Source: an uncultured Muribaculaceae bacterium
Lineage (GTDB): Bacteria > Bacillota_I > Bacilli_A > RF39 > UBA660
Direction: 5' to 3'
Length of the DNA stretch: 61,250 nt
NCBI GenBank assembly: GCA_964481005.1
Contig: CAYZRY010000003.1
Span: forward strand, 1 to 61,250
The notes beneath the pieces are model-generated. The model had not been told where the DNA came from, did not search any database, and worked only from the letters and a program-made list of their open reading frames with translations. Below are positions 1-61,250 of this stretch, one piece after another. Position 1 is the stretch's first letter, and every line of letters starts with the position of its first letter. The position numbers were made by a program, and so were the translations under genes.

Positions 1-1702
1 CGAGAGCATATTCTAAAGTAATTAGACGAGGTCTTTTTAGAACGACTGTATGATCACTTCCACTAGCACGCATGTTAGTTAAAGCTTTTCCTTTGACAAC
101 GTTTACGGCTAAATCATTATCGCGAACATGTTCTCCGACAATCATTCCTTCATAAACTTCAGTCCCAGGTTCAACAAACATGATACCACGTTCTTCGACG
201 TTACCAAGTGAATATGCCGTAGCTTTTCCATTTTCCATTGAAACTAGTACACCTAGACTTCTTTCGCCAACATCAAGTCCTGCCATAGCTCGGTACTCTT
301 TAAAACTGTGAGCCATGATACCGTATCCTTTAGTCATAGTCATAAAATTAGTGGTAAAACCAATAAGTCCACGTGATGGGATAGTATAAATTAATCTACT
401 TTGACCATTCTTACTATCCATTATTTCTAGGACCGCTCCCTTTTGACCAAGCTGTTCAATAATGTTACCGACCGCTTCTTCTGGGCACTCTATCTGAAGC
501 TCTTCATAAGGCTCCATCTTAATTCCGTTTTCTTCTTTAATAATTACTTGTGGTTTAGAAACTTCAAGTTCAAATCCTTCACGGCGCATATTTTCGATAA
601 GAATTCCAAGATGCAATTCTCCACGACCCGAAACTACCCAGCTCTCACTGTCACCAGTAGCAATTTTTAAACTGACATCGCGTTGTGCTTCTTTTTCAAG
701 ACGTTCTTCAATCTTGCGAGCAGTTAGTAAGTTACCTTCTTTACCAGCAACTGGTGATGAGTTTGTTCCAAAAGTCATTTGAATAGTTGGCTCATCGACA
801 TGAAGAATTGGAAGAGGTAAATTTTTACCTTGTTCACAAATTGTCTCACCAACTGATATGTCAGCAAGACCTGCAACTGCGCAGATATCTCCAGCTTCAG
901 CTTCTTCTATTTCAACACGTTTTAGTCCGACATAACCAAATAACTTTTGAATACGGAACTGTTTAACACTTCCATCCAATCTGATACATGATACTGTCTG
1001 ACCGTTTTTAATAACACCGTTTCTGACAATTCCAACACCAATTCTTCCTACATAGTCGTTATAATCAAGTAGAGCTGGTTGAAATTGTAATGGACCATTT
1101 ACATCACCTTTAGGGGCATCTATTTTTTCAATAATTAAATCTAATAACTTAGCAAAACCTTTTTCTTGAGTCTCAAGATTGGGATCAGTACTTGAAGTCC
1201 CATTTAATGCCGAAGCATAAACTACTGGGAACTCTAACTGCTGTTCATCTGCTCCTAGTTCAATAAATAAATCTAGTACTTCGTCGATTACTTCAACTGG
1301 TCTTGCAGATGGTTTATCAATTTTATTGACAACAACAATCGGCTTAGCCCCAGCATCAAGTGCTTTCTTAAGAACAAATCTTGTCTGTGGCATAGTTCCT
1401 TCATAAGCATCGACAACAAGAACTACTCCATCGACCATATTCATAATACGTTCAACTTCTCCACCAAAGTCAGCATGTCCAGGAGTATCTAAAATATTGA
1501 TATGATGATCCTTATAATATACAGACGTAGTTTTAGCTAGTATCGTTATTCCACGCTCTCTTTCAATGGCATTCGAATCCATCGAAGCATCGGTTAAATC
1601 TTCGTTTTCTCTAAATGTTCCACTGAACTTTAATATCTCATCTACCAGTGTAGTTTTACCATGATCAACATGGGCAATAATTGCAACGTTTCTCTTTTTC
1701 AT
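1..1702 (-). CDS. typA: Translational GTPase TypA/BipA (3' end runs off the left edge of the window)
   Basis: Manual translation from ATG at 1702: [21 protein letters not shown]...[10 protein letters not shown]...[17 protein letters not shown]...VVVNKID. These are the G1-G4 motifs of TypA/BipA. Missing from the ORF track because it is truncated. Confidence 0.97.
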
Positions 1703-1789
1703 ATATACTCCTTTTGGAAACCTTTACAATTATACCACAAAGTTTGTTTTTTACAATTATTTTTGTTATAATTTATAATCGGAGGGCAT

Positions 1790-2230
1790 ATGAAAAAGAT
1801 TGGAGCCGGATGTGGCGTAATGATTATCGATGAAAATGGACGCTTACTTTTAGGTCGAAGAAACGAAGATCCAGCAGTAGCAGACAGTGAACTTCACGAG
1901 GAAGGAACTTGGACTTTACCCGGTGGAAACATCGAATACGGAGAAAGTTTTGAAGAAGCTGCTATTAGAGAAACTAAAGAAGAATGTAACTTAGATATAA
2001 GTAGTGAAGATGTCGAAATTATCTGCGTGCAAACCGATAAGAATGAACATGCTCACTATATTTCAGTAGGAATGATATGTAGAAAATATGCCGGAGAAAT
2101 AAAAGTTATGGAACCAAATGAAATAACCGTATGGGCTTGGTTTGATTTAAAAGATCTCCCAAAAAATATATTCTCACCATCACTTAAGACTATTCTATGC
2201 TATATGCAAAATAAATTTTATATAGATTAA
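1790..2230 (+). CDS. NUDIX hydrolase (NUDT15/MutT-like)
   Basis: Nudix box GGNIEYGESFEEAAIRETKEECNL; GGAGG RBS upstream. Confidence 0.92.
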   Translation: MKKIGAGCGVMIIDENGRLLLGRRNEDPAVADSELHEEGTWTLPGGNIEYGESFEEAAIRETKEECNLDISSEDVEIICVQTDKNEHAHYISVGMICRKYAGEIKVMEPNEITVWAWFDLKDLPKNIFSPSLKTILCYMQNKFYID

Positions 2231-2243
2231 ATAATAAAAATGG

Positions 2244-2271
2244 TTGACATTTATGGAGTTTTCGATATAAT
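2244..2271 (+). promoter_or_regulatory. Sigma-A type promoter of tRNA-Gly
   Basis: TTGACA (2244-2249), 16-nt spacer, TATAAT (2266-2271), 18 nt before the tRNA. Confidence 0.8.
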
Positions 2272-2289
2272 TATAAATGTCTATCAAAT

Positions 2290-2363
2290 GCGGATGTAGT
2301 TTAATGGTAGAACCTCAGCCTTCCAAGCTGACTACGTGGGTTCGATTCCCATCATCCGCTCCA
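2290..2363 (+). tRNA. tRNA-Gly (anticodon TCC)
   Basis: GCGGATG/CATCCGC acceptor stem, anticodon loop CTTCCAA, TTCGATT T-loop, encoded CCA. Confidence 0.98.
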
Positions 2364-2372
2364 AAAAGAATT

Positions 2373-2398
2373 AAAACCTTGTATAACAAGGTTTTTTT
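2373..2398 (+). terminator. Intrinsic terminator after tRNA-Gly
   Basis: AAAACCTTG-TATAA-CAAGGTTTT followed by a T run. Confidence 0.85.
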
Positions 2399-2408
2399 AT
2401 GTCCTTTT

Positions 2409-2437
2409 TTGACTTTTTCACAAAAATATGCTATAAT
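2409..2437 (+). promoter_or_regulatory. Sigma-A type promoter (extended -10) for 2460..2996
   Basis: TTGACT, 17-nt spacer, TG-C-TATAAT. Confidence 0.7.
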
Positions 2438-2459
2438 ATGCACGTTTTAGGGGTGGATT

Positions 2460-2996
2460 ATGAAAATAAATATGAGTGAAAGTCAGTATGATGAACTACT
2501 AAATTTAGCATATACTTCAGCTGGTGAATTGCGTGGTCAAATATTTATGGAAAAGTTAAATAATGATAATTATGTTTATCTTGGTTATGAAACTTATCCT
2601 GATGAATACTATTACGAAAACAGAAACAAAAGATCTGCAATGCACGTTGATATATTCGATAACTTGCTACAAAAGTTTAGTTTAGATACATGTGATCATT
2701 ACGCTAGTTTTCATACTCGTAGTAGTGATAAAATCGATAATCTTACTAGAGAAGAAATTAATGATATCAAGAAAATGCAAAAATATGCTAACTACGCTGC
2801 TGAAAAAAGTAATAATGATCAAGCTAGTCAGTGTATCGAAGCTGTTATTTGTAATTCAGAATTAATGTTTTATTATGAAGATTTAGAAACTAAAAAAATA
2901 AGCGTCGCAGACATATATGTAAATGAGAAAAGAAACAAAGATGTTGTCAATGTAAAAACTTTATATGTCGATGCTTTTCTAAAAAAACAACTTTAA
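2460..2996 (+). CDS. Hypothetical protein, possibly a degenerate JAB/MPN-fold protein
   Basis: Own promoter. Pattern ELRGQIF...YASFHTRS...LTREEINDI resembles JAB E-x-G...HSH...S-x2-D with substitutions. Confidence 0.6.
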
Positions 2997-3973
2997 TAAA
3001 GTTGTTTTTTTGTTAGTGTTAACTTCTTGCATTTTTCAGCGTCTAAATTTTGTCCTAGGTCGATATCTGGCTTTGTCTTTGGGCCGTGGAAGTCACTTCC
3101 TCCGCTTACTAATAGATTATAATCATTCGCTATTTCCTTATAAAACCCTATTTCTTCATTACTGTGACTAGGATGATATACTTCAATTCCTTCTAAACCA
3201 TATTTAATTAAGTCTTTGATTAGAATCAGTAATTCTTTTTGGTTTAATTCAAGTGATTTAGGATGAGCTAGAACTGCTGTTCCCCCACTTTCTCTAATTA
3301 AATTTATGCACTCTTCATAGTTTGGTTCACCAAGACCTTTAACTATCTTTTTATGTGCTTCAATTAAATATTTATTAAATGCATCCTGAACACTATCAGC
3401 ATAGTTATTTTTTACACATAAGCGAGCTAAATCTACTCTTCCTAGATTGTTTTTAGCATTTACTAATTGAACTATTTCATCATAACTAAATCTAATGCCA
3501 TAATCTCTTTTTATCTGCTCCATCACCGATAAAACAGAATGCAAGCTATTTGTCTTAAGCTCTAACATCTTATCGTTTAAATTTTTATTTTCAAGATCAA
3601 TTCCGTATCCTAGAATATGCATTCTTCCCTTATTAACTTTGGCTGTCAATTCAATACCATTAATTATTTTAATGCCTGTCTCTTTTATTAAATGTGATTC
3701 TCTATCCACTGTTTTTATTCCCTCGATGGTATCGTGATCAGTTATAGCTAAAATGCCAATTCTTTTTTCAATTGCATAGTGAATAAGATTTGAAGGAGTC
3801 AAATCTCCATCAGAGTAGCTAGTATGCGTATGCAAGTCGATACTCTTTTCACTTTTCAAGTATGGGTCAATAAGTGTTCTTTTATTTAATCTTTTTAGTG
3901 TTTTAATCATATTCTCGGTTGATTTTGCTTCGGCTTCATACATAATTTGAGCAAGTGATTTATGTTTTTTCAT
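2993..3973 (-). CDS. PHP-domain phosphoesterase (TrpH/YciV-like)
   Basis: [39 protein letters not shown] metal-binding motifs. Confidence 0.93.
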
Positions 3974-4069
3974 AATTATTTCCTTCTTTCGTTATCCACT
4001 TGTATTATAGCAATTATTGATGTATATTAAAAATACATATTTGTTATGTTAAACATAACCGGAGGTTAT

Positions 4070-4957
4070 ATGAATATTAACTATGAACTATATAGACTTT
4101 TTTATGGAGTTGTCGAAAACGGAAGTATTACTAAAGCTGCCCAAGTACTAAATATTTCACAGCCAGCAGTTAGTAAAGCAATGAAAAATCTTGAGGAAGC
4201 TCTTGGCGGAAAACTGTTTGTCCGCACTAAGAAAGGGATTGTTTTAACAGCCGAAGGAAGAGAGTTTTACAAATACATCAAACAAGCTATCGAAAATTTC
4301 AACAATGCTGAGAATAACTTTTCAGCTTTTGCTAATCTTGAAACTGGTGTTGTAAGAATTGGTGTAAGTACTACTTTGACAAAAGAATTCTTAATGCCCT
4401 ATTTAAAAGAGTTTCATCATAAATATCCTAAGATTAATATTCAGATTGATACTAATGTTGCAAGTGATCTATTTAAGAAGCTACGCAATGGTCTAATTGA
4501 TATAGTTATCTTCAACTCTTCTGATAAAAGTTATGACGAGGATCTCGAAATAACTAAATGTCAAAAAATCGAAGATTGTTTTATAGTTAGTGATAAGTAT
4601 AAAAAACTATGTGAAAAAGCTATTTCAATTAAAGATTTAAATAATTATCCACTAGTTCTCCAGACAAAAGAATCTAGTACTAGATCATATCTTGATGATT
4701 TTGCTTATAGTCATGGTGTTATACTAAAACCTAACCTTGAACTAGCTAGTTATTCACTAGTTGTCGAATTTAGTAAAATTGGTTTTGGTATTGGATTTGC
4801 TACATCTAACTACATTCAAAAAGAACTTGATAATGGACTCTTACATAAAGTAAATTTAATTGAAAAACTTCCATCAAGGTATATAGCCTTTGCCCTATCA
4901 AAAAATAATATAGCAAGTTTTAGTACTAAAAAATTAATCGAGATGATCAGTAAATAA
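4070..4957 (+). CDS. LysR-family transcriptional regulator
   Basis: N-terminal HTH GSITKAAQVLNISQPAVSKAMKNLEEALGGKLFVRT. Start moved to the ATG at 4070 following GGAGG. Confidence 0.96.
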   Translation: MNINYELYRLFYGVVENGSITKAAQVLNISQPAVSKAMKNLEEALGGKLFVRTKKGIVLTAEGREFYKYIKQAIENFNNAENNFSAFANLETGVVRIGVSTTLTKEFLMPYLKEFHHKYPKINIQIDTNVASDLFKKLRNGLIDIVIFNSSDKSYDEDLEITKCQKIEDCFIVSDKYKKLCEKAISIKDLNNYPLVLQTKESSTRSYLDDFAYSHGVILKPNLELASYSLVVEFSKIGFGIGFATSNYIQKELDNGLLHKVNLIEKLPSRYIAFALSKNNIASFSTKKLIEMISK

Positions 4958-4984
4958 AAAAACAGTTACTAAGTAACTGTTTTT
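4957..4984. terminator. Bidirectional intrinsic terminator between LysR and ProX genes
   Basis: AAAAAACAGTTAC-TAA-GTAACTGTTTTT between convergent genes. Confidence 0.85.
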
Positions 4985-5522
4985 ATATTTCAATAACTAT
5001 TTCTTTATGATTAGTATAGGGCAAAAACTTTTCTAACAAGTCTTTTGTCTCGATACTCATGTAACCTGTGGTTGTTCCATCACAGCATGCATAGTGCTCA
5101 TCACTTATTGCATCTTTATCAAAGACAATCTGCACTTTTTCATCATTGTCCATTAATAGACTTAAAGCAGTCGCAGTCCCTGGAATAGTTCCAAGCATAT
5201 CTATCATCATTTCTCTAGAAGCAAACGATACTCTCGAAATTCCAAGCGCCTGACTAAACTTCTTAGTATCAAACTTTTTATCCTCGGTAGTAACAAATAA
5301 ATAAAACTTAGTTTTCTGTTGATTAGTTAAAAACAGTGTCTTGATTATATCTGTTCCAAGTCTCTTGCTGATTTCAACACAATCTTCCATGGTATAGGCC
5401 TCTTGATTATCTACTCTTTTATACTTAATATCTAATTTATCTAGCGTCTCATAAACCTTTTGTTGCAGTAGTGTTTTAAATTCTTTTGGTGCTTCATAAT
5501 AAAGCTCACTTACGTAAAACAT
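4983..5522 (-). CDS. Prolyl-tRNA synthetase-associated editing protein (YbaK/ProX/PrdX family)
   Basis: IKTLFLTNQQKTKFYL, RVSFAS, LGTIPGTATALSLL, ACCDGTT; matches the ProX/PrdX (INS superfamily) pattern. Confidence 0.88.
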   Translation of the reverse strand: MFYVSELYYEAPKEFKTLLQQKVYETLDKLDIKYKRVDNQEAYTMEDCVEISKRLGTDIIKTLFLTNQQKTKFYLFVTTEDKKFDTKKFSQALGISRVSFASREMMIDMLGTIPGTATALSLLMDNDEKVQIVFDKDAISDEHYACCDGTTTGYMSIETKDLLEKFLPYTNHKEIVIEI

Positions 5523-5541
5523 ATTTCTCCTCCTTCTTGTT

Positions 5542-5598
5542 TTAGTAGTTAAAACATCTGGGGGATGGAACTGACAATTTATTTCGTTTAATCTTCAT
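5542..5598 (-). CDS. Candidate 18-aa leader peptide (MKIKRNKLSVPSPRCFNY) upstream of the ProX gene
   Basis: Manual translation. AAGGAG RBS 7 nt before the ATG; extended -10 TGATATAAT at 5630-5638; stop lies just before the proX RBS. Confidence 0.5.
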   Translation of the reverse strand: MKIKRNKLSVPSPRCFNY

Positions 5599-5667
5599 GA
5601 CTATCGCTCCTTACTTGAACTTTCAACAAATTATATCACAGTTAAAGACAATTAAAAAGATGATTAC

Positions 5668-6321
5668 TCATCTTTTGGTATTAATTTCTTTTATATACAC
5701 AAGTGTCTTGCTAAAAGCTTCATTATTAGAAAATTTATCTTTATCCCACTCATACCATATATCAAAAGCTGTCTTAGCCCCACGCTCTCTCATTTTTTCA
5801 ATCAAACCACTTTTATATACAACGTTATTTTGCTGCTCATCCAGTGATTTATGATAACCACCGTCTTCATATATCTTAGACTGGATATCTGCTTCTAATT
5901 TATCACATAAATAGGCAAATTCAGCTTCTTTTGTAAGTCCTTCTTCAAACTCATCAACCAAAGCTTTAAGTTCATCTTTTTTAACGAGATTACCAAGTAC
6001 CTCTCTTACCGCTTGCTCTTCGATAAGTCTCTTTTCTTCGATAGTAACATCATCAAAGGGTGTTATATCACCAATTAATACTTCGCCAAGCTCATGAATA
6101 ACTAGCATTTTAATAACCTTGTTTATATCGATTCCAAAATCGTACTCTGAGTCCATTGCAATTGCCAATATACAAGTACCATATATATGCTCTGCAACAC
6201 TTTCTATGCGCTCACTACTAACAGCCCAGTGATTGCTATCCCAACCAGATCTTATTCTATATTTAAGCTGCGTTGCTAAAAGATAAAAATCAATTGCTCT
6301 TTTACATACTTCATCATTCAT
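5668..6321 (-). CDS. HD-domain phosphohydrolase (YfbR/HDDC2-like 5'-deoxynucleotidase)
   Basis: RSGW...ESVAEH...LVIHELGEVLIGDITP...DKLEA; the HD dyad reads HE. Confidence 0.88.
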   Translation of the reverse strand: MNDEVCKRAIDFYLLATQLKYRIRSGWDSNHWAVSSERIESVAEHIYGTCILAIAMDSEYDFGIDINKVIKMLVIHELGEVLIGDITPFDDVTIEEKRLIEEQAVREVLGNLVKKDELKALVDEFEEGLTKEAEFAYLCDKLEADIQSKIYEDGGYHKSLDEQQNNVVYKSGLIEKMRERGAKTAFDIWYEWDKDKFSNNEAFSKTLVYIKEINTKR

Positions 6322-6392
6322 ATAGCTCTCCTTGACTAGTTATGATAACATAAACAAAGTTTTATTCAAAGAAAAAACATAGTCATCTATGT

Positions 6393-7127
6393 TTATTCTA
6401 TAATAATTGAACTGATAAAGTCTTTGATAAATTCTTCATTAAAGACATCTTTGTTAACAAAAATAAAGGCATACTTTTTACCATCTTGCTCAAGATTAAT
6501 CTCATACCCATAACTTAGTTCTGACATTATTCCCCTGTAGTCTCCAGTAAGAGGAATTACTCTTAAGTAAGGAGGAATCATAATCGATGACATGTTGTAC
6601 ACTGAATATCTTTCCTTTATATATTTAACTGGGGTAAATAATCCAGCCTTATAGTTTAAATCTCTTTTTAGATATTTCATTAAATCTAAATCGTTTTTTA
6701 TCTTATTCTTTTCAAAGAAAGCATTTGATATCTGATTACTTGGAGTCTTGTTTTCATCGGCAAAAATTTCTTTTTGCATTTTTAGCATTTCAACGTAATT
6801 AACTCCTTCTCCTACCATAAAAACAGCGGTTCTTCCTCCACTAACAGGCATAACATAAGAGGCAAAAACATTATCTTCCATCTTCTTTTCTGTCATGTTC
6901 CCAGTAATATTCTTCATTTTAATATTAGCAATAGCTATATACTCATCATCTAATAATGGGCTGTGCTTAACTTCTAAATCTTTTGCAATCAAAAAGTCAT
7001 CTCTAAATGCTACATACGGTTTAGCACTTGGATCTCCTACCTTGTAATACTTAATATTAAAGATCTTATAAAAACAAAAAGCTAGTACAATGAGAACAAC
7101 AATTAATACAATATTCTTTTTACTCAT
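6393..7127 (-). CDS. Hypothetical membrane-anchored/exported protein
   Basis: 244-aa ORF with an N-terminal basic plus hydrophobic segment (KKNIVLIVVLIVLAFCFY); GGAGG RBS. Confidence 0.75.
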   Translation of the reverse strand: MSKKNIVLIVVLIVLAFCFYKIFNIKYYKVGDPSAKPYVAFRDDFLIAKDLEVKHSPLLDDEYIAIANIKMKNITGNMTEKKMEDNVFASYVMPVSGGRTAVFMVGEGVNYVEMLKMQKEIFADENKTPSNQISNAFFEKNKIKNDLDLMKYLKRDLNYKAGLFTPVKYIKERYSVYNMSSIMIPPYLRVIPLTGDYRGIMSELSYGYEINLEQDGKKYAFIFVNKDVFNEEFIKDFISSIIIE

Positions 7128-7163
7128 ATATCCTCCATAATAAGTATATCAAAACTACAAAAT

Positions 7164-7189
7164 AAAAAAAGATGTTTTACATCTTTTTT
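7164..7189 (-). terminator. Intrinsic terminator after 7188..7469
   Basis: AAAAAAAGATG-TTTTA-CATCTTTTTT hairpin. Confidence 0.75.
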
Positions 7190-7469
7190 ATAACAGTGTA
7201 ACTGTATCAATATTTTGTTTTAATCTTTCAATTAAGTCATCTTTTTTATATTTAGTAAATATATTTTGAAAGATAGTTGGTTCTTGAAGAAAGATTTCAG
7301 CATATTTAATAAATATTTCGCGAGCATTACTAATTCCATACTCTTCGAGAAACTTAATATTTGCTTTTACTAATTCTTCTTTCATTTCTAGTTTTTTTAC
7401 TATTTCATCTAAATTATGTTCTTTGACATAATCTAATTCTTCTTCGTTTAAATCTAAATATTTATTCAT
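7188..7469 (-). CDS. Hypothetical protein (93 aa)
   Basis: Start overlaps the upstream stop (TAATG), i.e. translational coupling. Confidence 0.75.
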   Translation of the reverse strand: MNKYLDLNEEELDYVKEHNLDEIVKKLEMKEELVKANIKFLEEYGISNAREIFIKYAEIFLQEPTIFQNIFTKYKKDDLIERLKQNIDTVTLL

Positions 7470-8875
7470 TAAACCACCTTCTCTAAAACTTTCTCATTTG
7501 TCTTACTGTCAAACTCGACAACTTTATCAAGTGGCATAATCATAGTAGCTACTGGATGAACTTTTTCGATATGTTTAACATCTACGTTTAGAGCTTCAGC
7601 TTCGTCATCTAACTTAGGATAATGTCTTGAAGAAAGTTTTTGAATACTGATACTCTTAGGATTTTCTCCCTTAGAATAAACTGTCAATAGATTATCTTGA
7701 AGAACATTATTGTCATTATCAAAGATGACATCTAACATTGATGAGAAATCTTTATTATCGTTGTTTTTTCCTATTCCTTTAAAGGTACTAAGTGTCTCTT
7801 CGAGCGCCTTGACATCTTCAAGTTTTACGAACTGATCGTAGTAAGCAGTTACATCTGAAAGAGGTACGTTATACTCTGCTAAAACTGTTTTAATCTGAAT
7901 GAATTTCTCACTAGACATATTTCTCATTAGATTGTTCTTTTGTCCTTCGCTCAAGTTCATATCATCTATTCCAACATACTGATTCATACTGTAATCGACA
8001 GTTGGATCAGCTTCGACTAATTTTTCAACTACACGGACTTCTTCACTTGGGTTTTCTGTTTCTCGATAGCTTTCAGTAGCTAAAACTTCTGGTTCTTCAT
8101 CAATAACTGGTTCTGCTAAGCTTTCAGCTACAGGCTCACCTAAAACTTCCTTTTCTTCAGGAAACTCCATTGGTTTTTCTTCAGCTACTGGTGCCTCAAC
8201 TACTAGCGGTGCCACTTCTTCGGTAGGCTCTTCAAGAACTTCTGGTTCTTCTTCCTTTTCACTAGTAAGTTCTGTCTCTTCGGCTTCATCTTTGACTAAT
8301 TCTTCCGGATTTTGAACGTTTGATACCTCGACTTCAACTTCTTCGACAACAAGTTCAGTCTTTAATGAATTGATATTTTCATTTATTTTAACTAGATCTT
8401 CCAAAGTAGTATTAACTACTCTTTCATAATCTTCTTTTATTCTTGGCAATATTGCCTCAATTGCTTCATTTTCAGCATTAATTTCGATTAACTGTTGATT
8501 AGTAAAATTAATCTTGTCGTTTATCTGCGTCTTTTTATTATTTAAACGACTAATAATCTCTTCTTTTTTAACTGATGCATCTTTGGCCATGTTCTCAAGT
8601 TCACTTGCATCTAGAAGTTCATATCCCCCGCTTAATCCTTTGATTTCAGTAATATGATTTTCGACTGCTTTATAATTTTCTGAAACGGTATTAAACTCTT
8701 CGTCTAATTTTATTAACTCATCATTAAAAGCTGTAACATCTTCATTTAGAGTTACTACTCTAAGACTGTTACTCTCTTGTTTTTCTTGATACTTTTTATT
8801 AGTGTTTTGGTATGATTCTTGAAGTGTTTTAACTCCTGCTTCTACCTCACTAATTAGATCGACTATTCTTTCCAT
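7469..8875 (-). CDS. Hypothetical protein: N-terminal coiled coil, acidic Glu/Pro-rich linker, C-terminal globular domain
   Basis: 468 aa; heptad-rich N-terminus; repeated EEPEVL/EPVAE segments; GAGAGG RBS. Confidence 0.8.
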   Translation of the reverse strand: MERIVDLISEVEAGVKTLQESYQNTNKKYQEKQESNSLRVVTLNEDVTAFNDELIKLDEEFNTVSENYKAVENHITEIKGLSGGYELLDASELENMAKDASVKKEEIISRLNNKKTQINDKINFTNQQLIEINAENEAIEAILPRIKEDYERVVNTTLEDLVKINENINSLKTELVVEEVEVEVSNVQNPEELVKDEAEETELTSEKEEEPEVLEEPTEEVAPLVVEAPVAEEKPMEFPEEKEVLGEPVAESLAEPVIDEEPEVLATESYRETENPSEEVRVVEKLVEADPTVDYSMNQYVGIDDMNLSEGQKNNLMRNMSSEKFIQIKTVLAEYNVPLSDVTAYYDQFVKLEDVKALEETLSTFKGIGKNNDNKDFSSMLDVIFDNDNNVLQDNLLTVYSKGENPKSISIQKLSSRHYPKLDDEAEALNVDVKHIEKVHPVATMIMPLDKVVEFDSKTNEKVLEKVV

Positions 8876-8940
8876 ATTGCCTCTCCTATTCTATTAACAA
8901 TTATAGCAAAAGGTCCTTTCAAAGTAAAGAATAGAACACA

Positions 8941-8965
8941 AAAAAAACAGAGCTTAGCTCTGTTT
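8941..8965 (-). terminator. Intrinsic terminator closing the left arm of the fibre locus
   Basis: AAACAGAGC-TTA-GCTCTGTTT with a minus-strand U run, immediately after the 8971 stop. Confidence 0.85.
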
Positions 8966-8970
8966 AATTA

Positions 8971-9963
8971 TTACGCTTCATTTGTTAATTGGAGATTGAA
9001 TATTGCGTTTCCACCTGATGCTGAGTTTTCACAGTCGACGTCTTGTCCTTCAATCCACATGTAAATTCTAATCTTAGAAATACCTTGTTGTAATGAGAAG
9101 ACTTGTGTCTTAGCTGAGAAACCAACTACAGTACTGTAATCTGGTGTAACTGGATTAACATATGCTGTTGTTCCAACTGCATCTCCGACTTTTAGGTTAA
9201 CTGTGTCAGCAAATTCAGTTTTAACTCCTGAATAAGCAAGTGGTGATGCATTCCCTGTTTCAGTAACTGTTAGTCCATATGTATCACGTGCATGAGCAAC
9301 TCCTGCTGCTGTATGAACGTCATAGTTTGGCTCCCAAACATTAACTTGTGCTGCAACTCCAGCGTTAAGTCCTTGAATTGTTGCAACTCCACTACCGATT
9401 GCAGTATTACCTAAGTGAACAAAAGCCACTCTAGCTGCATTTTTGATACCAGTATCGATTGAATCTGGGGTTGTTATTTGTGAGTTTGGTGTTAGATATA
9501 GCTGTGATGCTGCATCTGCTCTAAAGAATAGATCAAAAGCGACGAAGTCTCCAGCTATTCCTTCTACTTCTGTACTCTTAGTCGAAGATAGAATATAATC
9601 TCCGGTTACGTTTGATGTAACTGTTCCTAGATACATTTCCATCTTACCTGAAGTATCCACTGTCTTAGCCGTAGAAACCGGTCTTAAGGTAGGTGGAATC
9701 TGGTTGACACTAGAAGTGTATGTAGTTCCATGAACTGCTGTTATATCAGCAATACCAACAACTGATTTCCAGTTAGTACCGTCAGCTGATATCTGAATAC
9801 CTCCTTGTGCCTCTACATTAACTTGGATTGGTGATACTGTTACAACTTTATTGGCCGTGAACCACGCGAAAGTGGTCATACCTAAGGCACCTAATGTTGC
9901 AAACATCAGCAATAACAAGCCTAAAATACGTCTTCTTCTGTTCTTTTTACTCTTTGTACTCAT
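8971..9963 (-). CDS. SipW-class signal-peptide protein; candidate major fibre/pilin subunit (TasA/CalY-like)
   Basis: KKNRRRR + hydrophobic stretch + TTFA|WFTAN (SipW-cognate signal peptide pattern); Thr/Ala/Gly/Val-rich beta composition; C-terminal WIEGQDVDC; has its own promoter and terminator. Confidence 0.8.
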   Translation of the reverse strand: MSTKSKKNRRRRILGLLLLMFATLGALGMTTFAWFTANKVVTVSPIQVNVEAQGGIQISADGTNWKSVVGIADITAVHGTTYTSSVNQIPPTLRPVSTAKTVDTSGKMEMYLGTVTSNVTGDYILSSTKSTEVEGIAGDFVAFDLFFRADAASQLYLTPNSQITTPDSIDTGIKNAARVAFVHLGNTAIGSGVATIQGLNAGVAAQVNVWEPNYDVHTAAGVAHARDTYGLTVTETGNASPLAYSGVKTEFADTVNLKVGDAVGTTAYVNPVTPDYSTVVGFSAKTQVFSLQQGISKIRIYMWIEGQDVDCENSASGGNAIFNLQLTNEA

Positions 9964-9986
9964 TTTATTTTCTCCTATCTAAAATA

Positions 9987-10015
9987 ATATTACCAAATAA
10001 CTGTTTATCTTTCAA
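9987..10015 (-). promoter_or_regulatory. Internal sigma-A type promoter for 8971..9963
   Basis: Minus strand: TTGAAA, 17-nt spacer ending in TGG, TAATAT; then an AGGAG RBS. Confidence 0.6.
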
Positions 10016-10049
10016 TCTTTTTACTCACTTTTTACAGAAAAACTTTACA

Positions 10050-10640
10050 TTAATTAATTGTCTGTCTAGAGTCAATAATTATAAATATACTCTCTATAAT
10101 ATTTTGATATTTATAATTCTTATATATTTCATCAAAATATACTAGTAATGTATATGAATTAGTTTCGTTGTAGCGATAATCGAAAAACTTTTTCGGAGCC
10201 TTTAGCTCTCTAAAGTATGTTCCGTGAGTATCGGTTACAACTTCATTTGAATAAATTATATTTTGGGCCGTCGAACTATTGTAATCTTCGTTGACATACA
10301 GTTCATAGCGCAGTTCTAAATTGGTCGTAGCTTTGACCATCAAGTCATATTCGAGCGATACTTCGGCTCTTTTACCATCCTTATTATTAGAAATAGTAAA
10401 ATTGTAAATATATGGTTGACTCCGCGGGACAATATCAGGCAGTCTGACATCTAAATACTGATACGATGTATCTAGGACATAGTAAGCAACACTAGTATTT
10501 AGATTAGAGTCCGCTGATGACTCATATTTCGACAAGCTCATTGGTACAATTACCAGAAGCATTAGCAAGACGATGAAGAGAACAATGACTGTCGATAAAT
10601 TGTTTTTACTTTTTTCTTTTTTTACTACTCTTGTCTTCAT
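10050..10640 (-). CDS. SipW-class signal-peptide protein (TasA/camelysin-like minor subunit)
   Basis: Start moved to MKTRVVKK (GAGGG RBS); TM segment then MSLS|KYESS; DIVPRSQPYIYNFTISN; ends DSRQTIN. Confidence 0.72.
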   Translation of the reverse strand: MKTRVVKKEKSKNNLSTVIVLFIVLLMLLVIVPMSLSKYESSADSNLNTSVAYYVLDTSYQYLDVRLPDIVPRSQPYIYNFTISNNKDGKRAEVSLEYDLMVKATTNLELRYELYVNEDYNSSTAQNIIYSNEVVTDTHGTYFRELKAPKKFFDYRYNETNSYTLLVYFDEIYKNYKYQNIIESIFIIIDSRQTIN

Positions 10641-11193
10641 CTTTTCCCTCAATGATAGAATCCCTAGTAATTCTAAAATCTCTATATTTATAATACTGAC
10701 TCTTAGTCCAGTCTTTAAAGCTATCATTAAATAAAAGTAAAGTAATAATGAGAAGTACAAATACTTGTGGTGTCAGTAAAACTTTTTTCCAAATACCAAG
10801 TTTTTTAAACTGTTTGACAACCTTTCCAACGACGACATCTTTTCTGACTGGTTCATCACCGATGTTGTTGGCATCTCCCTTGGCAATATAAAGATTTTCT
10901 CTGACGGCTGTAACACGGTGAGTGATAAAGACATTGCCCTTTTTATAGGTAATTATCTCTCCGACTTTGGCCTGATTACCTATTTTGACAATTATCACAT
11001 CATCTGTTTCAATCGTCGGAGCCATACTGTTTGTTACAACGACAAAGAAAGTATAACCAAAGATATTAGTATGATCTTTCTTCAATAATTTTAACTGAAC
11101 AAAATTAGTTAAAACAATAAAGGAAACAAACACAATTAAAACAATAAGTATATACTTAACTATTGCAATAATTGTATTGACTGTTTCCTTCAT
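10606..11193 (-). CDS. sipW: Signal peptidase I, SipW/S26B (ER-type), catalytic residues present
   Basis: N-terminal TM; VTNSMAPTI (Ser), ITHRV (His), KGDANNIGD (Asp), VVGKV; C-terminal TM. Confidence 0.9.
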   Translation of the reverse strand: MKETVNTIIAIVKYILIVLIVFVSFIVLTNFVQLKLLKKDHTNIFGYTFFVVVTNSMAPTIETDDVIIVKIGNQAKVGEIITYKKGNVFITHRVTAVRENLYIAKGDANNIGDEPVRKDVVVGKVVKQFKKLGIWKKVLLTPQVFVLLIITLLLFNDSFKDWTKSQYYKYRDFRITRDSIIEGKDEDKSSKKRKK

Positions 11194-11199
11194 ACTAAC

Positions 11200-11781
11200 C
11201 TACCCCACGTATTGACTTAGTTTAACGCTAATTGGAACGTCTAGGAAGGGACTTTCCATCCCGACAAACTTCGAATCATTGACACTGTTGTTATCATCAT
11301 TTTCCCAAACGAAGTCAACTCTTATCTTTTCTTGTTTAGCAGCTAGAACATCTGCTAATAATATGATTCCTTTATATGAACCATCAGGTTCAGGACTAAT
11401 CACTGTACCTGCTTCATTTTTAACACTACTTATATATATTTTATCATTATTTAAATTGGCAAAATCCATCGTAACTTGATACTCTAGTGAAACTTCTGTT
11501 CCACTGGGATCAATAATTATTTCAAAATATGCCGAAGAACCTGGCGCAGCTTTACCTGGCAAGGTTGTATCGTTATTAATCCAATTTACTGTTGGAACTA
11601 AAAATGAATGGTTAGCACCTGTAACTTCACTTGCATTTATTTTAATTTGCCACTTGGCTAAATCACTTATCGCTGGCGAAGTAATATTACTTTCAAAAAG
11701 TCCAAAAGTATTTACATAGGCAAATATTTGGAGTAATAACAAAAGAAAAAAACTTGTTACAAGCAGTTTTCTTCTCGTCAT
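11200..11781 (-). CDS. SipW-class signal-peptide protein (TasA/camelysin-like)
   Basis: RRK + TM + NTFG|LFESN; AKWQIKIN; APGSSAYFEIIID; WENDDNNSVNDS; paralogous to 29295..29885. Confidence 0.78.
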   Translation of the reverse strand: MTRRKLLVTSFFLLLLLQIFAYVNTFGLFESNITSPAISDLAKWQIKINASEVTGANHSFLVPTVNWINNDTTLPGKAAPGSSAYFEIIIDPSGTEVSLEYQVTMDFANLNNDKIYISSVKNEAGTVISPEPDGSYKGIILLADVLAAKQEKIRVDFVWENDDNNSVNDSKFVGMESPFLDVPISVKLSQYVG

Positions 11782-11783
11782 GA

Positions 11784-12356
11784 TTATTTCTTTGCCCTTT
11801 TAAGTTCTTGTAATAGTAGATATAGTTGATACAAGAATAGCACTAGAATTGGCAAGATTACTGCAAATAGGAATACCCATTTAGATGATAACAATCCTAT
11901 GACCGCACCAATTGCTGGATAAACTTTAACATCATCAGCTCTACCAATTACATTTTCTTGTGCTAGTAGATAATCCATCGATTGATCTCCAGCTTTTTCA
12001 CTTTTAGATCTAACTGGCATAATGAATGTATTATCACCATTTGGATTACTATTAACCATCTTAACTTTACTGTAGTAAACTACATCTTTTTGATCTTTAG
12101 TACCTGTGTAATAGAAAAATATAGCATCATTAGTTCTAATTTCTTTATTAGCCGTCTTATTAACTACTACTAGATCTCCCTTTTTAAAATCTTCGACACC
12201 TAATTTACCGTTCATAATAAGCACTGTTTTATTACCAAACTCTGCTACATTATACTGATTGTAATTAAGTAGATAGACCGTAAGTAGTACATCTATTAGT
12301 ACGACTAAAGTAACTACTATCCATAATATATATTTTCCGATTTTTTTCATAGACAC
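11784..12356 (-). CDS. SipW-like pseudo-peptidase (catalytic Ser/His absent)
   Basis: SipW topology (N-terminal TM, KKGDLVVV, ENVIG, YPAIGAVI + C-terminal TM) but no SGSM and no THR motif. Confidence 0.7.
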   Translation of the reverse strand: MSMKKIGKYILWIVVTLVVLIDVLLTVYLLNYNQYNVAEFGNKTVLIMNGKLGVEDFKKGDLVVVNKTANKEIRTNDAIFFYYTGTKDQKDVVYYSKVKMVNSNPNGDNTFIMPVRSKSEKAGDQSMDYLLAQENVIGRADDVKVYPAIGAVIGLLSSKWVFLFAVILPILVLFLYQLYLLLQELKRAKK

Positions 12357-12367
12357 CTCACTATATG

Positions 12368-12376
12368 ATTATATCA
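12368..12376 (-). promoter_or_regulatory. Extended -10 element (internal promoter) upstream of 11784..12356
   Basis: Minus-strand TGATATAAT followed by a GAGGTG RBS. Confidence 0.55.
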
Positions 12377-12389
12377 TAACTTTTTTTAT

Positions 12390-13904
12390 TTATTCAACTT
12401 TATTTAATACGTTAATTAACTTTATATATGCATCTATTTGATTGATATCAAAATCATCAATGTTTTTTAAATCATAATAAGTACATAGTTTTTCAGTTTT
12501 AACAATTAAGTCTGGTAATGTATCGGCATTTAATTTAATTGATTCTAGTTTTAAGTTATCTAGTTTATATTTATCTAGAATGATTCTAGATATATCATGT
12601 TCTTTTAAAACTTCGAGGTTATTGACTAGATTGACATATGGGTTTAGATAAAGATTTTTTAATCTTTCTAAATCGTTAGTCTTTTGAATCTCCCCTTCTT
12701 TATCACGGAACTCTTTAGATATTTTTAGGTAGTATCCGTAATATGAAGATAGGAATAAGATTAGATCTAAGATTTTAGATTCAGTATTGATGTTATCAAC
12801 AAGTGCTTCTTTATAGTAGAGCTCTTCATGTTCTTCGAAGAGATTACTTATTTTAGCAATTAGTTCATCAGTATTGTTTTTCTTTTTCTTAAAACGTTGT
12901 TGGAGTTTCTTTTCAACAGCAAATATCTCTTTTATTTTCTTAGAACTCTCAGTCTTTGGTTTACCAAATAAACCACGAGATTTTTTAGCTGTATTACCAT
13001 CAGTTTTAATCAAAGCACTGACCTTGTCGATAACTTCTTTAAATTCTAAGTAACTAGCATATTCTTTGAGAATATCTCTGAAACTGTTAATTGTTCTTCC
13101 GAAATCATTGACGTCTCCGCGAATAAGTTCATTAGCCAGTTTATCGATATTAGCTGGCAGATAATCTTTGATATTTAATGTTCCATCGGTAAATTTAGCG
13201 ACAAACAATTTCTTGTTACTGTTTTCCGAAGCATTGTTTTGAGTGACCCCTGCTTGATACTCTTTGATAACCTGAGTATGAGACTTATCTATCTCTTTTT
13301 GTAAGTGTTTGACATAATTATCAAAAGTCTTTTGGTGACGATAGTATAAAGTCTTAAAGTTCAGTTTAATATCTCTGATAATATTTGGATTTTTCCAGTA
13401 ATATTCTTCAAAATATGGTTTTAATGTTTCGGTTGTATCTTCGGAGTTGATAGCTGAAAAGACTGCCTGCATGTAGAGATTTTGATATTCGTTGTAGAAA
13501 AAATCATTGCTACTTAATTTAACTCCGGCATGAGTATAGATATTGATCAAAGCGATAATACATTCATTAAATCTTTCAAAATTAGAACGGTAGAACTTAT
13601 CTAAGTGATGAAATATCTCATCGAGACCTAACTTTTCATATGCAGTGTTAACAGGATCTGTCACTTTGATAGCTTCCTCTAAATCTTCGATGCTAACTAT
13701 TTCAAGTGGTTCGACATTAATTGAGTTTTCAAAGTTAATACGACGCTGTTTCATCTCTTCGATAAGAGCTAATTTTTCCTGATTATATTCAGCAAAAATC
13801 TTATTAGCTTCGCTAATATAATGTCTCTTGTCATCATCAGTTACTTTAGGTAAAGCTGAAAGTATTTCTTCAGAAAGGTTTATTTTTTCAATGATATCAG
13901 TCAT
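12390..13904 (-). CDS. Hypothetical cytoplasmic, largely helical protein (504 aa) within the fibre locus
   Basis: Long ORF, GAGGAGG RBS, no TM or signal peptide; no family recognised. Confidence 0.8.
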   Translation of the reverse strand: MTDIIEKINLSEEILSALPKVTDDDKRHYISEANKIFAEYNQEKLALIEEMKQRRINFENSINVEPLEIVSIEDLEEAIKVTDPVNTAYEKLGLDEIFHHLDKFYRSNFERFNECIIALINIYTHAGVKLSSNDFFYNEYQNLYMQAVFSAINSEDTTETLKPYFEEYYWKNPNIIRDIKLNFKTLYYRHQKTFDNYVKHLQKEIDKSHTQVIKEYQAGVTQNNASENSNKKLFVAKFTDGTLNIKDYLPANIDKLANELIRGDVNDFGRTINSFRDILKEYASYLEFKEVIDKVSALIKTDGNTAKKSRGLFGKPKTESSKKIKEIFAVEKKLQQRFKKKKNNTDELIAKISNLFEEHEELYYKEALVDNINTESKILDLILFLSSYYGYYLKISKEFRDKEGEIQKTNDLERLKNLYLNPYVNLVNNLEVLKEHDISRIILDKYKLDNLKLESIKLNADTLPDLIVKTEKLCTYYDLKNIDDFDINQIDAYIKLINVLNKVE

Positions 13905-14016
13905 TTAAACCCTCCTCAAGTGTCTTGATTTCCTGCTCTAGTTTTTTGAGAAATTCTTCAATTTTGCTATACCTATTAACCAGTTCATCGGTTGTTAAAT
14001 TAATTATCTCTTCCAC
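13897..14016 (-). CDS. Unannotated 39-aa coiled-coil protein (MEEIINLTTDELVNRYSKIEEFLKKLEQEIKTLEEGLND)
   Basis: Manual translation. AAGGAG RBS and GTG start directly after the giant-gene stop; TGA overlaps the next ATG (ATGACTGA). Confidence 0.75.
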   Translation of the reverse strand: MEEIINLTTDELVNRYSKIEEFLKKLEQEIKTLEEGLND

Positions 14017-14026
14017 TTGTTACTCC

Positions 14027-17000
14027 TTATCTTATTACAATATAATTATACACTTCTCCGATAAAATTGCTACCATCATATAGAGAAAATGTTACACGGT
14101 ATGTTCCTGTTACGAGATTTTCTTTTAAATATAAGTAGTATGTTTGCTTGTCAAATAGTGTATTAGATAGTAAATATTCATACTTTCCAGCTGTACCTAT
14201 CGGTGCATATGAGTGAGTTATATAGTTTGAAATATCTACTGCTTGATAGTTTAGTGAATGTACTTGGTCATACATTCTTCGTTTTAATGACAGTCTCAAA
14301 TTAGGACTTGCTAGTCCTGAAGCATAGTCGATGTTAAAGATCATGACATTGCTATCATTCATTGTTTTACCAGTAGTACTGTCGATGGTCATCTGTCTAT
14401 CAGTAAGAGTTGATTTAAGACCATAGATATTATTTAAAATATTTAGAGTTACTTCTTTGGTATCTGATGAAAGTAGTCCATAGTAAATACCATCAGCTGA
14501 ACCAAAAGACTCTACTTTAATCTTGTATGTTCCCGACTGCAGATTAGAATTCAATGTATCTAGCACTATTTTTGAAGATACATTGGCGATAGTCGGAGCA
14601 ATGTTGATACGGGTTGTTCCATCCATACGCGGATAGTAAGTTATACCACCAACAGTGAAAGTTACTCCCAGTAAACTCGCTCCATTTAACTGATTGTTAT
14701 TTGAATCATACATAGTTAACTTGATACCTAACTTTTTATCGTAGTATGTCGTATCGTGAATTGTTACACCATTTACAGTTGGCTGAATAAAGTTAGTTGT
14801 AACATTTAGATTAGTTGCTTCCTTAATATATATATTGTTCTTACTTAATGCTGCGGTTATTTCAATTAGAGCATCTGCTTCATCATAAATGTTATAAGTC
14901 AAATTACTGTAATGGATACCGAGAACTCCAATAATCGTTTGGTTTTCATTATTACGTAGTTCAATTAGAAGCGTCTGATCAAGTTTGTTTTCGGTTATTT
15001 CACTTTCTCCGTAATCGACAATAAAGACAAACTCTTCACTGACAATTCGCAGATCTGATTTGTAATAGACACTGTTTTGATATACATCATCATAGTTATT
15101 ATTAGTCGAAGTTGAACCCATTTTGATAAATCTAGATAGTGGATAAGAAGCTTCATTGTGCTGAGCAAACTCTGTTAATGAAGCAGCGTAATCAGCAGCA
15201 TTTACTACGTAGTAATAATATGTTGGGGTTGCCGTCGTAAAGTCCATCATGGTAATTTTGGTATTTTCTGGAAGGGCAAATGATGATACGAGATTACGAT
15301 GGTATCCTGTTTTATAAATGTTATCGGTATTATCGATAAACAGTGAATAGTATGTACTTAGTTTTGAATTGTCCGTAATATCTGTTTTAGTCGATACAAA
15401 GACTTCGTGGACTTCTCCAGAAGTCATCGCACCCTCATACTCGTTAGATGAGTATAGAGCTCTCGATAAATTGATATTGATATTGACACGTGTTACTTCG
15501 TTATTTAAATCATCGATTGGTTTAATAGCCATCAAGTGGACTACTACTGTTCCGATGTTACCGGCTGTCTCTAAGTTTTTAGAGTGATATAAGTTAAACA
15601 GTAAACTCGGAACGGTGGTTGAGTTTTCACTTTGATAATCTAGCGTTCCTTGTGGAAGCGGCTGACTAGTTAGAAACTGTGTTTCACCGAAAGTAATCCA
15701 TCCAGTACGACTACTCTTCATTGTAAGTCCCATGACGCTGTCGGCTGTTCCATCAGCTGATATACGTGGAATATCATTGCGATCGATAAGTTGGAAACCA
15801 CCAGGAAGACCAGCATAATTGACACCAATTACTGAGAAAACAGTATTTGGATCAGGTGAGTTGATAAGTGGCAACTCGTAAGTTCCTAGGGTTGAGAAAC
15901 GTGAGGCAATCAAGTTGACATCGTAAGATGAAACGGCTTCACCAATAACCCACATATAATAGTTAGATGCTTCTGGAGTTGGTTCGATATATTTTACTTC
16001 GACAATTCCTTCGCTTTCTTCATTTTGATAGTTACTGTAAAAACCATCGACAGTAATATCATGATTTAATACGTGACTTCCAAGTACATAAGAACCACTT
16101 GAGAAAGCATAGAACTCACCAGGAGCAACTGTATCACCTTGATTGTAACTACGATTGTAGAAAGCTTCGACAGTATTTCCGTCTCCACTTCTCATATACA
16201 TCCCAAAGAAAGTCATTCCTGAAACAACTCCGTATGAAGTAACTGCTTCATTAGTGGCTATATTGATATTTACGCCCTCTTTAGCATAGAGTCTATTATT
16301 GACATTTTTACTTACTGTTCCATTATCGATAGTAACTGCTGCTTTAACATTATTAGTTGTATCAACGACACTGGTAAACTTTTCAACAAGGTTTGTTCCT
16401 GTTTCTAAATAAATAGTTGAATTATTACTTAGTTTTAGTTCTTTAATACGGGATAAACTAAATAGTACATTCGAATATTCATTAGTTCTATCGGTTGCTC
16501 CGAACAGTTCTAAATACGAATTGTCGAGTACGACTAAATTAGCTCTTTGAATCGAAGTATTACGTTTATGACTAGAAGCTGTTCCGTAATTATTGATAAA
16601 TATTCTACTTACTCCGGTTGTTGATGATGCGTTACCACTTCCAAAGATAGATCCACCAATTGAGATATCATTAGTTGTCGTATTATCGATATTGATATCT
16701 ATTCCCTTAGTTACACTGATAAATGAGAAGTCGTAAGTTTCACTACCACTAGCATTGGCTTCTCCTCCGCCAAAGACTGTTCCACCAATTGTGATTTTGG
16801 CGTTTTGTAAACTGGCGATATTTCCGATATTTACTTCGGTTGTTCCATAAACGACCGAGGTATTGGCACCGCCATATACATTTTTACCAATAGTTGCTCC
16901 GGCAATATTGACGATACTCGATGAATTGTTCTGTTCCGAGCTTCCTGTTTCTGCAGCATTTCCTCCACCGAAAACATGATCACCAATATTAGTTGTTCCT

Positions 17001-20000
17001 TCGATATTCATGGTCGTTGTTCCGTGGACCGTAGCGGTTGCCCCTTTTCCTCCGGAATAGACACTCTTAGTTATATTTGAATTGGTGATAGTTGTCGAAG
17101 CATTTTGACTTAAGGCTCCATCTTTTCCACCACCATAGATTTCTTCATTAACGGTTGTTCCTGTTATTTTTAAAACAGTTGTTCCTGTTAGCGCCTGGTT
17201 TCCTCCACCATAGATATTATTGATTGTTCCACCAGTTGTCGTAATGTTACTAGTATTCGTTATACCACCGGCATTATTTCCACCAAATAGGTCGACAATA
17301 ATTGCAGGACTTGCTACATTTACATTACTTGTAGTAACTTCCCCACTTTGATTTGACCCACCATAAACGTATTTGATGTTTCCACCATTTAAGTTTAAAG
17401 TACTGGTTGTAACACTGGCAACATTTCCTCCGCCATAGATATATTCAATCTGTCCGAGGTTAGATGTCACGGTAATATTACTTTGACTAGTGTTAGCCTG
17501 GTTTCCTCCGCCAAAAATTTGACCGACTTCGGCCGAAGCAACATTTATATTAGTGGTCGTTGTCGTACCACCCATGTTATTTCCACCATAGATAGTATTA
17601 ATAGTTCCACCAGTTACACTAATATTGCTAACTGGCACTGTCCCATTGACATTTGATCCACCGAAGACTCTAGTAATTGTTCCTGCTGTGACATTTACAT
17701 TAGATGATGTATCGATACTTGCTTGTTCTCCTCCGCCATAGACATCTTGAACAGTTGTACCTTTAAGATTAATTGTACTTGTTCCAGTATCGGCAAGTTT
17801 TCCTCCGCCATAGATGGTTGTAACATTTCCAAGATTGGCATTAATAATAGAACTTTGTGTTTTTCCACCAGCATTATTACCACCATATACAGTCGTTGCT
17901 GTTCCACCATTTATTGTGATATTAGCAATTGGTACTGTGCCGCTTTGATTAGAGCCACCGAAAAGATTAGTTACTGTTCCACCCGTCAAAGTCACATTGC
18001 TACTTTGATCGATGCTAGCAGATTCTCCACCACCATAAACATTAGGTACTGTTCCACTGCGAACTTCGACTGTGGTCTTTTCAGTATCGGCAAGTTTTCC
18101 TCCACCATAGACATTAGTTAGCGTTCCGCCCTCGACATAGACATTAGCATTGAGCGTTTTTCCACCGACATTATTTCCACCATAGACATTAGTATTAGTT
18201 CCACTCTTCAAAGTAATAGTAGATGATGCCATCGTTCCACTTTGATTAGAACCACCATAAATATTATCAGTTGTAGCCCCTTCTAAATTGATGAAAGAAC
18301 TATTACCAGAGACCTGATTTCCTCCGCCATAGACATTATTTACAACCCCACCACGTAAGTTGATAGTAGATGTCCCCATGTGAACACCAGACATATCGTT
18401 ACCACCAAAAAGACTTGGAATACTTCCTCCGTTAACATTGATTAAGATATCTCCATTTACTTTAGGATAGTATGTAGCTGATCCTTTAGAACCACCAAAA
18501 ACTGAACCTGTTATCTGTAGATTATCAATGGTCATTGTTATTCCGTTAGTCGAATATGTTTGACTTTCATTAGCGGTGTTTACACTTCCGTAAGCACTTC
18601 CTCCATAGATATTATTGGTAACTATCGGAGTTGTTTCCGCTGAACCTATTTGCATCGTAATTTTGTCACGGATATATGTTCCAGCGCTACTTGAACTAGT
18701 GTAACCACCTAGTCCACCACCATAAATAGAATCGAGGAAAGTTCCTCCAAGAACACTCATATTGACATCGCCAAAGACTGTTCCAAGCGCGTTACTTCCA
18801 CCATATAGTGAGCCTTGAATTTCACCTGAAGTCATAGTGATATTGATGGTTGATTTTACCGAGGCATTTCCTGAACCGTTGTTGTTTCCTCCACCGAAAA
18901 CAGATCCACGAATTACTCCTCCATCGATTATTATATTAGTTGTAGTCGTCGGTTTCCCACTAGAAATTCCAGTTGCTCCAAAGTTTCCTCCACCATAGAT
19001 ATTATTGTTTACTGTAGCTCTATCTTTGACAATGATATTAGAATTACTTGAAGAACCGATTGAAGATTGACCTGTTCGACCATTTCCTATACCAAAAACT
19101 GAACCTGCTTCTGCTCCATAAATACTTGATCCGTTAGCTACGTTAGTAGCAGTTCCTATCTCGGCTGTTCCCCCAACATAAATTAGTGAACTTCCATTTA
19201 CTGTTCCATCACTAGCAGCTCCCTGGTAACCATTTGAACCACCAAAAATACTGTAACTGATAGTTCCTCCGGTTACTTGAATTATTCTGTTTCCATAAGT
19301 TGGCGAAGTACCTGCTCCCCCAATGATAACGTTAATTGTTCCGCCTAATACCGCCATGTGAGTATCGTTTAAATCAGTCATCGAAGAATCACTAAGCGGC
19401 CCTCCAAGAAGGTTATAGATATTTCCCCCTTCGACTTTGACTGCTCTTAATGCATAGTGATTACCATATGATCTTCCACCAACATAAATACCAGTTGTAT
19501 AGTCATACTGACTAGTTCCAAAATCACCACTCTTAACTGTTAAATCAAATATTTTAGCACTTTGACTTGACGCGTATACTCTTCCACCCCAAGAACCAGA
19601 GGCACAGTAATACATCTCTAAATTAGAATTATTTTTAGTTGAACGATCATAGTCATTTCCATATATTGCTCTAGATTCGACATAGTCATAATAGGTCGAT
19701 GAAGTTCCACCATTGACAATAGCAAAACTCGAGTAACGACCTGATTCGATAATTAAACGATACTTAGTTACATTTGATGAACTTCCAGTTGAGTTGTTAT
19801 ATCCTCCGATAACCGATGTAAAATTAGTCGTTGTTCCATAAGTAGTTATTCCTCGACCTATTCTAACATTATTCCATGCCCCATAAAAAGTTCCATTGGT
19901 TGTTTGATTAGCTGATGGGGTATTGACGTTACGACTGGCATTACCCCTTATTTGAATATTTTCAATATTAGTGTCATTATATGCCCTAACAGCTCTTCCT

Positions 20001-21322
20001 GGTGTCCATAAACTATTGTAATTAGTTCCATTGTGAACACTAGTCAAAGTAAATGGTCTTGATCCTGACCAAGTTCCTGTCGTATTAGAATTAGCAACAA
20101 TAATATTGTTATCTCTTGTTACAAAGTAATAGTATGTACCATTTTGATCAATGATACTTGGATTACCAGCGCTATCATTGTATGGAATTAGTTCATATAA
20201 AGAGCATCCTCCCCAAGATGAACAAGTTCCTGTCTGCATATTACCCGATCCATCATAGAAACCATCGATTGAATTACCTTGCGAAACATTTGTAAGTTTA
20301 AAATATCCAGCCATATTGTATGTTTCATTAAATTCATTGACGAATTCACTGACTAGTGGTCCAAGTGGAATAGTACTATTGTTTATTCTACTCATACTTC
20401 CATTAGTATATTCATAATAAACATTACTATTATCAAAGCCTTGACCATCTAAAAGTTCATAGTAAGTACAACGTCCACTATAACAAGTACAGTTTGTTTG
20501 ATAAACACCATAAGAATTGTATAATCCTGAACAACTCTGCCAACGATAGACAATTGTCTCTAAATAATACCCTGTCATATCATAAGGCAAATTATAAGTA
20601 CGATGAACATCTATTTGACGCATACCTTTGTCATAAATATTATTAAAAGCCGTCGTCCAGCTGTTGTTTAAGTTAGTAACTGCTCCCCTTACCCAAGATG
20701 CATTGAACTGAGCTGTTACAAGTGAAGGATTCCCATTACTATAGGTAACTGGTATTTTAGCATATCTAGTGTAATAGTTGTTATCATAGGAAAAACTGAT
20801 ATCATTTCTCGTTGTATACCAACCATTAAAACCTCTATCGGTCGGACGATCAGTAAAGGGATTTTCAATCAGTTCAATTAAAATATAATCATCACTTAAA
20901 TCAGCAGCTGTACCATTATTATTTACTGGATAAGTCTTATTGTATAAATATGTATCTTGTCTATCAGTAAGTGAAACAAAAGCATTTAAACCGTTAGCTA
21001 AATCTTGACCTTTATATGTAATATTAGCTTCGACTAAACGATTATTTGGGTATATCCCTCTGTTATCACCACTAGGTAATTCGGTGCTTGTACTTTCAGT
21101 ATAATTTAGTCCTTTATAGTAATAATAATCGGCAACTTTATCATCTAATCTGACAACGTTATCATATATTCCACTTTGACTATCTTCATATATATTAATA
21201 TGTGGCGGAGTTAGTTCACCTCTTGTCAAAATAGCTTTGACAATGATAAATAAAACAATCAAAAAGAAGCTTAATAATAAACCAATATTAATGTATTCTT
21301 TTTTAAGCAATCTCTTTTTCAT
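14027..21322 (-). CDS. Giant (~2430 aa) N-terminally anchored surface protein / adhesin with Gly-rich (V/I)(Y/F)GG solenoid repeats
   Basis: Start moved to MKKRLLKK (AGGAAA RBS); N-terminal TM; dozens of ~25-aa xxYGG[GSN] repeats; Asn/Thr/Ser/Gly-rich; no LPXTG motif or C-terminal TM. Confidence 0.85.
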   Translation of the reverse strand: MKKRLLKKEYINIGLLLSFFLIVLFIIVKAILTRGELTPPHINIYEDSQSGIYDNVVRLDDKVADYYYYKGLNYTESTSTELPSGDNRGIYPNNRLVEANITYKGQDLANGLNAFVSLTDRQDTYLYNKTYPVNNNGTAADLSDDYILIELIENPFTDRPTDRGFNGWYTTRNDISFSYDNNYYTRYAKIPVTYSNGNPSLVTAQFNASWVRGAVTNLNNSWTTAFNNIYDKGMRQIDVHRTYNLPYDMTGYYLETIVYRWQSCSGLYNSYGVYQTNCTCYSGRCTYYELLDGQGFDNSNVYYEYTNGSMSRINNSTIPLGPLVSEFVNEFNETYNMAGYFKLTNVSQGNSIDGFYDGSGNMQTGTCSSWGGCSLYELIPYNDSAGNPSIIDQNGTYYYFVTRDNNIIVANSNTTGTWSGSRPFTLTSVHNGTNYNSLWTPGRAVRAYNDTNIENIQIRGNASRNVNTPSANQTTNGTFYGAWNNVRIGRGITTYGTTTNFTSVIGGYNNSTGSSSNVTKYRLIIESGRYSSFAIVNGGTSSTYYDYVESRAIYGNDYDRSTKNNSNLEMYYCASGSWGGRVYASSQSAKIFDLTVKSGDFGTSQYDYTTGIYVGGRSYGNHYALRAVKVEGGNIYNLLGGPLSDSSMTDLNDTHMAVLGGTINVIIGGAGTSPTYGNRIIQVTGGTISYSIFGGSNGYQGAASDGTVNGSSLIYVGGTAEIGTATNVANGSSIYGAEAGSVFGIGNGRTGQSSIGSSSNSNIIVKDRATVNNNIYGGGNFGATGISSGKPTTTTNIIIDGGVIRGSVFGGGNNNGSGNASVKSTINITMTSGEIQGSLYGGSNALGTVFGDVNMSVLGGTFLDSIYGGGLGGYTSSSSAGTYIRDKITMQIGSAETTPIVTNNIYGGSAYGSVNTANESQTYSTNGITMTIDNLQITGSVFGGSKGSATYYPKVNGDILINVNGGSIPSLFGGNDMSGVHMGTSTINLRGGVVNNVYGGGNQVSGNSSFINLEGATTDNIYGGSNQSGTMASSTITLKSGTNTNVYGGNNVGGKTLNANVYVEGGTLTNVYGGGKLADTEKTTVEVRSGTVPNVYGGGESASIDQSSNVTLTGGTVTNLFGGSNQSGTVPIANITINGGTATTVYGGNNAGGKTQSSIINANLGNVTTIYGGGKLADTGTSTINLKGTTVQDVYGGGEQASIDTSSNVNVTAGTITRVFGGSNVNGTVPVSNISVTGGTINTIYGGNNMGGTTTTTNINVASAEVGQIFGGGNQANTSQSNITVTSNLGQIEYIYGGGNVASVTTSTLNLNGGNIKYVYGGSNQSGEVTTSNVNVASPAIIVDLFGGNNAGGITNTSNITTTGGTINNIYGGGNQALTGTTVLKITGTTVNEEIYGGGKDGALSQNASTTITNSNITKSVYSGGKGATATVHGTTTMNIEGTTNIGDHVFGGGNAAETGSSEQNNSSSIVNIAGATIGKNVYGGANTSVVYGTTEVNIGNIASLQNAKITIGGTVFGGGEANASGSETYDFSFISVTKGIDINIDNTTTNDISIGGSIFGSGNASSTTGVSRIFINNYGTASSHKRNTSIQRANLVVLDNSYLELFGATDRTNEYSNVLFSLSRIKELKLSNNSTIYLETGTNLVEKFTSVVDTTNNVKAAVTIDNGTVSKNVNNRLYAKEGVNINIATNEAVTSYGVVSGMTFFGMYMRSGDGNTVEAFYNRSYNQGDTVAPGEFYAFSSGSYVLGSHVLNHDITVDGFYSNYQNEESEGIVEVKYIEPTPEASNYYMWVIGEAVSSYDVNLIASRFSTLGTYELPLINSPDPNTVFSVIGVNYAGLPGGFQLIDRNDIPRISADGTADSVMGLTMKSSRTGWITFGETQFLTSQPLPQGTLDYQSENSTTVPSLLFNLYHSKNLETAGNIGTVVVHLMAIKPIDDLNNEVTRVNININLSRALYSSNEYEGAMTSGEVHEVFVSTKTDITDNSKLSTYYSLFIDNTDNIYKTGYHRNLVSSFALPENTKITMMDFTTATPTYYYYVVNAADYAASLTEFAQHNEASYPLSRFIKMGSTSTNNNYDDVYQNSVYYKSDLRIVSEEFVFIVDYGESEITENKLDQTLLIELRNNENQTIIGVLGIHYSNLTYNIYDEADALIEITAALSKNNIYIKEATNLNVTTNFIQPTVNGVTIHDTTYYDKKLGIKLTMYDSNNNQLNGASLLGVTFTVGGITYYPRMDGTTRINIAPTIANVSSKIVLDTLNSNLQSGTYKIKVESFGSADGIYYGLLSSDTKEVTLNILNNIYGLKSTLTDRQMTIDSTTGKTMNDSNVMIFNIDYASGLASPNLRLSLKRRMYDQVHSLNYQAVDISNYITHSYAPIGTAGKYEYLLSNTLFDKQTYYLYLKENLVTGTYRVTFSLYDGSNFIGEVYNYIVIR
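17200..18420 (-). repeat. Four-unit (~99 aa, 297 nt) super-repeat inside the giant protein
   Basis: Units cycle GGGK/N-GGGE/N-GGSN-GGNN. The DNA 21-mer AGTATCGGCAAGTTTTCCTCC occurs at 17786 and 18083, 297 nt apart. Boundaries approximate. Confidence 0.75.
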
Positions 21323-21332
21323 TATTTCCTTT

Positions 21333-22298
21333 CTACTGGGCGACAAATTGTAAGCTGATACTCAAATCTCCGAATGAGGCATTGTCTTCACAATCGACAT
21401 CTTGGCCCTCTAACCAGACATAGACTCTTATTTTAGTTATGCCGGCAGCTATATCTAGTAAGTTTTGGTAAGTGTTGTTCTGCTTGGTCGTCATTATTTG
21501 TGGTCTAACTTCTCGCAGGTATGCTGGGAAAGCATTGCCATTAGCAAGACCGACATCCATTAATAAATCACGAGGTATATCTGCTCTTATTCCGTGATAC
21601 GGAAGTCTAGCAGCTCCATTTGTCTGCGTTGTTAATCCGTATGTTTGCTGAGCATGTAATACGGCACTAGGAACATGGCTATCATAGTTAACTTCCCAAA
21701 TTAATGAGCTCGTTCCGCGGTTTAATCGCTGAGCTTCAAGGGCAGTTGCATCAATTGCCGCCGTCCCTTGATTGATAAAACCAAGTCTAAAAGCATTTTC
21801 AATACCACTTGGATCTAGACCATCTTTGTAACTGACACCAGAGCCTGGTCCAATTGTAATTAGTCTTGGACTTTGAGATCTTAAAAAAATATCAAAAGCG
21901 ACAAAGACTCCATCAGAGTCTTCCATGAGAGCAGCTGTTTCAATACTTCTTGAAGCATGTAAAAAATACTCTTCGCCCATCTCTACTTCACCGTAAAACA
22001 TCTTCATTTTTCCCGCTTCGACGTCACCTACTGTCGAAACTGGTTTGACGTTATTTGGGACCTGATTAACATTTCCTGGATAAGTTCTAACCGCTTCGAT
22101 CATATCGAGCATTCCGACAACTCCCTTCCAGTTTGTAGCATCGAGGGAAACCTCTATTCCACCTTTTGAAGCAACTTGAATATCAAAGGACTCAATCTCA
22201 AAAATACGATTGGTTGAAAACCAAGCGTAAGTTGTCATCGATAATAGTAGCCCTGTCAGAAAGAGCAGAAGCAACAATAAACTTCGGCGCTTCTTCAT
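21333..22298 (-). CDS. SipW-class signal-peptide protein; paralog of 8971..9963
   Basis: KKRR + TM + TTYA|WFSTN. Shared blocks with 8971..9963: GGIxxSxDxTNWK, VNQxP, PVST, FVAFDxFxR, WExNYDxH, TYGL, GIxKIRxYxWxEGQDVDCExxASxG. Confidence 0.82.
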   Translation of the reverse strand: MKKRRSLLLLLLFLTGLLLSMTTYAWFSTNRIFEIESFDIQVASKGGIEVSLDATNWKGVVGMLDMIEAVRTYPGNVNQVPNNVKPVSTVGDVEAGKMKMFYGEVEMGEEYFLHASRSIETAALMEDSDGVFVAFDIFLRSQSPRLITIGPGSGVSYKDGLDPSGIENAFRLGFINQGTAAIDATALEAQRLNRGTSSLIWEVNYDSHVPSAVLHAQQTYGLTTQTNGAARLPYHGIRADIPRDLLMDVGLANGNAFPAYLREVRPQIMTTKQNNTYQNLLDIAAGITKIRVYVWLEGQDVDCEDNASFGDLSISLQFVAQ

Positions 22299-23008
22299 TA
22301 ACTTTTCTCCTCTTCAGTGTGACTTTCGATAATTCTAAGTTTGACTTTTAACTCTCCACCAATCAAATTATCTAAACAATCTGGATCATCCCCTTCGATC
22401 CACATAACGATTGTATACTTGTCCATCTCATCTACTTTAATAGCTTTACGCTGCTCTAAAACAGCTATTTTATCATTGTAAAAAGCTTTCGTTCCAGGTT
22501 CTTCTTTTTTAGTAAGTTCATTCATCTTAGCATAGATTGTATCTTCATCATTTCTAAAGATTCTAATGCGCACAGCCTGGTCGACATTCTTGATGACATC
22601 GACAATACTTAACTCGTACCAGTAATCTAAATTCTTGTTTCCAGTATTTTCAATAAAGAAAGTATAGGCTATGTAGTTTTCTCCGTTATGCGATCCTCCG
22701 GCTGATTCCGTCAAGTTAGCTGGCAACCATTTAATCGATATATTGTCCATAAAATCGATACCCTTGGCATACAATTTAATCTTACTATCTTTGAGCTCAG
22801 CATTTTCATACATCTTTAAACCACTTTTTAATGAAAACTGTGGATCCAAAGTAATGATGAAATCTCCCCCTTGATAGACTAAAGCAAGGATTGTGAAAAA
22901 GAAGATTACCACAAGCAATAAGACAATTATAACGCGGTTGATAATCTTGATACCTGTATCTCTTTTTTTAAGTTTTTCTGCTGTTACTTGTACGTAAGCT
23001 CTACTCAT
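22298..23008 (-). CDS. Membrane-anchored protein of the same family (WIEGDDPDC); first gene of the left arm
   Basis: Long N-terminal TM without a TxA|WF motif; YIAYTFFIEN, VDQAVRIRIF, MWIEGDDPDCLDNLIGG. Confidence 0.78.
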   Translation of the reverse strand: MSRAYVQVTAEKLKKRDTGIKIINRVIIVLLLVVIFFFTILALVYQGGDFIITLDPQFSLKSGLKMYENAELKDSKIKLYAKGIDFMDNISIKWLPANLTESAGGSHNGENYIAYTFFIENTGNKNLDYWYELSIVDVIKNVDQAVRIRIFRNDEDTIYAKMNELTKKEEPGTKAFYNDKIAVLEQRKAIKVDEMDKYTIVMWIEGDDPDCLDNLIGGELKVKLRIIESHTEEEKS

Positions 23009-23057
23009 ACATTATCCTACTTTCTACTCTATTTAAGATTATCATATTCTCTTGATT

Positions 23058-23078
23058 ATTTCAATTTTAAATTGAAAT
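23058..23078. promoter_or_regulatory. Palindromic candidate operator in the divergent promoter region
   Basis: ATTTCAATTT-T-AAATTGAAAT between divergent genes; TGATATACT extended -10 on the + strand at about 23102-23110. Confidence 0.45.
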
Positions 23079-23125
23079 TTATTGTTCTAAATTAGCCTTT
23101 ATGATATACTTTTTATGGTGAGAAT

Positions 23126-23641
23126 ATGAAAAATAGGATAAGTAAAATTTTAGTTCTAATATATCTTTTTATTGTGGCTCTTTTATCAATCTATCTTTTT
23201 ATGTATGATTCAAGGTCTTTAAACAGTAGTCGCAAACTCCTTGTCTTTGCTGCAGACAAGTTAGATAGCTTCAGTAATGGGTCACTTGTTTTTGTTAAAA
23301 AGAATCCTAAAATAAAACTTGATGAAGATGTTTTATTCTACAACTTTTATACTAATAAGATTAAAGTTCTCGAAGGAAGAGTTGTCGCTAGTGAAAAGTT
23401 AAACGAAAACGAAACTACTTATGAACTTAAAAATGGAAGATATGTTTCTGATGATTATGTCATAGCGATGAGTAATAAAGCTACAGCTATACCGCTCATC
23501 GGTTACCCGTTTTCGCTTTTAACTACTTCGGCTGGTTACTTAATCTTTGCCTTACTGCCAACCGCAGGTTTATTTATCTATCAACTTAACAATTTCCTAA
23601 GAATTATCAACGAGGATGACAAACGTGCTAAAAAAGATTAG
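23126..23641 (+). CDS. SipW-like pseudo-peptidase (catalytic Ser/His absent)
   Basis: N-terminal TM, NGSLVFVK, DDYVIA, IPLIGYPFSLL + C-terminal TM (SipW layout); no SM or THR motif. Confidence 0.65.
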   Translation: MKNRISKILVLIYLFIVALLSIYLFMYDSRSLNSSRKLLVFAADKLDSFSNGSLVFVKKNPKIKLDEDVLFYNFYTNKIKVLEGRVVASEKLNENETTYELKNGRYVSDDYVIAMSNKATAIPLIGYPFSLLTTSAGYLIFALLPTAGLFIYQLNNFLRIINEDDKRAKKD

Positions 23642-24533
23642 AAATAATAAAATTTTATTACTAATCATTTTAGTTCTTTTACTTGTTGCAACTACTAGTT
23701 TGGGGCGTTTTATCTATCTAGAAATTAAGAAAAACTTTTTCTTAACCAAAGACTTTTACTTTGAAAGTGATAAATTACGTGAAAAACAGTTTCTTTATAA
23801 AGTAAATAACTACAACGGAGTCGATAATTATGATATAGTTGTTAATATGAACAGTATAAAGAATAATATGCTTCGTTCTAGTTCGGACATTGCTTATAAC
23901 ATCACAACTAACTGTTCAGCCAAAGCTAACTGTAGTCTAAGTAAAAACAGTGGAACAATCTATGCGGCCAGTGGAACTGATTACTTCCTAGTATCGCTAA
24001 GCCCTAGTACAAACCTTGTCGAAGGTGATGAAATACACGTCGAAGTAATTGCTACATCAACTGATCCATACATCAAAACACTTAGTGCCACCTTCATGTT
24101 AGTCGTTGGTAACTACGGTCTTTCCTATGAGATATACGATGTCGTAAATAGACCATATCTCGAATTTAAAATGACTAATACCCTAGATTACTACACCGTC
24201 AAAGAAGCTTTTGATACAAGATCTGTCGGTGATAAAATCGACATTGACACATATCTTGCGCTCAGTCCTGAAAACAAAAACAAATGTGCATCAGCAATCG
24301 TCAATTTAAGTTTTGATCCAAACATCATATTGTTTGATAACGCCAGTCTAGTCAAAGGATTAATAAACACCACCACTATTCCACTCAATGGTTTTAACTA
24401 CATCAACAACGTAACCTTCAAAATAGATGCCATATCGAGTATGATAGTTAGATTTTATAAAAAAGATAAATCATTAAATTATACCTATCCAATCGTCAAT
24501 CAAAATCCAATTTTAACTGTCACATATCAATAA
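23616..24533 (+). CDS. SipW-class signal-peptide protein (two beta-rich domains likely)
   Basis: KKIR + TM + TSLG|RFIY, FYFESD; Cys pair (NCSAKANCS); ends LTVTYQ. Confidence 0.7.
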   Translation: MTNVLKKIRNNKILLLIILVLLLVATTSLGRFIYLEIKKNFFLTKDFYFESDKLREKQFLYKVNNYNGVDNYDIVVNMNSIKNNMLRSSSDIAYNITTNCSAKANCSLSKNSGTIYAASGTDYFLVSLSPSTNLVEGDEIHVEVIATSTDPYIKTLSATFMLVVGNYGLSYEIYDVVNRPYLEFKMTNTLDYYTVKEAFDTRSVGDKIDIDTYLALSPENKNKCASAIVNLSFDPNIILFDNASLVKGLINTTTIPLNGFNYINNVTFKIDAISSMIVRFYKKDKSLNYTYPIVNQNPILTVTYQ

Positions 24534-24547
24534 AAAGGGAGGCAATC

Positions 24548-25504
24548 ATGAATAATATTATCAGTGAATATATAAACTTTTCAAAACAGTGTATAAATCG
24601 TTATTTCAAAAAAATCTTAGCTAATCAATATCAACAAGAAATAGTTAACAAATTAGTTAATAATTACATTGATTCTAGATATTATTCAAGTAGTGATAAT
24701 TTATCTTTACTGATTAGAAATAATTTAAATAAAGCTAGTAGTGAGTTTACTGGAGCCGATAAAGAGTTAGCTGACAATGTCGTTAAGACATTTAACTTCA
24801 TTCTCTATTTTGATAATGTCATCGAATGTGAATCGACAGTCAAAGTAATCGAAGCTCTAGCTAATTTTCGTGAAAATGTTTTAAAGATAGCTAAAGAATC
24901 TTCTTTTGAAGAAGAATTTTTAGAAATGCTTAAAACAGATTTAATTAAGAAGAAAGAATACATCGATTCATTCGATGCTAAAAAATTTGATTTTGAATGT
25001 AGTTTGACTACTCATGATCGCCTATACGATGTAACAGTCAATCAGAATTTGAAGTTCCCTAATGTCTACAACTCAGCAGTTATCGACAAGGTCTTCAAGT
25101 CAAAAGATTTAGCTGACAAAAGAACGGTCCTCGAGTACAATTTTACATCACTACAAGTTTTAAAAGACTTGATCAAGGGTGTCACTTACGAATACTTAGT
25201 TACCTACCCTAGTGGTATTAGTACCAAAGAGGGAGAATTAGAAAAGTTATTTGCTATTTTAGATAATGAAGTTCTCATTGAAAGAGTTAGCATTAAAATA
25301 AATTTTGATGACTTTATTAATGAAAAAGAAGTGATTTATGAATACATGCGCAAGGGTTATAAATTTGCTGTCATACTAAAGAATAACTTTGTCGAAGATG
25401 AAACTAACACTAGACTTCTAACTGTCTTTAAATATATTATTATCAACCGTCGAAACAGTTTTATTGAAGTTAATAATTATAAAAACACCATCAAGGTAGA
25501 ATAG
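24548..25504 (+). CDS. Hypothetical cytoplasmic protein with a degenerate EAL-like C-terminal region
   Basis: GGGAGG RBS; ERVSIKINFDDF...EYMRKGYKFAVIL...LLTVFKYIII echoes the EAL-domain strand/helix order. Confidence 0.55.
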   Translation: MNNIISEYINFSKQCINRYFKKILANQYQQEIVNKLVNNYIDSRYYSSSDNLSLLIRNNLNKASSEFTGADKELADNVVKTFNFILYFDNVIECESTVKVIEALANFRENVLKIAKESSFEEEFLEMLKTDLIKKKEYIDSFDAKKFDFECSLTTHDRLYDVTVNQNLKFPNVYNSAVIDKVFKSKDLADKRTVLEYNFTSLQVLKDLIKGVTYEYLVTYPSGISTKEGELEKLFAILDNEVLIERVSIKINFDDFINEKEVIYEYMRKGYKFAVILKNNFVEDETNTRLLTVFKYIIINRRNSFIEVNNYKNTIKVE

Positions 25505-25510
25505 AGGCTT

Positions 25511-27034
25511 ATGGAAACATTTTTTAGATTTTCTTATCAGATACTCAGTGTCTTCTTAGCAGGACTAATTCACGTCGTCAAAGCTATTTTCGAAGCTTTT
25601 CCGATGAGTTTTAATCTCTCTGATTACATTGCTATTATCAATCAGTACAGCAAAGACTTTTCCGGTTTGGAATGGGTCTTTGTCGTTTTAGTCATCCTTG
25701 TTATGATTGCCATAGTCGTCGGAGTATTCGCCTTAATTTACCTACTGTTTAGAAAGTATGTCCGCATTCGAAAGAGTCTCGTTGAACAAGAGAGCCTGCT
25801 TGAAGAAGTAGCGGATCTAAATAAAAAGGTCCTCACTCTTTCAAAAGAAAAAGATGAGATCCTTGCGATGAAAGTTTCACAGCTTGGACTAAAACCTGGT
25901 GAATCAGCAACTATCGATCCAGAAGAAAATAAAGATGAAAACTTAGTTGCCGGTGATATCCGCTTTTCTAAACTTCATCAGATTGATATAGATCACACTA
26001 ACTACAAACCAGTTAACTACGGAAACAGTTTTACTTTACCAGAACTAGTCGATATGTTTAGAAACTTTGCCGCTGGTAAACTTGGACTATATTACAAGGA
26101 AGACTTAATTAGATTGTTTATCTCTGGTCTTGCATCAACTAAACTTATTATCTTACAGGGTATTTCTGGAACTGGTAAAACTTCCCTAGCCTATGCTTGG
26201 GGAAAATTCTTAAAGAACGATTCCTGTGTTGCTTCAGTTCAACCGTCATGGAGAGATCGTACCGAGCTATTTGGTTACTTCAATGAGTTTACTAAAAAGT
26301 TTAATGAAACTGATGTCTTACGTGAAATCTACCTAGCTGGATATGATGACGATATCCACACCATCATCCTCGATGAGATGAACATCGCCCGTGTCGAGTA
26401 CTACTTCGCCGAGATGTTATCGATTCTGGAGATGCCTGATAAAAATGAATGGATTGTCGAGCTAGTATCTAGTGCTTGGGATAGTGATCCAAAGAAAATT
26501 CAACGTGGAAAACTTAAGATTGCTCCGAATGCTTGGTATATCGGAACTATCAATAACGATGACTCGACCTTCATGGTTACCGATAAAGTATACGACCGTG
26601 CTATGCCTATCGATATCAATGAAAAAGGTCAACTATTTACACCGAAAGATATACCTGCCCAAGATATAAACTATTCTTATCTCGATAAATTATTTGTCGA
26701 AGCTATGCAAACATACAGTATCTCAAAAGAGAACTTAGATAAAATTGAAGCGATGGACGATTATGTTATTCAGCATTTCCGTATCGCCTTCGGTAACCGT
26801 ATCGTTAGCCACATGCAAAAATTTGTACCGGTCTACATGGCCAGTGGTGGTAATGAAATTGATGCTATCGATTACTTCGTTGCCAGAAAGATTTTAAGAA
26901 AATTTGAACAGTTAAATATCTCGTACATCAGAGATGAAGTTGATGGATATATCGACTTCTTAAATGCTACTTTTGGACAAGATAAAATGAAAGAGTGTAT
27001 CGAATACTTAGTTAGACTCAAGAAGAGCATATAG
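25511..27034 (+). CDS. Membrane-anchored McrB-family AAA+ NTPase (N-terminal TM + coiled coil)
   Basis: TM WVFVVLVILVMIAIVVGVFALIYLLF; coiled coil; Walker A GISGTGKT; VQPSWRDRTELFGYFN; Walker B IILDEMNIARVEYYFAE; McrB signature GTINNDDST; DKVYDRA. Confidence 0.88.
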   Translation: METFFRFSYQILSVFLAGLIHVVKAIFEAFPMSFNLSDYIAIINQYSKDFSGLEWVFVVLVILVMIAIVVGVFALIYLLFRKYVRIRKSLVEQESLLEEVADLNKKVLTLSKEKDEILAMKVSQLGLKPGESATIDPEENKDENLVAGDIRFSKLHQIDIDHTNYKPVNYGNSFTLPELVDMFRNFAAGKLGLYYKEDLIRLFISGLASTKLIILQGISGTGKTSLAYAWGKFLKNDSCVASVQPSWRDRTELFGYFNEFTKKFNETDVLREIYLAGYDDDIHTIILDEMNIARVEYYFAEMLSILEMPDKNEWIVELVSSAWDSDPKKIQRGKLKIAPNAWYIGTINNDDSTFMVTDKVYDRAMPIDINEKGQLFTPKDIPAQDINYSYLDKLFVEAMQTYSISKENLDKIEAMDDYVIQHFRIAFGNRIVSHMQKFVPVYMASGGNEIDAIDYFVARKILRKFEQLNISYIRDEVDGYIDFLNATFGQDKMKECIEYLVRLKKSI

Positions 27035-27041
27035 GTGACTT

Positions 27042-28175
27042 ATGAGCGAATTAAAAGTACTTGAACTCTACGACAATTCGAGCGAACGTAAAAGACAAGA
27101 TTTTGTTAAAAAACATAAATCTAAACTTCGCATTGACCACAACTTCGAAAAAAACATAGTCGATGATTCTTGGCTTGTCGTAATCGAGGAAAATATTCGC
27201 TATTTGGATAATATACTTCGTAATCCAAATCGTTTTATAGTCAATGATGAAGAAGTCGTCAAAGTAGAACTAGCTCGAAGAATTACTGTCGAGAGTATAA
27301 AACATTTATCTAAAAATACTAACTTCATTCAAGAGTTCGATCAAGAAAGTGGCGATGTTAAACCGTCTAAAATATTAAATATCAACAAAGAAGAAAGTTT
27401 TAATACTTACGAAAACAGAGTTATTTATACTCTAATTAAAAACATGGTCATGTACATAGATATTAAGAAGAAAAGTTTAAATCTAGGTATGTCTACTAAA
27501 AATGATAAGTTACTTTCTTATGAAGGTGAATCAAATATTGGTGGTGAGAAAGTTAACATCAGTTTAACCTTAAATAGTAAACTAGATGATCGTAACAGCA
27601 TTGCAGAATTTGAGCAACGCATTAAGAAAGTAGAATTTCAAATCAAAGACTTGATGAACTCAGAAGTCTACAAAAGTATTGAAAGAGCTCGTGTAGCTTT
27701 GATTACTCCACCGATTAAAAAGACTAACTTGATACTTAAAAACGTCAACTTCCAGCATGCTATGACGCTGTGGAACTTCCTTCAAGAAGAAATAGAAGAT
27801 AAATCGGAAGTTAAAGTTGGAAATAATATCGTCGAAGAAGATGAAAAAATGCAAAAACTATTAGATGAGACTTTCCTACTTAACTACTTTATCTTAAACT
27901 CATTTGATAATGATGATGCCGATGAAGAAAAAATTAAAGTTAATCGTGAAATAATACTTAATAACTTAATACAACAATTAGTTATTACCAATGACGATAT
28001 GTCGATTGATCAAATTGGAGATATGCTTAACAAACAGTTCCAACTAGTTAAGAAACAAACACTAGCTACGGAAGAAGAAATTAAAGGTCTTTTTGGAGCA
28101 GCTATGGATGAGTATCTAAAACAGATCGAAGATGTTAAAATAGAGGATGAAAATGAAGAAATTACAGGAAAATAA
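27042..28175 (+). CDS. DUF2357/McrC-like partner protein lacking the PD-(D/E)XK nuclease domain
   Basis: ILRNPNRFI...EVVKVELARRI...KPSKIL...FNTYENRVI...KTNLILKNVNF (DUF2357 pattern), followed by an acidic helical tail with no PD..D/ExK. Confidence 0.75.
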   Translation: MSELKVLELYDNSSERKRQDFVKKHKSKLRIDHNFEKNIVDDSWLVVIEENIRYLDNILRNPNRFIVNDEEVVKVELARRITVESIKHLSKNTNFIQEFDQESGDVKPSKILNINKEESFNTYENRVIYTLIKNMVMYIDIKKKSLNLGMSTKNDKLLSYEGESNIGGEKVNISLTLNSKLDDRNSIAEFEQRIKKVEFQIKDLMNSEVYKSIERARVALITPPIKKTNLILKNVNFQHAMTLWNFLQEEIEDKSEVKVGNNIVEEDEKMQKLLDETFLLNYFILNSFDNDDADEEKIKVNREIILNNLIQQLVITNDDMSIDQIGDMLNKQFQLVKKQTLATEEEIKGLFGAAMDEYLKQIEDVKIEDENEEITGK

Positions 28176-28725
28176 AATAATTAAAATACTATGGGGACTT
28201 ATCAAAGCAATCTTTGGAATAATTATTGCTCTAGTACTGATAATTATAATTACTCAAAGAGTATTCAATAATAAAGTTACATTTATGGGTTATCGAATAT
28301 TTACTGTTGCCAGTGGCAGCATGGAACCCAAATATAAAATACTAGATATGTTACTTGTAAAAGAAATGGAACCAGATAAAATAGTTGTCGGAGATGATCT
28401 AGTATATCGTGGAACCATCGGTACATACGAAGGTAAAGTAATTACCCACCGTGTCATTAAGATACAAGAAAATGAAGGTAAAAAAGTTTTTCATACCCAA
28501 GGTATTTTAGAAAACTCAATGCTTGATCCACTAGTAAGTGAGGATCAAATATTTGGTAAAGTACTATATAAATTACAATTTTTTAGTTTTGTAAATAGAC
28601 TTATCAGTAAACCTATTGGATTTATGATACTTATTGTTCTTCCAATAGCAGTATTAATTCTACTAGAAATAATTGATATTAAAGATAAAAGAGAAAGTTT
28701 GGAGAATGACGAAGACGAAGAATAG
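28147..28725 (+). CDS. sipW: Signal peptidase I, SipW/S26B (Ser/His present)
   Basis: N-terminal TM; VASGSMEP (Ser), VITHRVI (His), HTQG...LDP, IFGKV; C-terminal TM. Confidence 0.88.
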   Translation: MKMKKLQENKIIKILWGLIKAIFGIIIALVLIIIITQRVFNNKVTFMGYRIFTVASGSMEPKYKILDMLLVKEMEPDKIVVGDDLVYRGTIGTYEGKVITHRVIKIQENEGKKVFHTQGILENSMLDPLVSEDQIFGKVLYKLQFFSFVNRLISKPIGFMILIVLPIAVLILLEIIDIKDKRESLENDEDEE

Positions 28726-29302
28726 TACAATTCAAAGCTTAAAAAGAAGTCTCAGATTTAAAGTAATTATCATGCTGGGAATTCTTTTAGTGTTTAACAC
28801 TTTTGCTTGGTTTATCTATTCTTCGACTGTTTCTACTAACATAACAGCTTCGGTCAGATCTTGGCGTATTTCTTTTGAAGCCGAAGATCAAGTTGTACAG
28901 TATGTTAATTTCGATGTCAGTGACCTATTCCCAGGAATGACTAATTATCACAATTCAATTCGTATTATGAACTATGGTGAAGTACAGGCTAGTGTCACTT
29001 ATGAAATCGAAGAACTGCGCATTCTAAATGATATCTATACTAAACAGACTCATACTAGTGCACAGATGCAAGATATACTAAATAACAATCCCTTTACAAC
29101 GACCTTTGGTCTAACTAAAACAATTCTAGAACCTAAGACTGATTATACTGACTTTACTTTAGATATTGTTTGGCCATACGAAAATGGTAATGATGAAGCA
29201 GATACCCTATGGGGACATAAAGCTTACCAATATAAAGAACAGTACCCCGGTGTAAAATTAATCTACATCAAAGTACTGCTCACGGCAACTCAAATTAATT
29301 AG
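28706..29302 (+). CDS. SipW-class signal-peptide protein (TasA/camelysin-like)
   Basis: Start moved to MTKTK (GGAG RBS); TM + NTFA|WFIYS; DLFPG...IMNYGEV; WPYENGNDEADTLWG; ends TATQIN. Confidence 0.8.
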   Translation: MTKTKNSTIQSLKRSLRFKVIIMLGILLVFNTFAWFIYSSTVSTNITASVRSWRISFEAEDQVVQYVNFDVSDLFPGMTNYHNSIRIMNYGEVQASVTYEIEELRILNDIYTKQTHTSAQMQDILNNNPFTTTFGLTKTILEPKTDYTDFTLDIVWPYENGNDEADTLWGHKAYQYKEQYPGVKLIYIKVLLTATQIN

Positions 29303-29885
29303 CTAGCTGTTTAAAGTTTATCAAAACATTTATAACAGCTTTTTTGTTGGTCAAAGATGCATCTGTATCGGCAGCATTGTCCATTGTCTCAGTTACTGAA
29401 TCTTCCCAAGTCGTATATATTCTTATCGTTTTAGTACGCTGCGTTTCGGTAAGAAGAACTGTCCCGGTAAGATTACTGATTGCTCCGTTTACCGGGACAA
29501 TGGATCCACCGTTTTCAGAATAACCAGTTACTTTTAAATCACTTACTGCCTCGGCCTGAGGAACAGTAGTGACAATATTATATTCAAATGATGTGTCAAC
29601 TTTAGAATAGTCGAGGACCAGATCAAAGTATGCTACTGACCTGGGTGCCATCACTCCTTCTTTGACATGATCACTGCTCATAATGGTCGGAGTTATAGTG
29701 TTTGTCAAATAAGAGCTTTGCACAACATCTTGGCCATTGACAACAATCTGCCATCTAGCTATCGACATTGAAGCACTACCAAAAGCAGAAGTATTGTACT
29801 TACTGTACGTCTCCTGCACCATGCTTATCAAAGCAAAAAGAGATATGAACGCTAATGCTAATTTAATCTTTTGAAACTTTGGCAT
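29295..29885 (-). CDS. SipW-class signal-peptide protein (TasA/camelysin-like), convergent on the right arm
   Basis: TM + ETYS|KYNTS; ARWQIVVN; MAPRSVAYFDLVLD; WEDSV...NAADT; ends NFKQLAN; GAGGGAAGGGG RBS. Confidence 0.8.
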   Translation of the reverse strand: MPKFQKIKLALAFISLFALISMVQETYSKYNTSAFGSASMSIARWQIVVNGQDVVQSSYLTNTITPTIMSSDHVKEGVMAPRSVAYFDLVLDYSKVDTSFEYNIVTTVPQAEAVSDLKVTGYSENGGSIVPVNGAISNLTGTVLLTETQRTKTIRIYTTWEDSVTETMDNAADTDASLTNKKAVINVLINFKQLAN

Positions 29886-29932
29886 AATCCCCTTCCCTCT
29901 TTACAATAGAATAACACAAAATGTGTCAAACG

Positions 29933-29982
29933 TTTGTAATTTTATTGTAAATTGTTTGTCTAGTTTACAATAAAATTGTAAA
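29933..29982. promoter_or_regulatory. Inverted repeat / tandem operator-like sites upstream of 29885
   Basis: 19-bp arms (2 mismatches) 12 nt apart; the right arm is itself a perfect palindrome, TTTACAAT-AAA-ATTGTAAA (29964-29982). Confidence 0.5.
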
Positions 29983-29990
29983 TGGGAATT

Positions 29991-30013
29991 AAAAAACACC
30001 ACTTGGTGTTTTT
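29991..30013 (-). terminator. Intrinsic terminator after 30012..30575
   Basis: AAAAAACACC-ACTT-GGTGTTTTT. Confidence 0.8.
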
Positions 30014-30575
30014 ATATGTTTTGATATTTTTTTATTTTAATGTTTTCTTTAGTTTCACTGGCTGTACTTTGATAAGCTGAGATGATTTCAACCATCATCG
30101 GATGAGTTATTCTCCATCGATCAAACGCATGATATGAATTTAATAATGCTTGATACATCTTATAATCTCCAAATATTATCTCGTTTGTTTTGACATCTCT
30201 AAGACGTTGATGAATCTTTAAGTTGATGTCACACAAATCGTTAACAAACGGTCTGTTTACCTGTTTAGATAGGTTGACTCCTACTCTAACTTGATCAAGT
30301 TGCCTAGCAAAATAATCGGCCATACCTTGGGCATTTAATCCAAGCTCTGGCGAAGTTAACTTACTAAATGTTAGTGTAATTAATCTCCTCAAGTCATAAT
30401 ACATCACTTCGTTTTCGCCATTTAAATGTGGCATAAACATCTCGTCATTAATTATGCTAGCAACTTCGAACATGACATCATTAATGTCATAAACGTTAGG
30501 ATCGGCCATCTGATCGGCTTCTATTTCCTTGATGGCTTCTTTAAGTCTAGTGTGTAATATTTCTCTATAATACAT
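30012..30575 (-). CDS. Hypothetical protein
   Basis: 187-aa ORF with an AGGGGG RBS; no family recognised. Confidence 0.75.
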   Translation of the reverse strand: MYYREILHTRLKEAIKEIEADQMADPNVYDINDVMFEVASIINDEMFMPHLNGENEVMYYDLRRLITLTFSKLTSPELGLNAQGMADYFARQLDQVRVGVNLSKQVNRPFVNDLCDINLKIHQRLRDVKTNEIIFGDYKMYQALLNSYHAFDRWRITHPMMVEIISAYQSTASETKENIKIKKYQNI

Positions 30576-30600
30576 ATTTACCCCCTATGTAATATTTTTA

Positions 30601-31506
30601 TTAAAAATTACTTTCTATATAACTAACCGCTTCCAAAGCTGCTATTGTACCATCACTTACTGCAGTTGTTAATTGTCTAATTTCTTTTGTGCGACAATCT
30701 CCACTGGCATATATTCCTTCGACACTTGTTTTCATGTCTTCACCAGCATCTATATAACCATACTTGTCCAGTTTTAGATATCCATTTAGAAACTCTAAGT
30801 TAGGAACACTACCTATCGCTAGGAACAACCCATCAAGTTCAACTGTTTGTGTTTGACCTTTATGAGTTATTTCAACACTTTCAAGTTTACTGTCACCATT
30901 TATTTTACTGACAATTGTTTCATAATGGAGTTCAACATTAGGTAATTGTTTGATTCTTTCGATACTTAAGTTATCACCAGTCATCTCTTCGGCTCTGACA
31001 AAGACATAAACCTTTTTAGAATATTTAGCTAGTGCTAGGACTGAAATAATAGCTGTGTTTCTTCCTCCAACTACGGCAACTGTTTTATCTTTGTAAAAAT
31101 TCCCATCACAAGTAGCGCAGTAACTTAATCCCCTACCAACTAGTTTATCTTCATTTTCAAGACCAAGCTTCTTTTCACGAGAACCGGCTGCAACGATTAC
31201 TGTCTTAGCTGTGTATTCACCCTTATCAGTAATAACTTTAATTTCTTGGCCCACTCTTTCAATATTTGTTACTTCTTCGGTATTGATTGAAATACCTAGA
31301 TTTTTTAATTGATCATGTAAATTCATTGCTAGACTTGGACCGTCAATGTGACTAAAACCAGGATAGTTTTCTATATCATTAGTTTGAACAATCTGTCCTC
31401 CATAAATGTATTTTTCAACTATCTTTACCTCGTATCCTGCTCTTTTAGCATAGATAGCCGCAGTCATTCCCGAAACTCCTGCACCAATAATAAATATATC
31501 TATCAT
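30601..31506 (-). CDS. trxB: Thioredoxin reductase
   Basis: IIGAGVSG FAD motif, GGQI, SYCATCDG redox CxxC, VVGGRNTA, ASGDC. Confidence 0.96.
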   Translation of the reverse strand: MIDIFIIGAGVSGMTAAIYAKRAGYEVKIVEKYIYGGQIVQTNDIENYPGFSHIDGPSLAMNLHDQLKNLGISINTEEVTNIERVGQEIKVITDKGEYTAKTVIVAAGSREKKLGLENEDKLVGRGLSYCATCDGNFYKDKTVAVVGGRNTAIISVLALAKYSKKVYVFVRAEEMTGDNLSIERIKQLPNVELHYETIVSKINGDSKLESVEITHKGQTQTVELDGLFLAIGSVPNLEFLNGYLKLDKYGYIDAGEDMKTSVEGIYASGDCRTKEIRQLTTAVSDGTIAALEAVSYIESNF

Positions 31507-31970
31507 TTAATCTTAACCTTTCTTTTATCCAATAGTTCTTCCGGATAATAAGAACCTGAGTCAGTAGTTATTTGTCTATTTATAAAATCTACTTTGACAT
31601 AGCGTGATTGTAGATCTCTCAAACGATTAACAACGCTTCCTTCAAAGTAATTATCCATAAATGACAAACTATTTTCTAACATAATCATATTAGGGTTATT
31701 TTTCCCATAAGGTTCTATACCTCTAATTATACCCCAAAATATAGGTTTTTCATCTATGTTTTTAGCTATTGTATTAATTGCCTGATATATTTTATTAGCA
31801 TGTCCGTATTCTAAGTCAAATTCATAGGAAGTACTAGTCCAAATATGTCCAAGTGAAGCAAAGTTAAACCCCATCGTGTAAATTCCCACACAGCACATAA
31901 AATAATCCGATACTAAAACAGATTGTTTGGTCTCTTTGTACTCGCCAGTATAAACAATTATCTCTTTCAT
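31503..31970 (-). CDS. Hypothetical protein; possible CheD/YfiH-like Cys-His deamidase fold
   Basis: Coupled to both neighbours by ATGA overlaps; FMCCVGIYTMGFNFASLGHIW resembles the CheD Cys...His spacing. Confidence 0.55.
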   Translation of the reverse strand: MKEIIVYTGEYKETKQSVLVSDYFMCCVGIYTMGFNFASLGHIWTSTSYEFDLEYGHANKIYQAINTIAKNIDEKPIFWGIIRGIEPYGKNNPNMIMLENSLSFMDNYFEGSVVNRLRDLQSRYVKVDFINRQITTDSGSYYPEELLDKRKVKIK

Positions 31971-32734
31971 TTTCTAACACCTATTTCTTTGACTAATTTT
32001 TTTATTTTATTAGTCTTATCATCGAAGGCTTCAACTAGTGTTAAGTCATCCAGCTTACTATCTATTAATTTTTCTCTAAGAAGTTTTTTATCTAATACAT
32101 AGTTTTCCGCATAATATTTATTCATTTGATAAAGTCTAACATAAATATATTTTGTCATTAATTCTTCATTTGCTTCGCCAATATATAACTGATTACTGTC
32201 AAAATCAATTAACTGCATATCTTCATCTTTTTCACGATAGAGAATATTATTATTATTTTCTACATCTTTAGAAAATACTCCGTGAGCAATTAATTCATCC
32301 TGACGATATCGGTATTCATCTAGTAAATCTATTGTTTTCTGATAACCTAAATCCAGTCTTGAAAGCGGCTCATAATCCTTGTGATACTTTAAAATTAGTG
32401 CTGCTGGTCTTCCTTGGAAATAAGCTATTGCCTGTGGAAATGTACTTGATTTTACTTTATTTTGAATCATTGTCAAATAGTTTTGTTGCTTTAAAACATC
32501 AGTTGAAAATAACAAGTTTTCTATTTTATTATTTAGACGGCTCTTATTATTAAAATAGTAAAATATTTCTCCTTCACTTGGAAAAGTACCAGAGTTTAAC
32601 ATTTGATTTTCAAATTTAATTAAATGATTATCATCATAAACATAGACAGTTCCATAAGAACCCTGTCCAATTCTTTTGTTTTTAAATATTACTCTTACAA
32701 TTGTCTCGTAATCTATGTCTATTATTTTAATCAT
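31967..32734 (-). CDS. Atypical protein-kinase-like protein
   Basis: IGQGSYGTVY Gly loop, LIKF Lys, KDVENNNNIL catalytic loop, LIDFD. Confidence 0.78.
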   Translation of the reverse strand: MIKIIDIDYETIVRVIFKNKRIGQGSYGTVYVYDDNHLIKFENQMLNSGTFPSEGEIFYYFNNKSRLNNKIENLLFSTDVLKQQNYLTMIQNKVKSSTFPQAIAYFQGRPAALILKYHKDYEPLSRLDLGYQKTIDLLDEYRYRQDELIAHGVFSKDVENNNNILYREKDEDMQLIDFDSNQLYIGEANEELMTKYIYVRLYQMNKYYAENYVLDKKLLREKLIDSKLDDLTLVEAFDDKTNKIKKLVKEIGVRK

Positions 32735-32735
32735 A

Positions 32736-33500
32736 TTACCAGCGATGCTTTCCTGATCTAAGTCCTAAAGACTTAGTATAACCTAGTGTTTTTTCTTTAA
32801 GTTCAAAGAATCTATCTCTATCCATCTTACTACCGATTAAATCATCAGTTAATGCTTGGTATTCTTCAAGTTCATGAACAAAATTGCGATTACTTTCAAT
32901 ATAGTCCTCACAAAGTAGTTCTAACAGTGTTTTTTCTGCTGAAGGTTTATTTTTGCTACAGACCATCATCGCAGGACCATCGAAGTCAATCAGCTGAAGA
33001 TCTCCGTCACTATCTCGGTATAAGTTGTTAATTGGTGAAACCCCATCAAAATGATAGATGGCATTGTCTGCTAGTTCTAAGATGCGCTCAACCTTTTTAT
33101 CGTAGATGATTTCTTTTTCATAGAAACTATGTTCTAGGTGACACAAGCTTTTATAACCTTTATGGTGTTTCATAACTAAAGCAATTGGTGTACCTTCCAT
33201 ATAAACTAGTGCTCTTGGTAAGGTACTCTTAGTAATTTTAGCTCTTCGTTCAGCTAAACGACTTTGTTGGAGCTCTATATCACAGCAAAATAAACCAGTC
33301 TTTCCGGCATTGAAACGCTCTAATGCTGTCTTTTGTTTAGAGTCAAAAAACATTAGAAAACGATGATCTATTTTAATTATCTCATCTTCTCCATACTCAA
33401 AAACGGAACCGTAACTACCAGATCCGATAAAATCATTTTCCCTAAGTAATTTAGATAACTCTCTTTTACTGATATTTATTTTTTCCACAATAACCCCCAT
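32736..33500 (-). CDS. Atypical protein-kinase-like protein (paralog of 31967..32734)
   Basis: IGSGSYGSVF, IIKI, YHFDGVSPINNLY, LQLIDFDG. Confidence 0.78.
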   Translation of the reverse strand: MGVIVEKINISKRELSKLLRENDFIGSGSYGSVFEYGEDEIIKIDHRFLMFFDSKQKTALERFNAGKTGLFCCDIELQQSRLAERRAKITKSTLPRALVYMEGTPIALVMKHHKGYKSLCHLEHSFYEKEIIYDKKVERILELADNAIYHFDGVSPINNLYRDSDGDLQLIDFDGPAMMVCSKNKPSAEKTLLELLCEDYIESNRNFVHELEEYQALTDDLIGSKMDRDRFFELKEKTLGYTKSLGLRSGKHRW

Positions 33501-33528
33501 TAGTGGCTATATTATACCACAAAAGTGC

Positions 33529-34569
33529 CTAAATTGGAAGTTTTTTGTACCTTGACTTAAGCTCTATAATAGCTACCGATATAGCATGAACAATAAGTAA
33601 AGCTAAAATCATTTTAACAAAAGCTATGCGATAAGACTGCTGACCAAATTTAAATACTTCAGGAATGAAATTATTTAGCATTAAAAAGACTAGTGGATGA
33701 ACTAAATAGTAATAGCTATAAAGTTGTCTTAGGGGTTGTTTAAACTCGATAAATGGAAGTTTCTTAGTATGTAAGAAAGTCGTAAAGGCATAGTATGAAA
33801 GCGGGACCGCAGAAATAAGAATATTGCTATCCATTCGTTTAATACCATGAATTACATATATCTCTAGGATAAAAACTATTAAAAAGAGAATTGTCTTAGA
33901 AAAACTGTGCTTTATTCTTCGTTCACTTTGTTGACCTAGATAATACCCTAGTGTGACATAGAACATTCCGAAGAAGAGAAAGTTTCTAGTTGTAAAGAAG
34001 TATTCAAAGTAAATATCCATTATATGTTTTAAACCCGATGGTAGTGCTCCGTAATAAGTTTCAAAAGATCCGATAAGAAGAAATATAAAGAAAATAACCA
34101 GTATTTTAGCTACGGAAATATATTTCTTTAAAAACTTCAGTAAAAGAAGTGAAACTATCAAGGCTGGGAAATACCATAAATGGTAATAGGTTCCTATGTA
34201 GAAAAGACCGACAAATATCGCCAGTGGATATAAACTTGGATGTAATCCCATTTCTTTGATATAACCAAATCCTTGAGGAACGTAGAGCAAGCTCCAGAAA
34301 AGATACTGGGGAATTAACGCTTTAATATATTTATATATGTAGTTTGGATCTTTCTCTTCTTTTTTAACGACAAAATAACCAGTTATCATAAAGAATAACG
34401 GTACACATAGTCTAACTATCGTATTGTTAAGCAAGAATGTTGCAAATGGTGATCTATCATTAAATGGACCCAAATGAACAAAAATTATTAAGACAGAAGA
34501 AAGATATCTAGCAAGATCTAGATTATAATATTTATCACTTGATTTTTTAATACTTATTTTCTTCTTCAT
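33529..34569 (-). CDS. Acyltransferase family 3 (OafA-like) membrane protein
   Basis: LDLARYLSSVLIIFVH, RLCVPLFFMITGY, HLWYFPAL; about 10 TM segments. Confidence 0.9.
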   Translation of the reverse strand: MKKKISIKKSSDKYYNLDLARYLSSVLIIFVHLGPFNDRSPFATFLLNNTIVRLCVPLFFMITGYFVVKKEEKDPNYIYKYIKALIPQYLFWSLLYVPQGFGYIKEMGLHPSLYPLAIFVGLFYIGTYYHLWYFPALIVSLLLLKFLKKYISVAKILVIFFIFLLIGSFETYYGALPSGLKHIMDIYFEYFFTTRNFLFFGMFYVTLGYYLGQQSERRIKHSFSKTILFLIVFILEIYVIHGIKRMDSNILISAVPLSYYAFTTFLHTKKLPFIEFKQPLRQLYSYYYLVHPLVFLMLNNFIPEVFKFGQQSYRIAFVKMILALLIVHAISVAIIELKSRYKKLPI

Positions 34570-34609
34570 ATTATAGTTTAATTATATCACTTGCCTAATA
34601 CATAGCAAT

Positions 34610-34632
34610 AAAAAAACAGTTATAAACTGTTT
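34610..34632 (-). terminator. Intrinsic terminator after tRNA-Val
   Basis: AAACAGTT-ATA-AACTGTTT with a minus-strand U run. Confidence 0.75.
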
Positions 34633-34643
34633 CTTTCCTCAAA

Positions 34644-34720
34644 TGGTGGGCGATATAGGACTCGAACCTATGACCTCCTGCACGTCAAGCAGGCACTCTA
34701 ACCAACTGAGCTAATCGCCC
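34644..34720 (-). tRNA. tRNA-Val (anticodon GAC)
   Basis: Reverse complement GGGCGATTAGCTCAGTTGGTTAGAGTGCCTGCTTGACGTGCAGGAGGTCATAGGTTCGAGTCCTATATCGCCCACCA. Confidence 0.98.
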
Positions 34721-34764
34721 GTAAAGTAAATATATTATAACATATATCTACTTACTGTAAAAGA

Positions 34765-35421
34765 TTATTTGTTAATCATTTTAACTTTTTGTATCTCTTC
34801 ATAATAGCTCATTAATTCGTGTGAAAAGGCGACCATCGATCTAGCGGCAGCGGTTCTTAGAAAATCTGTGTCCAAATCATTGTGCCTAACTCGATCAAGG
34901 GCATCGGCATCTTTAAATATTTTGATTAAATTTAAAGCTCTTTCTTGATTTTCGATTTTGTAACCTTGAAGTACTTGGCTTGCTTTTGAATCATCCATAC
35001 TATGAGCCATAATGATAGCAAGTAAAGTCTTACGGTTTTCTTCTCCAAGCGCTGAATATTGTTCTCTTAACATATAAGCCGCTTTTGGTCCATGGGTTTC
35101 ATCTTCCAAATCATTTGTCCTTCCGATGTCATGATACTTTGCTGCTTCGACTAATAGATACCTATCTTCTTCTTTTAGATTCATCATTGCACTTAGTCCC
35201 AAAACATAGACAAAAACTCTTTCATTATGTTCAAGACCGTGGTCTCTACTATTAAAAAGTACATTTTTGTTTATTCTTCTAAATTGAGCAACCGAAGCTT
35301 CATATCCTTTTTGTGATCTTATCATATCAGTTAAGCTTTCAAATGATACTTGATTATTAAAAATAAATTCATTTGAAAAGTTTTGACCAATTGCTTGTCC
35401 ATTTAATATTTCTTCATACAT
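34765..35421 (-). CDS. HD-domain phosphohydrolase downstream of tyrS
   Basis: HGLEHNERV, AAKYHDIGR, IMAHS, FKDADALDRVR. Confidence 0.88.
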   Translation of the reverse strand: MYEEILNGQAIGQNFSNEFIFNNQVSFESLTDMIRSQKGYEASVAQFRRINKNVLFNSRDHGLEHNERVFVYVLGLSAMMNLKEEDRYLLVEAAKYHDIGRTNDLEDETHGPKAAYMLREQYSALGEENRKTLLAIIMAHSMDDSKASQVLQGYKIENQERALNLIKIFKDADALDRVRHNDLDTDFLRTAAARSMVAFSHELMSYYEEIQKVKMINK

Positions 35422-35433
35422 TGTTATTTCTCC

Positions 35434-36633
35434 CTAGTTTTTGTATTTTATTTTTAGAAAGGTTTTCTTTCCTTTTTGAACAAGAATCCCTTCTTTAAGT
35501 AGATCGGCAGTAATCAATTTACTTGGATCTGTCTCTTTTTCATTATTTATCGATATGGCACCTTGCTCAATCATTCTCCTAGCTTCACTTTTCGATAGGA
35601 AAAGATCGGCAGCAAATAACATATCGACGATGTTAAAGTCACCACTACCCTCTATTTCAAATTGTGGTGTATTCTCATTTTGTCCGCGGCTATTAAATAT
35701 TTCAAAAGCCTTCTTTTCAGCAGCAATATATTCGTCACTTCCATGGAGGTCAGTAATAATTTCTCTAGCTAAATTCTTTTGGGCTATTCTTTTTTCTGGT
35801 GCTTCAAAGTGTTCTTTTTCTACTTTTTCAATCTCTTGACGTGGCATAAAAGTAAGTTTTTTTAACAAGTCAACTGCTGTTATATCATCAAGATTGAAAA
35901 AATACTGGTACATATCGTAAACAGGCGTCTTATCTTTATCTAGCCACAGTGCATTACCATCTGTTTTACCTATTTTCATACCACGACTGTCAGTGATAAG
36001 CGGCATAACCATTCCGTAAGCAATACCTTCTTCTTTCTTTCTGATAAGTTCTACTCCAGCTGTAATATTTCCCCACTGGTCAGATCCTGCAACTTGAAGG
36101 GTACAGTTATGACTGTTATAAAGATGCAGAAAGTCAATCGACTGAAGAAGCATATATGAAAACTCAGTGTAAGTTATTCCGCTTTCAAGCCTTCGACTTA
36201 TTATATCTTTAGATAACATATAATTAATTGGAAAGTATTTACCATAATCTCTAAGGTAATCTATCATATTGATATCCTTTAACCAATCGTAGTTGTTAAC
36301 AACGGTAAAACCAAAAATCTCTTCGGCTTGTTTAGTTAGACCTTTAATATTTTTAGCAACTGCCTCATAAGAAATCATCTGTCTTTCACTAGATGGTTTA
36401 GGGTCCCCAATTAAACCAGTTCCTCCGCCCATAAGTAAAATAGGATTATTTCCAGCTTTAGCTAATCTCTTGCATATTAGAAAAGATGAGTAATGACCAA
36501 TATGCATCGAATCGTCAGTTGGATCAACCCCTATGTAAAAGGTTAGTTCTCCAGCATTCAATTTTTCTTTGAGTTCCTCACTAGTTATATCTTTGACTAG
36601 CCCTCTCCACTCTAAATCTTCAAATAAAGTCAT
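35434..36633 (-). CDS. tyrS: Tyrosine--tRNA ligase
   Basis: FYIGVDPTDDSMHIGH, FSYMLLQSIDF, GSDQWGNI, KIGKT, C-terminal S4 domain (SKSEARRMIEQGAI). Confidence 0.98.
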   Translation of the reverse strand: MTLFEDLEWRGLVKDITSEELKEKLNAGELTFYIGVDPTDDSMHIGHYSSFLICKRLAKAGNNPILLMGGGTGLIGDPKPSSERQMISYEAVAKNIKGLTKQAEEIFGFTVVNNYDWLKDINMIDYLRDYGKYFPINYMLSKDIISRRLESGITYTEFSYMLLQSIDFLHLYNSHNCTLQVAGSDQWGNITAGVELIRKKEEGIAYGMVMPLITDSRGMKIGKTDGNALWLDKDKTPVYDMYQYFFNLDDITAVDLLKKLTFMPRQEIEKVEKEHFEAPEKRIAQKNLAREIITDLHGSDEYIAAEKKAFEIFNSRGQNENTPQFEIEGSGDFNIVDMLFAADLFLSKSEARRMIEQGAISINNEKETDPSKLITADLLKEGILVQKGKKTFLKIKYKN

Positions 36634-36644
36634 ATTTCCTCCTT

Positions 36645-36832
36645 AAAAAAACCACAATAAATATCCCTCTAAGGACGAATTTATCGTGGTACCACCTTAA
36701 TTGCTTCTCATAGACTATAACGCGTCACCTATAAACTCCATACTTGTATTAATATACTTCGATGTATCAGTTTTCATCAAGCACTGATTTTCTACAAACA
36801 TCTAGGTATTTCGAGTACTTCCCCGTTCATAA
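36645..36832 (-). promoter_or_regulatory. T-box riboswitch upstream of tyrS
   Basis: AAGGTGGTACCACG T-box at 36685-36698; antiterminator and terminator can both be drawn; apical-loop hairpin ATCAG/CTGAT; plausible UAC specifier at 36746-36748 (manual fold). Confidence 0.9.
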
Positions 36833-36839
36833 CAATAAG

Positions 36840-36868
36840 AATATATCATCAAAAGCTTTTTTTGTCAA
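36840..36868 (-). promoter_or_regulatory. Sigma-A type promoter of the tyrS leader
   Basis: TTGACA, 17-nt spacer ending in TGA, TATATT. Confidence 0.75.
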
Positions 36869-36880
36869 AGAAAATCTTTT

Positions 36881-37606
36881 TTATTTAAAAAAAGATAATA
36901 CTTTCTTATAAACTTTAGTTTTGTCGCGATATTCTACTTCATTATCTATTTCGTTATGTAAACATTCTGGAATGTCTTGTTTTTGAAACGATAATGTATT
37001 AGTTAGTTTAATAGCATCTCTAAGTTTAATTCTGTCATATTGTGAATTTATCACAATATTCTTAGGACTTGCATGTTTAGCTTGCAAAACAAGTTTAGCA
37101 TCATCGACGCTAAGATAATAAGAGCTATCGTTATATATAAGGCTAAACATCCTATCATCAGAATCAATTCTTTCATACATCGTTTTAAAATCTCTAACAG
37201 TATCAGCATAATCAAATATTTCATCGACATCAGTTTTAACGTATTTATATACTTCGTTATAAAAATCACTGTCGTAATTTACTAAATTAATGCGACCCGT
37301 TTCTTCTTCTCTATGAAATATTGCTTTATATCTAGGTCTTCCATCGAAGAGTAAATATAGATCATCTGTTAAATAATCAAAATTGCTAGCTATAACATAA
37401 CCAAAACTTGTTTTTTCATCATTAATAAACATATTGATCGGTTCAATAAAAGCAGCTTCTCTGTCGTTAAGATTAAGGGTCTTTCTTCTAATAGCATTTG
37501 ATAATTCAACTAAAGAAACTTCCCCTTCTACAGGTTTTTTCATATTGTTTATAAGTTTTTTCAATCTACGTTCATCAACTTTTAAGTTTATTATTGTGCT
37601 ATCCAT
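36881..37606 (-). CDS. Hypothetical protein
   Basis: 241-aa ORF with a GAGGTG RBS; no family recognised. Confidence 0.75.
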   Translation of the reverse strand: MDSTIINLKVDERRLKKLINNMKKPVEGEVSLVELSNAIRRKTLNLNDREAAFIEPINMFINDEKTSFGYVIASNFDYLTDDLYLLFDGRPRYKAIFHREEETGRINLVNYDSDFYNEVYKYVKTDVDEIFDYADTVRDFKTMYERIDSDDRMFSLIYNDSSYYLSVDDAKLVLQAKHASPKNIVINSQYDRIKLRDAIKLTNTLSFQKQDIPECLHNEIDNEVEYRDKTKVYKKVLSFFK

Positions 37607-37739
37607 AGTTCACCTCTAAAATAATATGATATACTGTAATTCTTTTTTTTTGCAAATAGTATGTAAATATTTGTCAAAATTATTCTTTTCTTATTGTTTT
37701 ATGATATGATTATATTATAAGAATCTAAAAGGATGTTTT

Positions 37740-38627
37740 ATGAGAATTATTCATCTTCTAAATTGGAATTTAAATGATATCAGAAAAAGCTTAGATGATA
37801 TTGCTAGGCAAAACTTCGATGCTATTCAAGTAACTCCAGTTCAAGCTATGAAAGAGGACTCTATCGAACACTGGTGGATGCCTTTTCAACCTATTTCTTT
37901 TGATATTGGAAATGTATATGGTAGTAAGAATGATTTAGAAAGATTGTGTCGAGAGGCTAAAATTAAAAACATAGATATTTATGTCGATGTTATTTGTAAC
38001 CACATGGCAGGAAGAAATGACGGAAGTTTATATCCTCATGAAAATGTTGATCCCTATCTTAAAAACAATCCTCATTTTTGGAAGGAAGCTCGACCAATTG
38101 AAAACTGGGATGATCGTTATCAAGTAATCAATTACTGCATGGGACTTCCTGGTTTAAATGTCTCTAACCCGGAGCTTCAACATAGAATATCGCTATTTTT
38201 AAATGAACTTATCGACTGTGGAGTCGAAGGTTTTAGGTTCGATGCAGCAAAAAGTATTGGCTTGCCATCCGAAGGAGTAGATTTTTGGCCAAAGACCATC
38301 TATTCATTAAAGAAATATGGCATCTTTTTATACGGAGAAGTTATCTTTGCAGGTTGTGACATAACAAGGCAGTATAGTAATTACATTAAGATACTTACTA
38401 ATGAATGCAACTTGCCCTCAAAAGATATAGTTAAGTTTTCTGAAAGCCACGATAGCTTTTACGAGTTTGGCTATACAAAACACATGAATACTCATGAACT
38501 GCTTAAAGCTTACACCCATTTAACTAATAATTATGAACACACTTTATATTTTCCCAGACCATACGATGACAGCTGGAAATGGAACGAAGTGAAAAATGCT
38601 AACAAAGTAAAAAAATTAAAACGATAA
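37740..38627 (+). CDS. Compact GH13 alpha-amylase-family glycoside hydrolase, no signal peptide
   Basis: IQVTPVQ, WWMPFQP, YVDVICNH, GFRFDAAK (nucleophile Asp), GEVI (acid/base Glu), ESHD. Confidence 0.92.
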   Translation: MRIIHLLNWNLNDIRKSLDDIARQNFDAIQVTPVQAMKEDSIEHWWMPFQPISFDIGNVYGSKNDLERLCREAKIKNIDIYVDVICNHMAGRNDGSLYPHENVDPYLKNNPHFWKEARPIENWDDRYQVINYCMGLPGLNVSNPELQHRISLFLNELIDCGVEGFRFDAAKSIGLPSEGVDFWPKTIYSLKKYGIFLYGEVIFAGCDITRQYSNYIKILTNECNLPSKDIVKFSESHDSFYEFGYTKHMNTHELLKAYTHLTNNYEHTLYFPRPYDDSWKWNEVKNANKVKKLKR

Positions 38628-38631
38628 TTGC

Positions 38632-40092
38632 TTATCGTTTTTCTATTGTCGCTATTTTCTTTCCACTAAGTGTGTAATATATATCATTTTTACCTTCTTG
38701 ATAGAAAATATAATCGTCTTTGATTATTACTTCTTGGTTTTTAATTATCACTCCTTTGTCAGGATTTATTACATCTACTTTTTTATCTTTGTCAGTACTG
38801 AAGGTAAATATACTTATACCACCTATTCTAATCGTATTTAAATTGCTTCCATCGTGCTTGTATACTTCTTTACCTTTAGAGTTTAATATGTGAACAGTTT
38901 TATCTTTATTAGCTGTATAATAGACATTATCTATTTCTTCGATCTGGTTAATAAAGTTATACTCTGAGCTTACTTTTTTACCCCTGGTATCGATGAGGTA
39001 TTCTTTTAAATAGGCATCGGCAACAATTGCTTTACCTGTTAAATCAAAGCCCTTATTAATGACAAATTTATTGTCGATAATTTTCTTGGCCTTTAGGTCA
39101 TAAAAAGCAAACTTTTGATTGGGAGCAGTGCCGATAACTAATGAATATACCTTGCTAAATTCATTTGCTTTAACAAGTTTGCTGTTCATTATTCTATCCA
39201 TGAGTTTAGACTCATAATATATGGCTGTACTATTCTCAACTTCTTCGGCATAGTTAAGTCCTTTACTAGTTACCTCTACTGCTGTTTTACCCGCTTTAAT
39301 ACTCAAACAATATAATCTATCATCAACTACTTTTATATGGCAATCTTCGCCTTTAAAAGCATATAATCTCTTTGATTTATAATATATATAATTAGTTTGC
39401 ACTTGTTCGCGGCATCCTGAATAAATCATCAAGTCACCGACTTTTTGAGCATAGCACAAAGCTTTTTCGAAAGATAATTTATCGACTAACTTGTTAGCTT
39501 TGGTATCGATAATATAGTTATCTTTATCTAAGCTCACTATCAAATAATCACCTTGAGCAGCCAAAATTGATTCTTTAGCATGCTTGGCGTTAATTGAATA
39601 TATTAGAGTTCCTGAAGAATCATAAACTCTTTGTTTATCTCCCTCGTCCATCATAATATAATTTTTAGAATAAGCAGCTATTTTATACTTATCGACATCA
39701 ATTTCTTTAAGTAGCTGTCCCTCAAAATTTTTAACTATTTTTTTGGATCCACTCTTTTTATAAATGATTGGTCCAACCAAAGTATATTCTTTGAAATCCT
39801 TGTCATCGAGCACCACTTTTCCACTTTTCGAAAGAAGAACTCTTCCGTTATCATTACTTATATAAATAGCTGAAGTAGCAACAAAAGCGTCATTTTTATA
39901 TTCAAAATCTGTCAGTTGTTTTCCTTTGTCATTAAAAACAGCAAACTTTTTATTTTTCCCTTCTAAAATATATACTTTCGTATTAGTATAATCCGTGACA
40001 TGATCATTTGCGAATTGGTAACCTAAGTATATACCTAGACCAATTAACAATATAGCAATGACTATAAGTACTAATGGTATTTTCTTTTTCAT
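38632..40092 (-). CDS. Membrane-anchored extracellular beta-repeat protein (WG-repeat/propeller-like)
   Basis: N-terminal TM; recurrent (F/Y)xxx(N/D)xxGK units (FNDKGK, LSKSGK, IDTRGK, LNSKGK, YTLSGK). Confidence 0.7.
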   Translation of the reverse strand: MKKKIPLVLIVIAILLIGLGIYLGYQFANDHVTDYTNTKVYILEGKNKKFAVFNDKGKQLTDFEYKNDAFVATSAIYISNDNGRVLLSKSGKVVLDDKDFKEYTLVGPIIYKKSGSKKIVKNFEGQLLKEIDVDKYKIAAYSKNYIMMDEGDKQRVYDSSGTLIYSINAKHAKESILAAQGDYLIVSLDKDNYIIDTKANKLVDKLSFEKALCYAQKVGDLMIYSGCREQVQTNYIYYKSKRLYAFKGEDCHIKVVDDRLYCLSIKAGKTAVEVTSKGLNYAEEVENSTAIYYESKLMDRIMNSKLVKANEFSKVYSLVIGTAPNQKFAFYDLKAKKIIDNKFVINKGFDLTGKAIVADAYLKEYLIDTRGKKVSSEYNFINQIEEIDNVYYTANKDKTVHILNSKGKEVYKHDGSNLNTIRIGGISIFTFSTDKDKKVDVINPDKGVIIKNQEVIIKDDYIFYQEGKNDIYYTLSGKKIATIEKR

Positions 40093-40802
40093 TATTCTAC
40101 CTCTCTTAATTTTTTATTGTTTTTTGATTCTATGTACATCAAAGTAAATCCAGTCATAAAAATCAATATTACAAATGCAATAAATATGATTGGATTAAAT
40201 TGAGCAAATAGTATCCAGTCATAAATCGTATGTATTAACGTTGGTACTAGTAGTGACATGATTATGTAAAAATACATTTTGATATTTTGATTATTATGAT
40301 GTGCTTTTTTAGCTTGTGATATTAAATATCCCATAAAAATTCCACATATAGCATGAGCAGGTATAGCTGTTAATGCTCTCATCGTTGCGGTCTGAAACAT
40401 TGTTGCTGAATCGGCAAAGACATAGATGATATTTTCTAGAGCTGCAAAGCCAAGTGAGACAAAAACGGAATAGACAATTGCATCGAATGTTTGATCAAAC
40501 TCTTTATGTCGCCATGCTACTAGATAGACAAAGATAGCTTTGGAAAACTCTTCGACTAAGGCAATAGTGACAAAGACATAGACAAACAAATCACTTCTAT
40601 TTAATAGTGATTCATCAGCATTAAACAAAGTTGATATCCCTCTAAAACTAAAAGATAAAAACAATGTTAAAAAGGCTGATAAAACTCCAAAAAGAAGAAG
40701 CTTTCTAAGCATAGCTGACGATTCACCATCACTATCACGCTTGTATATAATCGAAGCTATGACAACAACCGGAAGTAGTGATATAACTATTCCAACATTC
40801 AC
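40092..40802 (-). CDS. prsW: PrsW-family intramembrane metalloprotease
   Basis: ALVEEFSK, LGFAALEN, PAH, IHTIYD; multiple TM segments. Confidence 0.92.
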   Translation of the reverse strand: MNVGIVISLLPVVVIASIIYKRDSDGESSAMLRKLLLFGVLSAFLTLFLSFSFRGISTLFNADESLLNRSDLFVYVFVTIALVEEFSKAIFVYLVAWRHKEFDQTFDAIVYSVFVSLGFAALENIIYVFADSATMFQTATMRALTAIPAHAICGIFMGYLISQAKKAHHNNQNIKMYFYIIMSLLVPTLIHTIYDWILFAQFNPIIFIAFVILIFMTGFTLMYIESKNNKKLREVE

Positions 40803-40806
40803 TTAA

Positions 40807-41118
40807 TCATCTCATTTCATCAATGTATTTTTTGAGTTGCCTAGACTCCGCTCCTAGAATTATCTTAAGCTGATTATCTATTTCAACGATTCCCTTAGCT
40901 CCAAGTTTTTGTATTCCCTCCTTGTTAGCTAAAGAAACGTCTTTCAAAGTTACAATAAACCTCGACATGTTAATTTCAGTATTGATGATATTTTCTTTAC
41001 CACCCAGTAAATCAACTAATTTATTAAGTTGTAATCTAGTATCTTTTTTACCTAGTTTTAATACTGCTAGTAAAATTATTAGAATGATTACAAGAACTAC
41101 TAAATATTCCCATTTCAT
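40807..41118 (-). CDS. Small TM + PTS EIIB-like protein, phospho-acceptor Cys replaced by Asn
   Basis: LLGGKENIINTEINMSRF aligns to LGGxxNIxxxxxCxTRL; LGAKGIV...IILG. Confidence 0.8.
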   Translation of the reverse strand: MKWEYLVVLVIILIILLAVLKLGKKDTRLQLNKLVDLLGGKENIINTEINMSRFIVTLKDVSLANKEGIQKLGAKGIVEIDNQLKIILGAESRQLKKYIDEMR

Positions 41119-41121
41119 ATA

Positions 41122-42138
41122 TTATTTTCTCTCTTTCATTACATCTTCGTAAACTTTTCTAAGTTGTTTACCAATATTTTTAAGATCTCTTTCTTTAGCT
41201 ACTTCAAAAGCTGCTTTTGCTACTGATGGAAGTTTACCACTTAAGAATAGTTTAATCTTCTTTTCAAAATCATCGACATCTTTAGCTTTATAGACATTTT
41301 TGCCATCAAAAAGCCAATCTTCAAAAATTGGGATATCTCTAATGATGGCATCTGCTCCCGATGCACAAGCTTCTACTATTGGGATTCCTTCAGTCTCTTC
41401 TAGAGTTGGGAAGAGATATAAATCACAACCATTCATAGCTCCTTTGATATCTTCCCTAGGAACATAACCAGCAAAAAGTAAATTTGGCAATTTAGTTTTA
41501 ACTGCTTTTTTAACTGGTTTTGTTGCCGCTGATAATGGACTGTATCCAAACCAAATAAATTTATATTCTGGCATTCTTTTAGCAAGTTCAACAAAGTCGA
41601 CAATACCTTTTCTCTCTATATATAGTCCAATACCGACAATAACTTTTTCATTATCTTTGATACCGTATCTCTTGCGCCAAGCTTTACCGGATTTTTCTTT
41701 ATCCTTGGTAAAGTAATCTATTTCAATACCATTAGATATGGCATATATTTTCTTATTCTCTAACCCTTTGTAAGAACTAAGTAGTCGCTTGGAATATGGG
41801 GTCGGAGTAACAATGACATCCCCCTTAGAATAAGAACTAATTAATAATTTTTTAAACAATTTCGATGTCTGTTTAGCAAAAATGAAACCATCTTTGTAAT
41901 CTTCTTCGGTCGAATGAGCGTGATAGACAATCTTCTTGCCCATTTTTTTTGCTTTTTTAACTGTAAAATGTGACTTCAAAAAATAGGTATTGATGTGCAA
42001 TATATCATAGTCATCATCAGGATCTAGAGTATATTCTATCCCCTCATATTCAAGGGCTTTTTGCTGATGTTTAATAGCTTTTCCAAGGCCACTATTTCCG
42101 ATTGATTTTAAGCCTTCAGTATACAGTAGTACTTTCAT
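41122..42138 (-). CDS. Glycosyltransferase family 4 (glycolipid synthase-like)
   Basis: ISNGIE, RKGIVDF, FPTLEETEGIPIVEA (EX7E motif). Confidence 0.9.
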   Translation of the reverse strand: MKVLLYTEGLKSIGNSGLGKAIKHQQKALEYEGIEYTLDPDDDYDILHINTYFLKSHFTVKKAKKMGKKIVYHAHSTEEDYKDGFIFAKQTSKLFKKLLISSYSKGDVIVTPTPYSKRLLSSYKGLENKKIYAISNGIEIDYFTKDKEKSGKAWRKRYGIKDNEKVIVGIGLYIERKGIVDFVELAKRMPEYKFIWFGYSPLSAATKPVKKAVKTKLPNLLFAGYVPREDIKGAMNGCDLYLFPTLEETEGIPIVEACASGADAIIRDIPIFEDWLFDGKNVYKAKDVDDFEKKIKLFLSGKLPSVAKAAFEVAKERDLKNIGKQLRKVYEDVMKERK

Positions 42139-42174
42139 TTAATCACCCAATTATATTATAGCATAGAAAAGGGC

Positions 42175-42203
42175 AAAAAAAAGAAATTGTAAGTCAATTT
42201 CTT
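42175..42203 (-). terminator. Intrinsic terminator after the GGGtGRT gene
   Basis: AAGAAATTG-TAAGT-CAATTTCTT with a minus-strand U run. Confidence 0.75.
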
Positions 42204-42204
42204 C

Positions 42205-43206
42205 TTATTTATTTAGGTTTTGTTCGACAGCTACTGCGACTGAAACAGTTGCTCCAACCATCGGGTTATTCCCCATTCCGATGAAGCCCATCATTTCGAC
42301 GTGTGCTGGAACTGACGATGATCCGGCAAATTGAGCATCGCTGTGCATTCTTCCCATCGTATCAGTAAATCCGTAGCTGGCAGGTCCTGCTCCCATGTTA
42401 TCTGGATGAAGCGTTCTTCCTGTTCCTCCACCAGAGGCAACTGAAAAATACTTTTTGCCCTTATCGTTACATTCTTTTTTATAAGTAGCAGCAACTGGAT
42501 GAGGGAATCTTGTAATGTTAGTTGAGTTACCAGTAATTGATACATCGACATCTTCTAGATGCATGATGGCAACTCCTTCTCTGACATCGTCAGCTCCATA
42601 ACATTTAACTTCTTTTTTCTCACCAGTAGAAAATGGTTTTTCTTTAATAATATTTAGTTTTCCACTATCGTACTCAAACTGTGTTTCAACATAAGTAAAA
42701 CCATTGATACGAGCAATTATTAGAGCTGCATCTTTACCAAGACCATTTAGAATAACGCGAAGTGGTTTCTTTCTAATTTTGTTAGCTGTTTTAGCAATAC
42801 CGATAGCTCCTTCGGCCGCAGCAAATGATTCGTGTCCTGCTAAAAAGCAAAAGCACTCTGTCTGTTCATCTAGTAACATTGCTGCTAGATTTCCATGACC
42901 AATTCCGACTTTTCTCTCTTCAGCTACCGACCCAGGCATGCAAAATGCTTGTAGTCCTTCACCTATTTTTTTAGCCGCTTCAACTGCCGTTGTTGCTCCA
43001 GCTTTAATAGCGATAGCTGCTCCAAGTGTATATGCCCAAGTTGCATCGTCAAAAGCAATAGTTTGAACTTCTTTGACTATCTCCCTAGGATTGAAGCCAT
43101 TTGCTTTACAAAGCTCTAATGCTTCTTCGAGATCGTTGATGCCATAATTTTTCATCACTGCTTCAATATTGTTAATACGTTGATCGTAATTTTCAAAATT
43201 TGCCAT
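42205..43206 (-). CDS. GGGtGRT-family protein
   Basis: Literal SGGGTGRTLHPDNM motif; FLAGHESFAAAEGAI. Start moved to MANFENY (GGAGG RBS). Confidence 0.93.
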   Translation of the reverse strand: MANFENYDQRINNIEAVMKNYGINDLEEALELCKANGFNPREIVKEVQTIAFDDATWAYTLGAAIAIKAGATTAVEAAKKIGEGLQAFCMPGSVAEERKVGIGHGNLAAMLLDEQTECFCFLAGHESFAAAEGAIGIAKTANKIRKKPLRVILNGLGKDAALIIARINGFTYVETQFEYDSGKLNIIKEKPFSTGEKKEVKCYGADDVREGVAIMHLEDVDVSITGNSTNITRFPHPVAATYKKECNDKGKKYFSVASGGGTGRTLHPDNMGAGPASYGFTDTMGRMHSDAQFAGSSSVPAHVEMMGFIGMGNNPMVGATVSVAVAVEQNLNK

Positions 43207-43207
43207 C

Positions 43208-43900
43208 TTATTCCTCCCTCGGATCAATTGTCTTAGCCGCTTCGTTGTAGCGTCCATAAACACCACTTGCAGCTTCTATTGCTTCGTGTGGATCCATTTG
43301 CTTTTTAATATTATCCATCATCTTTCCGATGTTGACATATTTATAACCAATTACTTCATCATTTTCGTCGAGTCCTAAAGATACAATATATCCTTCGGTT
43401 GTATTTAGATATCTAACTCCCTTAGCTTTGGTTGAATAAACAGTAGCTACTTGACTTATTTTTCCCTTACCAAGATCTTCCATACCGGCTCCAATTGGAA
43501 GCCCATCTTTTGAGAAAGCTGACTGACTACGTCCATAGACAATCTGTAAGAACAGTTCTCTCATCGCTACATTTATCGCATCACAAACTAGATCAGTATT
43601 TAATGCTTCTAGCAGTGTCTTACCAGGTAATATTTCACCAGCCATCGCTGCTGAATGGGTCATTCCTGAGCATCCGATTACCTCGACAAGCGCTTCTTCG
43701 ATAATACCTCCCTTAATGTTTAAGGTAAGCTTACAAGCACCCTGCTGTGGAGCACACCATCCTACTCCATGAGTAAGTCCATAAATATCACTTATTTCTT
43801 TACTCTTAGTCCAATTACCTTCCTGAGGTATTGGCGCTGGTCCATGACTATCTCCCTGTTTGACAAAGCACATTTCTTCTACTTCTTTTGTGTAATTCAT
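43208..43900 (-). CDS. NifU/IscU-like Cys-containing partner of the GGGtGRT protein
   Basis: HGVGWCAPQQGACKLTL, GCSGMTHSA, LVCDAIN; directly upstream of the GGGtGRT gene. Confidence 0.82.
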   Translation of the reverse strand: MNYTKEVEEMCFVKQGDSHGPAPIPQEGNWTKSKEISDIYGLTHGVGWCAPQQGACKLTLNIKGGIIEEALVEVIGCSGMTHSAAMAGEILPGKTLLEALNTDLVCDAINVAMRELFLQIVYGRSQSAFSKDGLPIGAGMEDLGKGKISQVATVYSTKAKGVRYLNTTEGYIVSLGLDENDEVIGYKYVNIGKMMDNIKKQMDPHEAIEAASGVYGRYNEAAKTIDPREE

Positions 43901-44814
43901 TGTTCCTCCTTTTTATTTTCTTTCTTCTTTTTCTTCTTAGCTTTTTTAGCTTCTTCCTTTTTCTTAACCTCTTCGATAACTAGATCGACATCGTAATCAT
44001 CAAAGAAATTATCTAGCGTTTTAATACCTTTACGTTTAGCAATCTTACGCTCTCTCCTAACCATCATAAACATCGAAGATACGACAATTATGACCAGTAG
44101 CGATAAGACTGAAACTGTTGTCAGTAATAGTTTTCCTGTATGCTCAAGTAAAATATTTAAGTAAACTGCCAGGAACTTTCCACTGTAATGCGGGATTGAT
44201 AAAACCATAAAACTTAGTAGATACATGGCAATATTTATAATCAAAGTAAATAACAATATTTTAGCTACATGGAGATTTCTCTTACTAACTAGTTTCAAAC
44301 TAACAAGTGATATTAACATCATGATGACCATCATCAGTAAAAAGGTATCTGATTGCCCCATCTTTAACATAAGTCTAACTCTAGCACTTTTATAGAAAGT
44401 GTTAAACTCATTATCTAGTCTTTCTTCGATATCACTTACACCAGTTTTTCGATAATTGATATCTAGACCACTTTCCTCGATAGCTTTTTCAAACTTAATC
44501 TGACTAATTTTTACAAAGCGATCAGGATTAACTGTTTTAGTTTGAATTAAACGATTCAAATAATCACTACTTACCTCAGTCATATCTATATACTTATGAT
44601 GTTCAAAATCGACTCCTCGTCCAATTAATATCTGTTCATTTATATCGATATCTTCATCTTTTAAAGCATTGCTAATCATTTGATCATTAACCATCTTAGC
44701 AATAAAACCATCATTACCAATTTCTTTTGAAACGAATATCACGGTCAATAATGTCACACTCAAAAAAAGTGTAATTGAAAAAATAAAATTTAATATCTGT
44801 CTAACTATTTTCAT
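43897..44814 (-). CDS. Hypothetical membrane protein
   Basis: Start moved to MKIVRQ; one N-terminal and three C-terminal TM segments; Lys-rich tail. Confidence 0.75.
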   Translation of the reverse strand: MKIVRQILNFIFSITLFLSVTLLTVIFVSKEIGNDGFIAKMVNDQMISNALKDEDIDINEQILIGRGVDFEHHKYIDMTEVSSDYLNRLIQTKTVNPDRFVKISQIKFEKAIEESGLDINYRKTGVSDIEERLDNEFNTFYKSARVRLMLKMGQSDTFLLMMVIMMLISLVSLKLVSKRNLHVAKILLFTLIINIAMYLLSFMVLSIPHYSGKFLAVYLNILLEHTGKLLLTTVSVLSLLVIIVVSSMFMMVRRERKIAKRKGIKTLDNFFDDYDVDLVIEEVKKKEEAKKAKKKKKKENKKEEQ

Positions 44815-44891
44815 ATACTCACCTATTATAATTATAGCATAATAAATTAAAAAACAAGAAAGGTATTTCTTGTTTTTACTTAAACTGACAC

Positions 44892-45296
44892 CTACAAAAT
44901 AGTTGGTGCTAGCCACTGAAAATATTCAGTATTTCTTAAAACTCCATACAGTAAGGCTAAGATGATAAAAACGATAATTATATTGGAGTCTACTATATCT
45001 TCGTTTTGCTTATCATATACGTATGCTTTTATCTGCTCCATAATAAGTAGTATTGCTACTGGCAAAAATATTACTACTAGAGCATTGTATCTAATTGCTT
45101 GATAGACATCGAGACTAAGCAGTGAAACTAGAGCTCTTGTTATTCCGCATCCCGGACAATAAAGACCTGTTAACTCATGAAAAAGACATGGAATACCAAT
45201 TCCAAAGAATTTAAATATAGCGGCATAAGCAATTATTAATAATATACTTATTCCAACAAATAAAATTACTTTTTTCTTTCTTACTTCCATATCCAA
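44892..45296 (-). CDS. DUF2752-domain membrane protein
   Basis: IPCLFHELTGLYCPGCGITRA signature. Confidence 0.92.
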   Translation of the reverse strand: MDMEVRKKKVILFVGISILLIIAYAAIFKFFGIGIPCLFHELTGLYCPGCGITRALVSLLSLDVYQAIRYNALVVIFLPVAILLIMEQIKAYVYDKQNEDIVDSNIIIVFIILALLYGVLRNTEYFQWLAPTIL

Positions 45297-45324
45297 AAAA
45301 AGAATATTACTATTCTTTCCTTTC

Positions 45325-45687
45325 TTAAGCTACTACTTCTGTCGCTTGAACTTCTTCATTTAGAGTTTGTTGAACTAAACAGTAAGTTACTATTGATAAT
45401 CCAACTAGCTGAAGTATCAAGAATAATATACTTTGATCTTCGGCCATTTGACCTTTAGTTTGCTTGTATTCACTAAGTGATTTACCCATGTTGTAAGCCC
45501 AAATGTAACTATAGATACCACAAGTTACAAGTGATAATAAGAAGGCTGTTCCTCCGCTTGTAAGTCTAGTACTCTTAGTTAATAATTTTGTTTCATCAGT
45601 TATTGCGATAAACCAAAAAATTCCGTAAATACCACAAGTTACAAGTGTCAATAAAATGGCTGTCACTATGTCTCTTCTCTTAATCAT
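45325..45687 (-). CDS. DUF4234-domain membrane protein
   Basis: LTLVTCGIYGIFW and LSLVTCGIYSYIW internal repeat; adjacent to DUF2752. Start moved to MIKRRD. Confidence 0.88.
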   Translation of the reverse strand: MIKRRDIVTAILLTLVTCGIYGIFWFIAITDETKLLTKSTRLTSGGTAFLLSLVTCGIYSYIWAYNMGKSLSEYKQTKGQMAEDQSILFLILQLVGLSIVTYCLVQQTLNEEVQATEVVA

Positions 45688-45731
45688 AAAATCCCTTTCT
45701 AAGTTAAATATAACACATGAAGATACTTGTA

Positions 45732-46286
45732 TCAATCAATTTTAAGATTTGTTAAGTCCTTGACAATCAAGTCTTTATTATTACTTTCTCCCCACATGAT
45801 AAATTCATTAAAACTATTACCATCTTGATATAAAAATATCTTAATAAACATTTCTAAACCATCCTTAGTATATAGATAACTAGTTGTTTTACCTGCCTTG
45901 CCATCGATAGTTAAATCACTTGTTACTTCTTTAGATGCTCCGTATATCTCGGCATTGGCATCAAGAATCTTTTTAACATAATCATCAAAACTACGATAGT
46001 TTCTTTGATCGTGAGCAAGATAGACAAAATATATATCCTTTTCACTATTAATCATCTCTAGTGAAGCTTCTTTGTTTAACGAAAATTTATCTGCTACCGA
46101 ATAGTCACTTTCAAAATAAACTACTCTATTTTTTTCATATGTTTTAACAATTGTCTTTGGCTTTGTCTGAGGTAATACAATCGAATGTGAAACATTAATT
46201 GCTGTGTAGATACTAAGTATCAATATACATATTGAAATAGAAACAAATAAGACTATTATAAAATTTGTTTTATCGAATTTTTTCAT
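45732..46286 (-). CDS. Hypothetical membrane-anchored protein (possibly PsbP/DcrB-like fold)
   Basis: N-terminal TM; LTIDGKAGKTTSY pattern. Confidence 0.6.
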   Translation of the reverse strand: MKKFDKTNFIIVLFVSISICILILSIYTAINVSHSIVLPQTKPKTIVKTYEKNRVVYFESDYSVADKFSLNKEASLEMINSEKDIYFVYLAHDQRNYRSFDDYVKKILDANAEIYGASKEVTSDLTIDGKAGKTTSYLYTKDGLEMFIKIFLYQDGNSFNEFIMWGESNNKDLIVKDLTNLKID

Positions 46287-46292
46287 TCTTAA

Positions 46293-47588
46293 TTATTTAC
46301 CTTTCACTGTTGGAACAATTAGTTCTTTACCACCCATGTAAGGCCTTAATGCTAGTGGAACTTTGATACTTCCATCAGCTTGGTAGTTATTCTCAATTAA
46401 AGCAATCAAACCTCTAGGACTAGCTAAAACAGTGTTGTTAAGAGTTGCTAAGAACTGATTACCTTCGTCTGTTTTCATACGTATTCCAAGGCGCCGAGCT
46501 TGTGCATCACCTAGAGTTGAACAAGAACCAACTTCAAAATACTTTTGTTGTCTTGGACTCCATGCTTCAATATCACATGATTTAACCTTCAAATCAGCAA
46601 GGTCACCACTACAACATTCAAGTGTTCTAACTGGTACATCTAAATTTCTAAAATATTCGACAGTGTATGCCCACATTTTATCGTACCACTGCATAGCTTC
46701 TTCAGGTTTGCATAAAACGACCATCTCTTGTTTTTCAAACTGATGAACTCTGTATATTCCACGTTCTTCAAGACCGTGAGCACCGACTTCTTTTCTAAAA
46801 CATGGTGAGTAAGATGTCATTTTAATGGGTAATTCTGCTTCATTAATTATTTGATCTTTAAACTTACCGATCATTGAATGTTCTGATGTACCGATTAAAT
46901 AAAGATCTTCTCCTTCAATTTTATACATCATATTATTCATCTCAGCAAAACTCATAACACCGGTTACGACATCACTTCTAATCATAAATGGTGGCAAACA
47001 ATAAGTAAAACCTTTATCGATCATGAAGTCTCTGGCATAACTAATTAGGGCTGAATGAAGTCTAGCAATATCACCAATTAAATAATAGAAACCATTACCA
47101 CTAGTTCTTCCTGAACTCTCTTTATCTAGTCCCCCAAAAGTTTCACAAATATCGGCATGGTATGGCACTTCGTAAGTTGGTACAAAAGCCTCTCCAAAAC
47201 GCTCTACTTCGACATTTTCAGTATCATTTTTACCAATCGGTACTGTATCATCGATTATATTTGGAATGACCATCATAATATCTTTAACCTTGATGGCAAT
47301 TTCTTTTTCTTGTTCTTCGATAGAAACTAACTGCTTGTTAATGTCTGCTACTTCTTCTTTAATTTTATTTGCTTCATCAATATTCTTATCACGCATCAAC
47401 TGACCAATTAAATTACTTTGTTCATTGCGTGCTTTTCGCAAATTATCTCCATTTAACTGGAGATTTCTTCGCTCTTCATCCAAACGAATAACTTCATCAA
47501 CTAATGGAAGTTTATCATCTTGAAATTTCTTTTTTATATTATTTTTAACAACCTCTGGATTGTCTCTTAAAAATTTTATATCTATCAT
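46293..47588 (-). CDS. serS: Serine--tRNA ligase
   Basis: MIDIKFLR, N-terminal coiled arm, LIGTSEH, CFRKEVG...RVHQFEKQE, YFEVGSCS, TLNNT. Confidence 0.98.
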   Translation of the reverse strand: MIDIKFLRDNPEVVKNNIKKKFQDDKLPLVDEVIRLDEERRNLQLNGDNLRKARNEQSNLIGQLMRDKNIDEANKIKEEVADINKQLVSIEEQEKEIAIKVKDIMMVIPNIIDDTVPIGKNDTENVEVERFGEAFVPTYEVPYHADICETFGGLDKESSGRTSGNGFYYLIGDIARLHSALISYARDFMIDKGFTYCLPPFMIRSDVVTGVMSFAEMNNMMYKIEGEDLYLIGTSEHSMIGKFKDQIINEAELPIKMTSYSPCFRKEVGAHGLEERGIYRVHQFEKQEMVVLCKPEEAMQWYDKMWAYTVEYFRNLDVPVRTLECCSGDLADLKVKSCDIEAWSPRQQKYFEVGSCSTLGDAQARRLGIRMKTDEGNQFLATLNNTVLASPRGLIALIENNYQADGSIKVPLALRPYMGGKELIVPTVKGK

Positions 47589-48031
47589 TATTTGTTCTCC
47601 TTATTTAATCTGTTAATTATTTTTTGGTAGGATCTACGATATTTATCTTGTCTAATTAGATCATTATCTTTAATTTCTGGAAGTCTTGTCATATCCATAT
47701 TGTCTTCAAGATCAGATAATTTTACTTCCATTGCTGCTATATTATCACTAGCTATTATATAGTCGATAAACTCATCGTAACTACCATGGTTATTAGTAAG
47801 TATTTTAACTATTTCCACTACTTCTTCAGTAAAGCCCATGGACAGTAAATCCTCGGCTGTAACTTCGGTATCTTCGATGACATCATGCAAAATAGCAGCT
47901 ACTTTTCTTGTTTCATCTTCAAATTTGTCACTACTTCGATAAAGATGACCTGTATAAGGTTTACCTGCTCTATCAACTTTTTCTTTGAATAGTTCTTCGA
48001 CTAATTCTTTGGCCATAATTAACTGATTCAT
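47588..48031 (-). CDS. Small stand-alone HD protein of the RelA/SpoT hydrolase (Mesh1/SAH-like) type
   Basis: DRAGKPYTGHL, AAILHDVIEDT, VKLSDLEDN; stop overlaps the serS ATG. Confidence 0.85.
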   Translation of the reverse strand: MNQLIMAKELVEELFKEKVDRAGKPYTGHLYRSSDKFEDETRKVAAILHDVIEDTEVTAEDLLSMGFTEEVVEIVKILTNNHGSYDEFIDYIIASDNIAAMEVKLSDLEDNMDMTRLPEIKDNDLIRQDKYRRSYQKIINRLNKENK

Positions 48032-48047
48032 ATTTCCCTACTTTCTA

Positions 48048-48240
48048 CAAAAAAAAGACTAGCTTGGGAGCACATTTGCGCGATACCACCCCATTTAGTC
48101 TCATCTTGTCTAACGGCATTACCCGGAATATATTAAATTCTCTCATGAGTAGATTTCGTGTGATAACTTCATCTGCTTACACCAAGCGCAGACTCTCTAG
48201 GAGAAGACTATTCACATTACTAATCTCAATCAACGATTTC
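48048..48240 (-). promoter_or_regulatory. T-box riboswitch (Ser specifier UCU) upstream of HD-serS
   Basis: AATGGGGTGGTATCGCG T-box at 48079-48095; AGAGAG bulge; TCTGC/GCAGA apical hairpin; specifier loop GAAAUCUA (codon at 48151-48153). Confidence 0.92.
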
Positions 48241-48276
48241 ATTATAATTCTAACATGTTTAATATAAATTGACAAT

Positions 48277-49563
48277 CTATTTATAATCTTCAAAAAGCTT
48301 ATCGATTTCCTCTTGCTCTTCATCAGATAAAGGACTACTTGAAAGATCAGCTTCAAACCATGTTGGAATATCACTAACTTTTTCATCTTTTTTAACTTTG
48401 TTTTTATTAGGAACTCTATTATTTTTTTTGTATTCCTTCTCACATATTTTCATAGCTTCCTCGACTGTTTCAATGTTTAATCGATTCCACTGCGAAGCAA
48501 TTGTTTCAACATAAGCTCTATTAAATTTTTGATTGTTAATTTGCAGCACATAAGATATTAAAACATTTATTACACCAGGTTTTAACTTGTAATTAATCAT
48601 CAAATCTTCGATTATTTTAAGCTCTCTAGCACTTGGCTCAGCATCTTTATATTTACTCTTTAAATAATCGTAAGGAGTGATGTTTTCAAAAGTGTAAATT
48701 AATTTAGCACGATTGGAAATGTCTCCCTTAGGTTTCTTCAAATAATCAGGTTGTTTACTATATATTAATGTTGGTAGTTTACCAGCATTTTCAAACTGAT
48801 AGTAATTACGACTAGCTTTACGCAGCTCATTTTGATCAATTAGACCTTTTTCATTTAGACTATTTCTAACAAGTACTTGCATGTTCAAATCATCGATATC
48901 ATATATATATGCTAGTGAATTAATTAAGTATTTAACCTCTTCATTAAAAGTTTTATCACTAATCAACGCTTTTGGAATGCTCGATATTAACATATCAAAA
49001 TCGATACTTGTCGATATATCTAACTTGTTTGTTTCACGATTTATGATATTGTCGTTTTCACCAAAAATTTGTCCTGCTTGGGGACTGAAACATTCACTGA
49101 AGCTCGTACTAATATCTTCATAACCCTTAACATTAATGTTAGGTACTTTGAAGTAATCGACAATTTTATGATATTCACTCTTACCTAAGTTATTGTATAA
49201 AACGACATTTAGTACTGGATGATTAAAAAACTCAAGCGGTGATACTGGTGAATAAAGGACATAGACGTAAGATGAAATATCGCCAGTTTTAACATAGGTT
49301 TTAAGTAGTCCTATAGCTTCTAGTTTTTCTCTTGCAACAATTATACTTTCTAATTTTAACTGAAGTATCTTCATCAAATGATGATGAGTTTCTTCTTTAG
49401 TCATCAGTTGCTGCTTAACTGTTTCATCAAGTAAAGTATAATAGAGACTGACAGCTCTACTACCAATTATTGGTTGGTACAAAAGAGTAATTAAGTTTTT
49501 GTCATAATCAGTAATTATTGTCTTGTTAACTACTGTATATGTATCTGCTGGTAAAATCGTCAT
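48277..49563 (-). CDS. dnaB: Replication initiation / helicase-loader protein DnaB (Bacillus type)
   Basis: LLYQPIIG, AREKLEAIGLLKTY, YVLYSP, PGVINVLISYVL, YVETIASQW. Confidence 0.92.
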   Translation of the reverse strand: MTILPADTYTVVNKTIITDYDKNLITLLYQPIIGSRAVSLYYTLLDETVKQQLMTKEETHHHLMKILQLKLESIIVAREKLEAIGLLKTYVKTGDISSYVYVLYSPVSPLEFFNHPVLNVVLYNNLGKSEYHKIVDYFKVPNINVKGYEDISTSFSECFSPQAGQIFGENDNIINRETNKLDISTSIDFDMLISSIPKALISDKTFNEEVKYLINSLAYIYDIDDLNMQVLVRNSLNEKGLIDQNELRKASRNYYQFENAGKLPTLIYSKQPDYLKKPKGDISNRAKLIYTFENITPYDYLKSKYKDAEPSARELKIIEDLMINYKLKPGVINVLISYVLQINNQKFNRAYVETIASQWNRLNIETVEEAMKICEKEYKKNNRVPNKNKVKKDEKVSDIPTWFEADLSSSPLSDEEQEEIDKLFEDYK

Positions 49564-49594
49564 AAGTACCTCCCTACTTGTTATATTATAGCAT

Positions 49595-49623
49595 AAAAAA
49601 TAGTTGAAGTTTTCAACTATTTC
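49595..49623 (-). terminator. Intrinsic terminator after ileS
   Basis: AAAATAGTTGAA-GTT-TTCAACTATTTT. Confidence 0.8.
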
Positions 49624-52600
49624 TCTATCTTTTCCACAGATATTTTGACATTTATATCATTTAGTTCAAGTTCATTTGTTGCTTTACTACTTTCAATAAA
49701 TGCTTCGGCAAGTGTTTCATCTTTGATAAGTGTTTCAAAACTATTTAAAACTTTTTCAAGTTCACTATTAGCTTCGTATAAGATATTTATACGATCAACT
49801 ATTTCGAAGTCACTACTCTTTCTCATCTGTTGAACTTTCGAAATTAATTCTCTAGCTCTTCCCTCGACAAGTAGCTCTTCGCTTAAGTGAGTATTTAGAA
49901 TGATGAAGTTGTTGCCAGCTTGACTAGCATTAAAGCCCTCTTTAGAACTTATTCTAACTTCGACCATCTCAGTTGTTAAATTATGATTTTCACCGGCTAC
50001 TTCGATTGATACTTCGACTCCATTTTCAAGTTTTAACACATCAGCATAAGTTAAAGCATTAATTTTAGCCGCTGCTTCTTTCATGTTAGAACCAAAGATC
50101 GGACCACACAATTTAAAGTTTGCTTTAATTTCAAAGTCCATATACTCAGATAAATCTTCGACGAAGACGATCTTTTTAACGTTCAACTCTTCTTCAATTA
50201 ATGAAACTAGATCATCGATAATAGCTTTGTTTTTAGCATCTAAATATATTTCATTAAGTGGTTGTCTTACCTTGATACGAGCTTCTTCTCTAGCATTTCT
50301 TCCAAGTGAGATTAAGTCTCTGACAAGATCCATTTTCTCTTCAATATGACTATCGATATACTTTTCATCATATTTAGGGAAATCAGCTAAATGAACACTT
50401 TCTGCATCACTTAGTGCCAAGTAAATTTCTTCTGAAATAAACGGTACAATCGGAGCTATCATTTCAGCTAATCCAAATAGCACTTCGTAAGTTGTCTTAT
50501 AGACAGCTTTTTTACTTAGATCTAGTTCACTTGACCAAAAACGACGACGATTACGACGAATATACCAGTTAGATAAGTCTTCACTTACAAAATTAGTAAT
50601 AGCTCTGACAACTTTGTGCAAGTCGTATACTTCGTAACTTTCAGTTACATACTTAAGTAAGTTGTGATATTTAGATAATAACCATTTATCGATTTCTTCA
50701 AGCTCATCGTACGCTACTTCGAAAGTGCGTGGATCGACTTTGTCAGTGTTAGCATATAGAGCAAAGAAATTATAGGTATTACGAAGTGGATTAAAGAATT
50801 TTGAATAAACTTCTTTAAGACCCTCTTCATCAAATTTAAGGGGTGTCCAAACTGGTGAAACATAAGGCAAATACCAGCGAATTGTGTCTGCCCCATACTG
50901 CTTCATCAAAGCAAATGGATCGAGGACATTACCTTTAGATTTACTCATCTTCTTCCCATCTTTATCAAGTAGTAAGTCATTTACTAGAACATTTTTATAT
51001 GGTGATTTTCCCATAACGAAGCTAGATATAGCCATTAGTGAGTAGAACCAACCTCTTGTTTGATCAATTCCTTCACAGATGAAATCAGCTGGGAATTGTG
51101 TTTCGAATAATTCTTTATTTTCAAATGGATAATGGTACTGTGCAAACGGCATAGCTCCACTATCAAACCAGCAATCGATAACTTCTTCAACGCGGTGCAT
51201 TTCGCCACCACATTTAGAACACTTAAGCACTATCTCATCGACAAACGGACGGTGAAGATCGATATTTTCTGGAATTTCGCTTATCGCTTTTTCACACATT
51301 TCATCACGTGATCCAATCATCTCTTCATGACCACAAGAACATTTCCATAAAGGAAGGGGTGTTCCCCAGTATCTGTTTCTAGAGATTGCCCAATCATTTA
51401 GATTCTCTAGCCAGTTAGCAAATCTTTTCTCTCCGACAAAATCAGGATACCAAGTAACTGACTTATTATTTTCAATAATTGTATCTTTATACTTAGTGAC
51501 TGCTAAGTAATAGCTTTCTTTAGCTGAATACATAAGTGGTGTATCACAGCGCCAACAATGTGGATAATTATGACTGAATTTAACTTTCTTAAACAGTCTA
51601 TCATTTTCTTTTAAGTATTTGATAACTTCAGCATCTGCTTCAAAAATATTCATTCCCTTCCACAAACCATCATTGAACTTACCACTTTCATCAACTGGAT
51701 TAAAGAATGGTAAATCATACTTCTTACCAATATTGTAATCATCTTGTCCAAATGCCGGAGCAATATGAACTATTCCAGTTCCATCATCCATCGATACATA
51801 ATTATCGACAGTTACATAGAAACCTTTATTATCTGAACTAAGTGACGGAATTAATTGATCATACTCAGTGTATTCTAAATCTCTTCCCTTATACTTTTCA
51901 AGTACTTCGACTTCTTCACCTAAAACCTGTGAAAGAAGTTTCTCAGCTAGGATAAACTTGTATCCCCCACTTTGTACTTTGACATAAGTCTCATCTGGAT
52001 TAACACAGATTGCAGTATTAGAAATAAGTGTCCATGGCGTAGTTGTCCAAACAAGAAAGTATGCATCTTCATCTTTCTTTTTGAAAGTGACAATAACACT
52101 GTTAACATCTACTTCTTTGTACCCTTGGGCTACTTCATGAGAAGCAAGACCTGTTTCACATCTTGGACAGTATGGAAGAATCTTGTGACCTTGATAAAAT
52201 AGTCCTTCATCAAAGTATTTTTTAAGTATCCACCATTCAGTTTCAATATAATCATCATGATAAGTAACATACGGATTATCCAAATCGATAAACTGTCCCA
52301 TCTTTGTTGTCAAATCAGAGAAAGCTTTTTCATTAGTCCATACAGCTTCACGACACTTTTGATTGAACTCTTTAATTCCATATTTTTCAATTTCTTGTTT
52401 ACCACTAAAACCAAGTTCTTTTTCAACTTGTACTTCGACTGGCAAACCATGAGTATCCCATCCTACTTTACGTAAGACTTTCTTTCCTTGCATGGCCTTA
52501 TACTTACAGAAAGTATCTTTAAGGAACTTTGCAACCATGTGATGAAGTCCAGGCATTCCATTAGCCGTAGCTGGCCCATCGTAAAAGACCCAATAATCAT

Positions 52601-52706
52601 CTCTACTATTGATCGACTTTTCCAATATATTCATTTTTCTCCAGTTCTCAGAGAATTTCTCCTCAACTAGATGTGTTTTTTCTTTTGATAATTCTTTAAA
52701 TAGCAT
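49617..52706 (-). CDS. ileS: Isoleucine--tRNA ligase, type 2 (IleRS2), non-canonical GLHH motif
   Basis: YDGPATANGMPGLHH, GWDTHGLPVE, WTTTPWTL, GTGIVHIAP, EGIDQTRGWFY, KMSKS; IleRS2-type C-terminus. Start moved to the ATG at 52706 (GGAGG RBS). Confidence 0.97.
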   Translation of the reverse strand: MLFKELSKEKTHLVEEKFSENWRKMNILEKSINSRDDYWVFYDGPATANGMPGLHHMVAKFLKDTFCKYKAMQGKKVLRKVGWDTHGLPVEVQVEKELGFSGKQEIEKYGIKEFNQKCREAVWTNEKAFSDLTTKMGQFIDLDNPYVTYHDDYIETEWWILKKYFDEGLFYQGHKILPYCPRCETGLASHEVAQGYKEVDVNSVIVTFKKKDEDAYFLVWTTTPWTLISNTAICVNPDETYVKVQSGGYKFILAEKLLSQVLGEEVEVLEKYKGRDLEYTEYDQLIPSLSSDNKGFYVTVDNYVSMDDGTGIVHIAPAFGQDDYNIGKKYDLPFFNPVDESGKFNDGLWKGMNIFEADAEVIKYLKENDRLFKKVKFSHNYPHCWRCDTPLMYSAKESYYLAVTKYKDTIIENNKSVTWYPDFVGEKRFANWLENLNDWAISRNRYWGTPLPLWKCSCGHEEMIGSRDEMCEKAISEIPENIDLHRPFVDEIVLKCSKCGGEMHRVEEVIDCWFDSGAMPFAQYHYPFENKELFETQFPADFICEGIDQTRGWFYSLMAISSFVMGKSPYKNVLVNDLLLDKDGKKMSKSKGNVLDPFALMKQYGADTIRWYLPYVSPVWTPLKFDEEGLKEVYSKFFNPLRNTYNFFALYANTDKVDPRTFEVAYDELEEIDKWLLSKYHNLLKYVTESYEVYDLHKVVRAITNFVSEDLSNWYIRRNRRRFWSSELDLSKKAVYKTTYEVLFGLAEMIAPIVPFISEEIYLALSDAESVHLADFPKYDEKYIDSHIEEKMDLVRDLISLGRNAREEARIKVRQPLNEIYLDAKNKAIIDDLVSLIEEELNVKKIVFVEDLSEYMDFEIKANFKLCGPIFGSNMKEAAAKINALTYADVLKLENGVEVSIEVAGENHNLTTEMVEVRISSKEGFNASQAGNNFIILNTHLSEELLVEGRARELISKVQQMRKSSDFEIVDRINILYEANSELEKVLNSFETLIKDETLAEAFIESSKATNELELNDINVKISVEKIEK

Positions 52707-52716
52707 ATTTTCCTCC

Positions 52717-52915
52717 AAAAAAAATCATTCTTCCCCAAAGGACGAATGATCGTGGTACCACCTTAATTACTTCTCAAAACTATAACGCGTTACCGTCTCT
52801 ATCTTCATAGAGAACATTGAAAGTGATCTGAAAAATCTTTAATTATCTAATTCCACCAAACTTAGACTCTCTGTAAATATTATAATTTTTCCGTCTTTCG
52901 CACTTGTTTTAACTA
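52717..52915 (-). promoter_or_regulatory. T-box riboswitch (Ile specifier AUC) upstream of ileS
   Basis: AAGGTGGTACCACG at 52751-52764; AGAGAG bulge; TCTAA/TTAGA apical hairpin; specifier AUC at 52825-52827; terminator ATCATTC...GAATGAT + U run. Confidence 0.93.
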
Positions 52916-52933
52916 ATGACTAATATATCATAT

Positions 52934-53500
52934 TTATAGTTCTTTTTCAAGCTCTAGTATATACTTTTCTACTTCTAACCAATCTTTAGCTCTCGGCGAA
53001 CTTGTTTCAAAATTTTCGTTTAATGGCGAAGTAAAAAGTAATGTTTTAATCCCGGCATTTCTAATCGTTTCGATAGTAGATAATTTATCATCAATCATCA
53101 GGTCTATCTCGTGATAAACGCAATCTTCGACTTTATCGAAAGCTCCGGTAATCAGTTTATCATGAGGAATGTTGTAATCCCTCAAGTAGTCGATAGTCAT
53201 ATCGATAGCTTTAGTAAGATCATCACTGCGAGCTGTTATGATATATATTTCATGACGCTCCTTAAGCCTATTTAAGACATCCAGTGCATATTCTTTGACT
53301 AGCGCTGACTCGGCTATTTGCCTAAAGTGATCTTTAACAAAGTTGATTGATTTTGAATCCTGGAAATCACTGAGCAAAACTAATTTTGTTTGTTCGTGAA
53401 TATCATCTTTATCACTGTAATCTAAATGCTCGATTAAATATTCTTCGATTCTTTTAGATGTATCTACAATTGTATCATCTATATCTATGCCTATTCTCAT
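52934..53500 (-). CDS. HAD-family 5'(3')-nucleotidase-like protein
   Basis: MRIGIDIDDTI (DxD), YIITARS, LMIDD. Start moved to 53500 (GAGG RBS, TGATATAAT upstream). Confidence 0.87.
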   Translation of the reverse strand: MRIGIDIDDTIVDTSKRIEEYLIEHLDYSDKDDIHEQTKLVLLSDFQDSKSINFVKDHFRQIAESALVKEYALDVLNRLKERHEIYIITARSDDLTKAIDMTIDYLRDYNIPHDKLITGAFDKVEDCVYHEIDLMIDDKLSTIETIRNAGIKTLLFTSPLNENFETSSPRAKDWLEVEKYILELEKEL

Positions 53501-53547
53501 CTGCCAACCTCGTGAAAAGATTATATCATAATAATTTAAAAAAGATA

Positions 53548-54984
53548 TCATTTTAAGATATCTTTTAATACTGTTACTTTTACTAAGGATAATTGCTCAA
53601 GCGTACTTGTTACCCCCTCAGTTCCAAAACCGGAGTATTTCCAACCACCAAATGGCATATCTGCCGAACGATAAGAAGTTCGTCCATTGATGATAACTGT
53701 TCCTACTTCTAACTTAGATGCAACTTGAAAAGCTGTCTTTAAATCTTTAGTAAAAATCGACGCCGTTAAACCGTATGGTGAATTGTTGACAATGTCGATA
53801 GCATTTTTAATACTGCTATAAGTAATTAGTGGAATAACTGGTCCTAGTACTTCTAAGTTATTAGCTATTCCCATACTAGCGACAACATCAGTGATGACTG
53901 TCGGTTCATAAACATTATCGATTCTTCTTCCGCCACAGAGTAATTTAGCACCATCATCGATTAATTTTTTAACTTGATTTTCGACTTTAATCGTCGCACG
54001 TTCATCAATCAAACAAGCAATGTCTGTGTCTTGACTACTTGGACTGCCTACTTTTAAACTCTTTACTTTATCGACAAGTTTTTCAGTAAATTTATCTTTG
54101 ATAGTTTCATGAATTAGAACTCTTTTAGAGCTTGCTGCTTCTTGTCCACTGTTGCTCATTCGTCCTTTGATTATCTCGTCAACCGCCAAATCGATATCGG
54201 CATCTTCACAGACAATCGAGGCATCGTTTCCACCTAGTTCTAACAAAACTCTCGTTAGATTGTGAGAAGCTTGTTCCATAACTTTCATTCCTGAGACAGT
54301 TGAACCTGTAAAAGATATAAGCTGAATATCAGGATGAGCTGCTAAAGCTTGGCCAGTTGTTTCACCCTTACCTTGAATAATTTGCAAAACTCCGGCTGGC
54401 ACTCCACTACTACGCAATAAATATGTCAGCTTAGTAATCGTCAGTGGCGCTTTGGAAGACGGCTTTATAATGACCGTATTTCCCATCAGCAATGACGATG
54501 GAACTTTGTGAGCAAATGTCACAACCGGCATATTCGAAGGAACAAAGATGGCCACAACTCCAATTGGATGTCTACTTGTCGAAGTAATTGTGTGTTCACT
54601 ATCTTTGGTTAAGCCTTCTGGAATAAAATCGCTATACATGTGTTTAGAACGTTCAATATATGTTGGAACAATCGATAGAAATTTACGCATTTCTTCGTAC
54701 GATTCCTTAATCGGTTTTCCTGTTTCTCGCGTTAGCAAAGTAGCTAGTTCATCGATTCTTGACAAAGCCATAGAAACAAACTTTTCAATAATTTTACTAC
54801 GTTCATATATGCTTGTTTTAGACCACATGTGTTTAGCCTCAATCGATAGCCTTACAGCCTCATTAATATCGTTAAAACCAGAGTTAGGTATCTTATCAAT
54901 TAATCTTCCACTATAGGGATTTAAAACATCAATAGTTTCTTTACTATTTGCATCAATCCACTGATTTCCAATTAAATTTTTCAT
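53548..54984 (-). CDS. Aldehyde dehydrogenase-family protein with the catalytic Cys replaced by Ala
   Basis: PSNMP, IKPSS, FTGST, LELGGND, EVLGP, NSPYGL, PFGGWKYSG all present, but GQEAAS where GQxCxA is expected. Confidence 0.9.
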   Translation of the reverse strand: MKNLIGNQWIDANSKETIDVLNPYSGRLIDKIPNSGFNDINEAVRLSIEAKHMWSKTSIYERSKIIEKFVSMALSRIDELATLLTRETGKPIKESYEEMRKFLSIVPTYIERSKHMYSDFIPEGLTKDSEHTITSTSRHPIGVVAIFVPSNMPVVTFAHKVPSSLLMGNTVIIKPSSKAPLTITKLTYLLRSSGVPAGVLQIIQGKGETTGQALAAHPDIQLISFTGSTVSGMKVMEQASHNLTRVLLELGGNDASIVCEDADIDLAVDEIIKGRMSNSGQEAASSKRVLIHETIKDKFTEKLVDKVKSLKVGSPSSQDTDIACLIDERATIKVENQVKKLIDDGAKLLCGGRRIDNVYEPTVITDVVASMGIANNLEVLGPVIPLITYSSIKNAIDIVNNSPYGLTASIFTKDLKTAFQVASKLEVGTVIINGRTSYRSADMPFGGWKYSGFGTEGVTSTLEQLSLVKVTVLKDILK

Positions 54985-54993
54985 CTCTACCTC

Positions 54994-57276
54994 CTAGGTA
55001 TCAATATTTATATCATCCCAAGCAAGATCTTGAATAAGCCAAGTAAATGCATGATTACGTTCAAGCACTATTTCAGCATTGATCTTTTCGTCAATGTCGA
55101 CTCCATTTCGACGAGCATCCTCGCAGTACCAATCATAACGATAAGTTAAATCGGCAAAATCGAGTATTTCTCCCATCGGACGAAGTTCACATTTATTGAT
55201 AAAATCGACATAGTTTTTACTATCCGATAAAATAGATGACATACTTGATGGATTAATTAATTCTTTTGGATATGATAATTCATCAATTAACTTCAAAGCC
55301 CAAAACAGAACGACTAGACCTTCAAGTTGCCAAGAAATTTGAATAGCTAAGTCCTTATCCATACTGTCAAATAATTCTTTTTCACGATTACTTAAATAAT
55401 TTTTAGCTTTGTATTTATCTAGTAATTTGGTAAAGAATTTCTTCGAAGTTTTAAGTTCTTTTTTATTTTCGGTATTAGCCACATCGATAGCAAAGTTTGC
55501 ACTTATACATAGTGCTATTGCTCTTCGAGCTACTTCATCAACGCTGCGATAATGAGCATCAACGGTACTATCTAGTAGTGGTAATTCCGATAAATATGGA
55601 ATGTTTTCTGACTTTAACAGCTCGAAATTTCGCAATTTACGATCGAAAGCTTCGATGTATCCAGGACTTGCTTCAGTTTGTTCAGCTCTACTTAAAATAA
55701 AGCTTGCAATACTGAGGTTATCAACACTAAGCATTCCCGAAATAGCAATTAAATATCCCGAGCTATAAATAGTTTTATAAAATTTATCATTGTTAAGTAG
55801 ATATGTTTTAACTTCTTGTCCAGTGCTTAAAAGTTCTAATTTTTCTTCTTCTAAGCCTCCGGCTGCATGAATATTTTTATCCATCCAATCTTTTACTTTA
55901 ACTTCGTAAGAATCTTTTGTTTCACAAGGGAACATGAATATTCTAAAGACCACTTCCCCATTTTTATCTAAATCGAAAGCATTGTATTCTCTGACAATTT
56001 TATGAGCATAGTCTTTAGGTACATGATAAGTAAAGATAGGTGCACCATTCATAAAATGATAGATAGCTTCAGTATCATACATTTCAATGTTTAACTCTGG
56101 TGCATTTAATCTAGATTCTTTTTCATTGATAATTTTTGTTTCAACAACTGGTGCTTCGACTATTTCAACTACTTCTTCAGGAACTACTTCGACAGTAGGC
56201 TCTTCGATGATAACAGCTGAAAGTATTTCTTCGTCAGGAATCTTATAGACTTCTGGTTCAACCACTACTTCTTCGACTTCTTCGTTATACATACCTGCTG
56301 GGAAAATTTCTTTTCCACTTATATGTGCTTCTTTAAATATCGATAAAAGTTCAATAAAGAATTTGTTCAAAACTGCTTTATCTGTATCACTTTCTAAATC
56401 AATATATAAATATTTATCATTTAATTTGCTGACAATCGATGAATTGCTCTTTGGTCTTTGACCACTAATATCCATCTTCATTAAGTCTTCGAAATGTTTA
56501 AGAGTGATATCTTTAAGCTTAGCACTCAAGTCTCCATTATCGATGACGACAAATGAATCTCTAAAGCCGCTAAAGTAAAGCTCTTTATCAATTGTTGTAA
56601 GTAAGACCACTTCCCCATTTTTAAAGTAGTTATACTTAAAGTAAAAATTAGGTACTTTTATTCCGCGATACTTACATTCTGTCTCGACAATTGTCTGTGA
56701 TAAACTCTTCGCTGGAAGCTCGATGGCTTTTTCCTCGACTTCTTCGACAACTTTGACTGGTTCTTCAATCATCATCGGCGGATTAACTGGTGTAAACGTC
56801 TTTAATGACTTCAAAATTTCATCAAGTAGTAAACTTTCTTTACTCTTCTTAAAATCTTTAATCTCTTTGAGCATATTTTTATGATCAAAATTAAGACTAA
56901 AATTAACTAACATATCGTTAATTAAAACAATAGTATTTCTAATCTTCTTATTTTGTTTTTGAAGATAGTATGAATATGCCTGCAAATCTTTATACGTTTC
57001 TTTTTCCGAAGCAATTAAAACTAATTCTTCGTCTTTGAACTTTTCAGCATTAAACTTAGCTAATTTTTCAAAATCACGACTGTTAGAAAACCCAGCAAAA
57101 GTAACTGAAAAACTAGTTTGACGATCTACTGAAAATAAATATAAAGTATTTTGTTCAACTCCTAGTTTAGAATACATCTCTTTCTTAACTTCGATAAATG
57201 TATCTGGAATAGATATTCTAAAACCGACACTACGATTCTTTAAATATATGAGATTATCTCTTTTTTCTTTAGTCAT
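54994..57276 (-). CDS. Large multidomain protein with a C-terminal DUF4272-like domain
   Basis: RSVDEVARRAIAL...WQLEGLVVLFWAL...DLTYRYDWYCEDAR...ERNHAFTWL...WDDINIDT; Glu/Val/Pro-rich linkers. Confidence 0.75.
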   Translation of the reverse strand: MTKEKRDNLIYLKNRSVGFRISIPDTFIEVKKEMYSKLGVEQNTLYLFSVDRQTSFSVTFAGFSNSRDFEKLAKFNAEKFKDEELVLIASEKETYKDLQAYSYYLQKQNKKIRNTIVLINDMLVNFSLNFDHKNMLKEIKDFKKSKESLLLDEILKSLKTFTPVNPPMMIEEPVKVVEEVEEKAIELPAKSLSQTIVETECKYRGIKVPNFYFKYNYFKNGEVVLLTTIDKELYFSGFRDSFVVIDNGDLSAKLKDITLKHFEDLMKMDISGQRPKSNSSIVSKLNDKYLYIDLESDTDKAVLNKFFIELLSIFKEAHISGKEIFPAGMYNEEVEEVVVEPEVYKIPDEEILSAVIIEEPTVEVVPEEVVEIVEAPVVETKIINEKESRLNAPELNIEMYDTEAIYHFMNGAPIFTYHVPKDYAHKIVREYNAFDLDKNGEVVFRIFMFPCETKDSYEVKVKDWMDKNIHAAGGLEEEKLELLSTGQEVKTYLLNNDKFYKTIYSSGYLIAISGMLSVDNLSIASFILSRAEQTEASPGYIEAFDRKLRNFELLKSENIPYLSELPLLDSTVDAHYRSVDEVARRAIALCISANFAIDVANTENKKELKTSKKFFTKLLDKYKAKNYLSNREKELFDSMDKDLAIQISWQLEGLVVLFWALKLIDELSYPKELINPSSMSSILSDSKNYVDFINKCELRPMGEILDFADLTYRYDWYCEDARRNGVDIDEKINAEIVLERNHAFTWLIQDLAWDDINIDT

Positions 57277-59448
57277 TTAAATCTCCCCCTTTATTGAATC
57301 TAATTCAAATTTATCACTGAAGATCGGATACTTTAACTCACCCTTACGATAGAGTTCTTGGACTTCATATTCATACTCTTTAAAGTCGTTATAATCGTCA
57401 ATTCCTCTTCGGCATATCTTCGATATAAGTAGTGATAACTCTTCTTCACTCTCATCGATTAGAATATGTTTTTCTATTTCGTACTTAACTGTTTCTCCAT
57501 AAACTGGATTATTTTTAAATACTTTCGATAAATAGTTTAGACATGCATCTAGGTTTTCTTTTCCTTCACCTTTAAGCTTACTATAGAGATTATACTGAGC
57601 AAAAAGCTTTTCTAAATATATTTTAAAAGCATCAAGTGATAAGCTGTCATTGCGATAATTGATGTATTCTTCCATCAACGCATCTCTTTCAAAATAACGA
57701 TGTTGCCCAAAAATATATCTAGGATAATAGACCCAATTAGAATCGATTAAACCACGAACAAAGTTAGCTTTTTCAATAAACTTTTCTTTATCCCTAAAAC
57801 TAGATAAAAGATCTTTTTCTTGCATAGCCTTTTCTAGGTTATATTTACTGATAAACTCTTCATATAAGCTTTCATTAGTTTTAATGATGCGTTCAAGTTC
57901 AACCTTTTTAGCTTCATCATTATTATTCATAACAAAGTACAAGAATAACATAACTGAATTTTTAGTCTCATACTTTTCTATTTCACTGTATTTTTGATAA
58001 GTTTCAGTATCTTTCATAAGCTTCATCAAACGGCCATATTCAGTATTGCGAAGTTCTCTCGTGAAACTTGCTTTTTCAAGTGACATAGACCACGTTTCCA
58101 TAGCTCCACTTTTATTGATGCGATAAGCTTTTTCTTTATCGAAAAGAAATTCTATTTTATTTCCCCTTTTTAAACCTGTTCCCTGCATATCGACAACTAG
58201 TGGCGCTTTGACAACTTCAAAGACTGCTTTCTTACTATCGATACTAACTGTCTTTAAATTGATTCTTCCAAGATCAATGTTGTTTCCTTCGATAACACTG
58301 TGATCAGTTAATTCTAGAGCAGGTACTTTAATAATGCCAAGTCCATCACCTATTTCATAATATGGCAGATGACTTACTACTAATTTAGCTGTTTCATTTA
58401 AGTTAAACGCGTAATTCTTAGCACTATTTTTAAGTGATGAGACAATATCTAATCTAAATGATTTCTTAGCTTGTTCACGCTCTTTTATTTTAGCTTTAGC
58501 TTCTTCATTCTTTTGTGTCATTTGATCAAGTTTAGTTTTAATCTTAGCGACATTCTCTTTTTCTTTATCTTTTTGGGCTTGAAACATTTCATCTATTTTA
58601 ATATCGACTAATTCGATTAGGGCTGACATATCAAAAGAAACATCATCACTAATTTTGACATTTACTTCAGTACCATCTACTTCGATAGTTTTAGCAATCA
58701 TTTCAATACCATCTTCATCAGGCAGATCGATCTTTTTAATTGTACCAATACTTAGTTTTTCAAGCTGTTCTTCGATATTTAAAATACTTTCATCTATTTC
58801 TCTAGCTGCATCTATGACAACTTCATCTAGATTGGTAGATTTGTTTTTAATCTCACCGTTTTCAAGTCTGACAAAAAATCTTGAAGAACACTGATAACAG
58901 ATGATACTTCCTTCGTATTCGGCAATTGGTAAAAGTAATTCTCCATCTGCTTGATAGTTTAAATCCATCATTTCATCAAAGGAAAATAATCTAGCATTTA
59001 TATCACCAGTAAAAGTTATCCCGTGTTTAGAGTATGAAATTAGTTTCTCTAAATCATTGGCAAAGACACAGTCGAACTTATCAGAAAGCTTTTCAACTGT
59101 CTCAGCATTTACAAAAGCACTTTGGTAGCTACTAATAAACTCATCCCAAGTTAATTTAACTATTTGATTACGTAAGACCATTACCTTTGTCTTATCATTT
59201 TCTCTAATTTCTTTACCGTCACTCAAATAGATAGCATAATTTTCTTCACTATTATTTTCATCGATGACCGAAGAAAATAATTGTCCTAGACTATCAGTTC
59301 TATTTTTTGGCAAATAAAAACTCATAGCAGCAACGCCGCCCCTTAAAACAGTTACCTGACGATTATGGTCTAGGTAAATATCTTCGTTTTCTTTTGCCAT
59401 GTGAACAGCTAAAAGAAGATCCTTTTCACTTAGCATATTGGCCTCCAC
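57277..59448 (-). CDS. Large hypothetical protein with a possible SMI1/KNR4 (SUKH)-like domain and a coiled coil
   Basis: AETVEKLSDKFDCVFANDLEKLISYSKHG...LFSFDEM...LLPIAEYEGSIICY; coiled segment around QKDKEKE...KIKERE. Confidence 0.55.
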   Translation of the reverse strand: MEANMLSEKDLLLAVHMAKENEDIYLDHNRQVTVLRGGVAAMSFYLPKNRTDSLGQLFSSVIDENNSEENYAIYLSDGKEIRENDKTKVMVLRNQIVKLTWDEFISSYQSAFVNAETVEKLSDKFDCVFANDLEKLISYSKHGITFTGDINARLFSFDEMMDLNYQADGELLLPIAEYEGSIICYQCSSRFFVRLENGEIKNKSTNLDEVVIDAAREIDESILNIEEQLEKLSIGTIKKIDLPDEDGIEMIAKTIEVDGTEVNVKISDDVSFDMSALIELVDIKIDEMFQAQKDKEKENVAKIKTKLDQMTQKNEEAKAKIKEREQAKKSFRLDIVSSLKNSAKNYAFNLNETAKLVVSHLPYYEIGDGLGIIKVPALELTDHSVIEGNNIDLGRINLKTVSIDSKKAVFEVVKAPLVVDMQGTGLKRGNKIEFLFDKEKAYRINKSGAMETWSMSLEKASFTRELRNTEYGRLMKLMKDTETYQKYSEIEKYETKNSVMLFLYFVMNNNDEAKKVELERIIKTNESLYEEFISKYNLEKAMQEKDLLSSFRDKEKFIEKANFVRGLIDSNWVYYPRYIFGQHRYFERDALMEEYINYRNDSLSLDAFKIYLEKLFAQYNLYSKLKGEGKENLDACLNYLSKVFKNNPVYGETVKYEIEKHILIDESEEELSLLISKICRRGIDDYNDFKEYEYEVQELYRKGELKYPIFSDKFELDSIKGEI

Positions 59449-59534
59449 TTTTTATTCTTTATTCCCCTATTTTTACTAATTATTATTATACATTAAAATT
59501 TGTCTTTTTTCCACTTAAAATTACTCATAAAATT

Positions 59535-59558
59535 AAAAAAAGAAGCATATAGCTTCTT
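59535..59558 (-). terminator. Intrinsic terminator after tRNA-Leu
   Basis: AAGAAGC-ATATA-GCTTCTT with a minus-strand U run. Confidence 0.75.
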
Positions 59559-59566
59559 ATTTACTT

Positions 59567-59653
59567 TGGTGCCCGTGATCGGACTTGAACCGATACTTTC
59601 GTGAGAAAAATGGATTTTGAGTCCATCGCGTCTACCAATTCCACCACACGGGC
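59567..59653 (-). tRNA. tRNA-Leu (anticodon CAA)
   Basis: Reverse complement GCCCGTG...ATGGA-CTCAAAA-TCCAT...long variable arm...GGTTCAAGTCC...CACGGGCACCA; 87 nt. Confidence 0.97.
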
Positions 59654-59716
59654 AGGCAAAAACATTATATCACATGTCTTTTGTTTTCAAAACAAAAAAT
59701 ATATTAAATGTTCTTT

Positions 59717-60289
59717 TTATAAAACTTCTACCTCTTCGCCATGAGATGAGCTATCGTACAAGTCACTTTCGATGCTTTCACTGGCTGAAAAATCTATCTT
59801 TGGTAAATCTTCCTTGCAAGCTATACCAAAGTAGTCACAAAATTGACTGGTAATACCATATAAAATTGGTCTTCCTGCTTGATCACTTCGCCCTATTTCT
59901 TTAAGTAGTCCTTTGGCAACTAGTTTCTTAAGCATATCCCTGCTGCTGACCCCTCTAATCTCATCTAATTTTGTGCGAGTTATTGGTTCATTGTAAGCAA
60001 CAATTGCCAAACACTCTAGAGCTGCCGGTGACAATTCATTGGAGTCTGGTCGTTCGATTAATTTTTGATAATATACTTGATGCTCTTTCTTAGTAGCTAA
60101 TTTAAATTTATTCCCTAAAAAAGTAATTCTAATTCCGCGATTATCCGCTTCATAGACTTCTCTTAAATTTGATACTAATGCTTTGGCTTCTTCATTACCA
60201 ATCGATAATATCTCACTTATTTGTTCTAGGCTCAAACCTTCGTCCCCAACGACAAAGAGTAATCCTTCCAATATTGCTTCTAAATTCAT
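59717..60289 (-). CDS. scpB: SMC-Scp complex subunit ScpB
   Basis: LEGLLFVVGDEG, LSPAALECLAIVAYNEPITR, IRGV, GRPILYGIT. Confidence 0.97.
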   Translation of the reverse strand: MNLEAILEGLLFVVGDEGLSLEQISEILSIGNEEAKALVSNLREVYEADNRGIRITFLGNKFKLATKKEHQVYYQKLIERPDSNELSPAALECLAIVAYNEPITRTKLDEIRGVSSRDMLKKLVAKGLLKEIGRSDQAGRPILYGITSQFCDYFGIACKEDLPKIDFSASESIESDLYDSSSHGEEVEVL

Positions 60290-60999
60290 TTGCTAACCTC
60301 ACAGTATATTTCACTAAAATTATCATCCTGGGTAATCGATAACTGACCATCTTTAGCCATCTCTAAAATAGCTAAAAATGTAACGACAATATTATCTCTA
60401 CTTAAGACTTCAAAAAATTCGACGAATCTAATTTTACTTTGCTTTTTAAAGCGTTCTTTTATTTCAAAAATCTTTTCATCAACAGTAATTTCTTTGCGAC
60501 TTATTTTCTTAGGTAAAGGTTTTTTCTTTTCGGCTTCCTCTAAGAGTTTTTTGAAAGCTTCGACCAAATCATCAATTGATACATCACCAAAATTTACTTT
60601 TGTTTCTTCGTCGATATACTGACCTAATGATTCGGGTAGTTTTGTATAATAATTTTGACGATCTTCCTCTAGTTTTCTAAAGCTCTCGGTGATGTCCTTA
60701 TATTTTTGATATTCAATTAAACGGTCTACTAAGTTTTGTTCTGGATCTTCTTCCTCAGTTTCTTCTTCGTATCTAGGAAGTAACATACGCGATTTTAACT
60801 CTAATAACTCCGATGCCATAACTAGATAACTGCTGGCTATATCGAGATTTAATTTTTCCATCGCATTTATATAATCTAAATACTGATTGATAATCAGTTC
60901 AAGATTTAAATCGAAGATATCCATCTTCGCTGTTTTTATTAAATGCCAAAGAAGATCCAATGGACCTTCGAATGAGTCAAGTTTCAAGGTATAATCCAT
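60286..60999 (-). CDS. scpA: Segregation and condensation protein ScpA
   Basis: FEGPLDLLWHLI, YLVMASELLELKSRMLLP, VVTFLAILEM. Start moved to MDYTLKL. Confidence 0.96.
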   Translation of the reverse strand: MDYTLKLDSFEGPLDLLWHLIKTAKMDIFDLNLELIINQYLDYINAMEKLNLDIASSYLVMASELLELKSRMLLPRYEEETEEEDPEQNLVDRLIEYQKYKDITESFRKLEEDRQNYYTKLPESLGQYIDEETKVNFGDVSIDDLVEAFKKLLEEAEKKKPLPKKISRKEITVDEKIFEIKERFKKQSKIRFVEFFEVLSRDNIVVTFLAILEMAKDGQLSITQDDNFSEIYCEVSK

Positions 61000-61051
61000 A
61001 CGTATCACTCCACATATTATATGATACCACAAAACTTTTAAAAGCTAAAAG

Positions 61052-61080
61052 AAAAAAGAGACTTGTAAGTCTCTTATTTT
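61052..61080 (-). terminator. Intrinsic terminator after the partial edge gene
   Basis: AAGAGACT-TGTA-AGTCTCTT with a minus-strand U run. Confidence 0.8.
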
Positions 61081-61250
61081 TGTACGTAATTAAGTGTTAT
61101 TGCTAACGATTGGTTAACAGCTGTCGTAGGTACGCTAGTTGCATTACTATCGTAAGTTACTGTAACTCCGACTTGTGTTGTTGCTCCCGCTGCTAATTCA
61201 CTATCGACTGTTGCTCCAGTAAGGGTGTACTTAATATATGGTTGTGCCGC
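61074..61250 (-). CDS. C-terminal fragment of a secreted beta-rich, pilin/TasA-like protein (5' end outside the window)
   Basis: Manual translation: ...AAQPYIKYTLTGATVDSELAAGATTQVGVTVTYDSNATSVPTTAVNQSLAITLNYVQK*, followed by a terminator. Confidence 0.6.
   Translation of the reverse strand, partial: AAQPYIKYTLTGATVDSELAAGATTQVGVTVTYDSNATSVPTTAVNQSLAITLNYVQK

What the first reader, a model, noticed from the sequence alone, without database searches (positions are those of the whole stretch)
8971..29885. Candidate new system: 21-kb SipW/TasA-type fibre locus with its own membrane-bound McrB-like motor
Seen: two divergent arms from a shared promoter region (23009-23125) plus one convergent gene. 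Contents: seven proteins with a common signal-peptide motif [TS]-[FYL]-[AGS]|[WKLR]-[FY] (TTFA|WF, MSLS|KY, NTFG|LF, TTYA|WF, TSLG|RF, NTFA|WF, ETYS|KY), an eighth related TM-anchored protein, four SipW-like proteins, a ~2430-aa repeat adhesin, two cytoplasmic unknowns, a 39-aa peptide, and a TM-anchored McrB-type NTPase with a DUF2357 partner. Genes abut or overlap. Known: SipW (S26B) processes TasA/TapA/CalY, which polymerise into biofilm fibres in Bacillus; those operons are about three genes and have no NTPase. Inference: a sortase-independent, non-type-IV pilus/fibre with major and minor subunits, a tip adhesin, dedicated peptidases/chaperones and an NTP-driven assembly or remodelling module. 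I am not aware of this combination having been described.
Basis: partly seen in the sequence, partly recalled or inferred. Interest (0 to 1): 0.92.

Follow-up and report, generated by a model that had tools for sequence, protein, structure and literature searches.

The report
SipW-linked surface-fibre locus with McrBC-derived GTPase
This 21-kb cluster from an uncultured low-GC gut or bioreactor bacterium pairs SipW-type signal peptidases and a family of secreted beta-sandwich proteins with a membrane-anchored GTPase derived from a restriction enzyme; the kind of system was named "CoCoPALM" in 2024 but has never been studied experimentally.

Summary
The cleavage-type motif occurs in 7 of 17 locus ORFs and in 0 of 39 ORFs outside the locus. 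Two SipW-type peptidases keep the catalytic Ser and His; two paralogues have lost both. The TM-anchored AAA+ protein has McrB Walker A and B motifs and an invariant NxD(D/E) signature. Its partner carries DUF2357 and no detectable nuclease.

The linkage is not chance. In 82 related loci (Bacilli and Clostridia MAGs), the McrC-like gene sits next to the GTPase in 80 and a SipW gene in 79. Homologues of g1/g9 and of the anchored paralogue g10 occur in about 50.

Two parts of the interpretation fail:
- **"TasA-type"** is not supported. Pfam, profile-versus-PDB, hhalign against TasA, and Foldseek with two confident AlphaFold2 models all found no TasA relationship. The subunits are beta-sandwiches with no significant PDB neighbour.
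- **"Not described"** is wrong. Bell et al. (eLife 2024) named this association CoCoPALM, in three sentences, and deferred the analysis.

The motor role of the GTPase is inference only. Verdict: a real, well-conserved member of a named but uncharacterised class. Interest is moderately high.

The parts
8971..9963 (-). g1: 330-aa secreted subunit (TTFA|WF). Candidate major subunit; paralogue of g9.
   Evidence: ORF. TIGR04088 E 0.014 for g1 itself, and 33 of 52 family members hit it. AF2 pLDDT 89.8, beta-rich, no PDB neighbour. The only gene of the locus recovered in an RNA contig.
10050..10640 (-). g2: about 196-aa secreted minor subunit (MSLS|KY). The likely ATG start is at 10640, inside the longer TTG ORF.
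   Evidence: hhalign to the g4 and g18 families 97%, and to g12 94%.
10606..11193 (-). g3: active SipW-type (S26B) signal peptidase I.
   Evidence: TIGR02228 E 1.8e-19, above cutoff. SMAP Ser and THRV His are present.
11200..11781 (-). g4: 193-aa secreted minor subunit (NTFG|LF); paralogue of g18.
   Evidence: hhalign g4 to g18 99.9%. HMM cross-hit E 1e-23 to 1e-27.
11784..12356 (-). g5: catalytically dead SipW paralogue with N- and C-terminal TM segments.
   Evidence: NF046067 E 5e-6. Hit by the SipW HMM at E 1.5e-13. Lacks the Ser and His; only 1-2 of 37 orthologues match the motifs.
12390..13904 (-). g6: 504-aa cytoplasmic protein of unknown fold, usually found with the giant protein.
   Evidence: No TM segment. 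Conserved in 19 loci. No credible family hit.
13897..14016 (-). g7: 39-aa acidic helical peptide that overlaps the g6 start.
   Evidence: A comparable 32-59 aa ORF with an EL(L/I)xxYxxIxxFL-type pattern precedes g6 in about 17 of 19 loci.
14027..21346 (-). g8: 2439-aa N-terminally anchored surface protein with a beta-helix-like repeat core.
   Evidence: One TM at residues 16-47. About 27 repeats of about 25 residues with [YF]GG, residues about 700-1530. No Pfam or NCBIfam hit. Homologues in 31 loci. Unrelated giant proteins of 2391-2570 aa occupy the same position in Clostridia.
21333..22298 (-). g9: 321-aa secreted subunit (TTYA|WF); paralogue of g1 (39% identity).
22298..23008 (-). g10: 236-aa TM-anchored paralogue of g1/g9 without the cleavage motif. 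Candidate membrane-anchored base subunit.
   Evidence: TM at residues 17-54. Shares the W-x-EG-D-D-x-DC C-terminal motif. HMM E 1e-10 to 1e-11. Present in 50 of 82 loci, including Clostridia.
23009..23125 (.). 117-bp divergent intergenic region between the two arms.
   Evidence: Promoter-like matches are not above shuffles and lie only on the minus strand.
23126..23641 (+). g11: second catalytically dead SipW paralogue.
   Evidence: NF046067 E 9e-4. Hits the g5 family HMM at E 1e-28. No Ser or His.
23616..24533 (+). g12: 305-aa secreted subunit (TSLG|RF) with conserved cysteines.
   Evidence: hhalign to the g2 family 94%.
24548..25504 (+). g13: 318-aa cytoplasmic protein, always directly upstream of the GTPase in the Bacilli-type loci.
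   Evidence: Found in 40 of 82 loci. No family hit. The EAL relationship was tested and not shown.
25511..27034 (+). g14: membrane-anchored McrB-like AAA+ GTPase of the NxD branch.
   Evidence: TM segments at residues 9-32 and 47-86. Walker A, Walker B and N348-x-D350-D351 are invariant. PDB McrB E 0.007. 8066 50%-identity clusters match.
27042..28175 (+). g15: McrC-like partner with a DUF2357 N-domain and a helical acidic tail; no nuclease.
   Evidence: DUF2357 E 4.4e-10. Invariant residues stop at W244. The family profile finds only coiled-coil noise in the PDB.
28147..28725 (+). g16: active SipW-type signal peptidase I, in the core position after the McrC-like gene.
   Evidence: TIGR02228 E 2.5e-22. 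Ser and His are present. Found in 79 of 82 loci.
28706..29302 (+). g17: 198-aa secreted minor subunit (NTFA|WF).
   Evidence: FAWF is invariant in the family. AF2 pLDDT 81.8, beta-sandwich, no significant PDB match.
29295..29885 (-). g18: 196-aa secreted minor subunit (ETYS|KY). Convergent gene; paralogue of g4.
   Evidence: Conserved in this convergent position in 44 loci.

Best explanation
[quoted passage not shown] It is a chromosomal, sortase-independent system for building a cell-surface protein structure, most likely a filament.

**Shown**
- One co-inherited gene set encodes two active SipW-type signal peptidases and two dead paralogues.
- It also encodes seven secreted proteins sharing a -3/-1 cleavage motif, one uncleaved TM-anchored paralogue (g10) and a giant beta-helix-like surface protein.
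- The cytoplasmic side has a GTPase tethered to the membrane by N-terminal TM segments, paired with a nuclease-less McrC-like protein.

**Inferred mechanism**
1. Subunits are exported by Sec and stay held in the membrane by their signal anchors.
2. g3 and g16 cut after [TS]-[FYL]-[AGS].
3. The released subunits polymerise on the anchored g10 base. Their conserved mature N-terminus, poorly packed in the monomer models, may act as a donor strand. g1/g9 form the shaft, and the small subunits and g8 are accessory or adhesive parts.
4. The McrB-like ring, plugged and stimulated by the DUF2357 domain of g15 as in McrBC, uses GTP hydrolysis to drive or gate assembly across the membrane. The coupling would run through its own TM/coiled-coil stalk and possibly the dead SipW paralogues acting as non-cleaving subunit holders.
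For: **Class membership**
- Invariant NxD(D/E) motif, Walker A and Walker B.
- TM segments ahead of the GTPase domain.
- Adjacent DUF2357 protein with no conserved residues past W244.
- SipW genes on both arms.
- The class definition is in PMC11090510.

**One system**
- Of 82 loci, 80 have the McrC-like gene, 79 SipW, 50-53 g1/g9, 50 g10 and 49 g17.
- Gene order is kept from Bacilli to Ruminococcus and Acutalibacteraceae MAGs.
- A relative about 30% identical still has SipW-McrB-McrC in a row.
- The flanking window genes are not co-conserved.

**Secreted structural family**
- Motif statistics; profile links among the families.
- TIGR04088 hits 33 of 52 g1-family members.
- Both AF2 models are beta-sandwiches preceded by a TM helix.
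- The first 20 mature residues are more conserved than the rest (0.78 against 0.69; 0.68 against 0.60), yet have the lowest pLDDT.

**Not a defence island**
- Housekeeping neighbours.
- The GTPase is about 70% identical across the 120 listed homologues, out of 8000 scored hits.
- At least 598 species-level genomes carry it.
Against: - No filament has been seen for any member. Everything here comes from uncultured MAGs.
- The subunits show no detectable relationship to TasA or any other solved filament subunit. Polymerisation is therefore argued from context only.
- No precedent exists for an AAA+ GTPase of the McrB type acting in surface-structure assembly, and no physical link between g14 and the extracellular parts was tested.
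- FtsB homology of the g14 N-terminus was not reproduced (FtsL_Actino E 0.0056; DivIC in 1 of 27 members).
- Some TM-type relatives show no SipW within 10 kb (L084).
- Expression evidence is one 270-nt RNA contig.
Confidence: 0.6

Rival explanations
1. The cluster builds a surface coat, or is a dedicated export and quality-control system, rather than a filament. The SipW-processed beta-sandwich proteins and the giant protein would form a cell-envelope layer or a set of individually displayed adhesins. The GTPase pair would regulate or proof-read export, for example by clearing uncleaved signal anchors from the membrane.
For: - No fold or sequence link to any known filament subunit.
- Eight different paralogous subunits is many for a simple fibre.
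- The giant protein has its own N-terminal anchor.
- Many hosts are reduced 'Mollicutes/Tenericutes'-labelled Bacilli, where an unusual envelope is plausible.
Against: - A strictly conserved anchored paralogue (g10) next to cleaved paralogues (g1/g9) fits a base-plus-shaft arrangement.
- The conserved but unpacked mature N-terminus resembles a donor strand.
- Bell et al. also read the context as pilus assembly.
Confidence: 0.22
2. It is a membrane-associated anti-phage or conflict system descended from McrBC/CoCoNuT. The secreted proteins would be effectors or decoys.
For: - The GTPase belongs to the NxD branch.
- Its non-TM relatives sit next to UPF1-like helicases, the CoCoNuT context.
- The McrBC ancestry is clear.
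Against: - No nuclease domain in g15 or anywhere in the locus.
- No DNA-binding N-domain on g14.
- Core-genome context and high conservation across hundreds of species.
- Twelve co-conserved envelope proteins.
- PADLOC was not searched, so this rests on the other evidence.
Confidence: 0.07
3. It is an ordinary tapA-sipW-tasA-type biofilm matrix operon that merely lies beside an unrelated McrBC restriction pair.
For: SipW-type peptidases and a TIGR04088-like signal peptide on g1/g9.
Against: - The McrB/McrC/SipW adjacency is kept in 79-80 of 82 loci across two classes of Bacillota.
- No TasA or TapA homology.
- The McrBC pair lacks both its nuclease and its DNA-binding domain.
Confidence: 0.03

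Closest known systems
[quoted passage not shown]
   Same: NxD-motif McrB-like GTPase with an N-terminal TM and helical segment, an adjacent DUF2357 McrC homologue without an active nuclease, and associated signal-peptidase-family genes. The proposed role is also pilus assembly.
   Different: The published description is three sentences with no gene-by-gene anatomy. The following are not in that text:
- the eight-member subunit family and the anchored base paralogue;
- the two dead SipW paralogues;
- the giant beta-helix-like protein;
- the conserved 39-aa peptide;
- the EAL gene in the Clostridial versions.

In this window the McrC coiled coil is short (377 aa, against 700-750 aa in Clostridia).
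Bacillus subtilis tapA-sipW-tasA, with B. cereus sipW-calY and Clostridium perfringens sipW-bsaA
   Same: A dedicated S26B SipW peptidase is encoded with its substrates. The signal-peptide cleavage region is similar (TasA ...GGTWA|AFND against TTFA|WF). Assembly is sortase-independent. The subunit families end in a conserved strand with an invariant Q, as TasA does in ...FEATQ (anecdotal).
   Different: No detectable sequence or fold homology of any subunit to TasA. There are 18 genes instead of about 3, with two extra dead peptidase paralogues and a cytoplasmic GTPase pair. TasA fibres assemble outside the cell without any NTPase.
McrBC type IV restriction system and CoCoNuT systems
   Same: AAA+ GTPase fold with McrB-type Walker motifs, and a partner with the DUF2357 domain that in McrBC inserts into the hexamer and stimulates GTP hydrolysis.
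   Different: NxD rather than NxxD signature. The DNA-binding N-domain is replaced by TM segments. There is no PD-(D/E)xK nuclease, no helicase or HEPN neighbours, and the context is housekeeping.
Type IV pili / type II secretion (functional analogy only)
   Same: A hexameric cytoplasmic NTPase at the membrane, membrane-held subunits with a conserved N-terminal processing motif, a dedicated peptidase, and major plus minor subunits.
   Different: No PilB/PilT-type ATPase, no A24 prepilin peptidase and no class III signal peptide. The cut here lies after the hydrophobic helix, so the helix is removed rather than kept as the filament core.
Archaeal donor-strand filaments (Sulfolobus threads, Pyrobaculum bundling pili AbpA)
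   Same: Beta-sandwich subunits exported with type I signal peptides. The Sulfolobus thread subunit (7pnb) appears at rank 8 in the g1 Foldseek list.
   Different: That match is not significant (E 0.14, probability 0.16). No NTPase is associated with those filaments.

Membership tests
CoCoPALM (Bell et al. 2024) | McrB-like GTPase with the shortened NxD signature, usually followed by D or E | tested here: met
   N348, D350 and S352-T353 are invariant, and position 351 is D or E, in 27 diverse homologues. The window sequence is GTINNDDST at 345.
CoCoPALM (Bell et al. 2024) | GTPase fused N-terminally to an FtsB-like TM plus coiled-coil segment | tested here: inconclusive
   TM segments at residues 9-32 and 47-86, followed by a basic and then helical stretch. 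Homology to FtsB/FtsL is only weak: FtsL_Actino E 0.0056 and DivIC in 1 of 27 members.
CoCoPALM (Bell et al. 2024) | Adjacent McrC homologue (DUF2357), usually with a coiled coil and no active nuclease | tested here: met
   DUF2357 E 4.4e-10. Adjacent in 80 of 82 loci. No conserved residue beyond W244, and only coiled-coil-type matches for the long Clostridial tails.
CoCoPALM (Bell et al. 2024) | Association with signal-peptidase-family genes | tested here: met
   g3 and g16 pass TIGR02228. SipW is found within 10 kb in 79 of 82 loci.
CoCoPALM (Bell et al. 2024) | Placement inside the CoCoPALM clade of the published McrB GTPase tree | not testable with these tools
   The supplementary files held as text contain no CoCoPALM entries.
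TasA/SipW biofilm-fibre operon | S26B SipW-type peptidase with catalytic Ser and His | tested here: met
   g3 and g16 match TIGR02228 and NF046067 and keep the Ser and His. g5 and g11 do not.
TasA/SipW biofilm-fibre operon | Substrate carries the TIGR04088 SipW-dependent signal peptide | tested here: inconclusive
   g1 scores 15.6 bits against a cutoff of 19. 33 of 52 g1-family members hit the model, best E 4.4e-5. The g17 and g18 families give no hit.
TasA/SipW biofilm-fibre operon | Subunit homologous to TasA/camelysin (Peptidase_M73) in sequence or fold | tested here: not met
   No Pfam hit. The family profile finds nothing in the PDB. hhalign against TasA, with the TasA sequence verified against 8AUR, gives at most 4.8%. 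Foldseek for g1 and g17 shows no TasA in the top 50, best E 0.08 and 0.011.
McrBC type IV restriction | McrC PD-(D/E)xK nuclease and McrB N-terminal DNA-binding domain | tested here: not met
   No nuclease family or conserved catalytic residues in g15. The g14 N-terminus is TM segments.
Sortase-dependent Gram-positive pili | LPXTG sorting signals and a sortase gene | tested here: not met
   No LPXTG-type motif in any secreted protein. No Sortase family hit.
Type IV pili | PilB/PilT ATPase, A24 prepilin peptidase and class III signal peptides | tested here: not met
   None of these families was hit in the 18 proteins. The conserved motif lies after the hydrophobic helix, not before it.

The most novel reading that the evidence does not exclude
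The cluster builds a previously unseen class of bacterial surface filament. Its subunits would have folds with no solved relative. Its assembly, unlike every known Gram-positive fibre (sortase pili, TasA, Ena), would be powered or gated from the cytoplasm by a restriction-enzyme GTPase (McrBC) that lost its nuclease and gained a membrane anchor, with dead signal peptidases as the trans-membrane coupling parts.
Probability: 0.3. Interest if true: 0.85.

Novelty: new member of a known kind. Interest (0 to 1): 0.6.

Why it matters
- If the inferred function is right, a defence machine (McrBC) has been turned into part of a cell-surface assembly apparatus. That would be a new way for Bacillota to build appendages, alongside sortase pili, type IV pili and self-assembling TasA or Ena fibres.
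- The system is common. At least 598 species-level genomes carry it, mostly uncultured gut, rumen and digester Bacilli and Oscillospirales-type Clostridia. It may therefore shape adhesion and aggregation in those communities.
- The class has a name but no published anatomy or experiment. The part list worked out here gives concrete, testable handles:
  - a cleaved shaft pair (g1/g9);
  - an anchored base paralogue (g10);
  - five minor subunits;
  - two dead peptidases;
  - a conserved small peptide (g7);
  - an EAL-domain partner in the Clostridial versions.

Tried and rejected
- **TasA homology.** Tested five ways, all negative: Pfam on single proteins and on the g17 family; family profile against PDB sequences; hhalign of all seven subunit families against verified TasA; Foldseek of the g1 and g17 models.
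- **McrC profile against the PDB.** Only coiled-coil noise, and no McrC hit.
- **FtsB-like N-terminus.** Not reproducible with HMMER.
- **g13 as a degenerate EAL domain.** hhalign probability 1.6%; not claimed.
- **Shared promoter.** Consensus scan no better than shuffles.
- **DNA tandem repeats in the giant gene.** None; the repeats are at protein level only.
- **Flanking genes as extra members** (6393-8875 and 30012-31506). No homologues near the GTPase in any other locus.
- **Expression ranking from a metatranscriptome.** Only one 270-nt contig, on g1; too thin to rank genes.
- **Follow-up CoCoPALM paper.** None in the library, and the supplements hold no CoCoPALM text.
- **Long coiled-coil relatives of the GTPase.** Their helicase neighbours mark them as CoCoNuT systems, not this system.

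Full report
**1. What is in the sequence**

The region 8971-29885 holds 18 tightly packed genes. Ten lie on the minus strand (8971-23008). Seven lie on the plus strand (23126-29302), starting 117 bp away. One convergent gene lies at 29295-29885.

The window is from a low-GC (about 33%) member of the Bacillota; it carries a T-box leader. Its nearest relatives are MAGs labelled Mollicutes or Bacilli bacterium. The same DNA is found in bioreactor, wastewater and manure metagenomes.

The locus sits among housekeeping genes: IleRS, TyrRS, SerRS, a thioredoxin-reductase-like gene and a DnaB_2-domain gene. The genes immediately flanking it have no homologues beside the GTPase in any other locus.

**2. 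The observation**

- **Motif.** [TS][FYL][AGS][WKLR][FY] occurs directly after an N-terminal hydrophobic stretch in 7 of the 17 locus ORFs and in none of the 39 other ORFs of at least 100 aa. Seven of the eight occurrences anywhere in 19,380 residues are these sites. It obeys the -3/-1 rule for type I signal peptidases. It is conserved in each orthologue family, for example FAWF is invariant in the g17 family and A-W-F in the g1 family.
- **Peptidases.** g3 and g16 pass the archaeal-type signal peptidase I model TIGR02228 (E 1.8e-19 and 2.5e-22) and resemble SipW. g5 and g11 are clear homologues; SipW-family HMMs hit g5 at E 1.5e-13 and g11 at E 4e-4. They have lost the S-M-x-P serine and the THRV histidine, and so have nearly all their orthologues. 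The correct description is two peptidases plus two pseudo-peptidases.
- **GTPase.** g14 has two hydrophobic segments (residues 9-32 and 47-86), then a basic and then helical linker, then an AAA+ domain with GISGTGKT, ILDEMN and GTINNDDST. It aligns motif for motif with E. coli McrB, although weakly (E 0.007).
- **Partner.** g15 carries DUF2357 (E 4.4e-10).
- **Giant protein.** g8 has one N-terminal TM segment and about 27 repeats of about 25 residues with [YF]GG, typical of a beta-helix.
- **Small peptide.** The 39-aa g7 is real. A similar acidic helical ORF overlaps the start of g6 in about 17 of 19 loci.
- **Promoter.** The 'shared promoter' is only an intergenic gap. Consensus matches do not exceed shuffles.

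**3. Is the combination real?**

- The GTPase family is very large. 8000 near-full-length proteins matched in the first search, and the 120 listed are about 70% identical. 8066 clusters at 50% identity match, 746 of them below E 1e-30. At least 598 species-representative genomes carry it.
- I fetched 82 loci and searched them with all 18 window proteins. The McrC-like gene is present in 80 loci and a SipW gene in 79. Homologues of g1/g9 occur in 50-53, g10 in 50, g17 in 49, g4 in 45, g18 in 44, the giant protein in 31 and g6 in 19.
- Many loci are short contigs, so these counts are lower bounds.
- Gene order is conserved. In Ruminococcus and Acutalibacteraceae MAGs the set shrinks to: EAL protein, g10-like anchor, g1-like subunit, SipW, GTPase, long McrC (700-750 aa), a giant protein of 2391-2570 aa, and a small FAWF subunit.
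- A relative only about 30% identical still has SipW directly upstream of the GTPase-McrC pair.
- Relatives with long coiled coils and no TM segment sit next to UPF1-like helicases, the CoCoNuT context. Two TM-type relatives showed no SipW in the DNA available.

**4. What the subunits are**

Profile comparisons link the secreted proteins into one loose family:

| Pair | hhalign probability | Extent |
|---|---|---|
| g4 / g18 | 99.9% | full length |
| g17 / g4, g17 / g18 | about 95% | most of the length (154 and 174 columns) |
| g17 / g2 | 94% | N-terminal half (92 columns) |
| g4 / g2, g18 / g2 | 97% | 167 and 86 columns |
| g2 / g12 | 94% | 144 columns |
| g1/g9 / g17 | 95% | signal peptide and N-terminal region only |
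| g1/g9 / g10 | 92% | C-terminal region |

For g1/g9 and g10, HMM E is 1e-10 to 1e-11 and includes the core.

None of them is detectably TasA:
- No Peptidase_M73 hit.
- The g17 family profile finds nothing in PDB sequences.
- hhalign against TasA gives at most 4.8%.

AlphaFold2 models are confident: g1 has pLDDT 89.8 and pTM 0.84; g17 has pLDDT 81.8. Both show a TM helix followed by a beta-sandwich. Foldseek against the PDB gives no match better than E 0.08 for g1 and 0.011 for g17. The lists contain only generic sandwiches and jelly rolls, and TasA is not in the top 50.

The TIGR04088 'SipW-dependent signal peptide' model hits 33 of 52 g1-family members. The window's own g1 is below cutoff, and the g17 and g18 families are not hit.

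A point in favour of polymerisation: the first 20 mature residues are the best conserved part of g1 and g17, yet they have the lowest model confidence. That is the behaviour of a donor strand. This is inference, not a test.

**5. The GTPase pair**

In an alignment of 27 homologues down to 29% identity, N348, D350, S352 and T353 are invariant and position 351 is D or E. This is the NxD(D/E) variant that Bell et al. use to define a major non-canonical McrB branch.

g15-family invariants (W44, EE..YEN at 117-125, PPIKKTN..K..LW at 224-244) end at residue 244. Nothing downstream is conserved, and the long Clostridial tails match only coiled-coil proteins. No nuclease was found anywhere in the locus.

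**6. Prior description**

A full-text search found that Bell, Sahakyan, Makarova, Wolf and Koonin (eLife 2024, PMC11090510) already noted 'another large clade' of NxD GTPases. [quoted passage not shown] The authors named them CoCoPALM and deferred them to a later paper.

I found no later paper, and the supplements held as text contain nothing more. The combination is therefore named but essentially undescribed. The present locus meets three of the four testable defining features. The FtsB homology remains inconclusive.

**7. Most likely mechanism**

*Shown:* one co-inherited set contains active SipW peptidases, dead paralogues, cleavable and non-cleavable paralogous beta-sandwich proteins, a giant repeat protein, and a membrane-tethered nuclease-less McrBC pair.

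*Inferred:*
1. Sec exports the subunits, which stay membrane-held by their signal anchors.
2. g3 and g16 cut after the -1 residue.
3. Mature g1/g9 polymerise on the uncleaved g10 base, with the small subunits and g8 as accessory or adhesive parts.
4. The GTPase ring, stimulated by the DUF2357 domain of g15, couples GTP hydrolysis to assembly across the membrane. The coupling could run through its own TM stalk, and perhaps through the dead peptidases acting as subunit holders.

My probabilities:

| Claim | Probability |
|---|---|
| CoCoPALM membership | about 0.85 |
| The product is a surface filament | about 0.55 |
| The GTPase is a true assembly motor or gate | about 0.3-0.35 |

*Rivals:* a surface coat or export quality-control system (0.22), a defence system (0.07), and chance adjacency of a TasA-type operon and McrBC (0.03).

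**8. Verdict**

It is a new member of a named but uncharacterised kind. It offers several new anatomical details and two structural families without solved relatives.

Noticed in passing
L055:5424-6182, L063:6332-7072, L071:7738-8541 (and 17 further Clostridial loci): The Clostridial versions of the cluster carry a true EAL-domain (c-di-GMP phosphodiesterase-type) protein just upstream of the g10-like anchor gene (Pfam EAL E 4e-50). The Bacilli versions have the unrelated-looking g13 before the GTPase instead. hhalign of g13 against EAL is not significant (1.6%).
   Followed up: partly
window 13897-14016: The 39-aa acidic helical peptide is conserved (32-59 aa, EL(L/I)xxYxxIxxFL-type pattern) and overlaps the start of g6 in about 17 of 19 loci. 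This suggests a translationally coupled g7-g6 pair that travels with the giant protein.
   Followed up: partly
window 9681-9950: One metatranscriptome run (X24) holds a 270-nt contig, more than 99% identical, over the 5' end of g1. No other gene of the locus is clearly recovered. This is a thin hint that g1 is the most expressed gene.
   Followed up: partly
window 8971-9963, 21333-22298, 22298-23008 (C-termini): g1, g9 and g10 share a near-invariant C-terminal motif W-(I/L)-EG-(Q/D)-D-(V/P)-D-C. Its acidic cluster and single Cys suggest a metal-binding or cross-linking site.
   Followed up: no
window 28706-29302, 11200-11781, 29295-29885, 10050-10640 (C-termini): The small-subunit families all end in a beta-strand with an invariant Gln (g17 Q196, g4 Q190, g18 Q193, g2 Q193). 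This recalls TasA ...FEATQ, although no homology to TasA could be shown.
   Followed up: partly
window 42205-43266 and 54994-57276; L002 15685-17316 and 20637-21539: GGGtGRT and DUF4272 genes lie near the cluster both in the window and in L002. This indicates a conserved chromosomal neighbourhood rather than a mobile island.
   Followed up: no
window 7469-8875: A 468-aa highly acidic, coiled-coil-rich protein lies directly beside the locus. It has no homologue near the GTPase in other loci, so it is probably not part of the system.
   Followed up: yes
window 48063-48242: A T-box leader (97 bits) lies upstream of the seryl-tRNA synthetase operon region. It is ordinary, but it fixes the phylum as Bacillota.
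   Followed up: no
L088:7166-7927: In a distant TM-type relative (about 30% identical GTPase), an ABC-type ATPase gene follows the McrC-like gene. A second NTPase can therefore be recruited to this kind of cluster.
   Followed up: no
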